From an uncultured Gemmatimonadales bacterium (lineage in GTDB: Bacteria > Gemmatimonadota > Gemmatimonadetes > Gemmatimonadales > Gemmatimonadaceae), in the NCBI GenBank assembly GCA_963851265.1, contig CAWKNZ010000001.1:96001-160000 (forward strand): DNA of 64,000 bases. Reading direction: 5' to 3'. How positions within the stretch are numbered: the first letter of the stretch is position 1; every line of letters starts with the position of its first letter. The notes beneath the pieces are model-generated. The model did no database searches. It saw nothing but the letters and a program-made list of their open reading frames with translations, and was not told where the DNA came from. The translations under genes and the position numbers were made by a program. This document shows positions 1 to 64,000 of the stretch, piece by piece.

Positions 1-336
1 GTGTCGGGAGACGACGCACGCACGCAGCACATGATGCGGACCGAAGAGCTGCTGATGCGGGTGCCGGGCGTGATGGTCACGCCGCACAGCGACGGGAGCT
101 ACAGCGTCGTGATCCGCGGCGTGTCGACGCTCAGCCCGTTCGCGCGGACCGACCCGCTGTTCGTGATCGACGGGATGGCGGTGAACGACGGCGTGGGCGT
201 GTTGAACAGCATCCCACCGCAGGACGTGGAGCGGATCGACGTGATCAAGGATGCGGAGGCGAGCATCTACGGATCGCGCGCGGCGAACGGGGTGATTCTG
301 GTGCGCACGCGGCACGCGAGGCCCGCGCACGACTAG
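1..336 (+). CDS. TonB-dependent receptor plug-domain protein (SusC-type plug), 5' end probably outside the window
   Basis: Motifs IRG...DPLFVIDG and PQDVERIDVIKDAEASIYGSRAANGVILVRT are typical of SusC/RagA plug domains; the ORF stops right after the plug. Confidence 0.8.
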   Translation: MSGDDARTQHMMRTEELLMRVPGVMVTPHSDGSYSVVIRGVSTLSPFARTDPLFVIDGMAVNDGVGVLNSIPPQDVERIDVIKDAEASIYGSRAANGVILVRTRHARPAHD

Positions 337-471
337 TGGCCCGCCAGGGTAGTCGTGGCGGTTGGGAGTAGCGGCGGGCCAGCGTGGGGTGGATGTCGGT
401 CGAGGTGAAGCGCCAGGTCGTGCCGACGTCGGCGTTCCATTTCTTCGGGGGCCTCCTCACGCACCGGCCGG

Positions 472-963
472 TCAGTGCGCGCCATCGGCGGCGGGACGGG
501 GGCGTCGGGGCCGGCGCGCGCGGGCGACGGTGGGGAGTGGCGGGGCCGCCTCGTGCACGGCGCGTACGGTGCCGACCACGCGAGCGAGGCCGCGCACGAG
601 GCGCAGCGCGTCGGCGGAGTCGGCGAGGAGGGCGGCGACGCCGGCCGGGGTGGCGAGCTGGAGGCGTTCGGCGAGCAGGGCGAGCGTCTCGACGCGGGCG
701 AGGGCGGATTGCGCGGCGAGGAGGGCGCGGCGGTGTTCCGCTCGATCGTAAGCGAGGTTGCCGGCCGCGATGTGGGCGGGCGCGGCGGCACCCGCGCGGC
801 GCAGGTCGGTGCCGAGGCGGTCCTGGTCGGCCGCGGGCAGCGTCGCGGCCAGCTCGTGCGCGTGGGCGGCGACGTCGAGGGCGCGCTGCCACGCGCGGAG
901 GATGCGGTAGCCGGCGGGCGGGGTGGGGGTGGTGTGCGAGGTGAGGGCGGCGAGGTTGGTCAT
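472..963 (-). CDS. four-helix-bundle protein (23S rRNA intervening-sequence protein family), divergent
   Basis: YRILRAWQRA...LPAADQDRLGTDLRRAGAAAPAHIAAG...AQSALARVET follows the family pattern L.vWq.A...P..E...L..Q.rRa..Si..NIAEG...A.gS..E.et. Confidence 0.7.
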   Translation of the reverse strand: MTNLAALTSHTTPTPPAGYRILRAWQRALDVAAHAHELAATLPAADQDRLGTDLRRAGAAAPAHIAAGNLAYDRAEHRRALLAAQSALARVETLALLAERLQLATPAGVAALLADSADALRLVRGLARVVGTVRAVHEAAPPLPTVARARRPRRPRPAADGAH

Positions 964-1114
964 GGGCGGCTCCGGGTGAGAGGAGCGGCCACGGTAGGCC
1001 GTGCCGGCCGCTCGGTGGGAGGCCGAAACGTCGCCGAGTGGGGTCGGATGGTGCGGCGGACGGCGAGCGGCCCGTAGTCGCCGGCTCGCCTGTCCGATCG
1101 GCTCGCCGGCCGTG

Positions 1115-1603
1115 CTACCCGGCTCCCGCGAGCTGCTGCAGGCGTTCGGTGATGCGCAGCCGGGCGTCCGTCGAGCGGCAGATGATGAGGATCGTGTCGT
1201 CGCCGCCGATCGTGCCGATGACGTCGGGCCAGGCGGCGGCGTCGAGGGCGGCGGCGATGGGTTGGGCGCCGCTCGGGACGGTGTGGACGACCGCGAGTTC
1301 GCCGACGCCGTCGAGTCGGTCGAACAGTTGCGGGAGGAGGGTGGCGAGGGCGGCGCGTGCCTGGTCGGCGCCGGAGGTCGCGTTGGCGTTCGTGGAGATG
1401 TAGCGCATGCCGTCGCCGGTGGGGACGCGGGCGAGGCGGAGTTCGTGCAGGTCGCGCGAGAGGGTGGACTGCGTCACGTCCCAGCCGCGGTCGTGGAGGT
1501 GGCGGCGGAGTTCCTCCTGGCTGCCCACGACGTGCGCGCCGACGATGTCGAGGATGGCGCGGTGGCGGTCGCGTTTGGTCGTGGCGGACGGTTGGGCAGT
1601 CAT
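1115..1603 (-). CDS. argR: arginine repressor
   Basis: RHRAILDIV...SQEEL...VTQSTLSRDLHEL (wHTH) and C-terminal GTIGGDDTILII. ATG at 1603 is preceded by a TATTCT box. Confidence 0.93.
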   Translation of the reverse strand: MTAQPSATTKRDRHRAILDIVGAHVVGSQEELRRHLHDRGWDVTQSTLSRDLHELRLARVPTGDGMRYISTNANATSGADQARAALATLLPQLFDRLDGVGELAVVHTVPSGAQPIAAALDAAAWPDVIGTIGGDDTILIICRSTDARLRITERLQQLAGAG

Positions 1604-1608
1604 CCTGC

Positions 1609-1614
1609 AGAATA
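1609..1614 (-). promoter_or_regulatory. putative -10 box (TATTCT) for a leaderless argR transcript
   Basis: TANNNT hexamer 5 nt upstream of the ATG with no SD; the same geometry recurs at 7 other genes. Confidence 0.5.
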
Positions 1615-1641
1615 CGGGCGGGGTCACGGCGTTCGCCAGCA

Positions 1642-1647
1642 TATTTT
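1642..1647 (+). promoter_or_regulatory. putative -10 box (TATTTT) for a leaderless repA-like transcript
   Basis: TANNNT 6 nt upstream of ATG 1654. Confidence 0.5.
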
Positions 1648-1653
1648 ACCGTC

Positions 1654-2610
1654 ATGACCGCCCCTCCTCGTAAGCCGAGTGTGCCAAAGCCGACGGTGCC
1701 GAAGCCGAGTGCGCGGAGTGGTGGGAAGCCCGGAGCGCGGCCGATGGTCGCGCTGGACCGGGCGCTGGAGCGGTTGCCGCTGTTCCGGCTCAGCGATTCG
1801 GCGGACGATGGGGCGCTGACGTACGTGCCGCGTCCCGGGTCGCGGTGGCGGGTGCTGCCTGCACCGGGCGACCGGCTGCCGGGTACGTTCGACCAGGACG
1901 TGTACGTGGGGCTGCTGCACTGGTGGACCGAGGCCGGCCGTCCGGATGACGGCGCGATCAGTTTCACGCTCCACGCCTTTCTGCGCGCGCTGGGCCGCAC
2001 GCCCGACGGGCGCACGTACGAGCAGCTGCGCGGGGCGTTGACGCGGTTGGAGCGCACGACGCTCGAGTCGAGCGGGGCGGCGTACGCGACCGGCGGGGTG
2101 GAGGACGTGGGCGGCGTGTCGCGGTTCGCGGTGCTCGCCTCGGTGGTGATCGAGCGGCGGCGGGTGGTCGAGGAGGAGCAGCAGGAGCAGCTGGCGCTCT
2201 TTCCGGAGCTGGCCGCGACCGAGCCGGGGGACGCGCGGGTCGTGTTGGGGCCGGCGTTGCGGGCGAGCGTGGCCGCCGGGCGCACGTCGACCATCTCGTG
2301 GGCGCGGTACCAGCGGCTGCGGTCGCCGGTGGCGCGGCGGCTGTACCGCCTGCTCACGGCGTTGTGGGCCGACGGGGCCGGCGAGGCCGGGTCGGAGATC
2401 GACGGGCTGGAGGGCGGGCGGTGCCGGGTGCCGCTGGAGCGGTGGGCGGAACAGCTGCCGCTCACGCAACGTTACCCGTCGCACCTGCAGCGCGTGCTCG
2501 CCCCGGCGCACGAGATGCTGATGAAGGTCGGGGTGGTGAGCGCGGCGGCGTGCGTGCAGGACGGGCGCGCGTGGTGGGTCGAGTACGCCGCGCCGTCGCG
2601 ACCGTCGTAG
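1654..2610 (+). CDS. replication initiator protein A-like (plasmid RepA/TrfA-type winged-helix) protein
   Basis: LERLPLFRLS, LPGTFDQDVYVGLL, ISFTLHAFLRALG...GRTYEQLRGALTRLERTT and YQRLRSPVARRLYRLL resemble RepA-type initiators. Confidence 0.7.
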   Translation: MTAPPRKPSVPKPTVPKPSARSGGKPGARPMVALDRALERLPLFRLSDSADDGALTYVPRPGSRWRVLPAPGDRLPGTFDQDVYVGLLHWWTEAGRPDDGAISFTLHAFLRALGRTPDGRTYEQLRGALTRLERTTLESSGAAYATGGVEDVGGVSRFAVLASVVIERRRVVEEEQQEQLALFPELAATEPGDARVVLGPALRASVAAGRTSTISWARYQRLRSPVARRLYRLLTALWADGAGEAGSEIDGLEGGRCRVPLERWAEQLPLTQRYPSHLQRVLAPAHEMLMKVGVVSAAACVQDGRAWWVEYAAPSRPS

Positions 2611-2679
2611 GAACTCCTCCGCCCGCGGCGTGGTATCCGCTACGTTGCTGGTCCCCCACTCCGTCGAGCGTCGAAGCGC

Positions 2680-4332
2680 ATGCGTCTGACCCGTCGTACC
2701 GGCCGGATGGCCGCCGTCGCCACCGTTGCCCTCGTGCCACTGGTGGCCGGGGGGTGGCTCGCCCAGTCCCGAGGTGCGCGCGAGGGCCCGCAGCTCCTCG
2801 AGCAGACCATGGGGCTGATTTCGCAGCGTTTCGTCGACACGGTCGGCGCGGGGCTGCTCTACGAGAAGGCGGCGCGGGGGCTCGTCAAGGAGCTCAACGA
2901 TCCGTACTCGGAGCTGTTCACGCCGAAGCAGATCGCCGACTTCACCCGCAACACCAACGGGCGCTACGCGGGTATCGGGATGGAGATCACGCCGCCGCAG
3001 GCCGGCTACGTGACGGTGTCGCGCGTCTTCCCGCACTCGCCGGCCGAAGGCGCGGGGGTGCAGGAAGGTGACCGCATCGCGGGGATCGACACGGCGAGCG
3101 CGAAGGGCTGGTCGAGCACGCAGGTGTCCAACACGCTGCTCGGCACGCCGGGCACGCCGGTGACCGTCAAGTTCCTGCGCCCGGGCGTGACGCAGCCGAT
3201 CGTGGCGCGGCTGACGCGCGCGATCATCCACGTGCCGGCCGTGCAGTTCGGGATGGTGCTCGACGGCACCGTGGGCTACGTGCCGGTGCAGCGCTTCAAC
3301 GAGACGACGGCCCAGGAGATCGCCGACGCGATCCGCACGCTCGAGCGGCAGGGGGCGAAGAGCCTCGTGCTCGATCTGCGCGACAACGGCGGCGGGATCC
3401 TCGACCAGGCCGTCGCGACGAGCAACCTGTTCATGCGCCGCGGCCAGGAGATCCTGAGCCAGCGCGGGCGGCAGGGCGAGTCGCAGGTGTACGTCGCCAC
3501 CGAGGCGCCGCTCGCGCCCACCATCCCGATGGTCGTGATGACCAACGGCGGCACGGCGTCGGCATCCGAAATCGTCGCGGGCGCGCTGCAGGACCACGAC
3601 CGCGCGCTCGTGGTCGGCACGACGAGCTTCGGGAAGGGGCTCGTGCAGACGCTCTTCCCGCTCGACGGCGGGTACGCGTTGAAGCTGACGACGGCCAAGT
3701 GGTTCACGCCCACGGGGCGCTCGATCCACAAGGAGCGCAAGCTGCAGGCGGACGGCCAGTTCGTCGAGGTCCACCCCGACTCGCTCGAGACGGACTCGGC
3801 CAAGAAGGCGCGCCCGGTGTACCACAGCGACGCGGGCCGGGTGGTCTACGGGGGCGGCGCGATCACGCCCGATGTGACGGTCAAGCCCGACACGCTCACC
3901 ACGCCGGAGCAGACGTTGGCGAAGGCGCTGGCGCCGAAGTTCCCCGAGATCTACGGCATCCTGAGCGACATCGCGTATGCGAAGCGCGGGCAGGTCCGCC
4001 CCGACTTCACGGTGCTGCCGGCGTGGCGCGAGGAGTTCTACCAGCGGCTGGTCGCGGCGAAGATTCCGGTCGACCGCGCGCAGTGGAACGCGGGGCACGA
4101 GTGGGTCGACCGCCAGATCGAGCAGCGCGTCGCGCGGGTGGCGTTCGGCGACACGACGGCGTTCCGGCATGCGATGAAGGACGACGTGCAGCTGGAGCGT
4201 GCGGTGCAGATCCTCAAGAAGGGCAGCACGCAAAAGGAGCTGTTCGCGGTGGCGCAGGCGATGGCCCCGGCGAGCACGGCCAACCGGATGGTGGCCCCGA
4301 GGGCGACGACGGCGTCGACGCCGCAGCGGTAG
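2680..4332 (+). CDS. ctpA: S41 family C-terminal processing protease (PDZ + S41)
   Basis: Signal peptide, LNDPYS, PDZ (GIGMEI...SPAEGAGVQEGDRI), LDLRDNGGG, TASASEIVAGALQDHDRA, SFGKGLVQ. Confidence 0.93.
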   Translation: MRLTRRTGRMAAVATVALVPLVAGGWLAQSRGAREGPQLLEQTMGLISQRFVDTVGAGLLYEKAARGLVKELNDPYSELFTPKQIADFTRNTNGRYAGIGMEITPPQAGYVTVSRVFPHSPAEGAGVQEGDRIAGIDTASAKGWSSTQVSNTLLGTPGTPVTVKFLRPGVTQPIVARLTRAIIHVPAVQFGMVLDGTVGYVPVQRFNETTAQEIADAIRTLERQGAKSLVLDLRDNGGGILDQAVATSNLFMRRGQEILSQRGRQGESQVYVATEAPLAPTIPMVVMTNGGTASASEIVAGALQDHDRALVVGTTSFGKGLVQTLFPLDGGYALKLTTAKWFTPTGRSIHKERKLQADGQFVEVHPDSLETDSAKKARPVYHSDAGRVVYGGGAITPDVTVKPDTLTTPEQTLAKALAPKFPEIYGILSDIAYAKRGQVRPDFTVLPAWREEFYQRLVAAKIPVDRAQWNAGHEWVDRQIEQRVARVAFGDTTAFRHAMKDDVQLERAVQILKKGSTQKELFAVAQAMAPASTANRMVAPRATTASTPQR

Positions 4333-4350
4333 TCAGCAGGGGGAGAGAGA

Positions 4351-4389
4351 GGACCGGGGGCTCGAAAGGGCGACCCGGTCCTTTTTTTT
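4351..4389 (+). terminator. intrinsic terminator downstream of the S41 protease
   Basis: GGACCGGG...CCCGGTCC stem with an inner GCTC-GAAA-GGGC hairpin, followed by T8. Confidence 0.85.
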
Positions 4390-4476
4390 GGGCGGGAGCG
4401 GTTCCGTGAGAGGAGGTCCGCCCGATCCGCGCCACCACACCGCCGGTTCCAACGCTCCGGCTCTCATCCAGCCTCC

Positions 4477-5529
4477 ATGCCCCGCGTCCTCGCGCTGCTC
4501 CTCCTCTGCCTGGCCTCGTCGTCGCTCCCTGCGCAGATCCCGACCGGCTCGCGCCCGGTGCCGGCCGACAGCGGCGAGCGTCACCTGACCAACGTCCGCC
4601 AGCTCACCTTCGGCGGCGAGAACGCCGAGGCCTACTTCAGCGCCAGCGGCGACTACCTCACCTTCCAGGGGCGCGTCGACCAGACCGGCTGCGACCAGCA
4701 GTACGTGGTGCGCGTCGCCGACGGCGGCGCCCTCACGCGCGTCTCGCCGGGCGGGGGCAAGACGACGTGCGGCTTCTTCTACGGCGACGACCGGCGCGTC
4801 CTCTTCGGCTCCACCCACGACAACGTGCGCGGCTGCCCCTCCCCGCCCGACAAGTCGCGCGGCTACGTCTGGAAGCTCGACAAGTACGACGTCTACACCG
4901 CCGCCCGCGACGGCTCCGACGTTAGGCGACTGACCAACTACGGGACGTACACCGCCGAGGCGGTGGTCTCGCCCGACGGCCGGCGCGTCGTGTTCACGTC
5001 GCGCAAGGGCGGGGACCTCGACATCTACACGATGAACGTCGACGGGAGCGACGTCCGCCAGCTCACCCACACGCTCGGCTACGACGGCGGGCCGTGGTGG
5101 AGCCCCGACGGCACGCGGATCGTCTACCGCGCGTGGCACCCGACGGATTCGGCGGACGTGGCGCAGTACAAGGCCCTGCTCGCCGACGACCTCGTGAAGC
5201 CCAACCGGATGGAGCTGTGGGTGATGAACGCCGACGGAAGCGGCCAGCGCCAGATCACGCACCTCGGCGGGGCCAACTTCGGGCCGAGTTGGACCGCGGA
5301 CGGGCGCCGGATCATCTTCTCGAGCAACTACCGGCAGCCGCGGAGCGGGAACTTCGACCTGTACCTCGTGAACCTCGACGGCACCGGGCTGGAGCAGGTC
5401 ACGACGAGCCCTACCTTCGACGGGTTCCCGATGTTCAGCCGCGACGGGCGGCACCTCGTGTGGGCCTCCAACCGCCGCGCCGCGACCCCGGGCGAGACGA
5501 ACCTGTTCGTCGCCGACTGGCGCGAGTGA
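4477..5529 (+). CDS. TolB-like/PD40 beta-propeller secreted protein
   Basis: Signal peptide; repeated RQLT...SPDG.RIVF motifs; ENAEAYFS and ETNLFVADW. Confidence 0.85.
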   Translation: MPRVLALLLLCLASSSLPAQIPTGSRPVPADSGERHLTNVRQLTFGGENAEAYFSASGDYLTFQGRVDQTGCDQQYVVRVADGGALTRVSPGGGKTTCGFFYGDDRRVLFGSTHDNVRGCPSPPDKSRGYVWKLDKYDVYTAARDGSDVRRLTNYGTYTAEAVVSPDGRRVVFTSRKGGDLDIYTMNVDGSDVRQLTHTLGYDGGPWWSPDGTRIVYRAWHPTDSADVAQYKALLADDLVKPNRMELWVMNADGSGQRQITHLGGANFGPSWTADGRRIIFSSNYRQPRSGNFDLYLVNLDGTGLEQVTTSPTFDGFPMFSRDGRHLVWASNRRAATPGETNLFVADWRE

Positions 5530-5552
5530 CCACGGCCTAACGTCACCGCACG

Positions 5553-6443
5553 GTGGGCGCGACGGCGCTGCTCCTCGTCCTCGTTTCGGCGGGGTGTCAC
5601 GCGTACTGGAACTTCCTGCTCAAGCGCGCGGGCGGGTCGCACGCGTTCGTCGCGGCCAGCAAGGCGAGCGAGGCGGTGGTCTTCCTGCCCGCGTTCGTCG
5701 CGCTCCTCGTGCGCGCGCCCGCGGGCGCGTTCGACGGCGTGGGCGGTGCGGTGCTCGGCTACGTCGCGGTGGGAACGGCGCTCGTGCTGGCGACCTACGC
5801 CGCCCTCGCCGCGGCCTACCGCCACGGCGACCTCTCGTTCGCGTACCCGATCGCGCGGGGGAGCACGCTCGTCTTCCTCCCCGTGCTCGGCTGGCTCACG
5901 TTCGGCGAGCGACTCGGCCCGCTCGGTTGCGTGGCGGTCGCGGCCATCGTGTCGGGCGTGCTCGCGATGCAGCTGCCGGCGCTCACGCGCGCGGGCGTGC
6001 GGGCGCTCGGCGCGGCGGTGCGCGGGCCCGCGACGGGGTACGCGCTGCTCGTGGCGCTCGTGCTCGCGGGGGGGACGATCTGGGACAAGCTCGCCGTGCG
6101 CGAGGTGCCACTGTTCGCCTACTTCTACGGCTACACGGCGGCCGCGGGGGTGGGCTATCTCGCCATCGTCGTGCGGCGCGAGGGCTGGCCCGCGGTGCGC
6201 GCCGAGTGGCGGGCGCGGCGCGGCACGGCGGTCGCGGTCGGGGTGCTCAACACGACCAGCTACGGCCTCGTGCTGCTCGCGCTGCGCGGGGGCGGGTCGA
6301 CGTACGTGGTCGGGCTGCGGCAGTTGAGCATCGCCGGGGGCGTGGCGTTAGGCGCGCGCCTGGGCGAGCGCGTCACCGCCCCGCGGTGCCTGGGCGTGGG
6401 GCTCGTGGTCGTGGGGTGCGTGCTGATGGCGTGGGGTCGGTGA
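5553..6443 (+). CDS. EamA/DMT family transporter
   Basis: About 10 hydrophobic segments; HAYWNFLLK, AYRHGDLSFAYPIARG, YVVGLRQLSI. Confidence 0.85.
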   Translation: MGATALLLVLVSAGCHAYWNFLLKRAGGSHAFVAASKASEAVVFLPAFVALLVRAPAGAFDGVGGAVLGYVAVGTALVLATYAALAAAYRHGDLSFAYPIARGSTLVFLPVLGWLTFGERLGPLGCVAVAAIVSGVLAMQLPALTRAGVRALGAAVRGPATGYALLVALVLAGGTIWDKLAVREVPLFAYFYGYTAAAGVGYLAIVVRREGWPAVRAEWRARRGTAVAVGVLNTTSYGLVLLALRGGGSTYVVGLRQLSIAGGVALGARLGERVTAPRCLGVGLVVVGCVLMAWGR

Positions 6444-7987
6444 CGGGGCGAGCGCGGCCCGCGCGCCGACTGCGGCCGGGGGCGGTGACCGTCGCCTGCC
6501 TGACGCTCGGCGCGGTGGCGGCGGTCGCGTCGCGCGCGACGCGGCGCGCGGCCCGGCCCGGGCACGCCGCCTTCGAGCCGTGCGTCGTGTGGGCGGTGCG
6601 CGAGGTCGGCCGCTGCGGCACGGTGGTCGTGCCGGAGGACCGCGACCGCGCCGCGCGCGACGCGCGCGACGGACAGGCGTACTCGGGGCGGACCATCCGG
6701 CTTCGGGTGGTCGTGCTCCGCGCCCGCGGGCGCGCGCCGTTCGGCGAACCCGTGGTGCTGCTCGCAGGCGGTCCGGGGCAGGGCGCGGCGACGGGCGCCG
6801 TGGCGTACGCAAACGAGATCCTCGGCGACCTGCGCGCGCGCCACGACGTCGTGCTCGCCGACCAGCGCGGCACGGGGCGGTCGAACCCGCTCGCCTGCGA
6901 CCTCGCCGGCAACGCCCTGCAAGCGCACGTCTCGCCGTCGTTCCCGCTCGACGCGGTGCGCCGCTGCCGCCTCGCGCTCGGACGCCTTGCGGACCTCACG
7001 CAGTACACGACCGCGCGCTCGGCCGACGACCTCGCCGACGTGCTCGACGCGTTGGGCGTCCGCCGCGCGCACGTGTTCGGGGTGTCGTACGGCGGGCGGC
7101 TGGCGCTCGCGTTGCTGCGCCGACACCCGGAGCGCGTGCGCACGACCGTCGTCCAGAGCGCCCCGCCCCCGGAGCGGGTGATCCCGCTCGCGGCGGCGGC
7201 CGCCGGGGCGCGCGCGTTCGCCGCGCGCGCGGCCGAGTGCCGCGCGGATGCCGCGTGCGCGGTCGCGGCGCCGGACCCGGACGGCGATCTGCGCCGGGTG
7301 CTCGACCACCTCGCCGCGCACCCGGTGCGGGTGTCGCGCTGGAACTGGCGTCGACTGCGGCGCGAGGCGGTGGTCGTGACGCGGCGCGCGTTCGCGGAGT
7401 TCAGCTGGTCGCGGCTCTACGGCGCGGGGGATGCGCGCGGGATGCTGGCCCTCACACACCGCGCCGCGCTCGGCCACTGGGACGAGTGGGTCGACGCGGC
7501 CGCGCAGCACGGGCGGTGGCGCGAGTACGCGCGCAGCCGCGGCCTCACGCTCAGCGTGCTCTGCACCGAGGACGCGCCCCGCATCGCGCGCGCGGACACG
7601 GCGCGCCTCGCGGCCGCGAGTCCGCTCGGCCTGCCGATCGCCGCGGAATTGGTGGCAGCATGCGCCGAATGGCCGCGCGGGCCGCTCGCGCCGTCCGACA
7701 CCCTGCCGGTGCGCGCGGACGCCCCGGTGCTGTTCCTCTCGGGCGCGCTCGACCCGGTGGTGCCGCCGGAGTGGGCCGACTCCGCGGCGGCGTTCCTCCC
7801 GGCCGCGTGGCGTCTCGTCGCGCCCGGACAGGGGCACGCGACGGCGGACGGGTGCGTGCGGGAGGCGATCGGCGCGTTCGTCGAACGCGGCGGGGCGGCC
7901 GCGGCGGCGGCCCCGTGCGTGAGGCGATGGACGGTCGAGCCGCCCGGCGCCGGCGGGTTGCTCGCGGACGGCCACGCGCGTCGGTAG
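6440..7987 (+). CDS. alpha/beta hydrolase (TAP-like peptidase family); start uncertain
   Basis: LAGGPGQG, DQRGTGRS, nucleophile GVSYGG, LDPVVP and GHA triad residues; GTGA overlap with the upstream stop. Confidence 0.85.
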   Translation: MTGRARPARRLRPGAVTVACLTLGAVAAVASRATRRAARPGHAAFEPCVVWAVREVGRCGTVVVPEDRDRAARDARDGQAYSGRTIRLRVVVLRARGRAPFGEPVVLLAGGPGQGAATGAVAYANEILGDLRARHDVVLADQRGTGRSNPLACDLAGNALQAHVSPSFPLDAVRRCRLALGRLADLTQYTTARSADDLADVLDALGVRRAHVFGVSYGGRLALALLRRHPERVRTTVVQSAPPPERVIPLAAAAAGARAFAARAAECRADAACAVAAPDPDGDLRRVLDHLAAHPVRVSRWNWRRLRREAVVVTRRAFAEFSWSRLYGAGDARGMLALTHRAALGHWDEWVDAAAQHGRWREYARSRGLTLSVLCTEDAPRIARADTARLAAASPLGLPIAAELVAACAEWPRGPLAPSDTLPVRADAPVLFLSGALDPVVPPEWADSAAAFLPAAWRLVAPGQGHATADGCVREAIGAFVERGGAAAAAAPCVRRWTVEPPGAGGLLADGHARR

Positions 7988-8017
7988 GATATCCGCACAG
8001 CACCCACCCCGGCCGCC

Positions 8018-8293
8018 ATGCCACCCTCCGCCCTGCTCGACCAGATGGCCACGCGGCGCCGCGAGGAGGCGCGCGCCGCGGACCGCGATCGCACCCGCGA
8101 CTTCGTCCGCACGGGCCTGGAGTGCGTGGGCTGGTGCGCGATCGGGCTTTTGGGGATTGCCTGGGCGGTGCACACGACCGACGAGGCGCTCGGGACGATG
8201 GCGTTCTGGGGAGGGTTCGGGGTCGGGAACGGGGGCTGGCTGTTCTCGGTGTTGGGAGCGTATCGGAGGGGGGAGCGGCGCGGCGACTGGTAG
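8018..8293 (+). CDS. small hypothetical membrane protein (2 TM)
   Basis: ATG start, two hydrophobic segments, fills the gap between genes. Confidence 0.6.
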   Translation: MPPSALLDQMATRRREEARAADRDRTRDFVRTGLECVGWCAIGLLGIAWAVHTTDEALGTMAFWGGFGVGNGGWLFSVLGAYRRGERRGDW

Positions 8294-8315
8294 GGACGGG
8301 CCGTTCCACCGGGCG

Positions 8316-8984
8316 TCATCCGTCCCGCCGGCCCAAGCCGGACCCTTCGACCCCCGCGTTCACGAACAACGCCTCGTGTCCGCGGCCCCCGACCCGCACC
8401 GCCGTCACCCCCGCGTGGTCCACCCGCATCCGGAATGCGGATTCCCGCGTCAGTCCGATCGCGTGCACCAGCAGCGCGCGGATGAACCCCGCGTGCGCCA
8501 CCGCGACCACGTCGTGTCCGTCCGCCCTCCCCGCCTCCGCGGCGTCGCGCAGCCACGCCCCCGCGCGCGCGACCACGTCGCCGAATCCTTCCCCTCCCGG
8601 CGTCCTGGCCTCCTGCCAGTCCGCCATCCACGCGCCTAACGCGACCCCGTCGTCGCGCTCCAGCTCCTCCCACGTGCGCCCGTCCCACCGCCCGAAGTGC
8701 ATCTCGCGCAGCCGGGGGTCGGTGCGGATCGGCGGCGCCATGCCCCAGCCCCCGGCGAGCAGTCGGGCGGACTCCCGCGCGCGCAGCAGGTCGCTCGACA
8801 TGAGGAGCGGCGGGCGGGGGAGTGTCCACGTCGCCGCGAGGCGGGCGAGCGCGTCGCGGCCGGCCGGCGCGAGCGGCAGGTCGGTGTGCCCCACGCAGCG
8901 CCCCTCTGCCCCCTGCGCCTCGCCGTGGCGGACGAGGTAGAGCGTGACGGGGGCGTCGACGGGAGCCGCTAACGGCGCAGCCAC
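8316..8984 (-). CDS. cobC: histidine phosphatase (CobC / alpha-ribazole-phosphate phosphatase-like)
   Basis: LYLVRHGE, SSDLLRARES, LREMHFGRWDG, PGGE, VAHAG; directly downstream of cobS. Which of the two paralogues is the true CobC is uncertain. Confidence 0.7.
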   Translation of the reverse strand: MAAPLAAPVDAPVTLYLVRHGEAQGAEGRCVGHTDLPLAPAGRDALARLAATWTLPRPPLLMSSDLLRARESARLLAGGWGMAPPIRTDPRLREMHFGRWDGRTWEELERDDGVALGAWMADWQEARTPGGEGFGDVVARAGAWLRDAAEAGRADGHDVVAVAHAGFIRALLVHAIGLTRESAFRMRVDHAGVTAVRVGGRGHEALFVNAGVEGSGLGRRDG

Positions 8985-9757
8985 GCCGAGGCGAGCAGGA
9001 GGTACGTCGACAGCTCGACCATCTGGTTGGCCGCGCCGAGGCAGTCGCCGGTCATCCCGCCCAGGCGGCGGCGGAAGTAGCGGGCGGCGAGGGCCGTGAC
9101 CAGGGCGGCGAGGGCGACGGCCGCGGCGACCGCGGCCGCGCCTAACGGTACGAGCGCGGCGGCGGTGACGGCGAGCGCGGCGACGGTCCCCGCCGCGAGC
9201 CGCGGCGTGGTCACGCTCGCCGCGAACGGGCGACTCTTGGCGCCGGGCTCCTCGTCCGGGCGCACGTAGGGCAGTCCCCAGATCAGCGGCAGGCTCGACC
9301 AGCGGCCGAGGGCGTGCGCGGCGACCAGGGCGCGGACCGCCGTGCCCGCGTGCGCGTCGGCGACCGCGGCGACGGCGCCCACCTTGGCGAGCAGGGCGAG
9401 CCCGAGCCCGACCGCGCCGTACGACCCGATGCGGCTGTCCTTCATGATCGCGAGCACCTGCCGCTTGTCCCACCCCCCGCCGAAGCCGTCGCAGCTGTCG
9501 GCGAGGGCGTCCTCGTGGAACGCGCCCGTGAGCCACACCGTGGCCGCGGTCGAGAGTGCGGCCGCGACGAAGGGCGGCCAGACGCGTGCGGCGACCCAGA
9601 GGACCGCGCCGCCCGCGAGCCCGACGATCACACCGACGGCCGGGAAGTAGGCCGTCGAGCGCGCGAGGTGCGCGGGATCGTAGCCCACCCAGCGCGGGAC
9701 CGGAATCCGCGTGAGGAACATGACCGCGGTCAAGAAGACGCGGAGCTCGTCGATCAC
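8969..9757 (-). CDS. cobS: adenosylcobinamide-GDP ribazoletransferase (cobalamin synthase)
   Basis: FLTRIPVP, LTGAFHEDALADSCDGFGG, IMKDSRIGSYG, GGMTGDCLGA. Confidence 0.95.
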   Translation of the reverse strand: MIDELRVFLTAVMFLTRIPVPRWVGYDPAHLARSTAYFPAVGVIVGLAGGAVLWVAARVWPPFVAAALSTAATVWLTGAFHEDALADSCDGFGGGWDKRQVLAIMKDSRIGSYGAVGLGLALLAKVGAVAAVADAHAGTAVRALVAAHALGRWSSLPLIWGLPYVRPDEEPGAKSRPFAASVTTPRLAAGTVAALAVTAAALVPLGAAAVAAAVALAALVTALAARYFRRRLGGMTGDCLGAANQMVELSTYLLLASAWLRR

Positions 9758-10422
9758 GGGCGGCAGTCGAGCAGCACCGCCGACGCGTTGGGCTGCGCGA
9801 CGGACCAGAAGGCGGCAGGCGGGAGGCCGCGGGCGTGGAGCAGGATGACGCGGTTGACGTGGCCGTGGGCGAACACGACGATCGTGCGGCCGGGGTGCGC
9901 GCCGACCAGTTGGTCCCAGGCGGGGATCACGCGCGCGGCGAGCGCGTCGAGCGATTCGCCGCCGGGCGGGGCCACGCTCCAGGGGTCGGCGTTCCACCGG
10001 GCGTCGAGGTCGGGCCAGCGCGCCCGGCGCTCGTCGGGCGCGACGCCTTCCCACGCGCCGTAGCCGAATTCCCCGAACGCCGGGACGAGTTCGACGCGGA
10101 GCGGACCGCCGTCCGGACGACCGGCCGCGCCGCGCCCGGCGAGGACGAGGTCGGCGGTCTCGCGCGCGCGGGCGAGCGGCGACGTGTAGGCGGCGTCGAA
10201 GGCGACCGGGGCGAGGCGTGCGGCGAGCGCGAGCGCTTGCGCGCGTCCGCGCGGCGAGAGCGGCACGTCGCGCGAGCCCTGGTAAACGCCGCGCGCGTTC
10301 CAGTCCGTCTCGCCGTGCCGGACGAGCACGGCGCGCGTGCGCGCGGCGCCGCGCACGACCTCCCACGTTTCTGCGGGCCCGGGGCCCGCGACGGCGCCCA
10401 CCGTGGCCCCGGGCGCGCTCAC
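9754..10422 (-). CDS. second histidine phosphatase family protein
   Basis: LVRHGETDWN...QG, YTSPLARARETA, YGAWEG, PPGGES, VFAHG. Confidence 0.85.
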   Translation of the reverse strand: MSAPGATVGAVAGPGPAETWEVVRGAARTRAVLVRHGETDWNARGVYQGSRDVPLSPRGRAQALALAARLAPVAFDAAYTSPLARARETADLVLAGRGAAGRPDGGPLRVELVPAFGEFGYGAWEGVAPDERRARWPDLDARWNADPWSVAPPGGESLDALAARVIPAWDQLVGAHPGRTIVVFAHGHVNRVILLHARGLPPAAFWSVAQPNASAVLLDCRP

Positions 10423-11063
10423 AGCTCGATGCCGGGCTGCGCGCCAATACCCTGGTCGGCGTAGGGGTGCTTGACGACGCGCATCTCCGTGACGAGGTCG
10501 GCCGCGGTGACGAGTGCCTCGGGCGCGTCGCGTCCGGTGATCACCACGTGGGTGCCCACGGGCCGCGCGCGGATGGCGGCGAGCACCTCGCCGACGTCGA
10601 GCCAGCCGTAGTTGAAGGCGTAGGTCATCTCGTCGAAGATGAGCACGTCGAACTCGCCGCCGGCGAGCGCGGCCCGGCACCGCTCCCACCCCGCCTCGGC
10701 GAGGGCGCGGTCGGCGGCGATGTCGTCCGAGAGCCAGGTGAAGCCGTCGCCTAACGGCACGATTTCGACGCCGAGGCGGGCGGCGGCGACGTGCTCGCCG
10801 TAGGGGTTGGCGGCGCTCTTGATGAACTGGAACATCGCCACCCGCATGTCGCGCCCGGCGGCGCGGAGGAGCAGGCCGAGCGCGGCGGTCGTCTTGCCCT
10901 TGCCGTGGCCGGTGTTGACGATGAGCAACCCGTGGCGCCGCTCGCGCGGGGGGACGCGGTACGGGCCGGGCCGCTTCTGTTTGGGGCGCGGCGCGCGGCG
11001 CCCCGCGGGCGTGGTCGCCGCGGCGTCGGCGGGCGGGGTCGAGGGGTCGTTCGGGTCAGCCAC
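10419..11063 (-). CDS. cobO: cob(I)yrinic acid a,c-diamide adenosyltransferase (CobA/CobO/BtuR)
   Basis: NTGHGKGKTTAALG, QFIK, FDEMTYA, VITGRDAP, ADLVTEM..VKHPY, AQPGIEL. Confidence 0.95.
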   Translation of the reverse strand: MADPNDPSTPPADAAATTPAGRRAPRPKQKRPGPYRVPPRERRHGLLIVNTGHGKGKTTAALGLLLRAAGRDMRVAMFQFIKSAANPYGEHVAAARLGVEIVPLGDGFTWLSDDIAADRALAEAGWERCRAALAGGEFDVLIFDEMTYAFNYGWLDVGEVLAAIRARPVGTHVVITGRDAPEALVTAADLVTEMRVVKHPYADQGIGAQPGIEL

Positions 11064-12204
11064 GGTCGGCGGTCGAAGAGGGGGGGGCCTGCGGCGCGTC
11101 GGTGCGCGCGCGGCGGTCGGCGCCGCCGAGCGCGTCGCCGAGCGCGTCGGCGAGTGCGTCGGCGAGGCGCGCGTTCTCGGGCGGCGTGCGCGCGGCCACG
11201 CGCACGTGGGCGGGGAGCCCGAACGAGGCGCAGTCGCGCACGCGCAGCGCGTGGCGGTCGCGCAGCGCGCGCGTCAGCCGCGCGCCGGCGCCCGCGTCGT
11301 CGCCGGCGCGCAGCAGGAAGTAGTGTACGTCGGACGGCACGTCGCACGCGGGCGCGAAGGTGGCGCGGAGCACGGCCGCGGCGTCGCGCAGCAGGGCCGC
11401 CGTGCGGCGCGCGTGTTCGAGCGCCCCGGGGGTGCACGCGGCGACGGCCGCGGCCTGCGCCGCGGTCGAGACGCCCCACGGCATCCGCGCCCGATCAAGC
11501 GCGGCGACGGCCTCCGCGGTTCCCGCGGCGTAGCCGACGCGCACGCCGGCCAGCGCGTGGTCCTTGGTGAGCGAGCGCAGGTGTAGCACCGCGGGGTGTC
11601 CGGGCAGCGCGGGCGTGCCTAACGGCTCGCGCGCGAACGCGTCGAACGACTGGTCGAGGACGAGCCGCGCGCCCGCCGCGGCGCACGCGTCGGCGACCTC
11701 CCGCACGGCCGCGAGCGGCCACGCGCGCCCGGTCGGGCTCTCGGGGGTGCACAGGAAGGCGACGCGCGGGCGCTCCGCGGCAACCGCCTCGGCGAACGGC
11801 TGCCCGCGCGCGGGGGTCACCACGCGCGCGCCCGCGAGTTCGGCGGCGCGCGCGTACTCGCCGAACGCGTGACGCGGAACGAGCACGCCGGCGTCGCCCC
11901 GCCCGTCGCCGCCGCGCGCGAACGCGAGTGTGGCGGCGAGGATCAGCTCCGCCGCGCCGGCGCCCACCGCCACGCAGTTCTCGGCCACGCCCGCGTGGGC
12001 GGCCAGCGCGGCGCGGGCCGCGCCGCACGTCGGGTCGGGGTACGCGGCGAGGCGCGCGGGGGCGGTCGCGGCCCGGACCGCCTCGACGACGACGTCGGCG
12101 GGGCCGTACGCGTTGACCGAGGTGGAGAAGTCGGCCCACACGGGACGCAGGTGCTCGTCCCCCGACGGACCGCCGTGTGCGACGCGCCCGGGGGTGACGC
12201 TCAC
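11056..12204 (-). CDS. cobD: L-threonine-O-3-phosphate decarboxylase-like PLP enzyme
   Basis: HGG, DFSTSVNAYGP, YPDP, GAAELI, DQSF, LRSLTKDHALAGVRVGY, VRDCASFGL; cob operon context. Symbol follows Salmonella usage. Confidence 0.8.
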   Translation of the reverse strand: MSVTPGRVAHGGPSGDEHLRPVWADFSTSVNAYGPADVVVEAVRAATAPARLAAYPDPTCGAARAALAAHAGVAENCVAVGAGAAELILAATLAFARGGDGRGDAGVLVPRHAFGEYARAAELAGARVVTPARGQPFAEAVAAERPRVAFLCTPESPTGRAWPLAAVREVADACAAAGARLVLDQSFDAFAREPLGTPALPGHPAVLHLRSLTKDHALAGVRVGYAAGTAEAVAALDRARMPWGVSTAAQAAAVAACTPGALEHARRTAALLRDAAAVLRATFAPACDVPSDVHYFLLRAGDDAGAGARLTRALRDRHALRVRDCASFGLPAHVRVAARTPPENARLADALADALGDALGGADRRARTDAPQAPPSSTADRG

Positions 12205-12211
12205 GCGACCG

Positions 12212-13189
12212 TCACCGGCGACGACCCTCGAGTGCGACGGCGGCCGCAGCCGCGAGCGCGACCGCGGCGCCGACCACGCGCCGCGCGCGGGCGAGGTCGC
12301 CCGCCACCGGCGCGCGGCCGGCCGCGTGCAGCACGTACAGCCGGCCGGCGCCGTCGGCTGCCGCGCCGCGCTTGTCGAGCCGCACGCCGAGCGCGCCGGC
12401 CATCGCCGCCATCGGCCAGCCGGCGTTGGGGCTCGGCGTGCGCCGGGCGTCGGCGCGGGCGGCGCCTAACGCCCGACGGGTGGACCCGCCGCCCGCGGGG
12501 GCGGCGAGCGCGACGAGCAGGGCGGCGAGCCGCGCCGGCGCGAGGTTGAGCGCGTCGTCCGCGCGCGCCGCCGCCTTGCCGAACCATTCGAGCTCGGGCG
12601 TGCGGTAGCCGAGCATGGCGTCGGCGGTGTTCACGAAGCGGTGGGCGTAGGCGAGCGCGAGTCCGCCGGCCGCGTGCGCGAGGAGCGGTGCGACCACGCC
12701 GTCGCCCAGATTCTCGGCGAGCGACTCGATCGCCGCGCCGGCCACCTCGGACGCCGTGAGGTGCGCGGTGTCGCGCGAGACGAGGTGCCACGCGAGCAGT
12801 CGCCGCGCCTCGGGGAGGTCGCCGCGGCCGAGGGCGCGCTCCACCGCGCCGCCGGCCGCGAGCAGCGCGCGCACGGCGAACGCGGGCTTGAGCAGGAGCC
12901 CGCCGAGCGCCGTGCGGAGCCGCGCGTCGGGCACCCGCGCGAGCGCCCGCTCGGCGAGGAGCCCGGCCGCGCCCGCGGCCAGCGCGCCCGCGCCTAACGT
13001 CGCCGCGCCCGCGATCAGGGCGGCCGCCGGCGACCGGCGCGCGCCGGCGTGCCACGCGCGCGCGCGGCCGAGTGGGCGCCCCATCCAGACCGTCGGGTGG
13101 AGCGCGTTCGGCGGCTCGCCGAGGACGATGTCGGCCGCGAGGGCCGCGGCGACGCGCGCCGCGCGTCGCGGCGGAGGAGAAACGATCAG
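12212..13189 (-). CDS. cbiB: adenosylcobinamide-phosphate synthase; apparent CTG start
   Basis: [83 protein letters not shown]. Confidence 0.92.
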
Positions 13190-14277
13190 AACGTGCGAAT
13201 CTGGATGTCGGACGGCCCCGCGCCGACCGCGACGCTGTCGCGCAGCGCGAACGTGCCCGCGCTGTAGACGAACACCTGCGGGGCGAGCGCCGGATTTGCG
13301 CTGCCGAAGAACACCTGGTACAGCGAGCCGTCGGTGGTCGCCGCGGCGCCGAACGCGCCGCGGCACGTGCCCGTGGTCCCGATCGGGGCGCACACCGGGT
13401 TGGACGGGCCGCGCACGAACTGGCGCGTGGCCGTGTTCCACACGAGCGTGCCGAAGTAGTAGCCCGAGACGTAGGCGAGGCCGTTGGCGTCGATCGTGAT
13501 CCCGCCGGGTCCGACGCCCATCCCCGGGACGGTGGTCTCGAGGGCCATCGTCGTCGGGTTGATCACCCCGAGGCTCCCCGGCGTCACGTAGTCGCCGGTG
13601 TTGACGACGTAGATCTTGCCGTCCGGGCCCACCGCGGCGGAGGTCGCGTTCGTGCCGCCGGTCGACACCGTGCCGGTGACCGTCATCGTCGCCGGGTCGA
13701 TCGCCGTCACGATGCTGTTGCCGATCGGGGCGTAGCTGGCGTTGAGGTTGCCCGAGACGACGAAGACGCGGTTGGCGGCTACCACCACCTCGGTCGGCGC
13801 CGGCGCGACGCCGACGGTGGTGGTGATCGCGTCGCCGGTTTGGCCGACGCGGAAGCGGCCGACGGTGTTGTTGCCCGTGTTGGCCGCGACGACGGTGCTG
13901 TCGTCCACCCACGCCGAGCCCGTCGCGTTGCCGGACGCGAAGGTGAAGAAGCGCTTCACGGTCCCGCCCGCGAGGTCGACGAGCGCGACGCTCGCCGCGT
14001 CGCCGAGCGGCACGGCGGCGCTGCGGCCCCGGAGCGAGAGGCTGACCGGCGTCACCGTGCTGCTGCTGCCTAACGGAATGGTCTGCGTGGTCGTCGGGCT
14101 GCCGAGCTGGAAGAGCGTGAGCGCGTGCCCCGTCGAGTTGACGACGACGCCGATCTGGTGGTTGCTGGAAGTGCCGCCGAGGAACCCGGGGGCGACCGGG
14201 TTGGTGACGGAGTCGCTGCTGCACCCCGCGGCGGCCAGCACGAGGAATGCGGCGGCGGGGCGGACGGAAGTGTGCAC
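13186..14277 (-). CDS. YncE-like beta-propeller lipoprotein (BtuG-like candidate)
   Basis: Lipobox LAAAGC; repeated [15 protein letters not shown] / VGAGPSDI (YVTN-like) blades; directly downstream of the TonB receptor. Confidence 0.75.
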
Positions 14278-14300
14278 GGGCGTTGGGTGGAGTGGAGAGG

Positions 14301-16619
14301 TCAGGGACGCACGGCGCCGCGCCGCAGGCGGAGCGCGACGCTCCACGTGCGGCCGGGGAACGGGTAGTCGATCAGCATCGCGGCCGACCGGTCGAAGAGG
14401 TTCTCGACGCCGGCGGTCGCGTCGAGCGCCCAGCCGCTGGCCGCGTTAGGCCGGGCGACGGGCACCGCCAGTCGCGCGTCGGTGCGCCAGTAGGGCGCGA
14501 GCGAGTTCACGGCGTAGCCCGGGACGGTGCGGCGCTCGCCGACGTAGCGCGCGACGACGTCGACGCGCGTGCCGGCGGGGGCGAGGCGCGGCACGAGCGC
14601 GCCGCCCGAGACGCTCGCCGTCGTGCGCGGGCGGTAGACGACCTGCCCGCCGAGCACCGGCCCGGCGTAGGTCACGTCGGCGCGGGCGAGGGCGCCCCGC
14701 ACGTCGACGCCTAACGCGGGGAGGGCGGCGCGCACGGTGCCCTCGCGGCCGGCGCGGCGCACGTCGTAGTTGGTCGGGCTCCAGACGAAGCGGTAGTCCG
14801 GCATCCAGAGGATCATCCCGTCGACGTCGGCGCGGTACGCGCTCCCCTCCGCGTCGATCCGCGCGGGGCCGACCGGGAGGTCGCGCACGGCGGCGTGGGC
14901 CTCCCGCTCGCCGCGCACGCGTTCGGGGCGGAGGTCGGGGTTGGGGCGCACGAGCACGCCCTCGTGGAAGAACTGGTCGGCCAGCGTCGGCGACGAGAAC
15001 GACGAGCTGACCGAGCCGCCGAGCGAGACCCGCCCCGCGGTGAGGGCGAGCCCGGCCCGCGGCGACGCGACCGTGCCGGCGACGAGCGAGTTGCGGTCGA
15101 GCCGCGCGCCGGCATCGGCGGAGAGTTCGAGCGGCGCGCCGAGCACGCGGCCCGCCGTGCGTGCGAGACGGAGCGCGCCCCACGTGCCGAGCTGGCGCTG
15201 GTTCCCCGGCGCGCCGTCGGCCAGCTCGTTCGACCGCATGCGGTAGAGGCGGCCTTCCGCCCCGAGTTCGGCGGTCGCAGCGGCGAATCGGGCGTGCAGC
15301 GGCGCGGTCACGCCCCCCGTCGCGACCGCGGAGCGTGCGTCGACCGCGTCGTCGTACGCGGCGCCGAACGGCGGGGTCGGGTCGGCGAACGCGGCGCGCT
15401 CGCGGGCGAGCGACGCCGACCCCGTCCACGTGACGCGCTCGCCCGTCCACCGGCCGTCGAGCGCGGCCGTCGTGCGGTCGCCCGACTCGCGCCCGCTGAG
15501 CGACGGCTGCACTATGGAGCCGACGAGCCCGCGGGCGCTCTCCTGCCAGGTGGCGCGCGCGCGCAACGAGCCGCGGTCGCCGTCGAGCGCGGCGGTCCCG
15601 ACGAGGTCGCTGACGCGCGCGTCCGCGTTCTCGCGCCGCGCGGTGCCGCCGCCGCGCTCGGGCGGAACGTCGTACGAGAAGTCCCCGCGCTCGCTCCGTC
15701 GGTCGGCGGTGAACGACCCGCTCAGCCGCCGCGTGTCGCCGCGTGCGGCGCCGTCTGCCGCGCCGCCGTCCGCCGTGCCGAGTTCGCGCGTGCCGCCCAC
15801 CGCCAGTCCGGCGTCCCGTTCCCCCCACGCGCCCGTGCGCGCCGTGACCGACGCCTCGCGCTCCACGCGGCGCGTCTCGACGAGGATCACGCCGCCTAAC
15901 GCGCGGTCGCCGTAGCGCGCCGACTGCGAGCCCGGCAGCACGGTGACGCGCTCGACGGCGTCGAGCGAGAGGCGCGACAGGTCGGCGTCGCCGGTGATCG
16001 TCGAGTTGAGCGGCACGCCGTCGACGAGCACGAGCACCTCGCCCGCGCTCGACCCGCGGATCGAGGCGTGGGCGGGCGCGCCCGGCCCGCCGGCCTGCGT
16101 GACCACCACGCCGGGCGTCGCCTGCAGCAGCTCGCCCACGTCGCGCCGTCCCGAGCGCTCGATCGTTGGACGGTCGAACACGGCCGCGCCGGGCGCGTCG
16201 GCGGGGCGCCGGGCGTCGACGCGCACGGCGGCGAGCCGCCGCGCGGCGGCCTGCAGCGTCACGCGCACGACCTCCGCCCGCCCGTTGGCGATCGCGACGG
16301 CCACGTCGCGCGGCGCGTAGCCGAGCGCGCGGACGCGGAGCGCGTGCGCGCTCGGGTCGAGTCCGCGGAGCACGAAGGTGCCGTCCTCCGCGGTCGCGGC
16401 AGCCGCACCGGCGTCGTCCGCCTCGACCCGTGCGCCCGGGACGGGCCGTCCGGTGCGCCCGTCGACCACGCGCCCGCGCACCTCGCCCGGGACCTGTGCG
16501 CGCGCCGCACAGGGTGCGGCCGCCAGCGCCACGGCCAGCGTTGCGACGCGTGTGGCACCCGGCGTGGCGACCCGTGTGGCCGCCGGCGCGACGCGCGGCC
16601 CGCGCCTCCCCGCGTTCAC
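14301..16619 (-). CDS. btuB: TonB-dependent outer-membrane receptor, cobalamin (BtuB-like), with an N-terminal carboxypeptidase-regulatory-like domain
   Basis: Plug SIRGS...[11 protein letters not shown]...[21 protein letters not shown], barrel NPDLRPE, C-terminal GVENLFD...YPFPGRTW; lies under a B12 riboswitch. Confidence 0.8.
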
Positions 16620-17533
16620 GATGCGGCCCCCTCGAGCGGCACGACCTGCGGCGCCGCGTGCGCGCGCCCGCCGTGCCCGAAGGGCGCCACCTCCACCGGC
16701 CAGCCATACACCTGCGACACGCGCGCCGCGGTGAGCACCTCCGCGGGCGCGCCGTCCGCGGCCACCCGCCCCGCGTGCATGAGCACGAGCCGGTCGGCGT
16801 AGCGGGCCGCGAGGTTGAGGTTGTGCGTGACGAGCAGCACCGTGGTGCCCGCGTCGGCGAGCGTGCGGGCGAGGCCGAAGAAGGTCATCTCGTGCGCGAG
16901 GTCCAGCGCCGCGGTCGGCTCGTCGAGGGCGAGGGCGGCGCCCGGGGCGGGCTCGGCCGAGGCGTCTCGCGCGACCTGCGCGAGCGCGCGCGCCAGTCGC
17001 GCCCGCTGCCGCTCGCCGCCGCTCAGCGTGGCCACCGCCCGCTCGGCGAACGGGCGCATGCCGACGCGCGCGATCGCGGCGTCGACCACCGCGCGGTCGG
17101 CGGGGCGCGCGGACTCCCACCGGCCGAGGTGGGGGTAGCGGCCCATCTCGACGAGGGCGCGCACGGTGAGCGGGAAGGCGAACTCCTCGCCCTGCGGCAC
17201 GACGCCGACGCGCCGCGCCAGCTCGGCGCGCGGCCACGCGCCCAACGGCGTGCCCGCGAACGCCGCCGTGCCGCTGGCGGGGGCGAGGGTGCCCAGCAGG
17301 AGGGCGAGCAGCGTCGACTTGCCCGCGCCGTTGGGGCCGAGCACGGCCGTCAGGCGTGCGGCGGGCACGTCGAGCGTGACGTCGTCCACGGCAGCGCGCT
17401 CGGCGCCGGGGTGGCGATAGGTGACGCGCTCCGCGGTCCAGCCGGCGGCCGGGACGTCCGGCGCGGCCCGGACCGCGTTGGGCGACGCGTCGGGCGACGC
17501 GTTGTGGAACGCGGCGGTCGGCGGCGACGTCAC
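16616..17533 (-). CDS. btuD: ABC transporter ATP-binding subunit (BtuD/FecE-like)
   Basis: GPNGAGKST, LSGGERQRARLARALAQ, LDEPTAALD, THNLNLAARYAD. Confidence 0.85.
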   Translation of the reverse strand: MTSPPTAAFHNASPDASPNAVRAAPDVPAAGWTAERVTYRHPGAERAAVDDVTLDVPAARLTAVLGPNGAGKSTLLALLLGTLAPASGTAAFAGTPLGAWPRAELARRVGVVPQGEEFAFPLTVRALVEMGRYPHLGRWESARPADRAVVDAAIARVGMRPFAERAVATLSGGERQRARLARALAQVARDASAEPAPGAALALDEPTAALDLAHEMTFFGLARTLADAGTTVLLVTHNLNLAARYADRLVLMHAGRVAADGAPAEVLTAARVSQVYGWPVEVAPFGHGGRAHAAPQVVPLEGAAS

Positions 17534-18546
17534 GCGACGCCCGGCCGCCGCAGCAGCCACACGAAGAAGGGCACGCCGACGAACGCGGTGACGACGCCGA
17601 TCGGCAGCTCGGTGGCGCCGGCGGCGGTGCGGGCGAGGGTGTCGGCGGCGACGAGGAAGATCGCGCCGGCGAGCGCGGCGCAGGGCAGCAGCGCGCGGTT
17701 GTCGCTCCCCCACACGAGGCGCACCGCGTGCGGCACCACGAGCCCCACGAAGCCGATCGTGCCGCTCACCGCGACCGAGGCGGCGGCGAGCAGCGTGGCC
17801 ACGCCGAAGGCGACGAGCTTGGTGCGCTCGACGCGGGTGCCGAGGTGGGCGGCGGTCGCCTCGCCGACCGCGAGCAGGTTGAGCGGGCGCGCGAGCGCGG
17901 CGAGCACGGCGAGCGCCGGGGCGAGGCAGAGGCCTAACGTGCCCACCGAGCCCCACGTCGCGCCGGCGTGGCTCCCCATCATCCAGAAGATCGCCGAGCG
18001 CACCGCCTCGACGTCGGCGAACGAGAGCGCGAGCCAGATCGCGGCGACGAGGAAGCTGCTCGTCGCGACGCCGGCGAGCAGGAGCACGCGCGCGTCGAGG
18101 GCGCGCCCGACGCCGGCCGCGAGGCGCAGCACGAGCAGCATCGTCAGCGTCGCGCCCGCGAAGGCGGCCGCGGGCAGCGCGAGCGGGGTGCGCGCCGCGA
18201 GCCCCGTCACGACCGTGAGCACCGCGCCGGCGGCCGCGCCGCTCGAGACGCCGAGCACGTACGGGTCGGCGAGCGGATTGCGGAGCAGCGCCTGGAAGGT
18301 CGCCCCGCTCGCCGCGAGCGCGGCGCCGACGAGCGCGGCCTGCGCCGCGCGCGGCAGCCGCAACTCGCGCACGATGGTGACCACGGTCGGGTCGCCGCGG
18401 CCGGCGACGGCGCGCAGCACGGCCCCGGCGCTGAGCGCCGTCGCGCCGAGCCGCACCGCGCCGACGAGGGTCGCGGCGAGCACGGCCGCGAGCACGACGA
18501 GGCGCGTGGCGAGCGTCCAGCGCGAGGGCGAACCGGTGAACGCCAC
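17530..18546 (-). CDS. btuC: ABC transporter permease (BtuC/FecCD family)
   Basis: ELRLPR, QALLRNPLADPYVLGVSSGA, GTIGFVGLVVPH, ELPIGVVTAFVGVPFF. Confidence 0.88.
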   Translation of the reverse strand: MAFTGSPSRWTLATRLVVLAAVLAATLVGAVRLGATALSAGAVLRAVAGRGDPTVVTIVRELRLPRAAQAALVGAALAASGATFQALLRNPLADPYVLGVSSGAAAGAVLTVVTGLAARTPLALPAAAFAGATLTMLLVLRLAAGVGRALDARVLLLAGVATSSFLVAAIWLALSFADVEAVRSAIFWMMGSHAGATWGSVGTLGLCLAPALAVLAALARPLNLLAVGEATAAHLGTRVERTKLVAFGVATLLAAASVAVSGTIGFVGLVVPHAVRLVWGSDNRALLPCAALAGAIFLVAADTLARTAAGATELPIGVVTAFVGVPFFVWLLRRPGVA

Positions 18547-18547
18547 G

Positions 18548-19597
18548 CTACGGGGCTGCGGTCGCGGGCGCCGCGGTCGCGGGCGCCGCGGTCGCGAGGC
18601 CGGCGCTGACCTCCGGATGCAGCACCGCGCGCAACGCGCGCGCGGCCGCACCGATGTGCGGGCCCGGGCGGTTGACGAGGTTCTCCTCGACCGTGGCCAC
18701 GTGTCCCGCGCGCACCGCCCCCACGTCCCGCCACCCGCCGCGCGCACGCAACTCGGCCAGCGCCGCGCCCGGCGCCTCGCCTCTCGACCGCTCGCCGCGC
18801 GGCACGATGACGAGGTCGGGGTCGCGGTGGACGATCTCTTCCATCGCCACCGTCGGCCACGGCGCCCGCACGTCGGGGAACACCGACTGGCCGCCGGCGA
18901 GGCCGATGAGCTGGGCGATGAAGGTGTGCGGCCCGGCGGTCATTGGCGGGTCGTTGAAGACGACGTAGAACACGCGCGGCCGCGGCCGGCCGGCCACCGA
19001 GGCGCGTACGGCGTCGAAGTCGTGGTGGACCGACGCGGTGACCGCGCGCGCGGCGGAGTCGCGCCCCGTGAGGCGGCCGATCGTCGCGAGGTTGCGGAAC
19101 ACGTCGACCGTGTCCTCGGTGCGCAGCGAGAACACCGGCACGTCCAACGCGGCGAGCTTCTCGCGCACCTGCTGGCGCTTGTCGTTCTCCCAGCCGAGCA
19201 CGAGGTCGGGGTGGAGGGCCACAATGGCCTCGACGCTCGGGTCGAGGCCGCCGCCCACGGACGGCACCGCGGCGACTTCCGGCGCGACGTCGTAGCGCGT
19301 GCGGCCGACGATGCGGTCGGTGGCGCCCAGCGCGACGAGCGTCTCGGTCGCGCTGGGAATGAGGCAGATGATGCGGCGGGCGGGACCGGCGAGGTGGACC
19401 GTCCGGCCGCCGTCGTCGACCAGTGTGAGGCCTGCCGTCGCGGCCGAGTGCGTCGCAGCCGGGTGCGCCGCGGCGGGGTGCGCCGCGGCCGTGCGGTCGG
19501 CGCATCGCGCGGCGCCGAAGAGCACGCACGCGCCGAGCGCGAGCGGCGCGACGAGCGCCGCGGCGCGGCGGAGAGTGCCGATCGGGGGGGAAAACAC
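18548..19597 (-). CDS. btuF: periplasmic cobalamin-binding protein (BtuF family)
   Basis: RRIICLIPSATETLVALG, PSVEAIVALHPDLV, TAGPHTFI, RPGPHI; first gene after the riboswitch. Confidence 0.85.
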   Translation of the reverse strand: MFSPPIGTLRRAAALVAPLALGACVLFGAARCADRTAAAHPAAAHPAATHSAATAGLTLVDDGGRTVHLAGPARRIICLIPSATETLVALGATDRIVGRTRYDVAPEVAAVPSVGGGLDPSVEAIVALHPDLVLGWENDKRQQVREKLAALDVPVFSLRTEDTVDVFRNLATIGRLTGRDSAARAVTASVHHDFDAVRASVAGRPRPRVFYVVFNDPPMTAGPHTFIAQLIGLAGGQSVFPDVRAPWPTVAMEEIVHRDPDLVIVPRGERSRGEAPGAALAELRARGGWRDVGAVRAGHVATVEENLVNRPGPHIGAAARALRAVLHPEVSAGLATAAPATAAPATAAP

Positions 19598-19629
19598 GAA
19601 ACCCGTCCTTCGGATGCCGAGGGACGGGT
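19588..19629 (-). terminator. riboswitch expression-platform hairpin overlapping the btuF RBS/start
   Basis: Minus strand ACCCGTCC-CTCGGCATCCGAA-GGACGGGT then TTCGTGTTTT; the stem covers AAGGA upstream of the GTG. Confidence 0.55.
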
Positions 19630-19756
19630 GGGGGGAGGATGGGGCCGCGGGGACGGCCGAGCCGCGCGGAGCGGCCGGGCCGAACGTGACCGGTGGTCCG
19701 TGGGACCATCCACCCCGCACCCCTCCCTCGAGGGGCTTGCATGCGGGCGCGGGCGG

Positions 19757-19945
19757 GGCCGGTCTCCTGACTCGAGGCGGGGCCGCCCGCCTTCCCGACG
19801 CGGCGCGCGTCAGTGGCGTGGTGGGCGGTCCGGGGGCGGCGGGCGTGCAGCCAGCTGCGCTGCACGGGTCGTCGCGCCTCTCACAGTGGCGGGGCCGTGC
19901 CGGATTCGCACCGGCTTCCAACTACGTGACCCCGCTCGCACCATC
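19757..19945 (-). ncRNA. cobalamin (AdoCbl) riboswitch
   Basis: Minus strand reads GGT...TGGAAGCCGGTGCGAATCCGGCACGGCCCCGCCACTGTGA...GCCACTG...GGGAAGG...GAGTCAGGAGACCGGCC (B12 box), upstream of btuF. Confidence 0.95.
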
Positions 19946-20033
19946 AGTTGTCCGGTCAACCCTAGCGCGCGACGGGGTCGGTGGCAACCGGCTTGCCCCG
20001 ATCGCCACCGTGCACTCCTGCTCGCTCATCGCC

Positions 20034-21191
20034 GTGTTCGTCCGACGGCTCCCCCCACGGTTGGGTTGCCGCGTCGCGGCCGTGGTCGCTCTCGCGGCAG
20101 CTGCGCGTGCGACCGCGGCGCAGCCCGCCCACTCGCAGCCCGCCCACCCGCAGCCCGCCCACCCGCAGCCGGCGCGCCCCGCGGCCGTGCACGGCCTCTA
20201 CGTTCCGGCCGCGGTCGCGGGGTCGCGTCCGGCTCTCGATTCGCTGCTCGACCGATTGCGCGGAACGAGCGTCAACGCGGTGGTGCTCGACGTCAAGGAG
20301 AACGGGGTCGTGCCGTACCGCAGCCGCGTGCCGCTCGCGCGCGCGGTCGGTGCGGTGCGCCCGGTGATCGCCGACCTGCCCGCACTGCTGCGCGCGGTGC
20401 GCGCGCGCGGGCTGTACCCCATTGCGCGCATCGTCTGCTTCCGCGACCCGGTGCTGGCCGGCGCGCGCCCCGACCGGGCGATCCTGGGGCGGGACGGGCG
20501 GCCGTGGCTCGACCCCGCCTACCGCCAGCGGTGGGTGGATCCGTACGACGCGCGCGTGTGGGCGTACAACGTCGCGCTCGCGCGCGAGGCGGTCGCGTCC
20601 GGCTTCGGCGAGGTGCAGTGGGACTACGTGCGCTTCCCCGACGTGCCCGACTCGGTGCGCGCGGGCCTCGTGTTCCCGGCCGCGCACGGGCGGTCGCCCG
20701 CCGCCGCCATCGACGCGTTCGTCGCGGGTTCGCGCCTGACGTTAGGCCGGCTCGGCGCGCCGGTGACGGTCGACGTGTTCGGCCGCGCGATCACCGAGTC
20801 CGGCGACTCGGAGGGGATCGGCCAGGACTGGGACTCGCTCGCCACGACGGCCGACGCGATCCTGCCGATGATCTACCCGTCGCACTACCGCGCGGGCAAC
20901 TTCGACCTGCCCGACCCGAACGCCGCGCCCTACGAGCTGGTCCGGCGCGCGATGGCGGCGGCGGTGGCGCGCACCCGCTCCCTCCCGCGCGCGCGGGCGC
21001 GCATCCGCCCGTGGCTGCAGGCGTTCACCCTCGGCGCGCCGCCGTACGGGGGGGACGAGGTGCGGGCACAGGTGCGGGGGGCCGCCGACGCGGGGGTGCG
21101 GGAATGGGTGTTGTGGAACGCGGCCGGGGAGTATTCGGACGACGTGCTGGCCGGCGTGGCGCGGGACAGGGGCGGACGTGGGGGGCCGTGA
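20034..21191 (+). CDS. putative glycoside hydrolase (DUF4015-like TIM barrel), secreted; start uncertain
   Basis: VHGLYV, NAVVLDVK, YPIARIVCFRD, WVDPY, GFGEVQWDYVRFPD, IGQDW, PMIYPSHY, RPWLQAF, LWNA. Confidence 0.8.
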   Translation: MFVRRLPPRLGCRVAAVVALAAAARATAAQPAHSQPAHPQPAHPQPARPAAVHGLYVPAAVAGSRPALDSLLDRLRGTSVNAVVLDVKENGVVPYRSRVPLARAVGAVRPVIADLPALLRAVRARGLYPIARIVCFRDPVLAGARPDRAILGRDGRPWLDPAYRQRWVDPYDARVWAYNVALAREAVASGFGEVQWDYVRFPDVPDSVRAGLVFPAAHGRSPAAAIDAFVAGSRLTLGRLGAPVTVDVFGRAITESGDSEGIGQDWDSLATTADAILPMIYPSHYRAGNFDLPDPNAAPYELVRRAMAAAVARTRSLPRARARIRPWLQAFTLGAPPYGGDEVRAQVRGAADAGVREWVLWNAAGEYSDDVLAGVARDRGGRGGP

Positions 21192-21291
21192 CCGGCCGGG
21201 TCACCGGCCGGCGCGACGCTCCCTTCCGCGCGGCGCTCCCAGGGGCGCCCCTCGTCACCGCAGATTCCCGACGCTCTCCCTACCCGCCGAC

Positions 21292-22875
21292 ATGCACGCT
21301 GCCGTTCCTGCCCGCGTCCTGATGGTCCAGGGCACCACGTCGGACGCCGGCAAGTCGACGCTGGTGGCCGCGCTCTGTCGCGTGTTCGCCCGCGCCGGCT
21401 ACCGAGTCGCCCCGTTCAAGGCGCAGAACATGTCGAACAACGCCGCCGTGGTCGACGGCGGCGAGATCGGGCGCGCGCAGGCCGTGCAGGCGACGGCCGC
21501 GGGCGTCGCGCCCACGGTCGACATGAACCCCGTGCTGCTCAAGCCGCAGGGCGACCGCACGTCGCAGCTCGTCGTGTTGGGCCGCGCGCAGCGCGCGCAC
21601 GACGCGGTGGGCTACTACGCGCGGAAGGCCGAGCTGTGGCCGGTGGTCACGGCCGCGCTCGACCGGCTGCGCTCCGCGCACGACGTGGTGGTGATCGAGG
21701 GCGCGGGGAGTCCGGCGGAGATCAACCTCGCGCAGTACGACATCGTCAACATGCGCGTGGCGCGATACGCGGGCGCGCCGGTGCTGCTCGTCGGCGACAT
21801 CGAGCGCGGGGGCGTGTTCGCCGCGCTCTACGGCACGGTCGCGCTGCTCGCCCCCGAGGAGCGCGCACTCGTGCGCGGCTTCGTGATCAACAAGTTCCGC
21901 GGCGACCCGTCGCTGCTCACGCCCGGGTTCGCGATGCTGGAGGAGCGCACGGGCGTGCCGACGTTGGGCGTCCTGCCCTACCTCGACCTGTCGCGCGTGC
22001 CGGCGGAGGACGGGCTCGCACTCGACGCGCAGGGGCGCCTCGCGGGCCTCGCGCACGACGACGAGGGATCCCCCGCGCTCGACGTCGCCGTCCTGCGCCT
22101 GCCGCGGATCGCGAACCTCGACGAATTCCAGCCGCTCGCCTGCGAGCCCGGCGTGCGCGTGCGCTTCGTGCGCTCCCCCGAAGCGCTCGGCGCCCCCGAC
22201 CTCGTGATCGTTCCCGGCACCAAGGCCACGCGCGCCGACCTCGCCTGGGTGCGCGCGCAGGGGCTCGACGCCGCGGTCCGCCGGGCGCACGCCGCGGGCG
22301 CCCGGGTGCTCGGCATCTGCGGCGGCTACCAGATGCTCGGCCTCCGCGTGGACGACCCGCACGGCGTGGAAGGCGCGCCCGGCGGCGACGACGGGTTCGG
22401 CCTGCTCCCGGTCGCCACCGAGTTCGCGGCCGACAAGGTCACCGCGCGCGTGCGCGCGCGCCCGGGCCACGGCGAACCGTTAGGCGCGCCCGCGGGCCTC
22501 GCGCTCGACGCCTACGAGATCCACATGGGCCGCACGCGCCCGACGGGCCCGCTCGGGCCCCCGCCGTTCGCCGTGGGCGACGCGGGCGCGGCCGACGGCG
22601 CGACGTCGGCGGACGGCACCGTCGTGGGGACGTACCTGCACGGCCTGTTCGAGAACCGCGCGTTCCTGCGTGCGGTGGTCGCGGCCGCGGCCGCCCGCAA
22701 CGGCGTGGCGCTCGCGCCGCACGCCACCGACGGCGGGCCGGACGACCCGCGCGACGGCGCCGTCGAGCGCGCGTTCGACGCGCTGGCCGACTCCGTACGC
22801 GCGCACCTCGACCTCGGGGCCGTGACCGCGATGATGGGACTGCCGCCGCTCCCCGCCCCGCCGCCCGATGACTAA
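21292..22875 (+). CDS. cobQ: cobyric acid synthase
   Basis: MVQGTTSDAGKS, APFKAQNMSNN, DMNPVLLKP, EGAGSPAEINL, INKFRGD, GICGGYQMLG, YEIHMG, GTYLHGLF. Confidence 0.96.
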   Translation: MHAAVPARVLMVQGTTSDAGKSTLVAALCRVFARAGYRVAPFKAQNMSNNAAVVDGGEIGRAQAVQATAAGVAPTVDMNPVLLKPQGDRTSQLVVLGRAQRAHDAVGYYARKAELWPVVTAALDRLRSAHDVVVIEGAGSPAEINLAQYDIVNMRVARYAGAPVLLVGDIERGGVFAALYGTVALLAPEERALVRGFVINKFRGDPSLLTPGFAMLEERTGVPTLGVLPYLDLSRVPAEDGLALDAQGRLAGLAHDDEGSPALDVAVLRLPRIANLDEFQPLACEPGVRVRFVRSPEALGAPDLVIVPGTKATRADLAWVRAQGLDAAVRRAHAAGARVLGICGGYQMLGLRVDDPHGVEGAPGGDDGFGLLPVATEFAADKVTARVRARPGHGEPLGAPAGLALDAYEIHMGRTRPTGPLGPPPFAVGDAGAADGATSADGTVVGTYLHGLFENRAFLRAVVAAAAARNGVALAPHATDGGPDDPRDGAVERAFDALADSVRAHLDLGAVTAMMGLPPLPAPPPDD

Positions 22876-23464
22876 CGGCCCCGCGCACGGGTTCCTCCCC
22901 CTCACCCTGCTGCTCGGCGGCGTGCGCTCGGGCAAGAGCGCGCGCGCGGTCGCGATGGCCGATGCCCTCGCCGGCGCGGACGGGCGCGTGCTCTTCGCGG
23001 CCACGGCCGAGGCCTTCGACGACGACATGGCGCGTCGGATCGCCGCGCACCGGGCGGAGCGCCCACCGCACTGGCACGCGGTCGAGGCCCCGCTCGACCT
23101 CGCCGGGGCGGTCTCGGGCGCGCTCGCGGCGGCGGACGCGCCCTACGCGGCCGTCGTCGTCGACTGCCTCACGCTCTGGACGAGCAACCTGCTCCTCTCG
23201 CTCGCCGACCCGCGCGAGGCGGAGGCGCTCGCGGCCGAGCGCGCGGGGGAGTTGCTCGCCGTCGTGCCGGCCGCGCGGGGCGCGCGGTGGATCGTGGTGA
23301 GCAACGAGGTCGGGCTCGGCGTCGTCCCCGCGAGCGCGTTAGGCCGCGCCTTCCGCGACGCGCTCGGCCGCGTGAACCAGCGCGTCGCGGCCGCGGCCGA
23401 CGAGGTCACGCTGATGGTCGCGGGGCTGGAGGTGCCGGTGCGGGCGCGCCGGCCGCCGGGGTAG
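22868..23464 (+). CDS. cobU: bifunctional adenosylcobinamide kinase / cobinamide-phosphate guanylyltransferase
   Basis: LGGVRSGKS, RIAAHRAER, VDCLTLW.SNLL, VSNEVGLGVVP, FRDALGRVNQ, MVAG. Confidence 0.95.
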   Translation: MTNGPAHGFLPLTLLLGGVRSGKSARAVAMADALAGADGRVLFAATAEAFDDDMARRIAAHRAERPPHWHAVEAPLDLAGAVSGALAAADAPYAAVVVDCLTLWTSNLLLSLADPREAEALAAERAGELLAVVPAARGARWIVVSNEVGLGVVPASALGRAFRDALGRVNQRVAAAADEVTLMVAGLEVPVRARRPPG

Positions 23465-23477
23465 ACCGACGCGCGCC

Positions 23478-24080
23478 TTACGGCACCGGCGCGCCGACGG
23501 CGCGCGCGATCGCGCGCGCGATCTTCGCGCCGCCAACGACGGAGGGTTCGATGGGGTTGGCGTAGTCGGCGGCCTCGGTGCAGACGAGGCGCAGCTCGAT
23601 CGTCGGCACGTCGTGCTCGGCCGCGAGCCGGAGGATGGCGTCGTTGAACACCGCCAGCGCGACGGCGGCCGTGCGCGCGGTGGGCGGCGCCAGCCGGCCG
23701 TTGTAGACCGTGCACACCGTCACGGGCAGCCCGCGCGCGCGCACCGCGCCGAGCATCGCGCGGTAGCGCGCCTCGAAGCCCTCCACCGCGTCGGCGAGCC
23801 AGCCGAGCACCTCGGCGCTCGACCGGGCGGGCCGGTCGAGAAGGTCGGCGTGGCCGAGCGCGTCGTTGCCGCCCGCGCTCACGACGAGGTGCGTGACGTC
23901 GCGCGGAACGCCCGCGAGCTGGCGCGCGACGTCGGTCAGCACGGCGCCGTCGACCGCGGCCAGCGTGGCCCGCCACGCGGGGGGAAGGACGCCCGCGAGC
24001 TGCGTGCACACGTCGGGGCCGCCGGCCACGTAGGCGGCGTTGTCGAAGATCGAGTCGCCGAGCAGGGCGAGGTGCGGCAT
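23478..24080 (-). CDS. SGNH/GDSL hydrolase family protein
   Basis: LLGDSIFDNAAYV, SAGGNDAL, DYANPIEPS. Confidence 0.85.
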   Translation of the reverse strand: MPHLALLGDSIFDNAAYVAGGPDVCTQLAGVLPPAWRATLAAVDGAVLTDVARQLAGVPRDVTHLVVSAGGNDALGHADLLDRPARSSAEVLGWLADAVEGFEARYRAMLGAVRARGLPVTVCTVYNGRLAPPTARTAAVALAVFNDAILRLAAEHDVPTIELRLVCTEAADYANPIEPSVVGGAKIARAIARAVGAPVP

Positions 24081-24419
24081 GAGTCTGGGAACGAGGTGCG
24101 CGCCGGGCGTTCCGTGCAACTGCAGCATAGCCGGTGGCGCAGTCTCGCGGACGCGGCACTGCTCGCGCGCCGCGACCGGCGCGCGTTCGCGTGGACCGTT
24201 CCCGGCGCGCGCGCCGGCGGCGGATCGGACGCCTAACGCGTCCGCCCGCGGCCCGCGCGACGCCGTGCGCGCGGACGCCTCCCGGAAAGTGTAGCAGGAT
24301 TGCCACATCGGTGACGGCCGCACCGTGGTGCGGCGTGTGTCGACGCGCGGACGTCGCCCGACGGCCGGAGGCGATCCCCAGAACTGAATGCTTCAGTTGC
24401 CGCCGTTCGCCGCGATCTG

Positions 24420-25433
24420 CTACGTCGCCAGCGGCCGCAGCCCGCGTTCGATCTCTGCCCGCCGCGGCTCCAGGAACGGCGGCAGCGCCAGACGCTCGCC
24501 GAGGTGCGCCGCATCCTCGTCCGTCGCGAACCCCGGCCCGTCCGTCGCCAGCTCGAACAGGATCCCGTTCGGCTCGCGGAAGTACACCGACTCGAAGTAG
24601 TACCGGTCCACGAGCCCCGACGTGCGCACCCCCGCGCGGGTGAGTCGCTCCAGCCACGCGCGCTGCGCCGCGTCGTCGCGCACGCGCAGGGCGAGGTGGT
24701 GCACGCCCCCGTGCCCCAGCCGCGCGGGCGCGAGTCCGCGACGCTCCGTCACGTGCAACTCCGCGCGCGCCCCGCCTGCCCCGGTTGCGAACGCCACGCG
24801 CTCCGCGCCGGACGCGTCGGGCCCGTCCGCCGCCTCACGTCCCGCCGCACGGAAGTCGAGCACTCCGGTGAGCAGCCGCTCGAGCGGTGCGAGCGACGCG
24901 ACCGTGAGCGACACCGGCCCGAGCCCGCGGATCGCTTGCGCTTCCGGCACCCCGCTCCCCTCCCACGGCGTGAACGCCTCGCCCCCCGCCGACACGTTCA
25001 GCCCCGAGTCCGGATCCCCCGAGTCGTCGACGAGCGCGAAACGCTGACCCTCGCCGTCGACGAACGGCAGCGTCGTGCGCCCGAACTCCTCGCGCGTGGG
25101 CTCGCACGCCACGCCCGCGTCGGCGAGGCGACGCGCCCACCAGTCGACCGCGGCCGCGCCCCGCACGCGCAACGACAGGCGCGCGATCTCGTTCACCCCC
25201 GGGCGCCGCGGCGGCGTCTGCGGCCAGTCGAAGAACGTCACTTCCGTGCCCGGGTTGCCCACCGCGTCGCCGTAGAACAGGTGGTAGGCGCTCACGTCGT
25301 CCTGGTTGACCGTCTTCTTGACGAGTCGCAGCCCGAGCACCCGCGTGTAGAAGTCGAGGTTGCGCTCCGGGGCGGCCGTGACCGCGGTGACGTGGTGCAG
25401 GCCGGCGAGCGGCGGAAGGTCGGCGTTGGGCAT
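24420..25433 (-). CDS. ring-cleaving dioxygenase / glyoxalase family (MhqA/O-like)
   Basis: GLHHVTA, LVKKTVNQDD..AYHLFYGD, VHHLALRV, DRYYFESVYFREPNGILFELATDGPGF. Confidence 0.92.
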   Translation of the reverse strand: MPNADLPPLAGLHHVTAVTAAPERNLDFYTRVLGLRLVKKTVNQDDVSAYHLFYGDAVGNPGTEVTFFDWPQTPPRRPGVNEIARLSLRVRGAAAVDWWARRLADAGVACEPTREEFGRTTLPFVDGEGQRFALVDDSGDPDSGLNVSAGGEAFTPWEGSGVPEAQAIRGLGPVSLTVASLAPLERLLTGVLDFRAAGREAADGPDASGAERVAFATGAGGARAELHVTERRGLAPARLGHGGVHHLALRVRDDAAQRAWLERLTRAGVRTSGLVDRYYFESVYFREPNGILFELATDGPGFATDEDAAHLGERLALPPFLEPRRAEIERGLRPLAT

Positions 25434-25455
25434 CGTGAGAGACCTGGAGGAAAGC

Positions 25456-25953
25456 TCAGCGCAGCGCCGCGCGGCCGCGCACGTCGATGGGCACGCGCAC
25501 GTCGCCCACCGGCGTGTGCGCGAGCACGACCTCGCCGAGCACGCGGAAGTCCGCCGTGCCCGTGGAGGTCGCGGCGCCCACCGCGCCGACGCCGGCGCGC
25601 ACGAGCCCGGCCAGCGGCACGCGCACGGGAAGCAGCAGCGTGGCCGAGTCGCGTGCGCCCACGGACAGCGAGTCCGTCGCCTCCCCGCTCCCGATCTCGG
25701 CCGAGTCGGCCGTCAGGAGGCGGTAGCGTGCGCGCACCGCATGCAACGGGTACGGATTGGGGTTGTGCACGACGGCGGTCACGTCCACCGTGCCCCCATC
25801 CAGCCCCACGCCGCGCAGCGTGGCCCCGGTGAAGGTGAGCGTCGGGCGCTCGAACACCCGGTCGACCGCCGCGCGGCAGCCCGCCGCGACGACGGCGGAG
25901 GTGAGGAGTGCGGCCACGCCGGCGCGTGCGGGGAGTCGTGAGAAGGAGTGCAT
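25456..25953 (-). CDS. LEA type 2 / WHy domain lipoprotein
   Basis: Lipobox VAAGC, FERP, VHNPNPYPL motif. Confidence 0.75.
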   Translation of the reverse strand: MHSFSRLPARAGVAALLTSAVVAAGCRAAVDRVFERPTLTFTGATLRGVGLDGGTVDVTAVVHNPNPYPLHAVRARYRLLTADSAEIGSGEATDSLSVGARDSATLLLPVRVPLAGLVRAGVGAVGAATSTGTADFRVLGEVVLAHTPVGDVRVPIDVRGRAALR

Positions 25954-26006
25954 GACCGCTCCCTCTGCAATCGCCGCGCGCGCCGGATCGTCCGCTCGCC
26001 GGGCGC

Positions 26007-28787
26007 TCAACGCGCGTACCGGGCGCGCACGGCGACCGTGCGCCGCAGCTCGTCGGCGCTCTGCAGCACCTTGAGCCGGAGGTCCGCGGGCAGCGCACCG
26101 GTGCTGCCCGGCCCGTGCGCGGCGAGGTACGCGTCGACCGCGGCCAGCGCCTCGGGGCGCGTCCCCGCCCCGACGAGCGCGTCGAGCCAGCCGCCGACGA
26201 AGAAGATCCGCCGGTTGCGCTGCAGCCAGGGGAGGGAGTCGAGCGCGGGCGCGACGTAGGGCAGCACCAGCGCGTCCTGCGCCGGCGCGGTGAACGCGCC
26301 GAGGCTCGCGCTCGCCCACTCCTCGTTGAGCGAGGCGTCGGCGAAGTAGCGTCGGAAGTACTCGGCCTTGGTCGCCGCGTCCGGGCGTGCGGCGCCGGCC
26401 ACGAACGCGCGCCGCCGGCCGTCGCTCGTCGGGTCGCGGAGCGCCTCGGCGGCGAGCCGACGCTCCGCCGTGGGCGCGCCCCGGGCGACGAGCGTGGTCA
26501 CGATCGCCCACCGCGTGGGCGGGCGGAGCGGCGCGCCGGCCGCCGCGGCCGAGTCGAGCCGCGCGTCGAGCCGGTCGAGTGTGTGGTACGGGTCGGCCGC
26601 GACGGGCACCGCGGCCACCGCGACCAGCGCGTCGAGGTGCAGCTTGCGGATGCCGTACGGACGCGCGGTGTCGTCGGCCGCGCGCTCGAGCGCCTGGGCG
26701 ACGCCGGGGAGGAGCGCCTCGCCCTGCGCGGGGCCGAGCCAGCGCGTGCTCGCGCGCGTGACGCGGGCGAGCACGAACGCGGCGATCTGCTCGTCGTGCT
26801 CGCGCGGTAGGGCGGCGAGGGCCACCTCGAGGAAGCGCGCCGGGGCGTAGCGCCCCTCGCGCGCGAGGTCCCACAGCGCGCCCCAGAGCTGCGCGCGCAG
26901 CAGCGCGTCGGCCGCCACGGCGCCGTCGGCGGCGACGAGGTGCCGCTCCGCCCAGCGCACGCTCGGCGTGTCGAGCAGGGGCAGCGCGTACGCGTAGTCG
27001 CCCGCGTTGGGGAAGAGCAGCGCGGCCGCCGTGTCGGGCGACGCGTTAGGCGCCGCGGGCGCGGCGGGCAGCGCGACCGTCGCCGCCCGCGCGTCGAGCG
27101 CGACCGGCACGCGCGCCGGCGGCGCGCCGTCGCGCACGGCGAGCAGCTCGGCGCGGATCGGCCACGGCGCCGCGCCCGACACCGCGGGCTGCGCGGGGCG
27201 CTGCGTCACGCGCACCGCCTCCGGGGCGCCCGCGGGGCCGCCCCGCGTCGCCTCGGCGCGCGTCGCCTCGACGCGCGTCGCCTCGACCACCGGGATGCCC
27301 GGGCGCAGGATGTAGGCGTCGCCGAACGGGCCGAGGTCGCGCCCGGCCGCGCGCCCGACGGCGGCGAGCAGGTCGCGCCACGTCGCGTTGCCGAACGCGT
27401 GCGCGGCGAGGTAGGCGCGCAGCCCGCCGCGGAACGCGCGCGGGCCGACCACCGCCTCGAGCTGGCGCAGCACCGCGGGCGCCTTGTTGTAGACGATCGC
27501 GCCGTAGTTGCTCTTGGCCCGGTCGAGGTTGTCGAGCGGCTGGTAGACGGGCGTCGTGCCTAACGACGCGTCGACGGCCGCGGCGGGCGGGGCGTTGCGC
27601 AGGTAGAACGTCTTCCACGCGCCGCCGGCGGGGTCGAGGTCGTCCTGCACCTTGGCCGCCATGTACGTGGCGAAGCCCTCCTTGAGCCACAGGTCGTCGA
27701 ACCAGCGCATCGTGACCAGGTCGCCGAACCACTGGTGCGCGACCTCGTGGTACACCGTCGCGGTGCGCGCGAGGCGCTGCGGCGCGGTCGGCCGCTCGCG
27801 GTAGACGAAGCCGTCCTCGTTGTAGAACACCGCGCCCGGGTGCTCCATCCCGCCGAACGGGAAGGCGGGCGCGAGCACGACGTCGAACTTGCCGAACGCG
27901 TACGGCCGCCCGAAGTAGTCGCCCAGCCACGCGAGCGCGCGCCCGTTGGCGTCGAGGATCGAGTCCGCCTCGACCTCCGCCGCGCGCGAGCGGCGCACGT
28001 AGAGCGTCATCGCGCGGCCCGACGCCGTCCGCGTGATCCCCCGCCACGGGCCGGCCGCGAACGCGACGAGGTAGGTGCTGATCGGCGCCGTCTCCGCGAA
28101 GCGGAACGTGCGCACGCCGCCCGCGGGCGGCGCGGCGCCTAACCGGCCGCCCGGTGCGGAGTCGACCGCGGCGCCGTTGGCGACCGCCGTCCACCCCGCG
28201 GGCACGGTGAGCGCGAGCGACACGCGCGCCTTGAGGTCCGGCTGGTCGAAGCACGGGAAGAGCGCGTGCGCGTCGGACGGCACGAGCAGCGTGTAGAGGT
28301 AGTCGGCGCCGTCGGCCGCGTCGTGGTAGCGGATCACGCTCGCGCCGGACGGGGCGACCGCCGCCGCCGCGGAGAACGCGACCACGTTCTCGCCGGGGCG
28401 GAGCGCCGCGGCCGGGATCCGCACGTGCCCGCGCGCCCACACGTATCCGGTCCCGGGCGCGCCGCCCGCCGCGAGCGGGCGCCCGTTGGCCGCGACGTCC
28501 GTTAGGCGCAGGCCGCGGAAGTCGAGCACCGCGTCGCCGCCGCCCGCGCGGCGGAAGCGCACCGCGACGCGCACCGCCGCGGTGTCGCGCCCGGCGACGT
28601 CGACGTCGATCGCGTAGCGCACGTCGCGCACGCGGGCGGCGCGCCACTCGGCGAGCGCGCGCGAGACGCCGGGCGTGTCGGCGCCCGGGATGGTGCGCTG
28701 CGACACCGCAGCATGCGACACGCCGTTGCTGGCAGTCGGGGCGTGCGCTATTGCGCGCGTGCCCGCGGCCGGTGACAAAACGATCAT
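26007..28787 (-). CDS. pepN: M1 family aminopeptidase N; start uncertain
   Basis: FPCFDQPDLKA, GGMEHPG, HEVAHQWFGDLVTMRWFDDLWLKEGFA, IVYNKA. Confidence 0.92.
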   Translation of the reverse strand: MIVLSPAAGTRAIAHAPTASNGVSHAAVSQRTIPGADTPGVSRALAEWRAARVRDVRYAIDVDVAGRDTAAVRVAVRFRRAGGGDAVLDFRGLRLTDVAANGRPLAAGGAPGTGYVWARGHVRIPAAALRPGENVVAFSAAAAVAPSGASVIRYHDAADGADYLYTLLVPSDAHALFPCFDQPDLKARVSLALTVPAGWTAVANGAAVDSAPGGRLGAAPPAGGVRTFRFAETAPISTYLVAFAAGPWRGITRTASGRAMTLYVRRSRAAEVEADSILDANGRALAWLGDYFGRPYAFGKFDVVLAPAFPFGGMEHPGAVFYNEDGFVYRERPTAPQRLARTATVYHEVAHQWFGDLVTMRWFDDLWLKEGFATYMAAKVQDDLDPAGGAWKTFYLRNAPPAAAVDASLGTTPVYQPLDNLDRAKSNYGAIVYNKAPAVLRQLEAVVGPRAFRGGLRAYLAAHAFGNATWRDLLAAVGRAAGRDLGPFGDAYILRPGIPVVEATRVEATRAEATRGGPAGAPEAVRVTQRPAQPAVSGAAPWPIRAELLAVRDGAPPARVPVALDARAATVALPAAPAAPNASPDTAAALLFPNAGDYAYALPLLDTPSVRWAERHLVAADGAVAADALLRAQLWGALWDLAREGRYAPARFLEVALAALPREHDEQIAAFVLARVTRASTRWLGPAQGEALLPGVAQALERAADDTARPYGIRKLHLDALVAVAAVPVAADPYHTLDRLDARLDSAAAAGAPLRPPTRWAIVTTLVARGAPTAERRLAAEALRDPTSDGRRRAFVAGAARPDAATKAEYFRRYFADASLNEEWASASLGAFTAPAQDALVLPYVAPALDSLPWLQRNRRIFFVGGWLDALVGAGTRPEALAAVDAYLAAHGPGSTGALPADLRLKVLQSADELRRTVAVRARYAR

Positions 28788-28823
28788 ACGAGAGGGCTCG
28801 ACGAAACGATTGCGCGGAAACAG

Positions 28824-31406
28824 GTGACGGCGGTGCGCCGACCCATCATGTTACGCCGTTCCTGCAGCCCGCCGCCGCCCGACTTCGTGCCGACGCCGTC
28901 CGCGACTCCGACCGATCTCGCGTTTACCAGTCCGGTAGTGCTTCGCACCCCCGCCAGCGCGTGGGTGCTCGACGCCCTGGACGAAGCGCTGTTTCTCGTC
29001 GACGCCGCGGGGCAGGTCACGTGGTGTAGCGCGCGCGCCCAGGAAATGCTCGCGGCGCCGCGCGACGAACTCACCGGCCGCCCGGTGCGCGACGCGGTCC
29101 CCGGCCTTCCCGCGCTCGACGCGCCGCCCGCGCGCCCGGTGACGTGGCGCGCACTCCGCCTCACGCGCCACGACGGCACCGCGCTCTGGGCCGACGTCAC
29201 CGCCGCCGCCCGCCGCCCGCTCGTCGCCGCAGCGGTCGACGGGCCGGGCCTCGCGCACGCGCGCGCCCACGCCGACGCCCACGGCGACGCCACCGGGTAC
29301 GGCAGCGACTATGTGACCGCGTACGCCGTGGCCGACGTCACCCCGCGCGTCACCGCCGAGGCGGCGCGCCGGCGCGCGGAGGATCGCTTCGGCACGCTCG
29401 TCGAGCAGGCGGTCGAGGGCATCTACGTCGTGCAGGACGACCGGTTCGTCTACGTGAACGCGCAGCTCGCCGCGCTCACCGGCTACTCGGTCGACGAACT
29501 CCTCGCGCTGCCCTCGGTGGGCGTGCTGCTCGCGCGCGGCGCGTACGCGCGCGCGGCCGCGACGCTCGCCCCCGAACAGGCGCGCGAGCGCAAGCGCGAG
29601 CGCGCCGACGACCGCCGCCGCTCCGACGCGCTGCTGCTCTGGAGCGCGGGGCGCCTGCCGCCCTTCGAACTGCGGCGCAAGGACGGCACGCGCCGCGAGG
29701 TCGAGCTGCGCGGGCGCGTAGCCGAGTACGGCGGCCGCCCCGCGGCGATCGGCACCGCGGTGGACGTCACCGAGCGCCGCCGCACCGAGGCCGCGCTCCG
29801 CCGCCAGGCGCTCATCGTCGACGTGCTGCACGACGCGGTGGTCGTGCTCGACCCCGACTTCCGCGTGCTCGACTGGAACCGCGGCGCGGAGCGCATGTAC
29901 GGCCACGCGCGCGCGCAGGCGGTGGGGCGCGACGCGCACTTCATGCACCCGGCCGTGCCGGCCGACGACGCCGCGGGCGCCGACGCGCAGGGCGCCGCGC
30001 AGCGCGCCGCCCTCGCGCGCGACGGCCGGTGGACGGGCGAGCTGCCCTTCGTGACGCGCGCGGGCACCGAGGGCGTCGCCGACGTCACCCTCGTCGCCAA
30101 CCGCGCGGCCGACGGCACCCTCCTCGGCTACATCGAGGTCAGCCGCGACGTGACGGCCCGCCGCCGCGCCGAGGCCGCGCTCGCCGCGCGCGAGGTGGAG
30201 CTGCGCCAGGCGCAGAAGATGGAGGCCGTCGGCCGCCTCGCCGGCGGCATCGCGCACGACTTCAACAACCTGCTCGCCGCCATCTCGAGCTACGCCGAGC
30301 TGCTGCTCGACGCGCTCCCCGAAGATCCCGAGGCCGCCGCCCCGGGCGCGCTCGCCGCCGTGGTCGCCGACGCGCGCGAGGACGTGCGCGAGATCCGCCG
30401 CGCGGCCGAGCGCGGGGCCACCCTCACGCGCCAGCTGCTCGCCTTCGGACGCGGGCAGCTGCTGCAGACGCGCGAGATCGACCTGAACGTGGTCGTCGGC
30501 GACCTCGGTCGCATGCTGGGCCGCGTGTTGGGGGCCGAGGTCGAGCTGCGGCTGGACCTCGCGGCCGACGCCGCGCCGGTGCTCGCCGACCCGGGGCAGC
30601 TGGAGCAGGTGCTGCTCAACCTCGCCGTGAACGCGCGCGACGCGATGCCCGGCGGCGGCGTGCTCTCGATCGGCACCCGCCACGTGGCCGTCCCCGCCGC
30701 GGGTGCGGGCGACCTGTCCCCCGGGCGGTACGTCGCGGTCGACGTGCGCGACACGGGCGTCGGCATGGACGCCGCCACGCGCGCGCGGATCTTCGAGCCG
30801 TTCTTCACGACCAAGCCCGCCGGGCAGGGCACGGGGCTCGGGCTGGCGATGGTCTACGGCATCGTCGCGCAGACGGGCGGGCGCGTGACGGTCGACAGCG
30901 CGCCGGGGAGGGGCACCACCTTCACCGTCTACCTCCCCGCACTCGCGGCGGCCGCACCGGCCGCACCCGAGCCCGCCCGCGAGTCGGCCGCGGCGCCGCG
31001 CGCGCCCGACGGCGCGGGCACGACGGTGCTCGTCGTCGACGACGAATCGGCGGTGCGCGGCGCCGCGGCGCGGGTGCTCGCCCGCCGCGGCTACACGGTG
31101 CTCGAGGCGCGCGACGGCGTCGAGGCGTTAGGCGTCGCCGAGCGCTTCGCGGGCCCGGTGCACCTGCTCCTGAGCGACGTGCGCATGCCCGGCATGGACG
31201 GGCGCGAACTCGCCCGCCGCTTCCGCGTGGCGCGCCCCGAAGCGCGCGTGCTGCTGATGACCGGCTACCCGGGGTCGGAGTCGCCCAACCCCGACGGCGA
31301 CGCGGACTCCGCGACCGACCTCGACGCGCCCGCGCTCCAGAAGCCGTTCACCCTCGAGCTGCTGGCCGAGCGCGTGCGGGAAGTGACCGCGCGCGCCGAG
31401 CGGTAG
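28824..31406 (+). CDS. multi-PAS hybrid sensor histidine kinase/response regulator; start uncertain
   Basis: PAS/PAC segments, QAQKMEAVGRLAGGIAHDFNNLL, NLAVNARDAM, FEPFFTTK..GQGTGLGL, receiver VLVVDDE...LLSDVRMPGMDG...LQKPF. Confidence 0.93.
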   Translation: MTAVRRPIMLRRSCSPPPPDFVPTPSATPTDLAFTSPVVLRTPASAWVLDALDEALFLVDAAGQVTWCSARAQEMLAAPRDELTGRPVRDAVPGLPALDAPPARPVTWRALRLTRHDGTALWADVTAAARRPLVAAAVDGPGLAHARAHADAHGDATGYGSDYVTAYAVADVTPRVTAEAARRRAEDRFGTLVEQAVEGIYVVQDDRFVYVNAQLAALTGYSVDELLALPSVGVLLARGAYARAAATLAPEQARERKRERADDRRRSDALLLWSAGRLPPFELRRKDGTRREVELRGRVAEYGGRPAAIGTAVDVTERRRTEAALRRQALIVDVLHDAVVVLDPDFRVLDWNRGAERMYGHARAQAVGRDAHFMHPAVPADDAAGADAQGAAQRAALARDGRWTGELPFVTRAGTEGVADVTLVANRAADGTLLGYIEVSRDVTARRRAEAALAAREVELRQAQKMEAVGRLAGGIAHDFNNLLAAISSYAELLLDALPEDPEAAAPGALAAVVADAREDVREIRRAAERGATLTRQLLAFGRGQLLQTREIDLNVVVGDLGRMLGRVLGAEVELRLDLAADAAPVLADPGQLEQVLLNLAVNARDAMPGGGVLSIGTRHVAVPAAGAGDLSPGRYVAVDVRDTGVGMDAATRARIFEPFFTTKPAGQGTGLGLAMVYGIVAQTGGRVTVDSAPGRGTTFTVYLPALAAAAPAAPEPARESAAAPRAPDGAGTTVLVVDDESAVRGAAARVLARRGYTVLEARDGVEALGVAERFAGPVHLLLSDVRMPGMDGRELARRFRVARPEARVLLMTGYPGSESPNPDGDADSATDLDAPALQKPFTLELLAERVREVTARAER

Positions 31407-32785
31407 CGCCGAGCGGCGGCCGTCCCGGCCGCCGCGAGCCCGGTGCCCGCGACCACCCACGCGAGCCACGCGAGCCGCTCGGCGCCGGTGAGCTCGCGCG
31501 CGGTCTCCCAGAGCACTGCCGGGACGGTGAGCGCGAGCGCGGCCGCGCGTCCGGGCTGCGCGGTCGGTACCGCCACGCGCGCGCGCAGCACCGGCGTGAC
31601 GAGGTCGCGCCGGCCGTCGCGCAGCGCGCCGACCACCGCGCCGCCGAGCTGCGCGGGCGTCATCGCGCGCCAGCCGGGCACGCGCACGAGGTTCCACCCG
31701 GCGGTGGTCCGCCCCCAGCCGTGGTGGTTGGACGCGACCACCGGGACGAGGCCCAACACGGCCGCGCGCGCCGCGATCGCCGCGCCGTCGCGGTCGGTCT
31801 GCGCGTAGCCGCGCGGCGCGCCGTCGGCCACCTCGACGGCGCGCAGCGCGGCGGCCCCGTCGCGCGCGGCGGGCGTGAGCGCGTCGAACACGGGGTCGGG
31901 GATGGTCGCGATCGTCACCGGGCGGTCGCCGTCGGGCAGCGCGCCGTCGTGCTCCAGCCGTGGTAGCACCTCCTCCATGTGGTCGTTGGGGAGCAGTGCG
32001 GAGTCGGCCGCGCTCACCCCGAGGACGATCACGTGCACGCTCCCGAGCCGCGCCTCCAGTGCGGGGAGCAGCGTGAGGCCGTCCCCGGCGCGGCGCGGGT
32101 TGCCGGCGGTGACCGCGCCCCCCGCGATCGCCCGGTGGTCCGAGACGAAGGCGAGGTCGTACCCGGCCGCCGTGTGCCACGCGCGCCGCCACGCGGGGGT
32201 GATCCACGCCGGCACGTCGTGCGAGGCCGCGGTGTGGCTGTGGAAATCGACGCGCACGAGGTCGGGGTCGGCGACGGCCAGCCCGGCCATCGGACGCGGG
32301 CCGAGGATCGCGGCGGCGTAGGCGGACAGCAGGAAGGCGAGCGTGAGCCCGCCGGCGACGCACTCCGCGGCGAACGCGCGCGGAAACGAGCGGCGCTCGC
32401 GGATCCGCACGCCGCTTACCCAGACGCGGCGCCGCATCGCGGCCACGCGAAGCGCGAGGACTGCCGCCGCGACGGTGGCGAGCACCGCGACGTGTTGGGC
32501 CGTCGACAGCAGGCAGAGCGCGTCGGCGGCGCGCGCGAGCGGCGAGAGGGCCACGTACGCGGCGGGCAGGCGCAGCGTGGCCTGCACCGGGGGCGCGCCG
32601 GCGACGCCGGGAAGGATCGAGACGCCCGCCGCGGGCGCGAGCGCGCCGGCCCCGACGAGCGCGACCACGGCGAGCGCGAGCCGGTGGCGGCCGAGCATGC
32701 CGGGGCGCACGCGCGCCGCGCCGGCCGGCGCGGGCGTGGTCGCGGGTGAGGGGTCGGCCAGATCGGGGGCGAGAGCGGCGGACAC
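31265..32785 (-). CDS. membrane-anchored PHP-domain protein
   Basis: N-terminal TM helices, VDFHSHT, FVSDH, ASNHHGWG; the C-terminus overlaps the convergent kinase by 142 nt. Confidence 0.7.
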   Translation of the reverse strand: MSAALAPDLADPSPATTPAPAGAARVRPGMLGRHRLALAVVALVGAGALAPAAGVSILPGVAGAPPVQATLRLPAAYVALSPLARAADALCLLSTAQHVAVLATVAAAVLALRVAAMRRRVWVSGVRIRERRSFPRAFAAECVAGGLTLAFLLSAYAAAILGPRPMAGLAVADPDLVRVDFHSHTAASHDVPAWITPAWRRAWHTAAGYDLAFVSDHRAIAGGAVTAGNPRRAGDGLTLLPALEARLGSVHVIVLGVSAADSALLPNDHMEEVLPRLEHDGALPDGDRPVTIATIPDPVFDALTPAARDGAAALRAVEVADGAPRGYAQTDRDGAAIAARAAVLGLVPVVASNHHGWGRTTAGWNLVRVPGWRAMTPAQLGGAVVGALRDGRRDLVTPVLRARVAVPTAQPGRAAALALTVPAVLWETARELTGAERLAWLAWVVAGTGLAAAGTAAARRYRSARAVTSRTRSASSSRVNGFWSAGASRSVAESASPSGLGDSDPG

Positions 32786-32873
32786 GGCGTGGCGGCGGGC
32801 GGGCGTGGAGACGTCCGGGGCGAAGTTCGCGCGGTCCGTCGGGGGCGCGACGCGGGCGAAGTATTCTTAGCCG

Positions 32874-33992
32874 ATGTCCACGCCGCCGGCGCCCGCGCCG
32901 CCCACCCTCGACCGCGTCTGCGTCGTCCTCCTCACCGGGCTCGGCGACGTCGTGCACGGCCTGCCGGTCGTCACGGCGCTGCGGCGTGCCGGCGTCACGC
33001 GGCACGTGACCTGGGTGGCCGAACCGATGCCCGCGCAGCTGCTCGTCGGGCACCCGGCGGTCGACCACGTCGTCCCGTTCCGGCGTCGCGAGGGGTGGCG
33101 CGGCGTGGTCGCGCTCCGCCGCGCGCTCGGCGCCGCGGCGCGCGCGGCCGGCGGCTTCGACGCCGCGCTCAACTTCAACGTGTATTTCAAGAGCGCGTGG
33201 CCGATGCTCTTCGCCGGCGCGCCCCTGCGCCTCGGCTTCGGGCCCGAGCGCGCCAGGGACGGCGTGTGGCTCGCCGCCAACCGGCGCGTGCCGCCCGGCC
33301 CGCGCCGGCACACGCAGGACATGTTCCTCGAGTTCCTCGACGCGTTAGGCGTGCCCTACGCGCCGCCGTCCGCGCCGGCCGACTGGGGGCTGGACGTGCT
33401 CACCCCCGCGGAGCGCGCCGCGCAGGCGGCGTGGCGCGCGGCGCGCACGGGGCGCCCGCGCGCGGCCATCGTCCCCGCCTCCGCGGTGGGCGCCAAGGAC
33501 TGGCCGCCCGAGCGCTGGGCGGCGGTCGCCGACGTGCTCGCCGCCCGGTACGGGTTCGAGGTCGTGCTCGTCGGCGGCCCGGGGGCGCACGAGACCGCCG
33601 CGGCGCGCGAGGTCGCCGCGCGGGCCGCGCACCCGCCCACGTGGGCGATGGGCGACGGCGTGCGGCGCGTGGCGTGGACCTTGGGGGCGTGCGACCTCGT
33701 GCTTGCCCCCGACACGGGGCCGCTGCACCTCGCGCGCGCGCTGGGCGTGCCCGTGGTGGGGCTGTACGGCCACACCAATCCGTGGCGCGTGGGGCCGTAC
33801 CGCGCCTACGAGGACCTCTGGGTGGACGCGTACACGCCCCCCGGTGCCGCCCCCGACGCGAGCGCGTTCGACCCGCCGCAGGACGACCGCATGAAAGCGA
33901 TCGCGGTCGAGCAGGTGCTCGAGCGCGTGGAGCGGGCCGTGGCACGCTATGGCGTGCTCGGGCGCGCCGCCCGACCGACGGCGCACGCGTAA
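32874..33992 (+). CDS. glycosyltransferase family 9 (heptosyltransferase-like)
   Basis: GLGDVVHGLP, WVAEP, KDWPPERW, DTGPLHLARALGVPVVGLYG; TATTCT 6 nt before the ATG. Confidence 0.9.
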   Translation: MSTPPAPAPPTLDRVCVVLLTGLGDVVHGLPVVTALRRAGVTRHVTWVAEPMPAQLLVGHPAVDHVVPFRRREGWRGVVALRRALGAAARAAGGFDAALNFNVYFKSAWPMLFAGAPLRLGFGPERARDGVWLAANRRVPPGPRRHTQDMFLEFLDALGVPYAPPSAPADWGLDVLTPAERAAQAAWRAARTGRPRAAIVPASAVGAKDWPPERWAAVADVLAARYGFEVVLVGGPGAHETAAAREVAARAAHPPTWAMGDGVRRVAWTLGACDLVLAPDTGPLHLARALGVPVVGLYGHTNPWRVGPYRAYEDLWVDAYTPPGAAPDASAFDPPQDDRMKAIAVEQVLERVERAVARYGVLGRAARPTAHA

Positions 33993-34059
33993 GGCGCGCC
34001 GCTCTCAGGGCGCGGCACGCGGATTGACTCAGTGTACGGGCTTCTCTCAGCCCCACCGC

Positions 34060-35265
34060 ATGCTCTCCGCACTCATTTTCGACCTCGACGGCACGCTCGT
34101 CGACACCAACGAGGCGCACACCGAAAGCTGGATCCGCGGCCTCGCCGAGCACGGCTACAAGGTGGCCCACGACCGCATCCGCCCCGAGATGGGCAAGGGT
34201 GGCGACAACCTCTTTCCCGACCTGTTCGGGCAGGAGGCCGAGGAGAAGCACGGCGAGCAGGTGCGCACGTCGGTCGGGAAGCAGTACGCCAAGGTCGTCG
34301 CGGAACGCGGCGTCACGCTCTTCGACGGCGCGGTCGAGCTACTCGCCGAAGTCAGGCGCCGCGGCATCCGTACGGCGCTCGCCACCTCCAGCGGCGAGGA
34401 CGACCTCAAGACCACCTTCGGCGCGCTCGGCGTCGACCTGCGCGAGCACGTCGACGAGGTCGTGATGAAGGACGACGTCGCGGCGAGCAAACCTTATCCC
34501 GACGTCGTGCTCGCCGCGCTCAAGAAGTTGAAGCTGTCGCCCGCGGAGTGTGCGATGGTGGGCGACACGCCGCACGACGCGGAAGCGGCGAAGCGGGCGG
34601 GGGTGGTCACGATCGGCTTCCTCGCCGGCCACATGAACGACGTGCGCACGCTGATGGGCGCCGGTGCACGCCGCGTGTACGAAGGCCCGGCCGACCTGCT
34701 CGCGCACCTCGACGAGGCGCTCGCGGTCGCGAGCCCGACCGCCGTCCGCCTCACCGACGAGCGCATGCAGGCGATGATGCGCGAGGCGCTGGCCGCGGCC
34801 GAGGACGGGATGGCGGCCGGCGAGGCGCCGATCGGGTGCGCGATCTTCGACGGCCATGGCCGGGTGGTGGCGCGCGGCTACAACGAGATGAACGCGACGC
34901 AGAACAAGACCGCGCACGCCGAGATCGTGACCTTCGCGAAGGCGGCCGGTAAGCTGCCGCTCGACGCGCACGACTTCGTCCTCGTCTCGACGCTCGAGCC
35001 GTGCGTGATGTGCACCGGTGCGGCGATGGAAGCCGCGGTCGACACGATCATCTACGCGCTGCAGGCGCCGGCCGACGCGGGGTCGGGGCGGGTGCGCCCG
35101 CCGGAGAGCCCCGAGAGCCAGATGCCACGCATCGTCGGCCGCGTGCTCGCGGACGAGAGCCGGGCGCTGTTCGAGCGCTGGCTCACCCGGCACCGGGGCG
35201 AGCCGCAGGCCTCGTACATCGAACAGCTACTCGCCCTCGTGGACGACGGGCACGCGGCGGCATGA
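34060..35265 (+). CDS. HAD phosphatase fused to a TadA/cytidine-deaminase-like zinc deaminase
   Basis: N-terminal FDLDGTLVDT...ATS...SKPYPD...MVGDTPHD; C-terminal GEAPIGC...N...TAHAE...TLEPCVMCTGA in one continuous frame. Confidence 0.85.
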   Translation: MLSALIFDLDGTLVDTNEAHTESWIRGLAEHGYKVAHDRIRPEMGKGGDNLFPDLFGQEAEEKHGEQVRTSVGKQYAKVVAERGVTLFDGAVELLAEVRRRGIRTALATSSGEDDLKTTFGALGVDLREHVDEVVMKDDVAASKPYPDVVLAALKKLKLSPAECAMVGDTPHDAEAAKRAGVVTIGFLAGHMNDVRTLMGAGARRVYEGPADLLAHLDEALAVASPTAVRLTDERMQAMMREALAAAEDGMAAGEAPIGCAIFDGHGRVVARGYNEMNATQNKTAHAEIVTFAKAAGKLPLDAHDFVLVSTLEPCVMCTGAAMEAAVDTIIYALQAPADAGSGRVRPPESPESQMPRIVGRVLADESRALFERWLTRHRGEPQASYIEQLLALVDDGHAAA

Positions 35266-35711
35266 GCGCGCCGCGTACTGAACCGCCGAATGCGCCGCCG
35301 GTCACCGGCGTACTCGAGACGGCGCTCTACGTGGCCGACATCGAGCGTGCCGCGGCGTTCTACGAGCGCCTGCTCGGCTCGCGCGTGCTGCTCGACGAGC
35401 CCGGGCGCATGCGCGCCCTCGACGTCGCCGAGCGGCAGGTGTTGCTGCTGTTCGCGATCGGCGCGTCGGAACGCTCGAACCCCGTGCCAGGTGGGGTCGT
35501 CCCGCCACACGACGCGCGCGGGCACATCCACGTGTGCTTCGCGATCCCTTCCACCGCCCTCGACGCGTGGGAGGCGCACCTCGCCGCGTCGGACATCGAG
35601 GTGATCAGCCGCGTGCACGCCGAGCGTGGTGGGACCTCGCTCTACTTCCGCGACCCCGACGGGCACCTCGTCGAGCTGGCCACGCCGGGGTTGTGGCAGG
35701 GGGTGTACTGA
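35262..35711 (+). CDS. VOC/glyoxalase family protein
   Basis: VLETALYVAD, HVCFAI, SLYFRDPDGHLVELATPGLW; ATGA overlap with the upstream gene. Confidence 0.88.
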   Translation: MSAPRTEPPNAPPVTGVLETALYVADIERAAAFYERLLGSRVLLDEPGRMRALDVAERQVLLLFAIGASERSNPVPGGVVPPHDARGHIHVCFAIPSTALDAWEAHLAASDIEVISRVHAERGGTSLYFRDPDGHLVELATPGLWQGVY

Positions 35712-35740
35712 GGCCGGCGCGAATCCGTCCGGCGCCTACA

Positions 35741-35762
35741 GCCCCCCGCGATTGCGGGGGGC
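35741..35762. terminator. hairpin between convergent genes (possible bidirectional terminator)
   Basis: GCCCCCCGC-GATT-GCGGGGGGC; no U-tract. Confidence 0.45.
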
Positions 35763-35775
35763 CACGCCGAGCACG

Positions 35776-35928
35776 TCAGACGACGGGCGAGCGCCCGCGA
35801 ACGAAGTGCAGGATCAGGGCGATCACCGCGATGACCAGAAGCAGGTGGATCACTGCGGCAGTCACGTGGAACGCGAGGAAGCCGAGCGCCCAGAGGACGA
35901 AGAGCACGATTGCGACGGTGAGCAGCAT
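35776..35928 (-). CDS. lmo0937/DUF5670-like small membrane protein (50 aa; not in the ORF track)
   Basis: Manual translation MLLTVAIVLFVLWALGFLAFHVTAAVIHLLLVIAVIALILHFVRGRSPVV; GGAG upstream of the ATG. Confidence 0.8.
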   Translation of the reverse strand: MLLTVAIVLFVLWALGFLAFHVTAAVIHLLLVIAVIALILHFVRGRSPVV

Positions 35929-36260
35929 TGGGGGTCTCCGGAGTGGGAAAGGCATCGCGGCGCGGGTGCATCCCGACCGTGCACGTCACTTACGCATAGC
36001 CCGGGCCTGTCCGTACTTGGGGCCGCCATTGTGGCACTCGTGCCACAGTCCAGGCCTGCCGCGGCCGACCATCCGCCCTCTCCGCCCGACGTCGTTGGTC
36101 GCGTGCAGCAGTGCGTCCCGACGCGACGGCGTGGACGCCACGTTCGGCGTCACCGCGCGTTCGTACAGGATGGACGCGTGTCGCACCCGAATTGCCGAAC
36201 GGTACCGGGCTCGGGCTCGCCGTCCGCTGCCACGTCGCGCAGCGGATCGGCGGCGACGTG

Positions 36261-36300
36261 CATGTAGCAACCGACATGTAGCAACCGACACGTAGCAAGC
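36261..36300. repeat. tandem 14-bp repeat CATGTAGCAACCGA (2 exact + 1 degenerate copy)
   Basis: catgtagcaaccga catgtagcaaccga cacgtagcaagc in a non-coding stretch. Confidence 0.8.
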
Positions 36301-36405
36301 GAGCTCGGCGTTGGATCGGCCTTTGCAACCGCGCCGGCGCCGGCAGCCCCGGACAGCGCCGGTGCCACTTCGCACAACGCGTCACGGATCGAACGGGGGA
36401 GGCTC

Positions 36406-36663
36406 ATGCTCGGACACGTTCGCGATGTCGTTCACACGACCGCTCGGCTCCGCGAAAGCGTGCTCGTCCCCGACGTGGCATCCGTCACCCAGACCGACCT
36501 CGAGGACCATCTCGGAACGTTCCTCACCGATTTCGCCCAGCAGTGCACGAGCCCGACGGGCAATTGGCCGGTATGCCGGTCTGGTCGCGTTGGACGACGG
36601 CAGTTGAGTGATCGATGCGAGAACCGCTCGATCAGTTCGACCGCCGTGCCACGTTCGGAGTAG
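36406..36663 (+). pseudogene. short ORF, possibly a remnant of a sensor/signalling domain
   Basis: GGGAGG SD before the ATG; the first ~45 aa (ARLRES..VP....DLEDHLGTFLTDFAQ) look protein-like and codon usage then degrades. Confidence 0.25.
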
Positions 36664-36733
36664 CGCCAATGTTGCATTCCCATAGTTTCCGAGAGCACGA
36701 CTTCTCTTGGCTGCACCGGTAGGATCACTCGTC

Positions 36734-37507
36734 ATGGGCCCAACTCCACACACCGTCACTCCTCCGACCGACGCGCCCGCGGTGGCGCCACCGGGCGCGC
36801 TTGCGGACACCAACGGCGTGGCGGGCCGCGTCGTTTTCATCGAAGACGACCAGCTGGTGTCTCGCCTGTTCCAGCGCGTCCTGCAGGAGGCGCACTTCGA
36901 GGTGGTGACCGCCGCGAGCGTGGCCGAGGGGCGCCGCGCGCTGCTCGGCGCGCACGACGCGGTACTGCTGGACCTCGAGCTGCCCGACGCGAGCGGGCTC
37001 ACCCTGCTCGAGGAGCTCCGCGCGCGCGGCGACCGCGCCCCGGTCGTGATCCTGACCGGCCGCGGAGGAGACGACGAGATCGTGCGCGGTCTGGACGCGG
37101 GGGCGGACGACTTCGTCGAGAAGCCCGTTGGCGGGGCGGTGCTGCTCGCGCGACTTCGCGCCGTCATCCGCCGTGGCGCCCACCAGGCGTCGGGCCGTCG
37201 CGAGGCTGGCTCGCTCGCCCTCGGTCCGCTCTCCCTGGACCGGTTGGCCCGCCGGGCGATGGTGGACGGGCACACGCTCGACCTCACGCCCAAAGAGTTC
37301 ACGTTGCTCGAGTATCTCCTGCTCTGCGCAGAGGAGACGGTGACGCGTGCCGAACTCCTCGATCACGTGTGGGAACTCCAGGGCGAGCCGGAATCCAACG
37401 TCGTGGATGCCCATATGGCGCGGCTTCGCGCCAAGCTGCGGGCCGTCTCGCCCCGCCCCGACATCCGCACCGTTCGCGGCAAGGGGTTCGTGCTCACCGC
37501 GACCTGA
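36734..37507 (+). CDS. OmpR/PhoB-family response regulator (no adjacent kinase)
   Basis: IEDD, LLDLELPD, GLDAGADDFVEKP, LTPKEFTLLEYL, SNVVDAHMARLRAKL, IRTVRGKGF. Confidence 0.92.
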   Translation: MGPTPHTVTPPTDAPAVAPPGALADTNGVAGRVVFIEDDQLVSRLFQRVLQEAHFEVVTAASVAEGRRALLGAHDAVLLDLELPDASGLTLLEELRARGDRAPVVILTGRGGDDEIVRGLDAGADDFVEKPVGGAVLLARLRAVIRRGAHQASGRREAGSLALGPLSLDRLARRAMVDGHTLDLTPKEFTLLEYLLLCAEETVTRAELLDHVWELQGEPESNVVDAHMARLRAKLRAVSPRPDIRTVRGKGFVLTAT

Positions 37508-37603
37508 GCGGCGCGGCAGCCGCCCCGGCGGCGCCGCACGGCAGGGCCGCCCGGCAGGAACGCACGGCAGGAACGCCCAGGATCGTGGGCGGTACAGGAG
37601 CGA

Positions 37604-39520
37604 GTGCGTCACCTCCTCCCGACGGTCCGCCTCACCGCGCTCGCGCTCGCGACGTTCGGCGCTGGGGCGCGCGCGTCCGCTCAGGGCGGGGCCGCGGGGC
37701 GCGACCGGTCGACTCCGCCGCGGGGCATTGAACCCGCCGCGGTACGTGATGCCCGAGCCGCACAGCGTGACTTCGAATTCACGCGACGAGGCCGCCTGCC
37801 CGTCGACGATTCGCGGCCCGAGCAATCGCGTCCGTACTATGGAAACGGTTGTCCCGTGCGCATCGGACGGCTCTGCTGGTGGGACAACGACGACGACGGC
37901 ACGCCCCCGCCCGAGCCGGCGAGCATCCGTGATGCGCGTACCCGCCTCCTTGAGCGGCTCGACCGCGCCGCGGCCGCGGACTCCTCCGACGCGTGGGTGG
38001 CCGGGCAGCGCGTGCGGTATGCGGTCGAGGCACGTCGCCCGGCCGACGCGGTCGCGGCCGCCGTCGCGTGCCGCGCGTCGGCCGTCTGGTGCCTGGGGCT
38101 GCGCGGCGTGGCCTACCATCTCTCGAACCACCCGGTCGAGGCGGCAGCCGCGTTCGATTCGGCCGACGCGCTACGGACGCCGGCGGAACGATGCGCCTGG
38201 AACGACGTCGCGCCGTGGCTGGACGGGGGCGCGACGCGCGCGTACCACCGGCTGCCGTGCGGGAGCGCCGACCGGGACCGCTGGGAGTCGCGCTTCTGGC
38301 GATTGGCCCAGCCGTTGTGGCTGCTGCCGGTGAACGATCTGCGTAGCGAATGGCACGCGCGCCGCATCATGTCGCGCGTGCACGGTGACGGCGCGAACCC
38401 GTACGGTATGAGCTGGGGCGACGACCTCGACGAGTGCGAGCTGCGGTACGGCTGGCCGACGTCGTGGAGCGTACGAACTTCGCCGGCGGCGATGTCGACG
38501 TACGCGTTCGCGCCCGACGCCGGCCGCAGCGTGACGGGGTGGGAGCCGGCGCCGAGCTACGATTGGGTGCCGCGGCGCAACGCGCTCGCGGCGGACCGGC
38601 GCGGGGTGGCCGACGTGCCCGAGGGCGCATGGACCCTGCGCCCCTCGCCGTTCGACGAACCGACGCCCATGCGCTACGCCCCGGCGTACGCGGGCGGCGG
38701 CGTGGGCACGCCGACGCACCAGATCGCCCGCTTCCGGCACGGTGACACCGCGGTGGTGGTCGGCGCCTACGACACCAGCCGCGACAGTCTCTGGAGCGAG
38801 GGGCGCACGCCCCCGACGCTCTCGGCCGGACTTTTCGTCGTCGACGACTCCGGCACGGTGGTCGCGGCCGCGCGGAACGATTCGGCGGCGCGCGCCGGCA
38901 CGTTCGTCGCGCGGCTCTACAACCCGTCCGGAAGCGTTCGGACTGCGCAGTCCGATCCGCACTATCTGCTCGGACTCGAGATCCTGCAGCGGGACACCGT
39001 CCACACCGCCGACGGCCGCCGCGTTCTGGGCCGCGCGCTTCGCGATCGCGCGCCGCTCCGCCCGCTCGCTGCCGACGCGCGGCTCTCGGACCTGCTGCTG
39101 CTTCGCCGCTCGCCCGGCCCTACGCCGTCGCTCGACGATGCGCTCGACAGCGCGGCCGGGTCGCTCAGCTTCCGGCGAGGGGGCACGGTCGGGCTATACT
39201 GGGAACAGTATAGAATCACCCGAGCGCCAGTACAGGAAGGTGGCGCGTCTGCGGCGCCCGACACCATCGTCCTCACGGCGACCCGCCTGACGCGCAGCCT
39301 CCGTGAACGGCTCGCCAGCGCGGTGGGGCTGGGCAGCGTCGACCGGCCGATCGGACTGCGCTATCCCGACCTCGCCGGGGCCGGAGCCGGGCGCGCGATC
39401 GGCGTCACGTGGCCCGACGTCGCCGCCGGCGACTACCGCGTCGAGGTCACCCTCGTCCCCGGCGCCCCCGGGCGCCAGCCCGCGACGACCGCGCTCATCG
39501 TTCACATCACCGAGGACTGA
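37604..39520 (+). CDS. secreted hypothetical protein (Cys/Trp-rich helical N-half, beta-rich C-half)
   Basis: Signal-peptide-like N-terminus, AGGAG SD, long ORF with GC3-biased codons; ELRYGWP is loosely GWxTD-like. Confidence 0.7.
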   Translation: MRHLLPTVRLTALALATFGAGARASAQGGAAGRDRSTPPRGIEPAAVRDARAAQRDFEFTRRGRLPVDDSRPEQSRPYYGNGCPVRIGRLCWWDNDDDGTPPPEPASIRDARTRLLERLDRAAAADSSDAWVAGQRVRYAVEARRPADAVAAAVACRASAVWCLGLRGVAYHLSNHPVEAAAAFDSADALRTPAERCAWNDVAPWLDGGATRAYHRLPCGSADRDRWESRFWRLAQPLWLLPVNDLRSEWHARRIMSRVHGDGANPYGMSWGDDLDECELRYGWPTSWSVRTSPAAMSTYAFAPDAGRSVTGWEPAPSYDWVPRRNALAADRRGVADVPEGAWTLRPSPFDEPTPMRYAPAYAGGGVGTPTHQIARFRHGDTAVVVGAYDTSRDSLWSEGRTPPTLSAGLFVVDDSGTVVAAARNDSAARAGTFVARLYNPSGSVRTAQSDPHYLLGLEILQRDTVHTADGRRVLGRALRDRAPLRPLAADARLSDLLLLRRSPGPTPSLDDALDSAAGSLSFRRGGTVGLYWEQYRITRAPVQEGGASAAPDTIVLTATRLTRSLRERLASAVGLGSVDRPIGLRYPDLAGAGAGRAIGVTWPDVAAGDYRVEVTLVPGAPGRQPATTALIVHITED

Positions 39521-39590
39521 CCGTGCCCCATCACCCCCCGCGCGACCGCGTCGCGCCGCCGCGAACCGTTCCCGCGTCCGGAACGCCGTC

Positions 39591-40511
39591 ATGAGCGAGA
39601 TCGACCACGACGACGCCGAACTCGTGCGGTATCGCGTCTGGGACCCCGCCGCGTACCGCCGTTTCGTGACCGAGTTCGACGACGACGTCGCGACGGCGCG
39701 CGAGGAGGGCGAGTCCCTGGGTGACCAGGACCGTGAGCTGGGCTGGACCCCGGCCGCGAGCCCGATGACGCTCTGGGCGCTGCTCGCCGACGTGTCCGGC
39801 GGGAGCGCACGATCACGCGCGGCCCTCGTCGCCTGCGTCACGCACGTCACTGGTGGACCGAACACCCTCCGTCCGCTCACCTTGGTCCCGGACCCTGAGG
39901 CCGCGCTCGTCCGCGCACTCGGTGGCACCGAGCCCAAGGACCGGGCGGCGTGGCCCCAATACCTCGCGTCGCTCGCGGTCGAGATCACGGAAGACGACGC
40001 GCGCCTGCCCAAGGGGCCGCTCGCCCACGTGCGGGAACGCGGGGCCCAGCTCGTCTCCGACACGGAGGACGAGATCCAGGACGCCGTGGCGGCGGCCTAC
40101 GAGGTGGCGGCCGTCGCCGGCGGCTGGGACGACGCCACCGAAGCCGGGGTGCGCCAGACGCAGGTCGTGGCGGGAACCGACGCGCTCGCGCGCGCCGTCG
40201 CCGACGCGCGCGTCGAGCGCGCGATCGCGGTCGCTGGCGCGAAGGCGCTGCCGATTCTGGCCGAGGACGGCGACCCGTCGGCCGTCGTGTCGGACGCGTT
40301 TCCTGCCGGCGTCGCAGTGTGGCGCGAACTCGTGCGCGCCGTCGTGCGCGGCGAGGTCGTCCCGGGTAGCGCGGGGTGGCGGGGCGCCCTGTGGGCGTTG
40401 CAGGTCGCCTTCGTCGCCGGCACGGGCGAGGTGGCCGCCGTGCGAACGGGCAGCCGCGTCGTGCGGCAGGCGGCGGACCGGGCCGGGGTCGGCGCGATCG
40501 TCACCCCCTGA
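39591..40511 (+). CDS. hypothetical protein
   Basis: Acidic, GC3-biased ORF from ATG 39591; no recognised motif. Confidence 0.65.
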   Translation: MSEIDHDDAELVRYRVWDPAAYRRFVTEFDDDVATAREEGESLGDQDRELGWTPAASPMTLWALLADVSGGSARSRAALVACVTHVTGGPNTLRPLTLVPDPEAALVRALGGTEPKDRAAWPQYLASLAVEITEDDARLPKGPLAHVRERGAQLVSDTEDEIQDAVAAAYEVAAVAGGWDDATEAGVRQTQVVAGTDALARAVADARVERAIAVAGAKALPILAEDGDPSAVVSDAFPAGVAVWRELVRAVVRGEVVPGSAGWRGALWALQVAFVAGTGEVAAVRTGSRVVRQAADRAGVGAIVTP

Positions 40512-40521
40512 CGCGGCAGCG

Positions 40522-41175
40522 TCAGCCAGCGGGCTGCTGCACGGGCGCCGGGGTCGGCCCGCGCAGCCACACGGTCACCGTATACCCGTCGCGTGCGAGC
40601 AGGCCGCGCAACAGCGTGACCGCGTTCGCGCCGGCCCGGTCGGCGAGCCCGGTCTCCTGGCCGGCACGCAACAGCTGCGCGCGGACGGCTACCTGCAGGC
40701 TGTCGCGGTCGGCAGGGCGGAACGGGTTGAGCAGGCCGGCGTGCTCGTCGTAGGTGCGCACGTTCAGCACCTCGACCCCGAAGATCTGCGGGCGCGGCAG
40801 GGCGACCGTGATCCGCCGCGTCGCGTCGTCCACGTGCACGTCGGCCCCGCCACCGGCGTGCGTCGAGTCGAGGTCGATCCCCGCGCTCACCCGCCCGGTC
40901 ACGACGAGTAGCGCGCGCTTGGTCGAGAAGAACCGCGTGCTCTCGTACGCGACCACGTCCCGCACCGTCGCTTCGGCGGTCACGAGCTTCGCGACGGCGC
41001 GCACCTGCTCGATCACCAGGTCGTGCGACACGTGCGCCCGGGGCGGCTCGGGTATCACCCGGTCGGCCAGCCGCCGGCCCGCGACGAGCGCGAGGGTCAG
41101 CACCACACCCACCGCCCCGACGGCGAGCGCGAGCGCGGTGAGGCGACGCGTCCAGGGGTCGGTGGACCGGATCAC
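40522..41175 (-). CDS. DUF4230 domain-containing protein
   Basis: N-terminal TM, IEQVRAVAKLVTAE, GRVSAGIDL, ITVALPRPQI; TATACT 5 nt before the GTG. Confidence 0.8.
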   Translation of the reverse strand: MIRSTDPWTRRLTALALAVGAVGVVLTLALVAGRRLADRVIPEPPRAHVSHDLVIEQVRAVAKLVTAEATVRDVVAYESTRFFSTKRALLVVTGRVSAGIDLDSTHAGGGADVHVDDATRRITVALPRPQIFGVEVLNVRTYDEHAGLLNPFRPADRDSLQVAVRAQLLRAGQETGLADRAGANAVTLLRGLLARDGYTVTVWLRGPTPAPVQQPAG

Positions 41176-41268
41176 CCCGCAGTATACCCCGACGTGACAC
41201 CACGACGTGCGGCGACCCCGCGGCCGCGCCCGCGACGCGCGGCGTCGACCTTGCTCGATCGGCGCGCC

Positions 41269-41961
41269 ATGCCGACGCACTCCCCGCTCCGCCCTCCCGC
41301 TCCGACCGAATCGGACCCTGGCACGGTCGTCGACGCGGCCGCGCGCGTGGCCGTCGCGAGCGCGGTGTTCTCGGTCGTCCACAGTCTCCTCGCGAGCCAC
41401 CGCGCCAAGCGCACCGCCGAACGCGCACTCGGCGAACGGGTAGCCCGGGGCGGCTACCGCCTCGGGTACAACGCGATCGCCATGGGCATGACGCTCGGCC
41501 TCACGGCGTACGTGCTCCGCCGCCGCGGCCCGCTGGTCTACTCGCTCGACGGTCCCGCGGCAGTCCTCGTCCGCACCGCCCAACTCGGCGCACTCGGGGC
41601 CGCGTTCCGGGCGGGCATCGACGCCGGCTTCGCCGACCTGTCGGGCTTCGGCCCACTCTGGCGATTGGCCACCGGGGGACCGCTCGCGCCGATTCCCGAC
41701 GGTCAGGGCCCGTCGGAGCGCGGACCGGGCGAACCGACCCCCCACGGGCTGTTCACCCGGTCGCGCAACCCGCTGAACTTCTTCGTCATCCCGGTGCTCT
41801 GGCTCGCGCCGCGGGCGAGCGCGGGGCGGATCGGACTCAATCTCGTGTTCACCGCGTACTGCGTCGCGGGGTCATGGCACGCGAACCAGATGCTCCGGGC
41901 GAGACACGGGAAAGGGTGGGAAGGCTACGAGCAGGAGAAACCGCTGATGGTGCCGGCGTAG
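41269..41961 (+). CDS. NnrU/nurim/ICMT-like membrane protein
   Basis: FSVVHSLLAS, YRLGYN, GLFTRSRNPL, C-terminal YEQEKPLMVP. Confidence 0.6.
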   Translation: MPTHSPLRPPAPTESDPGTVVDAAARVAVASAVFSVVHSLLASHRAKRTAERALGERVARGGYRLGYNAIAMGMTLGLTAYVLRRRGPLVYSLDGPAAVLVRTAQLGALGAAFRAGIDAGFADLSGFGPLWRLATGGPLAPIPDGQGPSERGPGEPTPHGLFTRSRNPLNFFVIPVLWLAPRASAGRIGLNLVFTAYCVAGSWHANQMLRARHGKGWEGYEQEKPLMVPA

Positions 41962-42010
41962 TCGCCGCGGTCCCGGTTGGCTGGATCGTCGGCCCGGGCG
42001 GGCGGCGCGA

Positions 42011-43099
42011 CTACGCTCGGCGCTGACGGCCAGGGGAGAGGTACTGCGCTTCTCCCCACTCGAACGTCCTCCGCTCCGCGTAATAGTCCGGCCGCCACGG
42101 GATCCTCCCCCCCACGAACCCGACATGCCCGCCACGACGGTGGAACTCCACCGTGAGGCATGGGTTGACGTCGGCTACCCGTCGCACCTCGTCGAGCACG
42201 TCCGCCGGGAGAAACGGATCGTCTTCCGCGCTCAGCAGCAGCGTGGGGATGCGGATTCCCGCGAGGAAGCCGAGCGCGCTCGACCGGGCGTAGTAATCGG
42301 CCGCGTCGTTGAACCCGTGCACGGCCGCGGTGAGCACGTCGTCGAACTCCCACAGCGACCGGAGTCCCGCCAGCCGCTCCCGGTCCACCAGGTCCGGGTA
42401 GACCGCGAGTTTCTGTTCGACCTTACCCGTGAGCGACCGGAGGAAGTTGAGCTCGTAGATCCGCGAGAACCCGCGTCCCACGTGCCGGGACCCGCGCGCG
42501 AGATCGAACGGCACCGAGATCGCCACCGCCGCGCGCACGTTGGCCGGTACCGGATTTGGCGACGGCGCGCTCTGCTCCGGACCGCTCGGTCCGAGCGTCG
42601 GGTCGCCGCGCTCGCCGAGGTACTTGAGCAGCACGTTGCCCCCGAGCGAGACGCCGGCGAGCACGAGCGGGCGGTCCGGCTGCTCCGCCGCGATCCGCTC
42701 CACGACCAGCGCGAAGTCTGTCGTCTCGCCCGAGTGGTAGAAGCGGCGCTGCCGGTTCATCTCGCCGCCGCAGCTGCGGTGCACCAGCAGGTCCATCCCC
42801 CAGCCGCGCCGCCGTGACTGCGCGAACAGGCCCTGCACGTAGTGCGACCGTTCGCCGCCTTCGAGGCCGTGCAGCAGCAGCAGTCGCGGCGTCTCGCGCG
42901 CCGGCTCGAGGCGCACCACGTCGACGAAATCACCGTCCGGCGTGTCCCAGCGTTCCGTGCTGTAGCCTGGCGGACGGCGGCGGGCCAGGGTGCGCGAACT
43001 GCGCGGCTGACGGACGAACTTGCCGTACAGCGTTTGCGCGTGCGCGCCCGGCACCCACCACGCAGGGCGGTAACTCGGCGGCGGGACGACGATGGGCAT
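42011..43099 (-). CDS. YheT-family alpha/beta hydrolase
   Basis: HAQTL, TPDGDFVD, HGLEGG..SHY, RSCGGEMN..RFYHSGET, GVSLGGN, DDPF, GGHVGF; TATAAT 5 nt before the ATG. Confidence 0.9.
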   Translation of the reverse strand: MPIVVPPPSYRPAWWVPGAHAQTLYGKFVRQPRSSRTLARRRPPGYSTERWDTPDGDFVDVVRLEPARETPRLLLLHGLEGGERSHYVQGLFAQSRRRGWGMDLLVHRSCGGEMNRQRRFYHSGETTDFALVVERIAAEQPDRPLVLAGVSLGGNVLLKYLGERGDPTLGPSGPEQSAPSPNPVPANVRAAVAISVPFDLARGSRHVGRGFSRIYELNFLRSLTGKVEQKLAVYPDLVDRERLAGLRSLWEFDDVLTAAVHGFNDAADYYARSSALGFLAGIRIPTLLLSAEDDPFLPADVLDEVRRVADVNPCLTVEFHRRGGHVGFVGGRIPWRPDYYAERRTFEWGEAQYLSPGRQRRA

Positions 43100-43152
43100 G
43101 GCAGATTATACCCTCGCTGTCCGATGTCGTCTTCAACGCCCGGTTTCTGCCA

Positions 43153-43485
43153 GTGCTCGACACGCCGCCTACCCTCGCGATCGTCGCCGTCGCCGTCGCC
43201 GGCGCGGCGGCGCCAGCGGCCGTGTTGCACCTCGTACTCGCACACGCGATGCGGGCCCGCGGGCTACCCCGCTGGCGTGTGGCCGACACGCTGCTCGTGA
43301 GTCCCCTGCTCTTCCTCGCCCTGCTCACCGGTTTCGCCGCGCTCGCGCACGCGGTGGCCCGCGTGGCGGCCGACGCGGCGACCGGCCGGGCCACGCATGC
43401 CGATCTCTTCGGCTCGCTCGCCGTCGCGGCGGGCGCGTTCGTCGTGGCGGGGTTCGGCGCGCGCGCGGTCGGGAAGTTGTATTGA
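43153..43485 (+). CDS. small hypothetical membrane protein (3 TM)
   Basis: Three hydrophobic segments; its stop overlaps the HAD start (TTGA). Confidence 0.55.
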   Translation: MLDTPPTLAIVAVAVAGAAAPAAVLHLVLAHAMRARGLPRWRVADTLLVSPLLFLALLTGFAALAHAVARVAADAATGRATHADLFGSLAVAAGAFVVAGFGARAVGKLY

Positions 43486-44195
43486 CGGCGGTACTGCCGC
43501 CGCGTTCGGCCCCGCGCGCGATCCTCTTCGACTTCGGCGGCACGCTCGACGCCGACGGGGTGCCGACGGCGTCGCAGTTCCACGCCGCGTACGCGGCCGA
43601 GCGTGGAACCATCGATGCCGACGGATTCGCCGCCGCGTTCCGCACCTCCGACCATCAACTTGCCGCGCTCGCGCACATCGCCCGCCTCGGATATACCGAG
43701 ACCGTGGAGGCGCAGACCCGGCTCCTCGCCGCCCTCCTGCCCGACGCTGCGGCGGTCGACTGGACCTCGGTCGCCACGCGTGTGACCGCCGCGGCCCGCA
43801 CGATCGCGGCCCGCAACCGCCCCTTGCTCGCGACGCTCCGCGACGGCGCTCGGCTCGGCGTCGTGTCCAACTTCACCGGGAACGTCGATCGCTGCCTGGC
43901 CGAGCTCGGGCTCCTCGATCTGTTCGACACCGTGGCCGACTCCGCCGTCGTGGGCCAGGCGAAACCCGACCCCGCGCTATTCCAGGTGGCGCTCCGCGCG
44001 CTCGACACCCTGCCCGCTGACGCGATGATGGTTGGCGACAACCCGTTCTCCGACGTGCGTGCGGCTTCTGCGCTCGGCATGAGCACGTGCTGGCTCGCCC
44101 CGGCGGAGCGCCCGGTCCCGAGCGGCTGCGCGCCGACGTACCGCATCGCGCGGCTCCCCGAGTTGCGCGGCGTGCTGACGGCGAACGGGCAGTGA
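43482..44195 (+). CDS. HAD-superfamily hydrolase
   Basis: LFDFGGTLDADG, VSNFTGN, AKPDP, MVGDNPFSDV. Confidence 0.88.
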   Translation: MTAVLPPRSAPRAILFDFGGTLDADGVPTASQFHAAYAAERGTIDADGFAAAFRTSDHQLAALAHIARLGYTETVEAQTRLLAALLPDAAAVDWTSVATRVTAAARTIAARNRPLLATLRDGARLGVVSNFTGNVDRCLAELGLLDLFDTVADSAVVGQAKPDPALFQVALRALDTLPADAMMVGDNPFSDVRAASALGMSTCWLAPAERPVPSGCAPTYRIARLPELRGVLTANGQ

Positions 44196-44202
44196 GGGTC
44201 GC

Positions 44203-44982
44203 GTGAGCACGTCGCCCCGGACCATCGCCATGCACGCGCTCGTCCTCGCCGGCGGCGAAGGGTCGCGGCTCGCGGCCGACGGCGTCACCGTCCCCAAGGC
44301 GCTCGTCGAGGTCGGCGGCCGCCCACAACTCGTCAGGCTCGTCCAGACGTTCGCGGACCTCGGCTGTCTCTCGGTCACCTGCCTCGTGCACGAGGCGGTC
44401 GCGCCGCAGATCGATCGCCACGCGCTCCGGGCGGCCGGCGGCGCGGCCGCCGTGCGCGTCGTCGCGTGCCGCACGCCGTCGTCGCTCCACACCCTCGTCG
44501 CCGGGCTCGACGCCGTGCCGGCCGGCCCGGTGTTCTGCTCGATGGTCGACACCGTGATGGCCCCGGCCGACTGGCACGCCGTCCACGCGGCGTGCGGCCG
44601 CGCGCTCGCCGCTGGCGCCGATGCGCTCCTCGCGGTCACGCCGGACCCCGAGGACGACGACGCTCCGCTGCGGGTGCGCGTCGGGCCCGACGGGCGCGTC
44701 GCGCGCGTCGGCGGCGACGCCGCGTCGTATGCGGCCGCGTACGCCTCCGGTGCGCCTCCCGTGCTCATTACCGGCGGAGTGTACGCCTTTGCCCCGGCCG
44801 CGCGCGCGCGGGCGCACGCCCTGGCGGCCGCGGGCGGGCAGCGCATGCGTGTCTTCCTCGCGGCGCTCGTCGACGAGGGCCGCGACGTGCGCGCCGCTGT
44901 GGTGCCGCGCATCCTCGACGTCGACCATCGGCGCGATCTTGACGCCGCGAACGCGTACGCCGCCGGGTGGCAGTCGGGCTGA
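44203..44982 (+). CDS. nucleotidyltransferase (NTP_transferase family)
   Basis: LAGGEGSRL...PKALV, TPSSLHT, SMVDTV, LDVDHRRDL. Confidence 0.85.
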   Translation: MSTSPRTIAMHALVLAGGEGSRLAADGVTVPKALVEVGGRPQLVRLVQTFADLGCLSVTCLVHEAVAPQIDRHALRAAGGAAAVRVVACRTPSSLHTLVAGLDAVPAGPVFCSMVDTVMAPADWHAVHAACGRALAAGADALLAVTPDPEDDDAPLRVRVGPDGRVARVGGDAASYAAAYASGAPPVLITGGVYAFAPAARARAHALAAAGGQRMRVFLAALVDEGRDVRAAVVPRILDVDHRRDLDAANAYAAGWQSG

Positions 44983-45027
44983 CCGTGCGCCAACCCGTGC
45001 CGTGCGGGCCGGGCGCCGCCGGCTTCC

Positions 45028-45084
45028 GTTAATCTGGGGTTAATCGGGAACCCCGCGCTCGGAAACCGTTGCGCAAGCGTTGCG
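45028..45084 (+). promoter_or_regulatory. two pairs of 11-bp-spaced direct repeats (GTTAATC x2, CGTTGCG x2) upstream of the ATP-grasp gene
   Basis: GTTAATC at 45028 and 45039; CGTTGCG at 45067 and 45078; locally AT-richer intergenic DNA. Confidence 0.4.
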
Positions 45085-45147
45085 AACCTCGGTTGGGGTC
45101 GATTGCATACGCTGCGGATCGTGCTGGCCGCGTCACATGTCACCGTC

Positions 45148-46164
45148 ATGCCCCGCGTCGTCGCCCTCTTTCGCAAGTCGTCCTACTCGCCCGCGCAGCA
45201 CCGCACCAACGACACCGCAATCCTCGACGACACGCTCGCGCATTTCGTCGACGCCGGGTGGGACGTCGTGCGGGTGGACGAGGCCGCACTCGATGCGGGT
45301 GACGACGGCGATGACGCGCCGCCCCCCGCCCACGTCGTGCCCCGCGACGCGGACCTGTACCTGAGCATGTCGCAGGGGCCGGCCACCGCCCGCCTGCTCG
45401 AGCTCGAGCGGGCCGGCGCGGTGTTCATCAACCGTCCGTCGAGCGTGCTCGGCTGTCACCGCCACCGGCTCGTCCCGGCGCTCGCCGCGGCGGGCGTGCG
45501 TTTTCCCGCGACCGACGTCGTCGATCTCGCGCTCGCCGATCCGGCGACCGTGGCGGCCAGCCCGGTGGTGCGCGCGGCGGCGCTCTCGGGCGGGCGCGTC
45601 TGGATCAAACGCGGTGACGTGCACGCCGAGCGGGCCGACGACGTCGTCGTGGTCGCCGCGTCCGGCGTGGCGGCGGCCGCGGCGGAGTTCCGCGCGCGCG
45701 GCATCGGGCGCGTCGCGCTGCAGGCCGACGTCGGCGGACCGGTGATCAAGTTCTACGGCGTGGCCGACGGGCGCTTCTTCCGGTGGTACGACGCGGCGGT
45801 CGGGCTCGACGGCCCGCGGCCGGTGGTGGACGAGGAGCGACTGCGGGCGCTCGCCTTCGACGCCGCGCGCGCGCTCGGGCTCGAGGTGTTCGGCGGGGAC
45901 GTCGCGCTCCCAGCGCCAGACGTGCCGGTCCTCATCGACCTCAACGACTGGCCCAGCTTCGCGCCGTTCCGGGCCGAGGCGGCGGCGGCGATCGCTGGCT
46001 ACGCGCTGGGAGGCTGCGCGGCGGCCAACCAGCGGGGCGACGCGCGCGGTCGCTCCCGCGCCTTCCGCGAGACCGCCCTCGCCGCCCCGCGCGCGCGCGC
46101 GATGGCGCGGGGCGAGCACGATGGGGGCGGCCACGAGGGCCGCCCCTACGGCGACTTCGCCTAA
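45148..46164 (+). CDS. ATP-grasp fold protein (ITPK1/RimK-like)
   Basis: VFINRPSSV, WIKRGD, LQADVGG.VIKFYGV, GLEVFGGD, LIDLNDWPSF. Confidence 0.7.
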   Translation: MPRVVALFRKSSYSPAQHRTNDTAILDDTLAHFVDAGWDVVRVDEAALDAGDDGDDAPPPAHVVPRDADLYLSMSQGPATARLLELERAGAVFINRPSSVLGCHRHRLVPALAAAGVRFPATDVVDLALADPATVAASPVVRAAALSGGRVWIKRGDVHAERADDVVVVAASGVAAAAAEFRARGIGRVALQADVGGPVIKFYGVADGRFFRWYDAAVGLDGPRPVVDEERLRALAFDAARALGLEVFGGDVALPAPDVPVLIDLNDWPSFAPFRAEAAAAIAGYALGGCAAANQRGDARGRSRAFRETALAAPRARAMARGEHDGGGHEGRPYGDFA

Positions 46165-46190
46165 TCAGGCACCTGCTAAACACCACGACC

Positions 46191-47585
46191 ATGGCCGGCG
46201 GCGTTCTTCTTCCCACCCACGCGTCCCCCGACGCCTTCACCGACGCGCCGACGGCCGCCGGCCCGCGCTCGCTCGCGATGCACGAGGCCGAGGCCGAGTA
46301 CCTCGCGCCCGGTACGCAGAGCGTCGCGCTCTTCAGCAAGCTCGCCATCGACCACGGCCAGGGGGTGCACCTGTGGGACGTGGACGGCAAGCGCTACACC
46401 GACCTCCTGGCCGGCGTCGGCGTGGCGAGCCTCGGCCACGCGCACCCCAAGTTCGTCGCGGCCATGCAGCGGCAGGTGGCCCGCGTGCACATCGGCTCGT
46501 TCACGAGCGAGCACCGCGCCGCGCTCGTCAAGCTCGTCGCCGACATCGCGCCCGGCGACCTCTCTCGCACGCAGCTGTACTCCAGCGGCGCCGAGGCCGT
46601 CGAGAGCGCGTTCCGCCTCGCCAAGGCCTACACCGGCAAGACCGAGTTCGTCGGCTTCTGGGGCGGCTTCCACGGCAAGACCGCGGGCGTGCTGCCGCTG
46701 CTCTCGGGCAGCTTCAAGCACGGGCTCGGGCCGCTCATGCCGGGCACGTACAGCACGCCCTACGCGGCCTACGGCCGCTGCCCGATCTGCCGCACCGGCG
46801 GCGCGTGCGACTGGACGTGCATCGATTTCCTGCGCAAGAAGATCTTCAACGAGACGGCCAACGACGTCGCCGCGATCATCGTCGAGCCGGTCCAGGGCAC
46901 GGCCGGCAACATCGTGCCCACGCCGGGCTTCCTGCGCCAGTTGCGTGCGCTGTGCGACGAGATCGGCGCGGTGCTCATCGCCGACGAGATGCTCACCGGC
47001 TTCGGGCGCACCGGCAAGATGTTCGCGGTCGAGCACGACGGCGTCGTGCCCGACATCATGACGATCGGCAAGGGCTTCGGCGGCGGCTTCCCGATGACCG
47101 GCCTCATCGTGCGCGACGAGGTCGCGCGGGCCAAGCCGTGGGCCAACCCGAGCGGCTCCTCGTCCAGCTACGGCGGCAACCCGCTCGCCGCGGCCGCGTC
47201 GCGCGTGACGATCGAGACCATGCTGGAAGAGGACCTCGTCGGCAACAGTCGCCGCGTGGGCGCGCGCATGCTGCACGAGGTGGAGCGCTGGGAGCGCGAG
47301 CTGCCCATCGTGCGCGGCGCGCGCGGCCGGGGGCTCATGATCGGCCTCGACCTCGTCTACCCGGACGGCCATCCCAAGGCGGGGCGGCTGCTCGACAAGC
47401 AGGTCACGCGCTGGATCTTCGACTCCGCGCTCGACCGCGGCGTGATGGCGATGCTCTACAACGCCGAGGTGCGCATCAATCCGCCGCTCGTGATCTCGGA
47501 GGCTGAGGCGCTCGAGGCGTTGGGCGTGGTCGAGGGCGTGCTGCGCGAGGCCGCGGAGCGGCTGTCCGAGCATCCGGGCGCCTGA
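46191..47585 (+). CDS. class-III PLP aminotransferase
   Basis: LWDVDGKRYTD, SGAEAVE, FHGKT, IVEPVQG, IADEMLTGFGRTG, PDIMTIGKGFGGG. Confidence 0.93.
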   Translation: MAGGVLLPTHASPDAFTDAPTAAGPRSLAMHEAEAEYLAPGTQSVALFSKLAIDHGQGVHLWDVDGKRYTDLLAGVGVASLGHAHPKFVAAMQRQVARVHIGSFTSEHRAALVKLVADIAPGDLSRTQLYSSGAEAVESAFRLAKAYTGKTEFVGFWGGFHGKTAGVLPLLSGSFKHGLGPLMPGTYSTPYAAYGRCPICRTGGACDWTCIDFLRKKIFNETANDVAAIIVEPVQGTAGNIVPTPGFLRQLRALCDEIGAVLIADEMLTGFGRTGKMFAVEHDGVVPDIMTIGKGFGGGFPMTGLIVRDEVARAKPWANPSGSSSSYGGNPLAAAASRVTIETMLEEDLVGNSRRVGARMLHEVERWERELPIVRGARGRGLMIGLDLVYPDGHPKAGRLLDKQVTRWIFDSALDRGVMAMLYNAEVRINPPLVISEAEALEALGVVEGVLREAAERLSEHPGA

Positions 47586-47588
47586 CCG

Positions 47589-48587
47589 ATGGCCGACGCG
47601 CTGGCGAGCAAGGGCCGCGCGGTCGAGGAGTGGGTCGACCTCCGCTTCTTTCGCCCCGTCGGCATGCGCCTCGCCCGGGCGCTGCTGCCGACCCCGGTCT
47701 CGCCCGACCACGTCACGCTGGGCTGCCTGGCCCTCGGCCTCGCCGCAGGGTGGTGCTTCGTCCCCGCCAGCCCCGCGGTCAACGCGCTCGGGTTCGCGCT
47801 GTTCATCGCGTCCGACCTGCTCGACAGCGCCGACGGGCAGCTCGCGCGGCTCCGCGGCTCGTCCACGCGGTTCGGGCGCATCGTCGACGGCGTGTCGGAC
47901 AACACGCGCTTCATCAACCTGTACCTCAGCATCCTCGCGCGCCTCACGCTCACCGACGGGTGGCCGTGGTGGCCGGCGCTGCTGCTCGCGGCCGCGGCGG
48001 GCGTGAGCCACTCGTACCAGAGCGCGGCCGTGGATGCGGTGCGCAACGCGTACCTCGAAGTCGCGGAGCGCGGCGCCGGCGAGTTCGAACTGCCCGAGGA
48101 CACGCCGCCCGCGTCGGGCAACCCGCTGCTGCGCCTCGCGCAGGGCGGCTACGCCGCCTACGTGCGGCGGCAGGCGCTGCTGCTTCCCGCGACCGTGCGC
48201 CTCGTACGGCGCCTGCGCCGGCTGGACGGGCGCCCGCGGGGCGACCGCCCGGGGGTCGACGGGGCGGCGCGGGCCGCGCGCGACGCCTACGCCGAGCGCG
48301 AGGCGCCCGTGGTGCGCCAGTTCGCGTGGCTCGGGCAGAACATCCGCTTTCCGCTCGTCGCGATCCCGTGCGTCGTCGGGCGCCCGTCGGCGTTCCTCTG
48401 GCTGACGCTCGTCCCGCTCAACCTCGTGCTCGCGGCGGCGCTCGTCGCGCACGAGGGGCGTGCGGCGCGGGTCGCGGCGGCGCTCGACCGCGCCGCGCCC
48501 GAAGGCCCCACGTCCGAGGACCCGACGTCCGCCGCCGGCGAACGCGGGCCGGCCGCGGCCGCGGCGGGTGCGTATGCCCGCGGCTGA
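47589..48587 (+). CDS. CDP-alcohol phosphotransferase family protein
   Basis: Signature DSADGQLAR...FGRIVDGVSD; N-terminal EEWVDLRFFRP; PDHVT. Confidence 0.9.
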   Translation: MADALASKGRAVEEWVDLRFFRPVGMRLARALLPTPVSPDHVTLGCLALGLAAGWCFVPASPAVNALGFALFIASDLLDSADGQLARLRGSSTRFGRIVDGVSDNTRFINLYLSILARLTLTDGWPWWPALLLAAAAGVSHSYQSAAVDAVRNAYLEVAERGAGEFELPEDTPPASGNPLLRLAQGGYAAYVRRQALLLPATVRLVRRLRRLDGRPRGDRPGVDGAARAARDAYAEREAPVVRQFAWLGQNIRFPLVAIPCVVGRPSAFLWLTLVPLNLVLAAALVAHEGRAARVAAALDRAAPEGPTSEDPTSAAGERGPAAAAAGAYARG

Positions 48588-49659
48588 CGCGCGCGACGCC
48601 CGGAACTCCGCCCCCCGCCGTTGGCGCGGCGCGATCGTCGGGCTCGGCGGGATCGCGACGGGCTCGCACCTGCCCGCGTTCCGCGCCACGCCGGCCCTGC
48701 GCCAACGCGCGGAGGTCGTCTGCGCGGTCGACCCGCGGCACGCGGCGGCGGGCACGTTAGGCGGCCTGCGCGTCCTCCCCGACCTCGACGCGCTGGGCGG
48801 GGCGGGCGTCGACTTCGTCGACCTCGCGACGCCGAGCGCGACGCACGTCGCGCTCTCCCGGGACGCCCTCGCGCGCGGGCTGCACGTGCTCTGCGAGAAG
48901 CCGGTCGCCACGCGCCGCGCCGACGCGCTCGCGCTCGCCCGGCTCGCGCGCGAGGCGGGGCGCGTACTCGTGCCCTGCCACCAGTACCGCTTCAACCCGG
49001 TGTGGCGGCGCATCGGCGCGTGGCTCCGGGACGACGCGATCGGGCGCTGGCACCTGATCGAGGTGAGCGTGCACCGCGCCGGCGCCGACCCCGGGCAGCA
49101 GGGCGCCGACGAGGCGCTTCCCTGGCGCGTGCGCCGCGCCGACGCGGGCGGCGGCGTGCTCGTCGACCACGGCACCCACCTGCTCTACACCCTCCTCGAC
49201 CTCGGCGGCGCCCTGCCCGACCGCGTGAGCGCGTACACGGGGCGGCTGGCGCACGCGGAGTACGAAGTCGAGGACACGGCCGAGGTGCGCCTGGAGTACC
49301 ACGACGCCGAGGGCGACCGCGCGGCGCGGCTGTTCTGCACGTGGGCCGACCGGCGGCGCGAGACGCGGGTGAACGTGGTCGGCGCGCGCGGCGCGATCCG
49401 CTGGGTCGACGGCCTGCTCACGCTCGAGCGAGACGGCGAGGTCGAGACGCACGACGTCTCGCGCGAGCTGGACAAGGCCGCGTACGCGGGTTGGTTCGCC
49501 GAGCTGTTCGAGGACTTCGTGGGCGTGCTCGATGCCGGCGCGGGGAGCCAGCGGGCCGAGCGGGCGCTCGACGACGTCGTGCGGGTCGCAACGGTGCTGG
49601 AGGCGGCGTACGGGTCGGCCGCGTGCGGTGCGGGGGTGCGGCCGCTCGGCGCCGATTAG
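48574..49659 (+). CDS. Gfo/Idh/MocA family NAD(P)-dependent oxidoreductase
   Basis: IVGLGGIA, ATPSATH, HVLCEKP, QYRFNP, GGGVLVDHGTH, VEDTA. Confidence 0.9.
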   Translation: MPAADARDARNSAPRRWRGAIVGLGGIATGSHLPAFRATPALRQRAEVVCAVDPRHAAAGTLGGLRVLPDLDALGGAGVDFVDLATPSATHVALSRDALARGLHVLCEKPVATRRADALALARLAREAGRVLVPCHQYRFNPVWRRIGAWLRDDAIGRWHLIEVSVHRAGADPGQQGADEALPWRVRRADAGGGVLVDHGTHLLYTLLDLGGALPDRVSAYTGRLAHAEYEVEDTAEVRLEYHDAEGDRAARLFCTWADRRRETRVNVVGARGAIRWVDGLLTLERDGEVETHDVSRELDKAAYAGWFAELFEDFVGVLDAGAGSQRAERALDDVVRVATVLEAAYGSAACGAGVRPLGAD

Positions 49660-49730
49660 CGAAATCGTTCGGCCCGTAGCATCCTGCACGGCCGCAGGGC
49701 GACGTCCGACCCCCAGCTCCCACCCCACCC

Positions 49731-51440
49731 ATGCGCACGCCCCTCTCCGCCCGCCGCGCCCTCGCGGTGCTCCTCGCCATCTCGTCCGCCGCCCTCGGCA
49801 CCGCCGCCGTCGGCACCGCCGCCGTCGCGCAGCAACCCGCGCCGCCCGCCGGGCCGCCCGCGGCGCCGCCGCGCCAGCCCGACGCCTCGGACTCGATCAA
49901 GTACGTCTACGCGAGTACGCCCCGCCTCGACGCGCTCAAGGCGGAGGCGGCGCGTGAGGTCGATGCGCGCGCGAAGCAGATCCAGGTGATGGTCGACCAG
50001 GTGTTCTCGTACGGCGAGCTCGGGATGCAGGAGGTCGAGACCTCGCGCTACCTGTCGGGGATCCTCGAGCAGAACGGGTTCACCGTCACCCGCGGCGTGG
50101 CCGGCCTCCCCACCGCGTTCGTCGCGCGCTGGGGCTCGGGCAAGCCCGTGATCTCGCTCGGCTCCGACATCGACGACATCCCGCAGGCGGGGCAGAAGCC
50201 CGGCGTCGGCTACCGCGACCCGATCGTCGCGGGCGCGCCCGGGCACGGCGAGGGGCACAACTCGGGCGTGCCGCTCAACATCGCGGCCGCGCTCGTGGTG
50301 AAGAAGATCATGGAGCGCGAGCACCTGCCGGGCACGCTCGTGCTCTGGCCCGGGGTGGCCGAGGAGGCGATGGCGGGCAAGGCGTTCCTAGTGCGCGACG
50401 GCGTGTTCAAGGACGTCGACGTCACGCTGTTCACGCACGTGGGCGACCGCCTGGCCGTGAGTTGGGGGCAGAGTGGGAGTAATGCGCTCATCTCGGCCCT
50501 CTTCAAGTTCCGCGGCACCAGCGCGCACGCCGCGGCCGCGCCGTGGCGCGGGCGGAGCGCGCTCGACGCGGTGATGCTGATGGCCAACGCGTGGGAGTTC
50601 CACCGCGAGCACATGGAGCTGCAGCAGCGCTCGCACTACGTGATCCCCGACGGCGGCGACCAGCCTAACGTGGTGCCCACCACGGCGAGCATCTGGTTCT
50701 ACTTCCGCGAGCGCGACTACGACCGCACGCGCCGGATGTTCGACGACGCGCGCAAGATGGCCGAGGGCGCGACGCTGATGACCGGCACGCAGCTCGACAC
50801 CGTGCAGATGGTCGGCTCGGGGTGGAGCGGGTACTTCTCGCGCCCGGTGGCCGAGGCGATGTACCAGAACATCAAGGCCGTGGGCATGCCCACGTGGGAC
50901 GCGCGCGACCAGGCACTCGCGCGCGGCATCCAGCGCGAGCTCGGCGTGCCCGACAGCGGGCTCTCGACGCGCCCGGGGCGACTCGTCGGGCCGGTCAACG
51001 AGGCCACGCGCATGGGCGGCGGCTCGGACGACATCGGCGACGTGAGCTGGACCGTGCCGACCATCACGCTCAACTATCCGTCCAACATCCCCAACCTGCC
51101 CGGCCACAACTGGGCCAACGCCATCGCGATGGCCACGCCCATCGCGCACAAGGGCGTCGTGGCGGGCGCCAAGGTGCAGGCGATGACGATGCTCGACCTG
51201 CTGTTCCAGCCGAAGCTCGTCGCCGACGCGTGGGACTTCTTCAACACGGTGCAGACCAAGACGGTCAAGTACCGCCCCTTCTTCGCGGCCACCGACAAGC
51301 CCCCCACGTGGCTCAATGAGGGGATCATGGCGAAGTACCGCCCCGAGATGAAAAAGTACTATTACGATCCCAAGAAGTACGGCACGTACCTCGAGCAGCT
51401 CGGCATCACCTACCCGACGGTGCGCAAGGTTGTCCAGTAG
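49731..51440 (+). CDS. secreted M20 amidohydrolase (AbgB-like)
   Basis: ELGMQEVETS, PTAFVA.WGSGKP, GHGEGHNSG, AEE, HAAAAPWRGRSALDAV, GSDDIGDVSW. Confidence 0.88.
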   Translation: MRTPLSARRALAVLLAISSAALGTAAVGTAAVAQQPAPPAGPPAAPPRQPDASDSIKYVYASTPRLDALKAEAAREVDARAKQIQVMVDQVFSYGELGMQEVETSRYLSGILEQNGFTVTRGVAGLPTAFVARWGSGKPVISLGSDIDDIPQAGQKPGVGYRDPIVAGAPGHGEGHNSGVPLNIAAALVVKKIMEREHLPGTLVLWPGVAEEAMAGKAFLVRDGVFKDVDVTLFTHVGDRLAVSWGQSGSNALISALFKFRGTSAHAAAAPWRGRSALDAVMLMANAWEFHREHMELQQRSHYVIPDGGDQPNVVPTTASIWFYFRERDYDRTRRMFDDARKMAEGATLMTGTQLDTVQMVGSGWSGYFSRPVAEAMYQNIKAVGMPTWDARDQALARGIQRELGVPDSGLSTRPGRLVGPVNEATRMGGGSDDIGDVSWTVPTITLNYPSNIPNLPGHNWANAIAMATPIAHKGVVAGAKVQAMTMLDLLFQPKLVADAWDFFNTVQTKTVKYRPFFAATDKPPTWLNEGIMAKYRPEMKKYYYDPKKYGTYLEQLGITYPTVRKVVQ

Positions 51441-51464
51441 GGGCCGGCGCGCGGCCGCGGCCGG

Positions 51465-52541
51465 GTGAACCGCCGCGTTCAGGTTGGCGCGTTCCTCGCC
51501 GGCGTCGCGTTCCTCGCCTGGCTCGTCGTCACCACCGGTGCGCGTGCGATCCTCCGCGACCTCGCGCGCACCGGCTGGACGTTCGTCCCGCTCGTCCTGG
51601 TCTGGGGCGGCGTCTACGCGCTGAATACGGTCGCCTGGCTCGCGCTGCTGCGCGGGGCCGTCACGGCCGACGCCGCCGACGCGCGTGGGCAGCCGGCGCC
51701 GGGGGTGAGCGCGCTCGAGGGGATCGGCGTCGTGCCGTTCCCCCGCGCGTTCGCGATCACCGTCTCCGCGTTCGCGCTCAACTACGTCACGCCGTTCGTC
51801 AGTCTCGGCGGCGAGCCGTTCAAGGGCGCCGCGGCGGCGCGCTGGGTGGGGCGGCCGCGCGCGGCGGCGAGCGTCGTCGGCTTCCGCATCGTCCACACCC
51901 TCGGCCAGTTCCTCTTCTGGGTGCTGAGCATCCCGGTGGCGTGGGCGGTGCTCCCCGCGGACCGCACGATGCGCGCGCTACTGCTCGCGGCCAGCGTGGT
52001 GCTCGTCCCGGCGAGCGCGGGCGCGCTGCTGCTGCTCCGCGCGCGCGTGCTCGAGCGCGGGCTCGACGCGCTCGGCCGCGTGCGGCTCGGCCGCGCGCTC
52101 GACGCGTTAGGCGCGCGGCTGCTGGCGCGCCTCGAGCCGCGCCGCGCCGCGCTCGCCGCGGTCGACGCGGACCTCGCCGCGGTGGCCCGCCACCCCGCGA
52201 CGCTCGCCGTCGCGCTGGGCGCGGAGGTCGCCGGGCGCTTCCTGGCCGCGGTCGAGTTCGTGCTCGTCGCGCGCGTCGTCGGCGCGCGGTTCGGGTACGC
52301 CGACGCGGTGGTCGCCGCGGGCGTGTCGCAGGTCGTGATGAACCTGCTGTTCTTCGTCCCCTTCGAGGCCGGCACGCGCGAGGGCGGGCTCTTTCTCGTC
52401 GCGCGGCTGCTCGGACTGGCGCCGGCGGTGGGCGTCTACGCCGCGCTCGTCACCCGGCTGCGCGAGCTGACGTGGATCGGGATCGGGCTGGCGCTGATCT
52501 GGGCGACCGGGTCCGGCGGGCGGGCGCGGAACGAGGCGTAG
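51465..52541 (+). CDS. lysylphosphatidylglycerol-synthase TM / UPF0104 flippase-like membrane protein
   Basis: FALNYVTPFVSLGGEPFK, FFVPFEAGTREGG, TRLRELTW; multiple TM segments. Confidence 0.8.
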   Translation: MNRRVQVGAFLAGVAFLAWLVVTTGARAILRDLARTGWTFVPLVLVWGGVYALNTVAWLALLRGAVTADAADARGQPAPGVSALEGIGVVPFPRAFAITVSAFALNYVTPFVSLGGEPFKGAAAARWVGRPRAAASVVGFRIVHTLGQFLFWVLSIPVAWAVLPADRTMRALLLAASVVLVPASAGALLLLRARVLERGLDALGRVRLGRALDALGARLLARLEPRRAALAAVDADLAAVARHPATLAVALGAEVAGRFLAAVEFVLVARVVGARFGYADAVVAAGVSQVVMNLLFFVPFEAGTREGGLFLVARLLGLAPAVGVYAALVTRLRELTWIGIGLALIWATGSGGRARNEA

Positions 52542-52557
52542 GCCGCGCCGGGGCCGC

Positions 52558-53760
52558 CTACAGCTCCCGGTCGTACAGGCGGTAGCGCTTCGTGATCTCC
52601 GCCCCGAGCTTCTCCATCGGCGTGCGCATGGCCATGTTGTCCTCGAGGATCCACGAGAACTCGCCGCTGCGCATCTTCTTCCGGATGCCCGTGCGGAAGA
52701 GGTACAGGTAGAGCAGCTCCGCCGCGCCGGTGCGCCGGAATTTCGGGAGCACGCCGAGCGTGAGCACGCGCAGCGCGTTGATCTTGCGCCCGTACCAGAG
52801 GCCCTTCGCCCAGCCGATCGGGAAGAGGCTCCCGTTCATCGGCTTGAGCGCCTGGTTGAGGTCGGGCAGCGCGATGGCGAAGCCGGCCGTCTCGCCCTTG
52901 ACCTCGACGAAGGCGACGAGGTCGAAATCCGCCACCGGCTTGAGCTGCTTCGCCAGGTGGTCGAACTCCTCGGGCGTGAACGGGACGAAGCCCCAGTTCG
53001 CCTCCCACGCGCCGTTGTACAGGTCGCGGATGCGCGTGATCTCGGCGTCGAAATTCTTCTTGTCGAACGGACGGACGACCACGCCGAAGCGCTCGCGCGC
53101 GAGGCGCTCGAAGTTGCGCAGGCGCTCCGGGATGTGGGGTGTCGCCTCCTCCTCGGTCGCGTTCGGCGGCACGCCGAGCGAGTCGGCCGAGAGCTCGTAG
53201 GCGAGCACGTCCTTGGCCTTGTGGAACCCCGCGCCCTCGATCAACTCCGCGTAGTACGGCGGGTTGTACGGCATCATGATGGACGGGTCGCGGTCGAACC
53301 CGTCGACGAGCAGCCCCCAATCCTCGTTGGACGAGAAGTTGGCCGGGCCGCGCATGACCGTGAGGCCGCGCTCGCGCAGCCAGTCGGCCGCCGCGTCGAG
53401 CAGCGCGCGTGCTACGTCGGGGCTGCGTTCGCACTCGAACAGCCCGAAGAACCCGACGGCCTCGTGATGCGTCTGTTCGTGCAGCCGGTTGCGGATCGCG
53501 GCCACGCGCCCGACGATCACGCCGGCCGAGTTGCGCGCGAGCAGCAGCTCCACCTCGGCGTGCGCGTGGAACGGGTGCTTCTTCGGATCGATGAGCGCGG
53601 CGACCTCGCCCTTGAGCGGGGGGACCCAGTGTGGCTCGGCGCGGTGCAGCCGGAAGGGCAGGTCGATGAACGCCCGCCTGTCGGCCGCACTGCGCACGGG
53701 CGTGATCTGAACGCGGGTCACGCGGCCGGTAGAGGGAGGAGATTCGAGCGACGTAGCCAA
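52558..53760 (-). CDS. GNAT-fold protein (YghO-like; bacterial ceramide-synthase family candidate)
   Basis: FIDLPFRL...HWVPPL, GRVAAI, GFFGLFE, MRGPANFS.NE.WGLLVDGF...MMPYNPPYY, AWEANWGFVP, LPDLNQ, LGVLPKFR, SWILEDN, KRYRLY. Confidence 0.8.
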   Translation of the reverse strand: MATSLESPPSTGRVTRVQITPVRSAADRRAFIDLPFRLHRAEPHWVPPLKGEVAALIDPKKHPFHAHAEVELLLARNSAGVIVGRVAAIRNRLHEQTHHEAVGFFGLFECERSPDVARALLDAAADWLRERGLTVMRGPANFSSNEDWGLLVDGFDRDPSIMMPYNPPYYAELIEGAGFHKAKDVLAYELSADSLGVPPNATEEEATPHIPERLRNFERLARERFGVVVRPFDKKNFDAEITRIRDLYNGAWEANWGFVPFTPEEFDHLAKQLKPVADFDLVAFVEVKGETAGFAIALPDLNQALKPMNGSLFPIGWAKGLWYGRKINALRVLTLGVLPKFRRTGAAELLYLYLFRTGIRKKMRSGEFSWILEDNMAMRTPMEKLGAEITKRYRLYDREL

Positions 53761-54010
53761 AACGATTCGGGTTTGAGTGCTCTCCCAATGTGCGCCGCGC
53801 TACCACGGCGCGCCATGCGCGCACCAGGCCTCGGGAGCAAACAAGCCACCAAGTCGCATTCGGAATGGTTCGTGCTCGCCCTCGCGTTCGGCGCGCGGCG
53901 GCACGGCGGGTCCAGATCGGCGTGGACGTCCACATGTCTGCACGACGTCGGTGCCCGTTCACCTCGAACGGGCGCCACGCGCGATTGGACGCTTGCGTAC
54001 ACTAGCGTAC

Positions 54011-54478
54011 ATGGCTCTTCCGACCCACATGACGACGTCGTCGGTTCCGACCCCCGCCACGACCGCCACCGCAGGCACCGTTCCCGCGCGCTGGACGGAC
54101 CTCGTGCTGCTCGCGCTCCGCATCGTCGTGGGGCTCATGTTCGCCTGCCACGGAGCACAGAAGCTCCTCGGCTGGTTTGGTGGCCCCGGGGGCAAGGGCG
54201 GGTCGGTGCCGCTGTTCACGCTCCCGGGCATCGCCGGCGTGCTCGAGCTCATCGGCGGGGCGCTGATCGTGGTCGGATTCTCGACGCGCGCGGTCGCGTT
54301 CGTGCTCGCCGGGGAGATGGCCGTGGCGTATCTCATGGCTCACGCCCCGCGCGGCTTCCTGCCGATCGTGAACCACGGCGAGCCGGCGGTGCTCTACTGC
54401 TTCCTGTTCCTGGCCCTGTGGGCGGTAGGTCCGGGCGCCTACAGCGTGGACGCGCGGCGCGGGCTCGCGCGCGGCTGA
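54011..54478 (+). CDS. DoxX family membrane protein
   Basis: LRIVVGLMFACHGAQKLLG, AFVLAGEMAVAY..AH, NHGEPAVLYCF, GPGAYSVD. Confidence 0.9.
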   Translation: MALPTHMTTSSVPTPATTATAGTVPARWTDLVLLALRIVVGLMFACHGAQKLLGWFGGPGGKGGSVPLFTLPGIAGVLELIGGALIVVGFSTRAVAFVLAGEMAVAYLMAHAPRGFLPIVNHGEPAVLYCFLFLALWAVGPGAYSVDARRGLARG

Positions 54479-54510
54479 GACGCGCGCGGGCTGAGACGCG
54501 CGCGGGCTGA
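54466..54510. repeat. tandem ~16-bp repeat GACGCGCGCGGGCTGA at the doxX stop
   Basis: cgcgcgcggctga gacgcgcgcgggctga gacgcgcgcgggctga. Confidence 0.7.
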
Positions 54511-54548
54511 CCCCGAGCGGGCCTGCCGTGAGCGCGGCGACCGGGACG

Positions 54549-55808
54549 TCAGGTGAGCAACAGCCGGGCGGCGAGAGCGACTCCCAGTGCCGGCGGCATC
54601 ACGACCGCCCCGGTCCTGAGAAAGCGCCAGAACCCCACGTTCTCGCCCTCGCGGCGGATGGCCGTGAGCCAGAGGACGGTCGCGAGCGAGCCGGTCACCG
54701 AGAGGTTGGGGCCGAGATCGACGCCGATCAGGAGGGCGTCGGTGACCTGCTGCGGCGGGTGCGCCCGCGCGAGCGTCGCGCTCGCGACGAGTCCCGCGGG
54801 CAGGTTGTTGGTCAGATTGCAGACGACCGCCAGCAGACCGCCCGCGCCCCACGCCGTCCCGTCCGGCGAGCGTTGCACGGCCGCGCGCAACGCGTCCGCC
54901 AGATCCCCGACGACTCCGGTGCGGTCCAGCGCTTCGACGAGGGCGAAGAGCCCCGCGACGAGCGGAAGCACCGCCCACGACACCTCGCGCACCAGCGGCA
55001 GCGGGGAGGTCCGCGTCCGCACGAGCACGGCGGCCGCGGTGAGCATCCCCAGCACGGCCGTCGGCAGGCCGAGCGGCCGGTCGAGCGCGGATACCGCGAG
55101 CAGCACCACCGCGGTCAGGACGATTCCGGCGAGCGCCGTCCAGCCCCCTGCCGACAGCGGCGGGCAGTCGAGGTCGCCCGCGCACGCGGTCCCGAGCCGC
55201 CGCCCCTCCACGAAGCGCAGCGCCGCATACGTGGCGACCACCGAGAGGGCGGAGGGGAGCGCGAACCCGGCCAGCCAGCGTCCCAACGGCGGCGTGTGGT
55301 TGCCGTAGAGCACGATGTTGGCGGGATTGGAGATCGGCAGCACGAAGCTCGCGGCGTTGGCGATGAACGCGCAGACGAACAGGTAGGGCAGGGGCTCGAC
55401 CCGCGCCTTTCTGGTCGCCGCGAACACCGCGGGGGTGAGCACGACGGCCGCCGCGTCGTTGGACAGAAAGGCGGTGATCACGGTGCCCACCGCGTAGACG
55501 AGCAGGAAGAGCCGCGTCGGCGACCGGTGCGCCGCATTCACGGCGAGTGCCGCGACGGTGTCGAACAGCCCCTCGCGCCGCGCGACCTCCGACAGGAGCA
55601 TCATCCCGACGAGGAAGAGATACACGTCGAGGCCCCGGGCCACGCCGGCGGCGGCGGCGCTGAGCGGCAGGAGTCCGAGCGCGACGAGCAGCACCGCGCC
55701 CGAGACGGCCCACACGGCTTCGGGCAGCTGGAATGGACGGACGATGACGCCGGCGGTGGCGAGCCCCGCGAGCCCCCATGTGAGTTCGCGACCCACGGCC
55801 GGCGTCAC
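54549..55808 (-). CDS. ArsB/NhaD-family anion permease (arsenic transporter-like)
   Basis: FLSNDAAAVVLTP, FIANAASFVLPISNPANIV, NNLPAGL, GVDLGPNLSVTGSLATVLW. Confidence 0.88.
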   Translation of the reverse strand: MTPAVGRELTWGLAGLATAGVIVRPFQLPEAVWAVSGAVLLVALGLLPLSAAAAGVARGLDVYLFLVGMMLLSEVARREGLFDTVAALAVNAAHRSPTRLFLLVYAVGTVITAFLSNDAAAVVLTPAVFAATRKARVEPLPYLFVCAFIANAASFVLPISNPANIVLYGNHTPPLGRWLAGFALPSALSVVATYAALRFVEGRRLGTACAGDLDCPPLSAGGWTALAGIVLTAVVLLAVSALDRPLGLPTAVLGMLTAAAVLVRTRTSPLPLVREVSWAVLPLVAGLFALVEALDRTGVVGDLADALRAAVQRSPDGTAWGAGGLLAVVCNLTNNLPAGLVASATLARAHPPQQVTDALLIGVDLGPNLSVTGSLATVLWLTAIRREGENVGFWRFLRTGAVVMPPALGVALAARLLLT

Positions 55809-56006
55809 GCCGGGGCAGAGCTGGAGCACGCCCGGGCACCCCGCACCGTCGTCGGGGCGAGGGCGCGCGGCGCGCACGTGTGGGGTCGGATCGTCAGCGG
55901 CTTCACGCTCGGTTCACGAACAGATTGAGATCGACCCGGCGGTGGATCGAGTGGCGCCCCGGGCGGATCGCGGCGGACCACCGCCCGGCCGCGCTAACTT
56001 GGCGGC

Positions 56007-56378
56007 ATGGAGGTCCAGATCTTCGGGCACAAGAAAGACGCCGCCACGCGCGCCGCGCAGCGCTTCTTCGCCGAACGGCGCGTGAAGGTCCACTTCGTCG
56101 ACTTCATGGACCGCTGGCCGTCGGCCGGCGAGCTGAAGCGCTTCGCACAGAAGTTCGGCGTCGAGGCGCTCCTCGACCGCGACGGGAAGCGCTTCGCCGA
56201 GCGCGGGCTCGCGCCGGCGCGCTACGGCGACGAGCGGTGGCTCGAGATGCTCGTCGACGACCCGTGGTTACTGCGCGTGCCGCTCGTGCGATGGCAGCAC
56301 AAGCTCACCATCGGCGCGGCCGAGCGGGAATGGAAGGGCTGGATCGAGGCGGACCGGGCGGGAACGACGGTGGCCTGA
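56007..56378 (+). CDS. ArsC/Spx/YffB-family protein lacking cysteine
   Basis: MEVQIFG.KK...RAAQRFFAERR, DPWLLRVPLVR, TIG; TAACTT 6 nt before the ATG. Confidence 0.75.
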   Translation: MEVQIFGHKKDAATRAAQRFFAERRVKVHFVDFMDRWPSAGELKRFAQKFGVEALLDRDGKRFAERGLAPARYGDERWLEMLVDDPWLLRVPLVRWQHKLTIGAAEREWKGWIEADRAGTTVA

Positions 56379-56522
56379 GGCGCTCCCCGGCCCCGGCCGG
56401 ATCGGCGTGACGCTCGCAGGGCCCGGGCGTCTCGGGAGTGTCCCGCGTTCGTGTCGACGCTCGGGCGATGCGCCCCGGTTGTTGTCCCGGGGGTCCCGTG
56501 CGCGGCCGCCCGCCGTCCTCTC

Positions 56523-58691
56523 GTGTCCACGACCGACCTCGCTCTCCTCACGCCCGACCAGATCCTTGCCGACGTCGATGCCGCGTTCCTGCGTGGCGCG
56601 ACGACCGAGGCGCTGGCCCTGTGCCGGGAGGGTGCACGCCGCCTGCGGAGCGCGGCCTCGCCGGGCGTGTTCGCCGGCCAGCTGGCGCGCTGCGAGGCGC
56701 GGGCCGCCCTGCTCGACGGCAATGCGGACGCGGCGCTCGACACCCTGGGTGCGGCGCTCGCCATCGCGGAGTGCTCGGGCGACGCGGACGGCGCGGCGCG
56801 CACGCTCAACAACATCGCGATCGTCCACCTGCAGCGTGGCGACCTGGATGTGGCCGAGCGGTTCTACGCGGCCGCGCGCACGCGCGCCCGCGCTGCCGCC
56901 GCGCTCGACATCGTCGCGCACGCGACGCTCAACCTCGGCATCGTGGCCAACGTGCGGGGCGACCTGCGGCGCGCGCGCGCCCACTACCGCCGCGCGCTGG
57001 TGGACCTGCGCGCGCTCGGCCAGGCGACCTACGTCGTACGCACCCTGAACAATCTCGGGCTCCTCTACGCCGACCAGGGCCAGTGGGACGACGCCGAGCG
57101 GTCGTATGCCGAGGCACTCGGCGTCTGCGTCCACGCGGGCGACCTCGAGGCGGCGGCCCGGCTGCACGGCAACCTCGCCGAGGTCTGGGCAGCGCGCGGC
57201 GACCTCGCACGCGCGGAGGCGGCGTGCGGCGAGGGCATGGCCGTCTGCGACCGCACGGCCCACGGCGCGGCCCGGGGCGAGCTGCACCGCACGAGCGGTG
57301 TCGTCGCGCGCGAGGCCGGCCGCTACGCCGAGGCCGACGCCCACCTCGCCGCGGCCGAGCGGTTCGGGCGTGAACGCGAGGACCTGCTCCTTCAGGCCGA
57401 GACGGCCCGCGAGCAGGCCGACCTCTTCCGTCGCCAGTCGCGCAACCGCGACACGTTCCAGGCGCTCAACCGCGCCCACCGCCTGTTCGAGCAGCTGCGC
57501 GCGCGGCGTGCGCTGGCCGACATCGGGCGGCGCATGGGGCGGCTCGAGGACGAGTTCGTCGACGTGGCGCGGCGCTGGGGCGAATCGATCGAAGCCAAGG
57601 ACCGCTACACCCAGGGTCACTGCCAGCGCGTGGCCGACCTCGCGTGCCTGATCGCCGAGCATGCCGGACCCGCGCACGGCTTCGACCCGCAGGCGCTGTT
57701 CTGGTTCCGCATCGGCGCGCTGTTGCACGACGTGGGCAAGCTCGACATCCCCGCCGAGGTCCTCAACAAGCCCGGGAAGCTCAGCGACGCGGAGTTCGCG
57801 CAGATGCGCGGGCACGCGGAGGCCGGCGTCGCGTTGCTGGCCGACATCGAGTTTCCGTGGGACGTGCGGCCGATCGTGCTCTCGCACCACGAGCGGTGGG
57901 ACGGTCGGGGGTACCCACACCGGCTGGCCGGCGACGCGATCCCGCTCACCGCACGCATCCTCGGCGTGGCCGACGTGTACGACGCGCTCACCTCGGTGCG
58001 CAGCTACAAGCGCGCGATGTCGCACGACGAGGCGACGACGATCCTCCGCAATGATGCGGGGACCGCGTTCGACCCGCAGGTCGTCGCCTGGTTCGAGGCC
58101 ATCGCGCCCGTGTGGGCCGCGCGCACTGCGGGCGAGCACGCGGAGCGCACGGCCAACGCGGCCGAGCCGGCGGACGTCCGAGCGCAACGCCGGATGCTCG
58201 GACTCGACGAGGCGACCGGTCTGCCGGGTCGTCAGGCGTTCTTCGTCGAGTGCGCCCGCGTCCTGGCCGCCCGCGCCCACGACGGCCGCCCGACGGCGCT
58301 CCTGCTGGTGACGCTGAACGCGGCAACGACCGCGCTGCGCCCCGAGTCCGACGGCGTGGCCGCGGTCGTCGCCGAGGCGCTCAGTCGCCACACCCGGGGC
58401 GGCGACTTCGTGGGCCGCTACGCCGCGGGCGAGTTCGTCGTGCTGCTCGCCGACGTGTCGGCCGACGAGGCGCACGAGACGGCGGCGCGCCTGGCCGAGG
58501 TGGCGGGCGACGCGCTGGCCGATGCGGGCGAGGACGCGCGCGCGTCGGTCCACGTCGCCGTCGGTATTGCCCCGACCGGCAGCAGTGCGCCCGAGGCGCT
58601 TCTGGCGGCGGCCGACGCGGCCCGCCGCCGGGGGACACCGGACGGGACCGCCACCACCTCGCCGCGGCACGCGCTCGTGGCGGCCGCGTAA
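56523..58691 (+). CDS. TPR + HD-GYP phosphodiesterase + degenerate GGDEF protein
   Basis: TPRs (LNNIAIV, LNLGIV, LNNLGLLY), EAKDRYTQGHCQRV, LLHDVGK, HHERWDGRGYP, VADVYDALTS.RSYK, RGGDFVGRYAAGEF. Confidence 0.9.
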   Translation: MSTTDLALLTPDQILADVDAAFLRGATTEALALCREGARRLRSAASPGVFAGQLARCEARAALLDGNADAALDTLGAALAIAECSGDADGAARTLNNIAIVHLQRGDLDVAERFYAAARTRARAAAALDIVAHATLNLGIVANVRGDLRRARAHYRRALVDLRALGQATYVVRTLNNLGLLYADQGQWDDAERSYAEALGVCVHAGDLEAAARLHGNLAEVWAARGDLARAEAACGEGMAVCDRTAHGAARGELHRTSGVVAREAGRYAEADAHLAAAERFGREREDLLLQAETAREQADLFRRQSRNRDTFQALNRAHRLFEQLRARRALADIGRRMGRLEDEFVDVARRWGESIEAKDRYTQGHCQRVADLACLIAEHAGPAHGFDPQALFWFRIGALLHDVGKLDIPAEVLNKPGKLSDAEFAQMRGHAEAGVALLADIEFPWDVRPIVLSHHERWDGRGYPHRLAGDAIPLTARILGVADVYDALTSVRSYKRAMSHDEATTILRNDAGTAFDPQVVAWFEAIAPVWAARTAGEHAERTANAAEPADVRAQRRMLGLDEATGLPGRQAFFVECARVLAARAHDGRPTALLLVTLNAATTALRPESDGVAAVVAEALSRHTRGGDFVGRYAAGEFVVLLADVSADEAHETAARLAEVAGDALADAGEDARASVHVAVGIAPTGSSAPEALLAAADAARRRGTPDGTATTSPRHALVAAA

Positions 58692-58725
58692 TCGCCGCGT
58701 CGGCGCACCTCCAGAACGCGCGAAA

Positions 58726-58757
58726 CCGGCGCCCGGGGCAGCTGCCCCGGGCGCCGG
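58726..58757. terminator. perfect 32-bp palindrome between convergent genes
   Basis: CCGGCGCCCGGGGCAGCTGCCCCGGGCGCCGG; followed by TTT on the minus strand. Confidence 0.65.
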
Positions 58758-58787
58758 CTCGTACAGGACCGCTCGTATCGGACTCGG

Positions 58788-59495
58788 TCAGTGACGCGAC
58801 CAGGCGACGAGGTATCCCGAGAAGTGCGGGACCGCCCAAGTCATGGTCGCACCGCCCACGTTGACCCCGCTGGGCATGAATTCGTTCACGAGCGCATCAC
58901 CGGTCGTGAAGTTGACCTGGCTCTCGTTGGCGAAGTAGCTGCCCGACGAGCTCTGGTAGTAGCCGGCCGGCAGGTTATAGCTCTTCCAGTTCGTGTGCCC
59001 GAGCTGCTGGACCGCGGTGAGCGGCTTCAGGAACTTCACGCCGTGCGGCTGGAAGTCGTACGCGACGACGTTCCCGGCGTATGCCGTGATCGTGAACGTC
59101 ATGCCCGTGTCGCCGGGAATCGCTCCGTTGGGCACCTGGAGCTGAAGGTCGGTGCCGGGCACCGTGATCCCGCCGCCGCCGCGCGAGAGGTACTTGGTCA
59201 CGACGACCGTCTGCGTGAGCGGCGCCGTGCGCAGCAGCCCCTGCACCTGCGTCAGCGTCGTGCTGCTGGTCGACGTGCCCTCGGACGTGCTCGTGGACGT
59301 GCTCGTGGACGTGCTGCTCGAGTAGTTGGGGCTCTGCGACGTCGCGCGCGCGGCGGCGGTCGCCTGGGCGGCGGCCGAGGGGCTGGTCGGGCTGTCGGCG
59401 CAGGCGGCGAGGGCCGCGGTGACGACGGCGGTGCCGAGGGCGATCGCCGGGGTGGCCGTGCGCAGGGCGCGGCGGAACGTGGAGAATTCGGTCAT
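58788..59495 (-). CDS. hypothetical lipoprotein (S/T linker, beta-rich ZU5-like domain)
   Basis: Lipobox LAAC, STSTS linker, GGGITV...VPNGAI, YDFQPHG, HFSGY. Confidence 0.75.
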   Translation of the reverse strand: MTEFSTFRRALRTATPAIALGTAVVTAALAACADSPTSPSAAAQATAAARATSQSPNYSSSTSTSTSTSTSEGTSTSSTTLTQVQGLLRTAPLTQTVVVTKYLSRGGGGITVPGTDLQLQVPNGAIPGDTGMTFTITAYAGNVVAYDFQPHGVKFLKPLTAVQQLGHTNWKSYNLPAGYYQSSSGSYFANESQVNFTTGDALVNEFMPSGVNVGGATMTWAVPHFSGYLVAWSRH

Positions 59496-59757
59496 TGCTC
59501 AGACATCCGTTGAGGTAGAGGACGTCGACGTTGGGGCGCTGCCAGGCGCCCGGTCGACGCGGGCGATGTGGCGCGGGCGCGGCAGCGGCGAGCGACTGTT
59601 GCGGCGTGGCGACATGTGCGTCTTTGCTGTGAGAGCGGGGTGCGCGAGGCACGGACGCCAGGGGGGCGGCGGCCTCGCGCTCCGGTATCGGCAGGCACGC
59701 GTGCGGACTTGAGTCCTGTCGGCGTGGGCGCGCCGCTGGCCGGGTTAGCTTCCGGGC

Positions 59758-61814
<2,057 letters not shown>

Positions 61815-61818
61815 CGGA

Positions 61819-61849
61819 CGGACACGCCGGCGGCGTGCTGGCGTGTCCG
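61819..61849 (+). terminator. hairpin downstream of the ABC-F gene
   Basis: CGGACACGCCGGC-GGCGT-GCTGGCGTGTCCG; no U-tract. Confidence 0.45.
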
Positions 61850-62009
61850 GAGCCGCGGGTGAAGCATCGCGGCGACCGCCGCGCGCTCGGCCTGCTGCGC
61901 AACGCGTTCGGCCGCGAGCTGCTGCACCCGCGGGGGTGAGGCCCGCGCGGCCGCCGAGCGCCTAACGTCATGGCGCCCGGCGGCCCGGCGTGCGGCGCTT
62001 TACCGCGCC

Positions 62010-62900
62010 TTACGGCGCCTTGTTGCTCGGCCGGATGGTCTGGAACTCGTAGGAGAGGACGCTCTTGAGCGTGAGCTTGTCGCTCCCCGGGGTGAGCCCC
62101 TTCACGAGGCCGAGGTTCCAGTCGAGCCCGGGGATGAACCGGACGTCCACCGTCGGGACGATCGCGTGCCGCTGGTCGCGGACGGAGAGCAACTGGCCTA
62201 ACGGCCCGACCTGGTTGTAGTACTCGACCCCGGGCTGGAGCAGGTGGTAGCGCCGCCAGTAGATCCCCCCGGCGAAGCCGCCCGAGAACCGGCTCCCGGC
62301 GTTCTCGGTGCCGACCATCTCGCTGCCGCCCCCGTGCTCGCCCGACGACCCGCCGCCGGAGGACGCGCGCTGCTCGTTGCTGAACGTGCGCCCGACGATC
62401 GGGTTGAGCACGAGGCGGAAGTCGTTCAGGTCGCGCTGCAGGATGAGCCGCGCCTCGAGTTCCTGCGCCGCCTCGTACTTGGCGCGCGGCACCGAGTACT
62501 CCAGGTACACCGCCGGGTCGAGGAAGCGCTGGTAGCGGCTCCCGAAGCGGTAGCGCCCCTCGATGCGTGCGGCCGTGTAGCGCAGCGGCAGTCCGGGCGC
62601 GCTCTCGAAGTCGGTGTAGCCGGCGAGCGTGAACCGGTCGGTCATCCCGTACTCGAGTTCGGCGCTGTGTGCGGTGACGCCCTGCTCGCTGACGGTCCGG
62701 CCGAAGTGGCTGTAGTCGAGCGTGCTGCGCGCCACCCACGAATCCCACAGTGCGGGCTCCGCCCACCCCTGCATGGGCGTGTCCCACTGGTACACGCGGT
62801 AGCGCTGGGCCGACGCGGGTGCGGCGGCGGCGCCCATGAGGCACGCCGTCGTTAGGCATGCGGCCGTGAGGCGCGCGGCGGTCGAGGTGCGTGCGATCAT
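62010..62900 (-). CDS. putative outer-membrane beta-barrel protein
   Basis: Signal peptide, alternating aromatic beta-strands (ELEYGMTDRFTLAGY, PAVYLEY, ELEARLILQ), near-terminal LSYEF; ATGA-coupled to the P19-like gene. Confidence 0.6.
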   Translation of the reverse strand: MIARTSTAARLTAACLTTACLMGAAAAPASAQRYRVYQWDTPMQGWAEPALWDSWVARSTLDYSHFGRTVSEQGVTAHSAELEYGMTDRFTLAGYTDFESAPGLPLRYTAARIEGRYRFGSRYQRFLDPAVYLEYSVPRAKYEAAQELEARLILQRDLNDFRLVLNPIVGRTFSNEQRASSGGGSSGEHGGGSEMVGTENAGSRFSGGFAGGIYWRRYHLLQPGVEYYNQVGPLGQLLSVRDQRHAIVPTVDVRFIPGLDWNLGLVKGLTPGSDKLTLKSVLSYEFQTIRPSNKAP

Positions 62901-64000
62901 TTCTGCCCCGTCACGATCTTCAGGTGGTCGATGGTGGCGTCTACCGGCCCCGCGAACAGCCGCTCGGCCCCGGGGCCGTATCGGCGGTAGGGCGGCGGGT
63001 CGGCGTGGATGCGGACGCTGTACGCGCCGCTGTGCGCGACGCGGAAGTTCATCCCGTAGTGGTGGATCCAGGAATGCCACATGAACGGCGGTTCGTAGGT
63101 GCCCACGGTGCGCCCCGCGGCGTCGAGCACCGTGCCGCGCACGTGCAACCCCGGCATGAAGCGGCCGGTGAGCGAGTCGCGCACGCCGATCTCGAGGTGC
63201 GCGTTGCGCGCGGCGCTCTCGTCCGCCTCGATCGTGTAGCGCAGGTTGACCCCCTCGCGGTTGGTCCCGTGGGGCACCCAGTACCCTTCCGACCGCTCGA
63301 ACGCGATGTACGGCAGGTACTCGCCCGCGCGTACCGAGCCGCCGCTCACGGCCACGTTGTTGGCCATCTCGTTGAGCGACCGGGCGAGCGCCGCCCCCTC
63401 GTTGGCCGCGAGCGTAAGGCGCGCCGTGTCCGAGGCCGGCGACGCGGCCGCCTGCGCCGCGCGCGCGAGCGCCGCCGGCCGCACGGTCACGTTCGTGAAC
63501 TCGGCGGTCACGCTGTCCGCGAAGCGGTCGCCGTTGCTGGGGTCGTGCCGCCAGTAGGTCGGCGGGGCGATCTCGACGCGCACCGTGACGGCGCCCGGGT
63601 CGCCGCCGCCCGCACTGCCCGCGCCGAGCCCCGGCCAGCGCAGGTTGTCGCCGTAGCGGTTGAGGAGCGGGTACCAGCCGAACGCGAGCGCGCGCGCGTC
63701 GAGCGTGCGGCCGCTCGCGTCGAGGAGCGTCGCGCGCACGGCGAGGCCCGGGACCACGCGGCCGTCGGCGGCGTCGCGCACGACGACGCCGAGGTGGACC
63801 TCGCCCGGCGCGGGGTCGTGCCGCACGAGGCGGCCGCCGGCGTCGGGCTCGGCGTACGGGAGCGCCGGGGTGACGGTGTAGGCGACGCGGTACTCGCCCG
63901 CCGCCATCTCGGCGCTCGCCACGGCCTCGTGCGCGCGCACCCACTCGAGTTCCTGGCGCACGGCGTTGCCCTGGTCGCGCGCGCGCTCCAGCTCCTCGGC
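62897..64000 (-). CDS. P19/FetP/Tp34-type periplasmic iron-transport protein with two tandem domains; 5' end outside the window
   Basis: Two repeats: HLGVVVRD..DGRVVPGL.V...NRYGDN...PPTYWRHD and HLEIGVRD..TGRFMPGL.V...FMWH..HHYGMNF...PPPYRRY. Confidence 0.7.
   Translation of the reverse strand, partial: AEELERARDQGNAVRQELEWVRAHEAVASAEMAAGEYRVAYTVTPALPYAEPDAGGRLVRHDPAPGEVHLGVVVRDAADGRVVPGLAVRATLLDASGRTLDARALAFGWYPLLNRYGDNLRWPGLGAGSAGGGDPGAVTVRVEIAPPTYWRHDPSNGDRFADSVTAEFTNVTVRPAALARAAQAAASPASDTARLTLAANEGAALARSLNEMANNVAVSGGSVRAGEYLPYIAFERSEGYWVPHGTNREGVNLRYTIEADESAARNAHLEIGVRDSLTGRFMPGLHVRGTVLDAAGRTVGTYEPPFMWHSWIHHYGMNFRVAHSGAYSVRIHADPPPYRRYGPGAERLFAGPVDATIDHLKIVTGQK

What the first reader, a model, noticed from the sequence alone, without database searches (positions are those of the whole stretch)
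4920..62857. Highly iterated non-palindromic octamer GCCTAACG/CGTTAGGC written through coding sequence
Seen: 30 exact copies counted by eye, 16 in one orientation and 14 in the other, plus a 7/8 match at 28137. A rough independent-base estimate at ~75% GC gives about 2 expected. 27 copies lie inside genes and force codons that are otherwise rare here. Most read NCG-TTA-GGC, but other frames and orientations occur: GTT-AGG (4921, where sister repeats of the same protein use GTC-CGC), CCT-AAC (14444, 27044, 50663) and CTA-ACG (28500, 62850). Three copies are intergenic; the one at 24231 forms the loop of a CGGACGC/GCGTCCG hairpin. Inference: selection acts on the DNA word, not on the protein or codon. 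Known analogues are DNA-uptake sequences (Neisseria, Pasteurellaceae) and cyanobacterial HIP1. The lack of strand bias argues against Chi or KOPS. It could be an uptake tag, a nucleoid/SMC-related binding site, or a methylation- or repair-linked motif. I do not know of such a system described for this lineage.
Basis: partly seen in the sequence, partly recalled or inferred. Interest (0 to 1): 0.85.

Follow-up and report, generated by a model that had tools for sequence, protein, structure and literature searches.

The report
Hyperabundant GCCTAACG genome word
This soil bacterium has written one eight-letter DNA word into its genes, stop codons and spacers far more often than its coding habits allow, on both strands and evenly spaced, much like the self tags some bacteria use when taking up DNA; the word is spelled like the recombination core of integron gene cassettes, and what reads it is unknown.

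Summary
GCCTAACG/CGTTAGGC occurs 30 times in the window (about 1 expected) and 1,396 times in the 4.6-Mb genome. It is 12-49 times over codon-aware expectation in all four stop-free frames. It also supplies 92 of 420 TAA stop codons and is 2.6 times denser outside genes. Independent assemblies of four congeners carry it, partly at the same orthologous sites, so it is not an artefact.

Copies avoid each other within about 500 bp whatever their orientation. Among 45 relatives counted in two searches the word is all-or-none by lineage. Four word-poor relatives show no substitute word; there it survives only as the R'' box of integron attC sites.

I found no link to an integron integrase, Vsr, AddAB/RecBCD, a ComP-type pilin, one minor pilin or a conserved MmeI-like methylase. 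ComEC is in 40 of 41 genomes.

Best reading (about 0.4): a DNA-uptake-sequence-like tag that spreads by biased uptake plus recombination, with an unknown reader. Rivals are a chromosomal protein-binding site, an integron-linked role and a repair bias.

This scan had already found the same word, on other pieces of this genome and in other genomes. New here are the spacing test, the word-free stretches and the negative gene profiles.

The parts
4920..4927 (-). word copy in PD40 beta-propeller gene 4477-5529(+), read GAC GTT AGG CGA (D-V-R-R)
5535..5542 (+). intergenic copy, 6 nt after the stop of gene 4477-5529
6346..6353 (-). copy in EamA transporter gene 5553-6443(+), GCG TTA GGC (A-L-G)
8634..8641 (+). 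copy in histidine-phosphatase gene 8316-8984(-), GCG TTA GGC; kept in G001 and G004, GCCGAACG in G003
9140..9147 (+). copy in cobS 8969-9757(-), CCG TTA GGC; not kept in 3 congeners (CTC or TTG codons there)
10749..10756 (+). copy in corrinoid adenosyltransferase gene 10419-11063(-), CCG TTA GGC
11617..11624 (+). copy in class I/II aminotransferase gene 11056-12141(-), CCG TTA GGC; kept in G001 and G003
12464..12471 (+). copy in cobD/cbiB 12212-13084(-), GCG TTA GGC
12992..12999 (+). second copy in cobD/cbiB, ACG TTA GGC
14068..14075 (+). copy in unassigned gene 13186-14277(-), CCG TTA GGC; kept in G001 and G003
14444..14451 (-). copy in TonB-dependent receptor gene 14301-16532(-), read CGG CCT AAC GCG (R-P-N-A); G001 has CGTCAGGC (N/D difference)
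14709..14716 (+). copy in TonB-dependent receptor gene, GCG TTA GGC
15894..15901 (+). copy in TonB-dependent receptor gene, GCG TTA GGC
17932..17939 (+). copy in FecCD permease gene 17530-18546(-), ACG TTA GGC; kept in G001 and G004
20740..20747 (-). copy in DUF4015 gene 20082-21191(+), ACG TTA GGC
22478..22485 (-). copy in cobQ 21322-22875(+), CCG TTA GGC
23337..23344 (-). copy in cobU 22868-23464(+), GCG TTA GGC; TTG variant in G003
24231..24238 (+). intergenic copy spanning the top of a 7-bp stem and the 5-nt loop: CGGACGC-CTAAC-GCGTCCG
27044..27051 (-). copy in M1 aminopeptidase gene 26007-28706(-), GCG CCT AAC GCG (A-P-N-A)
27558..27565 (+). copy in M1 aminopeptidase gene, TCG TTA GGC
28500..28507 (-). 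copy in M1 aminopeptidase gene, CGC CTA ACG (R-L-T)
31126..31133 (-). copy in PAS/histidine-kinase/receiver gene 28965-31406(+), GCG TTA GGC
33343..33350 (-). copy in heptosyltransferase gene 32874-33992(+), GCG TTA GGC; the next copy is 15.4 kb away
48755..48762 (-). copy in GFO/IDH/MocA oxidoreductase gene 48568-49659(+), ACG TTA GGC
50663..50670 (+). copy in unassigned gene 49731-51440(+), CAG CCT AAC GTG (Q-P-N-V)
52105..52112 (-). copy in LPG-synthase-TM gene 51465-52541(+), GCG TTA GGC
60985..60992 (-). copy in ABC-type ATPase gene 60894-61814(+), CCG TTA GGC
61960..61967 (+). intergenic copy between convergent genes 60894-61814(+) and 62010-62900(-)
62196..62203 (+). copy in unassigned gene 62010-62900(-), CCG TTA GGC
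62850..62857 (-). copy in the same gene, TGC CTA ACG (C-L-T)

Best explanation
[C/T]GCCTAAC[G>A] is a double-stranded, orientation-independent 'self' tag of the DUS/USS kind. An as yet unidentified DNA receptor of the transformation (or another DNA-transfer) machinery prefers fragments that carry the word. Fragments taken up replace the resident allele by homologous recombination, so the word is driven into the genome wherever the protein tolerates it, against GC pressure and codon preference. One copy per roughly kilobase-sized fragment is enough, so nearby copies add nothing and are lost.

Shown here: the DNA-level enrichment, strand neutrality, short-range saturation, turnover with retention, lineage-wise all-or-none distribution, and presence of the uptake channel and type IV pilins.

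Inferred: that the reading step is DNA uptake, and that a specific receptor exists.
For: 1. Enrichment is at the DNA level.
- All four stop-free frames are 12-49 times over codon-usage expectation. Occupancy is 16.4% (nCG TTA GGC) in one orientation and 21.5% (G CCT AAC G) in the other.
- 92 of 420 TAA stops sit in GCC-TAA-CG.
- Density is 0.67/kb outside called genes against 0.26/kb inside.
- The flank logo is the same in coding and intergenic copies.

2. There is no strand preference: 688 + against 708 -. Orientation simply follows gene orientation.

3. Saturation is orientation-independent. I compared coding copies with 300 random placements on peptide-compatible sites.
- Gaps under 200 bp: 5 against 51 +/- 6. 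Gaps under 500 bp: 57 against 120 +/- 9.
- Same-orientation pairs within 500 bp: 45 against 88. Opposite-orientation pairs: 12 against 41.
- In the richest relative, G012, 100 kb gives a spacing CV of 0.87 and 1 gap under 100 bp against 10.5 expected.

4. Copies are most frequent downstream of genes: 0.98/kb in convergent spacers against 0.25/kb in divergent ones. DUS and USS also sit in terminators (recalled).

5. Copies are retained as often as preferred-codon controls, with ongoing turnover. 17 of 30 window copies are identical in congeners at 78-83% DNA identity, against 13 of 31 for the control CGCTCGGC, which is built of preferred codons. Each congener has private gains. The one-step decay product TTG is enriched twofold at the same sites.

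6. The trait is all-or-none by lineage. 11 of 41 relatives have at least 0.1 copies/kb (up to 1.25/kb) and 26 have at most 65 copies. Of 4 further family members counted, 2 are rich and 2 poor.

7. The machinery is present. ComEC is in 40 of 41 genomes. G000 has prepilin-type genes and a PilM-like neighbour.

8. Alternatives lose support: Vsr, AddAB/RecC and the integron integrase.
Against: - No reader was found.
- ComEC and pilins are just as present in word-poor genomes, so they do not explain the patchiness.
- A ComP_DUS-type pilin passes its cut-off in 1 of 41 genomes, and that genome is word-poor.
- The one minor pilin that looked promising in 5 genomes is uncorrelated across 41.
- Four word-poor relatives have no substitute word, unlike the DUS 'dialects' of Neisseriaceae (recalled).
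- The largest word-free stretches are core housekeeping regions, not foreign islands. They include 45 kb with [16 protein letters not shown], 22 kb with infC-rplT-pheS-dxs and 18 kb with nusA-infB-secDF. A simple uptake model does not predict this. These stretches are lineage-specific: shared with G001, less so with G004, absent in G012.
- The exact match to the attC R box is unexplained by uptake alone.
- In this library I found no paper that combines Gemmatimonadota with uptake sequences.
Confidence: 0.4

Rival explanations
1. The word is the binding site of an abundant chromosomal DNA-binding protein (nucleoid-, segregation- or defence-related 'self' mark). Selection for a roughly even coverage of the chromosome maintains it. 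The protein gene is patchily inherited or mobile.
For: - Spacing is even and orientation-independent.
- The largest word-free stretch in G000 (45 kb, no 7-mer copy) covers [16 protein letters not shown], and the dnaA neighbourhood on the same contig is also sparse. This could reflect incompatibility with origin-proximal organisation.
- The trait is all-or-none by lineage.
Against: - The word-free stretches are not general. In G012 the parB and nusA-infB regions carry the word at full density, and in G004 the nusA-infB region has 8 copies in 21 kb.
- Selection per site would have to be strong enough to hold a roughly 1% codon at 16-30% of eligible sites.
- No candidate protein was found.
Confidence: 0.2
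2. The word works through integron biology. It is a lone R box read by the integron integrase or a related tyrosine recombinase, for example as a docking or decoy site, or as raw material for new attC sites.
For: - The word equals the R''/R' boxes of attC sites in G000's own cassette array (CGCCTAACG ... CGTTAGGCG).
- In word-poor G027, 26 copies on one strand are each the R'' of a roughly 100-nt attC, whose R' reads TGTTAGGC.
- The two commonest genome-wide forms...AACG (1,396) and ...AACA (243), mirror R'' and R'.
- The published attC consensus is RYYYAAC/GTTRRRY (PMC3053210, passages).
Against: - Integrase (TIGR02249 over cut-off) is found in 6 of 11 rich and 17 of 26 poor genomes. It is broken in the richest genome (G012), split in G000, and not found in rich G008, G018 and G002.
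- Only a handful of the 1,396 copies have an attC-like inverted partner: 5 convergent pairs spaced 50-130 bp.
- Integrase-mediated insertion into genomes needs only GWT (bioRxiv 10.1101/2022.09.11.507474, passages).
- R boxes inside genes would invite disruptive insertions.
Confidence: 0.1
3. The word is produced by a biased mutation or repair process (very-short-patch-like repair, a methylation-linked process as proposed for cyanobacterial HIP1, or biased gene conversion) that turns near-matches into the word.
For: - The same flanks occur in all contexts.
- The one-off neighbour TTG is enriched and CTG depleted at eligible sites.
- Occupancy rises with GC3 from 5.9% to 29.8% across gene deciles, as expected if it tracks recombination.
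- A conserved MmeI/Eco57I-like methylase exists. Enzymes of that family read asymmetric 6-8 bp sites (recalled).
Against: - A site-autonomous process does not predict repulsion between copies within 500 bp.
- Vsr was found in 4 of 41 genomes, all word-poor.
- The MmeI-like gene is present in 40 of 41 genomes, rich or poor. In 21 of the 23 relatives checked it reads as one continuous open match. It was not found in rich G002.
- Relatives G034 and G037 carry it yet show no hyperabundant word.
Confidence: 0.1
4. The word is a Chi-like signal that tames a helicase-nuclease and protects self DNA.
For: - The density (1 per 3.3 kb) is close to that of E. coli Chi (recalled).
- G000 has an AddAB-like pair of PD-(D/E)XK genes at C3:244.5-249 kb.
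Against: - No strand skew.
- Opposite-orientation copies repel each other as strongly as same-orientation ones.
- RecC was not found in G000.
- PDDEXK_1 matches occur in only 2 of the 11 richest genomes, and in none of G001, G004, G008, G012 and G040.
- The enrichment is far above what I recall for Chi.
Confidence: 0.03

Closest known systems
DNA uptake sequences: DUS of Neisseriaceae and USS of Pasteurellaceae
   Same: A short non-palindromic word occurs hundreds to thousands of times per genome (0.3/kb here, 1.25/kb in G012). It sits on both strands equally, inside genes against codon preference, is more frequent 3' of genes, is spaced more evenly than chance, and turns over between species.
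   Different: - The sequence is different and shorter (8-9 informative positions).
- The phylum is different (Gemmatimonadota).
- No ComP-type receptor was found.
- Relatives lack the word entirely rather than carrying dialects.
- Inverted terminator pairs are few.
- Core housekeeping stretches are word-free.
- Uptake bias is untested.
The properties of DUS and USS are recalled, not taken from a call.
Integron attC R box (inverse core RYYYAAC / core GTTRRRY) and attI core
   Same: The spelling is identical. The attC sites of G000 and of word-poor relatives use GCCTAACG as R'' and (C/T)GTTAGGC as R'. The consensus is given in PMC3053210.
   Different: Nearly all genomic copies are solitary, without an L box or hairpin partner, and sit inside ordinary conserved genes. 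Abundance does not follow the integrase.
HIP1 (GCGATCGC) of cyanobacteria
   Same: An 8-bp word is hyperabundant in coding and non-coding DNA regardless of frame, and its mechanism is unresolved (recalled).
   Different: HIP1 is palindromic and has been linked to methyltransferases (recalled). This word is asymmetric, and neither Vsr nor the conserved MmeI-like methylase tracks it.
Chi sites and KOPS/AIMS
   Same: Over-represented asymmetric octamers with similar density.
   Different: Those are strand-skewed with replication and act in one orientation. This word shows no skew and saturates regardless of orientation. The nuclease partner is missing in most rich genomes.

Membership tests
DUS/USS-type uptake sequence | Short non-palindromic word, hyperabundant genome-wide far above codon-aware expectation | tested here: met
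   1,396 copies. 1,032 in coding sequence against 42.9 +/- 7.4 after synonymous shuffling. 12-49 times over expectation in 4 frames.
DUS/USS-type uptake sequence | Both orientations equally frequent; function independent of orientation | tested here: met
   688 + against 708 -. Same- and opposite-orientation pairs are both depleted within 500 bp.
DUS/USS-type uptake sequence | Word-bearing DNA is taken up or transformed preferentially | not testable with these tools
   Needs uptake or transformation assays in a word-rich strain.
DUS/USS-type uptake sequence | Transformation machinery present | tested here: met
   ComEC (PF03772) in 40 of 41 genomes including G000. Prepilin genes in G000. The machinery is equally present in word-poor genomes, so this is permissive only.
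DUS/USS-type uptake sequence | Specific receptor (ComP-type minor pilin in Neisseria) | tested here: not met
   PF16732 passes its cut-off in 1 of 41 genomes (word-poor G014) and has no match in G000. A 330-aa minor pilin of G000 is uncorrelated with the word. A different receptor is not excluded.
DUS/USS-type uptake sequence | Related species share the word or a dialect of it | tested here: inconclusive
   All 5 genomes of the genus and 8 other genera carry the identical word at 0.1 copies/kb or more. Four word-poor relatives show no other hyperabundant word.
Chi | Orientation bias with replication, and action in one orientation only | tested here: not met
   No skew beyond gene orientation. 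Repulsion is orientation-independent. The origin was not mapped exactly; dnaA lies at C1:12 kb.
Chi | Cognate RecBCD or AddAB in every genome that carries the signal | tested here: not met
   RecC has no match in G000. PDDEXK_1 matches in 15 of 41 genomes, only 2 of the 11 richest.
HIP1 / VSP-repair-driven words | Palindromic word tied to a methyltransferase and a Vsr-type endonuclease | tested here: not met
   The word is asymmetric. Vsr is in 4 of 41 genomes, all word-poor. The MmeI-like methylase is in 40 of 41 regardless of the word. Methylation itself was not testable.
Integron attC / attI recombination site | R box sequence RYYYAAC / GTTRRRY | tested here: met
   GCCTAAC / GTTAGGC fits the consensus and is the R box of attC sites in G000 and G027.
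Integron attC / attI recombination site | Paired R''-L''...L'-R' hairpin (attC), or L plus R boxes next to intI (attI) | tested here: not met
   5 convergent pairs at attC-like spacing (50-130 bp) among 1,384 neighbouring pairs. Flanks carry no further conserved positions.
Integron attC / attI recombination site | Dependence on an integron integrase | tested here: not met
   TIGR02249 passes its cut-off in 6 of 11 rich and 17 of 26 poor genomes. It is broken in G012 and split in G000.

The most novel reading that the evidence does not exclude
The word is an uptake (or transfer) tag that copies the R box of integron attC sites. Every gene cassette in this order ends in a hairpin that carries two inverted copies. 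Lineages that read the word would therefore fish integron cassettes, as well as DNA of their own kind, out of the soil DNA pool. Their own chromosomes would fill with the word as a by-product. That would link natural transformation and the integron cassette economy at the level of sequence.
Probability: 0.12. Interest if true: 0.9.

Novelty: new variant of a known kind. Interest (0 to 1): 0.78.

Why it matters
Sequence-specific self-recognition in DNA uptake is established, to my recollection, in only two proteobacterial families. A third, independent case in Gemmatimonadota, an abundant but poorly studied soil phylum, would show that such tags evolve repeatedly. It would also predict natural transformation in a phylum where my search of this library found no paper pairing it with uptake sequences.

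The identity of the word with the integron attC core gives a concrete hypothesis: how gene cassettes move between soil bacteria could be tied to what competent cells choose to take up.

Its density separates lineages sharply, from 0 to 1.25 copies per kb. It may also help to flag contigs placed in the wrong genome bin.

Tried and rejected
1. Assembly or base-calling artefact: rejected. Four independently assembled congeners and other genera carry the word, partly at orthologous sites. The alternatives at those sites are mostly ordinary synonymous codons.

2. Part of a longer repeat: rejected. No conservation beyond position -1 (C/T favoured) and position 8 (G>A).

3. Codon or peptide effect: rejected. 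The proteome is barely bent: [SPTA]LG has O/E 1.18 against 0.95-1.12 in four relatives, and PN is unchanged.

4. Dicodon-preserving null: circular.

5. Integron integrase as reader: no association.

6. Vsr: found only in 4 word-poor genomes.

7. MmeI/Eco57I-like 1,141-aa methylase (G000:C7:582,089-585,511).
- It looked associated with the word, because many orthologues in word-poor genomes were flagged '1 TGA'.
- A prospective test on 4 new genomes gave 2 clear hits, 1 miss and 1 unclear.
- tblastn then showed that the flagged stops lie outside the aligned gene. Only G007 and G021 are frameshifted.
- The association was an artefact and I dropped it.

8. 'Dialect' words in word-poor relatives: none in 400-kb samples of G006, G021, G034 and G037. 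The top unrelated 8-mers reach z of about 11, apart from a repeat family in G037 (up to 19.7), against 45 for the word in G000.

9. Minor pilins. The C9 330-aa and C5 324-aa proteins looked rich-specific in 5 genomes, but the 330-aa protein is widespread in word-poor genomes and was not found in rich G001 and G002. The C3 409-aa pilin is in all 5.

10. ComP_DUS: not found.

11. AddAB/RecBCD: not associated.

12. Word-free stretches as foreign islands: rejected, they are housekeeping clusters.

13. Word-free stretches as a fixed incompatibility with parAB or translation genes: rejected, because G012 and G004 carry words there.

14. Canonical parS near parB: none found within 2-3 mismatches. The consensus I used was recalled.

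15. Replication skew: none seen, but GC skew is weak and the origin is not mapped.

16. Literature: no paper in the library holds the word in this sense (listing only), combines Gemmatimonadota with uptake sequences or describes such a word (listings).

Full report
WHAT IS THERE

The window is G000:C1:96,001-160,000 of a 4.60-Mb, 12-contig, 73% G+C assembly. Its closest named relatives by one protein are Gemmatimonadaceae MAGs, as earlier notes of this scan also say.

GCCTAACG or its complement occurs 30 times in the window, against 1.05 +/- 0.99 in 100 dinucleotide-preserving shuffles.
- 21 copies read nCG-TTA-GGC, 3 read CCT-AAC, 2 read CTA-ACG and 1 reads GTT-AGG.
- 3 copies are intergenic.
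- One of these, at 24231, sits on top of a CGGACGC/GCGTCCG hairpin.
- The host genes are ordinary: a cobalamin salvage and transport cluster, an M1 peptidase, a hybrid histidine kinase, a heptosyltransferase and others.

GENOME-WIDE STATISTICS

There are 1,396 copies, 688 + and 708 -, at 0.27-0.41 per kb on every contig.
- 23% of all 6,001 TAA/TTA trinucleotides of the genome lie in the word.
- The core GCCTAAC (1,762 copies) is followed by G 1,396, A 243, C 69 and T 54 times.
- It is preceded by C 52%, T 26%, G 17% and A 5%, with the same preferences inside and outside genes and nothing conserved further out.
- 1,043 copies lie wholly in called coding sequence, and 1,032 of these could be assigned to a frame. 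353 do not, although only 11.5% of the genome is non-coding. That is 0.67 against 0.26 copies per kb.

Frame by frame:
- nCG TTA GGC: 775 copies, 16.4% of all 4,713 [SPTA]-L-G sites, O/E 48.
- nnG CCT AAC Gnn: 172 copies, 21.5% of 801 sites, O/E 18.5.
- nGC CTA ACG: 62 copies, O/E 12.
- nnC GTT AGG Cnn: 23 copies, O/E 49.

775 of the 1,287 TTA codons sit in the word. Outside it, TTA is 0.39% of Leu codons. Shuffling synonymous codons within genes leaves 42.9 +/- 7.4 copies against 1,032. 92 of 420 TAA stops read GCC-TAA-CG.

A dicodon-preserving null 'explains' 676 of the 775 copies, but only because the dicodons are themselves made by the word: TTA-GGC occurs 994 times against 75 expected. 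That null is circular. The proper external null is the set of word-poor relatives, which hold 0-4 copies per 400 kb.

NOT AN ARTEFACT, AND MAINTAINED

Four other species of the genus carry 727-2,415 copies each. I aligned 8.7-14 kb of the window to three congeners at 78-83% identity.
- 17 of 30 window copies are identical in the congener.
- The same holds for 13 of 31 copies of the control CGCTCGGC, which is built of preferred codons.
- The congeners have 10, 2 and 4 copies that the window lacks.
- Where the word is missing, the site mostly holds CTC, CTG or TTG. Sometimes the protein differs (F/L, N/D).
- At eligible sites TTG is enriched twofold and CTG depleted. This fits a mutation-drive balance through two transitions.
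- The proteome is hardly bent: [SPTA]LG has O/E 1.18 against 0.95-1.12 in relatives.

NEW STRUCTURAL EVIDENCE

1. Copies repel each other at short range. I compared them with 300 random placements of the same number of copies on peptide-compatible sites.
- Gaps under 200 bp: 5 against 51 +/- 6 (minimum 35).
- Gaps under 500 bp: 57 against 120 +/- 9 (minimum 93).
- The deficit holds for same-orientation pairs (45 against 88 within 500 bp) and for opposite-orientation pairs (12 against 41).
- In 100 kb of the richest relative, G012, the spacing CV is 0.87, and 1 gap under 100 bp is seen against 10.5 expected.
- So one copy in either orientation saturates a neighbourhood of about 0.5-1 kb. This argues against a site-autonomous mutational bias and against an orientation-dependent signal such as Chi.

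2. Occupancy of the two one-rare-codon frames rises from 5.9% in the lowest GC3 decile of genes to 29.8% in the highest.

3. Intergenic copies favour gene ends: 0.98/kb in convergent spacers, 0.38/kb in co-directional ones and 0.25/kb in divergent ones.

4. Orientation follows gene orientation only. I saw no replication-linked skew, though GC skew is weak and the origin is not mapped.

WORD-FREE STRETCHES

The longest is 45 kb (C1:182,876-227,962) and lacks even the 7-mer core. Others span 17-31 kb.

They are not foreign islands. They hold [16 protein letters not shown], infC-rplT-pheS-zapA-rny-folD-xseAB-dxs, nusA-infB-rbfA-truB-secDF-gatB, and his/murB genes.

They are lineage-specific.
- In G001 the parB and nusA regions are also sparse: 3 copies in 35 kb, and none in 16.6 kb.
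- In G004 the nusA region has 8 copies in 21 kb.
- In G012 both regions carry the word at full density.

So the word is not incompatible with those genes. The stretches look like regional history. This remains unexplained.

DISTRIBUTION AMONG RELATIVES

Of 41 genomes of the order:
- 11 have at least 0.1 copies/kb: all 5 of the genus, plus G008, G012 (6,360 copies, 1.25/kb, at only about 62% G+C), G017, G018, G036 and G040.
- 4 are intermediate.
- 26 have at most 65 copies.

Of four more family members, two are rich (G042 with 308, G043 with 953) and two poor. 400-kb samples of four word-poor genomes show no other hyperabundant word. The top unrelated 8-mers reach z of about 11 (up to 19.7 for a repeat family in G037), against 45 for the word in an equal sample of G000.

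THE INTEGRON LINK

In word-poor genomes the few copies cluster on one strand at 400-700 bp spacing. In G027:C95 these are a classical cassette array. 26 copies are each the R'' box of a roughly 100-nt attC hairpin whose R' box reads TGTTAGGC.

G000 has its own array, at C10:188.9-215 kb running into C6:1-6 kb, with attC sites CGCCTAACG ... CGTTAGGCG and a split intI.

The word fits the published RYYYAAC/GTTRRRY consensus (PMC3053210, passages). Its two main genomic forms...AACG and ...AACA, mirror R'' and R'.

However:
- Only 5 convergent pairs at attC-like spacing (50-130 bp) exist among the 1,396 copies.
- The integrase is found in 6 of 11 rich and 17 of 26 poor genomes, and is broken in G012.
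- Integrase-mediated insertion into genomes needs only GWT (bioRxiv 10.1101/2022.09.11.507474, passages).

The identity of spelling is too exact to dismiss and is not explained.

SEARCH FOR A READER OR WRITER

- ComEC is in 40 of 41 genomes.
- G000 has several prepilin clusters.
- ComP_DUS passes its cut-off in 1 of 41 genomes, a word-poor one.
- A minor pilin that looked rich-specific in 5 genomes is not so in 41.
- Vsr is in 4 of 41 genomes, all word-poor.
- RecC is not found in G000. AddAB-type domains are found in 15 of 41 genomes, but in only 2 of the 11 richest.
- A conserved MmeI/Eco57I-like methylase is in 40 of 41 genomes. An apparent link between its intactness and the word was an artefact of read-through stops.
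- The tallies over 41 or 25 genomes include G011, which is unpublished.

READING

The pattern has these features:
- strong DNA-level enrichment
- strand neutrality
- saturation per kilobase-sized neighbourhood in either orientation
- a preference for gene ends
- turnover with retention
- all-or-none distribution by lineage

To my knowledge only uptake sequences are explained by a known mechanism that fits, namely biased uptake plus homologous recombination. I put that at about 0.4. It is not shown: no receptor was found, the competence genes do not discriminate, and the word-free stretches and the attC identity are not predicted.

A chromosomal binding site (0.2), an integron-linked role (0.1) and a repair or methylation bias (0.1) remain. 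Chi-like action is largely refuted (0.03).

PRIOR WORK

I found no description in the literature library. The searches were for the word itself, Gemmatimonadota with uptake sequences, Gemmatimonadota with attC and uptake sequences in soil bacteria. I saw listings only, except for the passages cited above.

The scan had already noted the same word on other pieces of this genome and in other genomes, with the same uptake-tag reading and the integron lead. I re-tested both here. What this report adds:
- the spacing test
- the GC3 gradient
- the housekeeping word-free stretches
- the absence of dialects in four word-poor relatives
- the negative profiles for the integrase, Vsr, AddAB, ComP, a minor pilin and the MmeI-like methylase

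Noticed in passing
G000:C10:188,900-215,025 and G000:C6:1-6,300 (loci L237-L239): A sedentary chromosomal integron. It has a cassette array of at least 26 kb with small reverse-strand genes and attC sites (R'' CGCCTAACG, R' CGTTAGGCG). The array runs off the end of C10, and similar cassettes open C6 next to an intI that matches the model in two pieces 2 kb apart. Two copies of a 370-aa gene sit between GCCTAACA and TGCCTAACG, which looks like an insertion sequence that targets attC.
   Followed up: partly
G000:C1:182,876-227,962; also C2:1,150,385-1,172,683, C2:1,420,207-1,437,928 and C1:24,812-41,789: Word-free stretches of 17-45 kb cover core housekeeping clusters (gidA-parAB-mnmE; infC-rplT-pheS-dxs; nusA-infB-secDF; his/murB). 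They are shared in part with congener G001, less so with G004, and not with G012. The cause is unknown.
   Followed up: partly
G000:C7:582,089-585,511 (locus L158): A 1,141-aa Eco57I/MmeI-like methylase-type gene is conserved at 38-82% identity in 40 of 41 genomes of the order. Such conservation is unusual for a restriction-modification-type gene. It is frameshifted only in G007 and G021.
   Followed up: partly
window 8316-23464: A cobalamin salvage cluster: two histidine phosphatases, cobS, a corrinoid adenosyltransferase gene, an aminotransferase gene, cobD, cobQ and cobU. It is interleaved with a TonB-dependent receptor and an ABC importer (FecCD permease, ATPase, periplasmic binding protein). 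I did not look for a riboswitch upstream.
   Followed up: no
window 472-963 and 1744-2610: One gene matches the 23S rRNA intervening-sequence protein family. A 288-aa gene matches replication initiator protein A (PF10134), a plasmid-type initiator, in a chromosomal setting.
   Followed up: no
window 34060-35265: A 401-aa fusion of a HAD-type hydrolase with a cytidine/deoxycytidylate deaminase domain.
   Followed up: no
window 33351-48754: 15.4 kb of the window has no copy of the word. It holds a response regulator gene, two large genes without a Pfam match, and a cluster of HAD hydrolase, nucleotidyltransferase, class III aminotransferase and CDP-alcohol phosphatidyltransferase genes. G+C is slightly lower here (72-74%).
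   Followed up: no
loci L201-L220 (G037:C1:1-400,000) and L117-L136 (G006:C4:1-400,000): Word-poor relatives have small repeat families of their own. G037 has CTCCTCACT-type and TATTGGCTA-type words (28-54 copies per 400 kb). G006 has ACAGTCGGAC (15 copies). I did not characterise them.
   Followed up: no
G000:C3:244,523-248,949: An AddAB-like pair of PD-(D/E)XK genes. This domain family is patchy in the order (15 of 41 genomes) and mostly missing from the word-rich genomes.
   Followed up: partly

Follow-up and report, generated by a model that had tools for sequence, protein, structure and literature searches.

The question raised by this locus, a run of co-directional genes in a window of 64,000 nucleotides from an uncultured Gemmatimonadales bacterium, is what product its phosphatase, activating, aminating and transferase genes would together build. 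The original prediction was an aminated cyclitol as head group of a phospholipid or sphingolipid, and our analysis inclines, by a modest degree, to the conversion of inositol via inosose to inosamine, which would then be phosphorylated, activated as a CDP derivative and passed on to ceramide. Gene calls and family searches recovered all the genes listed there, intact, co-directional and in the stated order with the GNAT gene convergent (Table 1), and its four quoted motifs were located (FDFGGTLD at 43527, GEGSRL at 44254, TPSSLH at 44473 and EEWVDLRFFRP at 47625). Spacing between these genes is -14 to +71 nt, with the sole exception of 165 nt 5' of the ATP-grasp gene, and their GC3 is 0.89-0.97.

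Table 1. Genes of the locus, with positions in the window, strand and supporting observations.
Feature	Position	Strand	Observation
Small membrane protein, 110 aa	43153..43485	+	3 hydrophobic segments; 4-nt overlap with HAD start
HAD-IA phosphatase (core)	43482..44195	+	PF00702 E 2.9e-20
Nucleotidyltransferase (core)	44203..44982, start possibly 44230	+	PF12804 E 1.1e-10
ATP-grasp protein (core)	45148..46164	+	AlphaFold model pLDDT 94.5; fold searches
Class-III PLP aminotransferase (amination module)	46191..47585	+	PF00202 E 3.2e-93
CDP-alcohol phosphotransferase (core)	47589..48587	+	PF01066 E 1.8e-10
Gfo/Idh/MocA dehydrogenase (amination module)	48574..49659	+	PF01408/PF22725
M20 amidohydrolase, N-terminal hydrophobic segment	49731..51440	+	TIGR01891 above cut-off
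LPG_synthase_TM (flippase-like) membrane protein (core)	51465..52541	+	PF03706 E 3.2e-19
GNAT-fold protein	52558..53760	-	PF00583 E 6e-6

The M20 gene, suspected from the outset of being an unrelated insertion, was found in 0/116 ATP-grasp-anchored and 0/48 aminotransferase-anchored loci, and among relatives its site holds an M20 gene in G329, a different hydrolase in G330 and nothing in G327; judged by this distribution, it is a recent insertion unrelated to the pathway. The 110-aa membrane ORF marks the start of the range first delimited and was absent from the accompanying gene list. Its homologs occur only in two same-genus genomes, G330 and G327, with 0/116 in other loci and no family match, and it is genus-restricted and probably outside the pathway.

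The remaining seven genes (HAD, nucleotidyltransferase, ATP-grasp, aminotransferase, CDP-alcohol phosphotransferase, dehydrogenase and LPG-synthase-like) form a block conserved within Gemmatimonadota and beyond, the core gene order recurring in seven or more further phyla (phylum as given in record titles). At metagenome loci anchored on the aminotransferase, where each gene was counted only if the flank was long enough, the dehydrogenase was present in 58/58, LPG in 51/52, HAD in 61/62, ATP-grasp in 74/77, CDP in 66/69 and NTP in 61/65. The HAD gene is present in 108 of the 116 ATP-grasp-anchored loci. The resemblance to the alternative inositol-lipid cluster of Bacteroidota also held, since the same gene families are involved: proteins of the window align with Bacteroidales members (alignments A3 and A5), and all four Bacteroidaceae-family loci have the order NTP-grasp-CDP-LPG-HAD-MIPS, which, going by locus tags alone, would fit the one-gene gaps between BVU_RS13095, 13105 and 13115. 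By its gene families, the block is the putative 'alternative' inositol-lipid cluster of P. vulgatus with an optional aminotransferase-dehydrogenase pair.

This pair is inseparable across genomes: among 301 of them, 42 carry both genes, one carries the aminotransferase only (on a 3.8-kb contig) and none the dehydrogenase only, and both are jointly missing from 12 of the 44 other-phylum loci. Two other architectures again combine the pair with a transferase of inositol type, namely a PIP-synthase-like gene in G215 and G224 and an IPCT/DIPPS-like fusion in L267. ATP-grasp is missing from 6 of the 43 aminotransferase-positive genomes, which also lack the GNAT gene, and a search of core-less pair-positive genomes with the ATP-grasp profile gave 0/5. 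In four of these six the pair stands alone beside threonine synthase with no lipid gene alongside; their extra PIP-synthase-like gene is not restricted to them: a close homolog occurs in 11 family members, of which 4 are aminotransferase-positive.

All listed NCBIfam scores of the aminotransferase fall under cut-off (best 346 vs 552; GABA-T 273 vs 507; ArgD 260 vs 410), its identity to solved structures is 28-35%, and among the solved class-III enzymes matched none is a cyclitol aminotransferase; these comparisons place it in an uncharacterised class-III PLP subfamily. The specificity residues of GabT, ArgD and putrescine aminotransferases are the GRT arginine, the QGE glutamate and the DEVQ glutamine. 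At the R/E/V-Q positions of GABA transaminase, alignments give K140, T214 and M244-I245, with K140, T214 and M244 in 38/38 members and Q at 245 in 2/38. The outcome named as fatal to the original prediction, an unconserved pair or a GABA or ornithine enzyme, was not observed in these genomic comparisons. The dehydrogenase has the Rossmann motif, CEKP and D-x-x-x-H (DHGTH) of Gfo/Idh/MocA proteins; IolG (TIGR04380) is its top NCBIfam match, at 54.8 bits vs a cut-off of 355.

For the ATP-grasp protein, Pfam and NCBIfam searches gave no match, and the assignment was borne out by fold searches with the AlphaFold model, in which the nearest folds are RimK/LysX ligases (Z 21.2), with PPIP5K2 (18.1) and ITPK1 (17.0) lower. 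R105, K154, K201, D251, D264 and N266 are present in 55/55 aligned members and H159 in 54/55. Matches of the family profile include AtITPK4 (E 5.9e-6) and human ITPK1 (E 1e-3); the members fall outside PF05770 (best E 0.015; E<=1 in 8/55). D264-x-N266 aligns to ITPK4, and H159 and K201 are paired with His204 and Lys260 of Asp1 by position alone; for that inositol kinase a catalytic set of His, Lys, Asp and Asp-x-Asn is listed in the available text of PMC9765450. Judged from these alignments, the protein appears to keep a residue set of the inositol-kinase type though its fold is nearer to RimK/LysX, and it is a probable kinase, proposed to act on a cyclitol. Residue 76 is Q/E in 41/41 aminotransferase-positive rows and R in 9/11 negative rows, a pattern that tracks the tree (4 changes) with two exceptions.

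The other core proteins are given proposed roles. The HAD protein may be a soluble cyclitol-phosphate phosphatase and the nucleotidyltransferase a CTP:cyclitol-phosphate cytidylyltransferase, whose family profile matches the IPCT structures 2XME/4JD0/4MND nearly full length at E 2e-13 to 9e-13, with RmlA-type enzymes scoring above them, reaching 1e-16 over a shorter stretch. The CDP-alcohol phosphotransferase has a complete DxxDGxxAR..GxxxDxxxD motif at 47823, and the LPG_synthase_TM protein, which falls below the TIGR03476 (HpnL) cut-off, probably serves translocation.

As noted originally, MIPS is absent from the window; the genome has two MIPS genes, both on contig C2 and unlinked to the block, and C2:269929-273976 holds SPT-like, PAP2 and SDR genes, so that both partners proposed to be sought elsewhere in the genome were located. 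MIPS is linked to the block in 1/72 Gemmatimonadota loci and 18/44 other-phylum loci, and 22 of the 32 aminotransferase-positive other-phylum loci have none within the stretch covered. The best match of the SPT-like protein is NF047600 (465 vs a cut-off of 640). Because relatives place the GNAT gene between SPT-like and reductase genes, both of which this genome also has, the GNAT protein is, judged by neighbourhood and co-occurrence, a probable bacterial ceramide synthase (bCerS-like). The SPT-GNAT-SDR order lies beside the cluster in L036, L042, L035 and many others, and in one family the GNAT gene is present in only 10/70 genomes, yet in 3/3 ATP-grasp-positive ones. Its homologs are labelled 'dATP pyrophosphohydrolase', a label also borne by Caulobacter bCerS.

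Ceramide is the favoured acceptor, in preference to DAG. The same amino-inositol chemistry with another acceptor (diacylglycerol, a dialkyl glycerol ether, a hopanoid or a soluble polyol, as in a di-inositol-phosphate-like solute) is unlikely, though it would agree with the transferase's closest structure being AF2299, with PIP synthases next, and with other-phylum loci having the GNAT gene nearby in just 10/44 and SPT in 9. No GNAT gene is present in the six genomes that have the pair but not the core, and therefore the pair may also serve non-ceramide hosts. Against this, the GNAT gene is found in 36/36 other ATP-grasp-positive Gemmatimonadota genomes, roughly one third of Gemmatimonadota loci have SPT-GNAT-SDR genes next to the block, the flippase-like gene is part of the core, and B. 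vulgatus has Cer-PI with no diacyl PI detected, according to the available text of PMC10056535. A chance assembly, in which the aminotransferase would simply act on GABA or ornithine and the genes would not form one pathway, is highly improbable; the automatic annotation as 4-aminobutyrate aminotransferase points that way, and M20 shows that unrelated genes can insert here, but gene order conserved across phyla, strict pairing, scores under all cut-offs and the replacement of specificity residues by K140 and T214 largely refute it.

Two further readings, which we consider improbable to the same degree, concern what the pair does. Both its reactions are reversible, and it could act in salvage, turning an environmental aminocyclitol via inosose into inositol for an ordinary phosphoinositol lipid, with no aminated lipid formed. 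Stand-alone pairs in four genomes and two metagenome loci and the lack of a linked MIPS at this genome's block fit that direction, and the six genomes with the pair and no core, four of them with no adjacent lipid gene, keep it alive; yet the pair has biosynthetic genes on either side, MIPS shares its locus in 10 of the 32 pair-positive loci from other phyla and is present in 5/5 core-less genomes examined, no transporter or regulator is conserved alongside it, and residue 76 of the ATP-grasp protein differs between pair-positive and pair-negative clusters. Alternatively, the pair may aminate another polyol or sugar phosphate (kanosamine synthesis, for instance, starts from a hexose phosphate), or the new amine may be acylated by the ATP-grasp protein acting as an amide ligase; the head group would then be an amino-sugar or N-acylated. 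Many sugar 3-dehydrogenases rank above inositol dehydrogenases in the dehydrogenase profile, the NTP profile prefers sugar-1-phosphate transferases, the ATP-grasp fold is closest to RimK/LysX, and K140 with K153 of the aminotransferase could bind phosphate. However, the MIPS linkage persists, ATP-grasp is also found in clusters lacking the aminotransferase (12/44 other-phylum loci; 4/4 Bacteroidaceae-family loci), and in it Lys and Asp-x-Asn take the place of the Arg and Glu-x-Asn of RimK.

In the preferred inosamine-phosphoceramide pathway, MIPS encoded elsewhere in the genome would supply inositol phosphate, from which the HAD protein would release myo-inositol; the NAD-dependent dehydrogenase would oxidize one hydroxyl to give inosose, the class-III aminotransferase would form inosamine, the ATP-grasp protein would phosphorylate the cyclitol and the nucleotidyltransferase would convert the phosphate to its CDP derivative. 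The CDP-alcohol phosphotransferase is proposed to move this head group to ceramide made by SPT, the neighbouring GNAT protein and the reductase, and the LPG-synthase-like protein would flip the lipid or handle it otherwise. We infer that amination precedes CDP activation, whereas it was originally listed after transfer; the probable roles given here to the GNAT and ATP-grasp proteins are also additions to the original prediction. The resulting lipid would be a zwitterion with a mass 0.984 Da below that of the phosphoinositol lipid, and the core lacking the pair would make ordinary phosphoinositol ceramide. Conversion of myo-inositol to scyllo-inosamine by IolG and MosB in vitro is described in the available part of PMC6668481. 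Comparative genomics supports the earlier reading in part, in its Bacteroidota link, pair-core conservation, MIPS and SPT in the genome and M20 insertion; the pair also occurs apart from the core in 6/43 genomes. A wider proposal is tentative: an undescribed membrane lipid of several phyla, made with the first cyclitol aminotransferase of class III and the first ITPK-like cyclitol kinase from bacteria, and a portable pair able to join three or more inositol-lipid routes. If true, amino-inositol lipids, isobaric with hexosamine-phosphate lipids, would be a common, overlooked class among bacteria of soil and sediment, and this kinase would also be an enzyme missing so far from the pathway in gut Bacteroidales.

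Among known systems, Phocaeicola (Bacteroides) vulgatus and also Prevotella have a putative cluster with gene functions that its authors call unconfirmed (Heaver et al. 2022, PMC9246714, available text). Its genes for an NTP transferase, a CDP-alcohol phosphotransferase, a HAD protein and an LPG-synthase-like protein recur in the block, which differs in its added pair, gene order and unlinked MIPS; exceptions to a MIPS directly nearby are acknowledged in that paper. The available text of that paper has no mention of the ATP-grasp gene or an aminotransferase ('aminotransferase', 0 occurrences), and assigns HAD as ceramide transferase, in contrast to the soluble phosphatase proposed here. Relatives cluster SPT-like, acyltransferase-fold and SDR genes beside the block as in the Spt-bCerS-CerR pathway (PMC11087976, PMC11334938, as available in part), whereas here the GNAT gene adjoins the block and SPT/SDR lie on another contig, all three types being in the genome. 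ITPK1-type kinases, known from eukaryotes and Lokiarchaeota in the accessible part of PMC8024741, share with the block's protein, as does PPIP5K, the ATP-grasp fold and apparently the His, Lys, Asp and Asp-x-Asn residues (partly matched by position), but at 12-19% identity. IPCT/DIPPS of di-myo-inositol phosphate synthesis (PDB 2XME, 4JD0, 4MND) likewise combines a cytidylyltransferase and a CDP-alcohol phosphotransferase on a CDP-activated head group; the block's proteins score 19.4 and 29.2 against the NF041135 cut-off of 580 bits, and the block has additional HAD, ATP-grasp, flippase-like and amination genes. In streptidine synthesis a phosphatase acts before and a kinase after the dehydrogenase-aminotransferase steps, and MosB and StsC are DegT-type enzymes, not class III. 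Rhizopine synthesis by IolG/IdhA and MosB (PMC6668481, available part) resembles the route proposed for the block in using a dehydrogenase and then a PLP aminotransferase from inositol to inosamine; unlike the block, with its proposed CDP activation and lipid transfer, the rhizopine and streptidine routes lead to soluble signals or antibiotics.

The block at window 43482-53760 is real, conserved and uncharacterised, and the genes listed in the original prediction were all found there intact, with each of its four quoted motifs at the expected place. The window (C1:96001-160000) has a GC content of ~74%, and a promoter and terminator scan returned one site of each kind, which is the chance level. 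No transmembrane-like segments were found in the HAD, nucleotidyltransferase (NTP), ATP-grasp, aminotransferase (AT) or dehydrogenase (DH) proteins, and among named relatives a Gemmatirosa sp. MAG comes closest to the ATP-grasp gene (90% identity). A 110-aa three-helix membrane ORF (window 43153-43485), confined to the genus, is coupled to the HAD start, while a YheT-like alpha/beta hydrolase gene (42011-43099, minus strand), divergent from the block, is a neighbour only within the genus; window 10419-23464 holds genes that by eye are BtuR/CobO-, CobQ- and CobU-like, hence cobalamin-related.

Genes of the block and its convergent neighbour
Gene	Window position	Orientation	State
HAD	43482-44195		intact
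Nucleotidyltransferase (NTP)	44203-44982		intact
ATP-grasp	45148-46164		intact
Class-III aminotransferase (AT)	46191-47585		intact
CDP-alcohol phosphotransferase (CDP-AP)	47589-48587		intact
Gfo/Idh/MocA dehydrogenase (DH)	48574-49659		intact
M20	49731-51440		intact
LPG_synthase_TM (LPG)	51465-52541		intact
GNAT	52558-53760	convergent to block	intact

The ATP-grasp gene is present in 37 of 301 Gemmatimonadota genomes, and its locus was compared with 36 other positive loci of this phylum and 80 GTDB loci, some contigs being common to both; an all-versus-all BLAST covered 2002 filtered ORFs. Throughout 72 Gemmatimonadota loci the order HAD-NTP-grasp-AT-CDP-DH-LPG is repeated as far as contigs extend, with HAD present in 68, NTP in 71, AT in 70, CDP-AP in 67, DH in 64 and LPG in 60. 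The 44 loci outside this phylum, grouped by record title (Ignavibacteria, Verrucomicrobia, Bacteroidota, Syntrophobacteraceae, Acidobacteriota, Elusimicrobia, Methylomirabilota and others), include 32 with AT and 29 with DH; three have AT alone, on contigs of 2.9-4.1 kb, and DH occurs in 0/12 AT-less loci. A cultured carrier, Desulfoferrobacter suflitae DRH4, has the genes HAD-NTP-grasp-AT-DH-LPG. Conservation of AT and DH alongside the core genes, on which the original prediction depended, is supported. AT-anchored metagenome loci (best 80 of 560, counted where flank sufficed) gave ATP-grasp 74/77, NTP 61/65, HAD 61/62, CDP-AP 66/69, DH 58/58 and LPG 51/52, these counts being non-independent since the loci are mostly close kin. 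A phylum-wide search of Myxococcota yielded one genome, a Bacteroidaceae search 15 genomes with ATP-grasp in 6, and a search of plasmids with ATP-grasp no match. Many Gemmatimonadales clusters carry, after the LPG gene, a 145-aa membrane protein without Pfam family (L078:6651-7094; 41/117 loci) and a second, short CDP-alcohol phosphotransferase (L103:10663-11214; 42/117 loci), neither of which was found in the genome under study. In several Ignavibacteria-type clusters (L105, L107, L108, L112, L114, L118) NTP and ATP-grasp are separated by three ABC-transporter-like genes, which by eye resemble MlaE/MlaF/MlaD. Loci titled Bifidobacterium (L111), Syntrophomonadaceae (L132) and Hyphomicrobiales (L095) have proteins grouping with Verrucomicrobia, Ignavibacteria and Gemmatimonadota respectively, possibly by mis-binning or transfer.

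M20 is a passenger. Its membership of the pathway was rejected, as it is absent from all 116 loci and from all 48 AT-anchored loci with enough flank and varies within the genus, which bears out the earlier suspicion of an unrelated insertion. The gap between DH and LPG (window 49660-51464; L274:10681-12594; L275) is occupied by M20 in this genome and in G329, by a different hydrolase (Peptidase_S15) in G330 and is empty in G327. Both inserts open with a signal-like segment, after which comes a similar stretch rich in Gln, Pro and Ala.

The AT-DH pair is a single portable module. A survey of the 301 Gemmatimonadota genomes, using profiles built partly from these same genomes and with few candidates scored per genome, detected AT in 43 and DH in 42; all 42 DH genomes are AT-positive, and in the sole AT-only genome (G040) the block lies on a 3.8-kb contig. 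No AT at family level (members 1e-173 or better) was found in 13 genomes with AT-less clusters, where the best E was 2.6e-79 or none. Six genomes carry the pair without the core. In two of them (G215, L151:8054-11842; G224, L153:9388-14092) it shares an operon with a PIP-synthase-like CDP-AP, and the G224 operon also encodes a GtrA protein and a phosphatase of the HAD-IB type. Among the named relatives of the G215 enzyme are some from MAGs of Myxococcaceae and Anaeromyxobacteraceae. In a Myxococcia MAG, AT-DH precedes an IPCT/DIPPS-like fusion (L267:8327-12322). Thus, inositol-type transferases accompany the pair in three architectures, namely the core block, these operons and this fusion. The remaining four (G103, G110, G218, G275; L149, L150, L152, L154) have a lone AT-DH unit adjoining threonine synthase, with core and GNAT absent, as also seen in L167 and L210. 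These four genomes contain MIPS, the inositol phosphate-making enzyme, and an extra PIP-synthase-like gene; the latter is weak support, since 7 of its 11 carriers in the family (unpublished G156 included) are AT-negative, and a strict association between it and the stand-alone pair was not supported.

AT scores under every NCBIfam cut-off shown and shares 28-35% identity with solved GABA transaminases and racemases. Alignment to PuuE and to the archaeal enzyme 7VNO shows GKT in place of GRT, QGT in place of QGE and DEM(I/L) in place of DEVQ, at positions that govern GABA specificity. A GABA or ornithine aminotransferase was rejected on the scores and on these residues. K140, T214 and M244 are each conserved in 38/38 family members, which have a serine-rich loop at 298-303. 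Judged on its sequence, AT forms a separate subfamily, presumably with its own substrate.

The balance of probability tips towards synthesis of an inosamine phosphate head group that is moved to ceramide. The MIPS product would be dephosphorylated by HAD, DH would oxidise inositol to inosose, AT would transaminate it and ATP-grasp would then phosphorylate the product, with CDP activation next, before CDP-AP hands the activated head group to ceramide and the LPG-synthase-like protein handles the lipid. Such dehydrogenase-aminotransferase chemistry has been demonstrated for IolG plus MosB (PMC6668481). The phosphatase-kinase couple could shift the phosphate to a different ring position and would give an interval for aminating free inositol. 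As the original prediction states, MIPS is absent from the window, and both MIPS genes of the genome are on another contig (C2), while the pair shares its locus with MIPS in 10/32 AT-positive other-phylum loci. One of the genome's two MIPS genes lies directly behind a PIP-synthase-like gene (C2:992229-994625), so that the genome probably makes ordinary PI too, by the PIP route. The other (C2:378998-386068) is in an operon with YcaO-like, TIM-barrel and another Gfo/Idh/MocA gene. Reverse salvage by the pair, which also occurs without the core, is unlikely, and chance assembly of a block repeated in this order is highly improbable. A different sugar, or a ligase step, is likewise unlikely, the latter bearing on ATP-grasp. 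This protein has no Pfam or NCBIfam match; its model (pLDDT 94.5) has an ATP-grasp fold, for which ArgX/RimK/LysX are nearest (Z 21.2, rmsd 2.8, 249 aligned), followed by PPIP5K2 (Z 18.1, rmsd 3.4, 248) and ITPK1 (Z 17.0, rmsd 3.9, 249), a ranking that does not tell a kinase from a ligase. The family profile matches AtITPK4 (E 5.9e-6; DLNDWPSF aligned to DLNYLPSF). At the positions of the family's K201 and D264-x-N266, RimK carries Arg and Glu-x-Asn. The ATP/metal ligands listed for Asp1 kinase (Arg123, Lys197, His204, Lys260, Asp321, Asp333, Asn335; PMC9765450) pair, by order only, with R105, K154, H159, K201, D251, D264 and N266. Since ATP-grasp is also present in AT-less clusters, including 4/4 Bacteroidaceae-family loci (NTP-grasp-CDP-LPG-HAD-MIPS), it is not a ligase that serves the new amine alone. 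Position 76 holds Q/E in 41/41 AT-positive rows and R in 9/11 AT-negative rows of a quick tree of 52/55 rows (L110, L131 and a second L140 copy omitted), requiring only 4 changes. The exceptions are L106 (Q) and L148 (E), in whose genomes no AT was found elsewhere; omitted L131 has Q76 and the pair on another contig. Loss of this arginine would be compatible with an amine-bearing substrate and hence with amination before phosphorylation, but the pattern may reflect ancestry.

Transfer of the amino-inositol head group to a different acceptor is rather unlikely. In relatives, GNAT is flanked by an SPT-like gene (best match NF047600, 520 vs cut-off 640) on one side and SDR on the other, often with PAP2, immediately adjoining the block; GNAT, SPT and SDR were counted in 27, 25 and 28 of the 72 Gemmatimonadota loci, and GNAT and SPT in 10 and 9 of the other 44. 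GNAT is present in 187/301 genomes (unpublished G056, G096 and G181 counted), in 36/36 other ATP-grasp genomes and 0/6 core-less genomes, and in a family with GNAT in 10/70 genomes ATP-grasp carriers have it in 3/3. The bacterial ceramide synthase bCerS is presumably a GNAT-fold protein; a literature search on this assignment found nothing relevant, a PDB sequence search with GNAT gave no match, and ESM Atlas returned only hypothetical/GNAT clusters. The genome's SPT-like gene, whose location the original prediction left to be found, lies with PAP2 and SDR at C2:269929-273976. The surrounding region (C2:264001-275000), with PAP2 divergent and two GT4 glycosyltransferase genes, is a probable ceramide and glycosphingolipid locus. 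Spt, bCerS and CerR genes are described as often clustered (bioRxiv 10.1101/2024.01.25.577268), and B. vulgatus, a carrier of the alternative inositol-lipid cluster, is reported to have Cer-PI with diacyl PI undetected (PMC10056535). Because of this adjacency, the co-occurrence of GNAT and the B. vulgatus lipids, ceramide is the block's likelier acceptor.

The prediction is a new membrane lipid of abundant uncultured soil lineages, shifted by -0.984 Da from phosphoinositol ceramide, an exact mass shift for which present lipidomes can therefore be mined immediately, with negative-mode fragments calculated at m/z 258.038 and 240.028, and the soluble enzymes of the block are all assayable on simple substrates. 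A change from an anionic to a zwitterionic head group would alter surface charge and might affect tolerance to cationic peptides and acid. Searches of the open-access literature turned up neither an amino-inositol membrane lipid nor a characterisation of the cluster. This analysis contributes a count of the pairing at genome level, the architectures that lack the core, a link to ceramide within this family, the history of insertion of M20 and the pattern at residue 76. Of known systems the nearest is the putative alternative cluster of Phocaeicola (Bacteroides) vulgatus and Prevotella (Heaver et al. 2022, PMC9246714), whose functions are given there as unconfirmed and whose pathway becomes more testable with its core ATP-grasp gene named and a different role proposed for its HAD. 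The word 'aminotransferase' is absent from the available text of that paper. As far as described there, the two share the same families and a similar working, but the block differs in having no MIPS in its vicinity and in the addition of the AT-DH pair.
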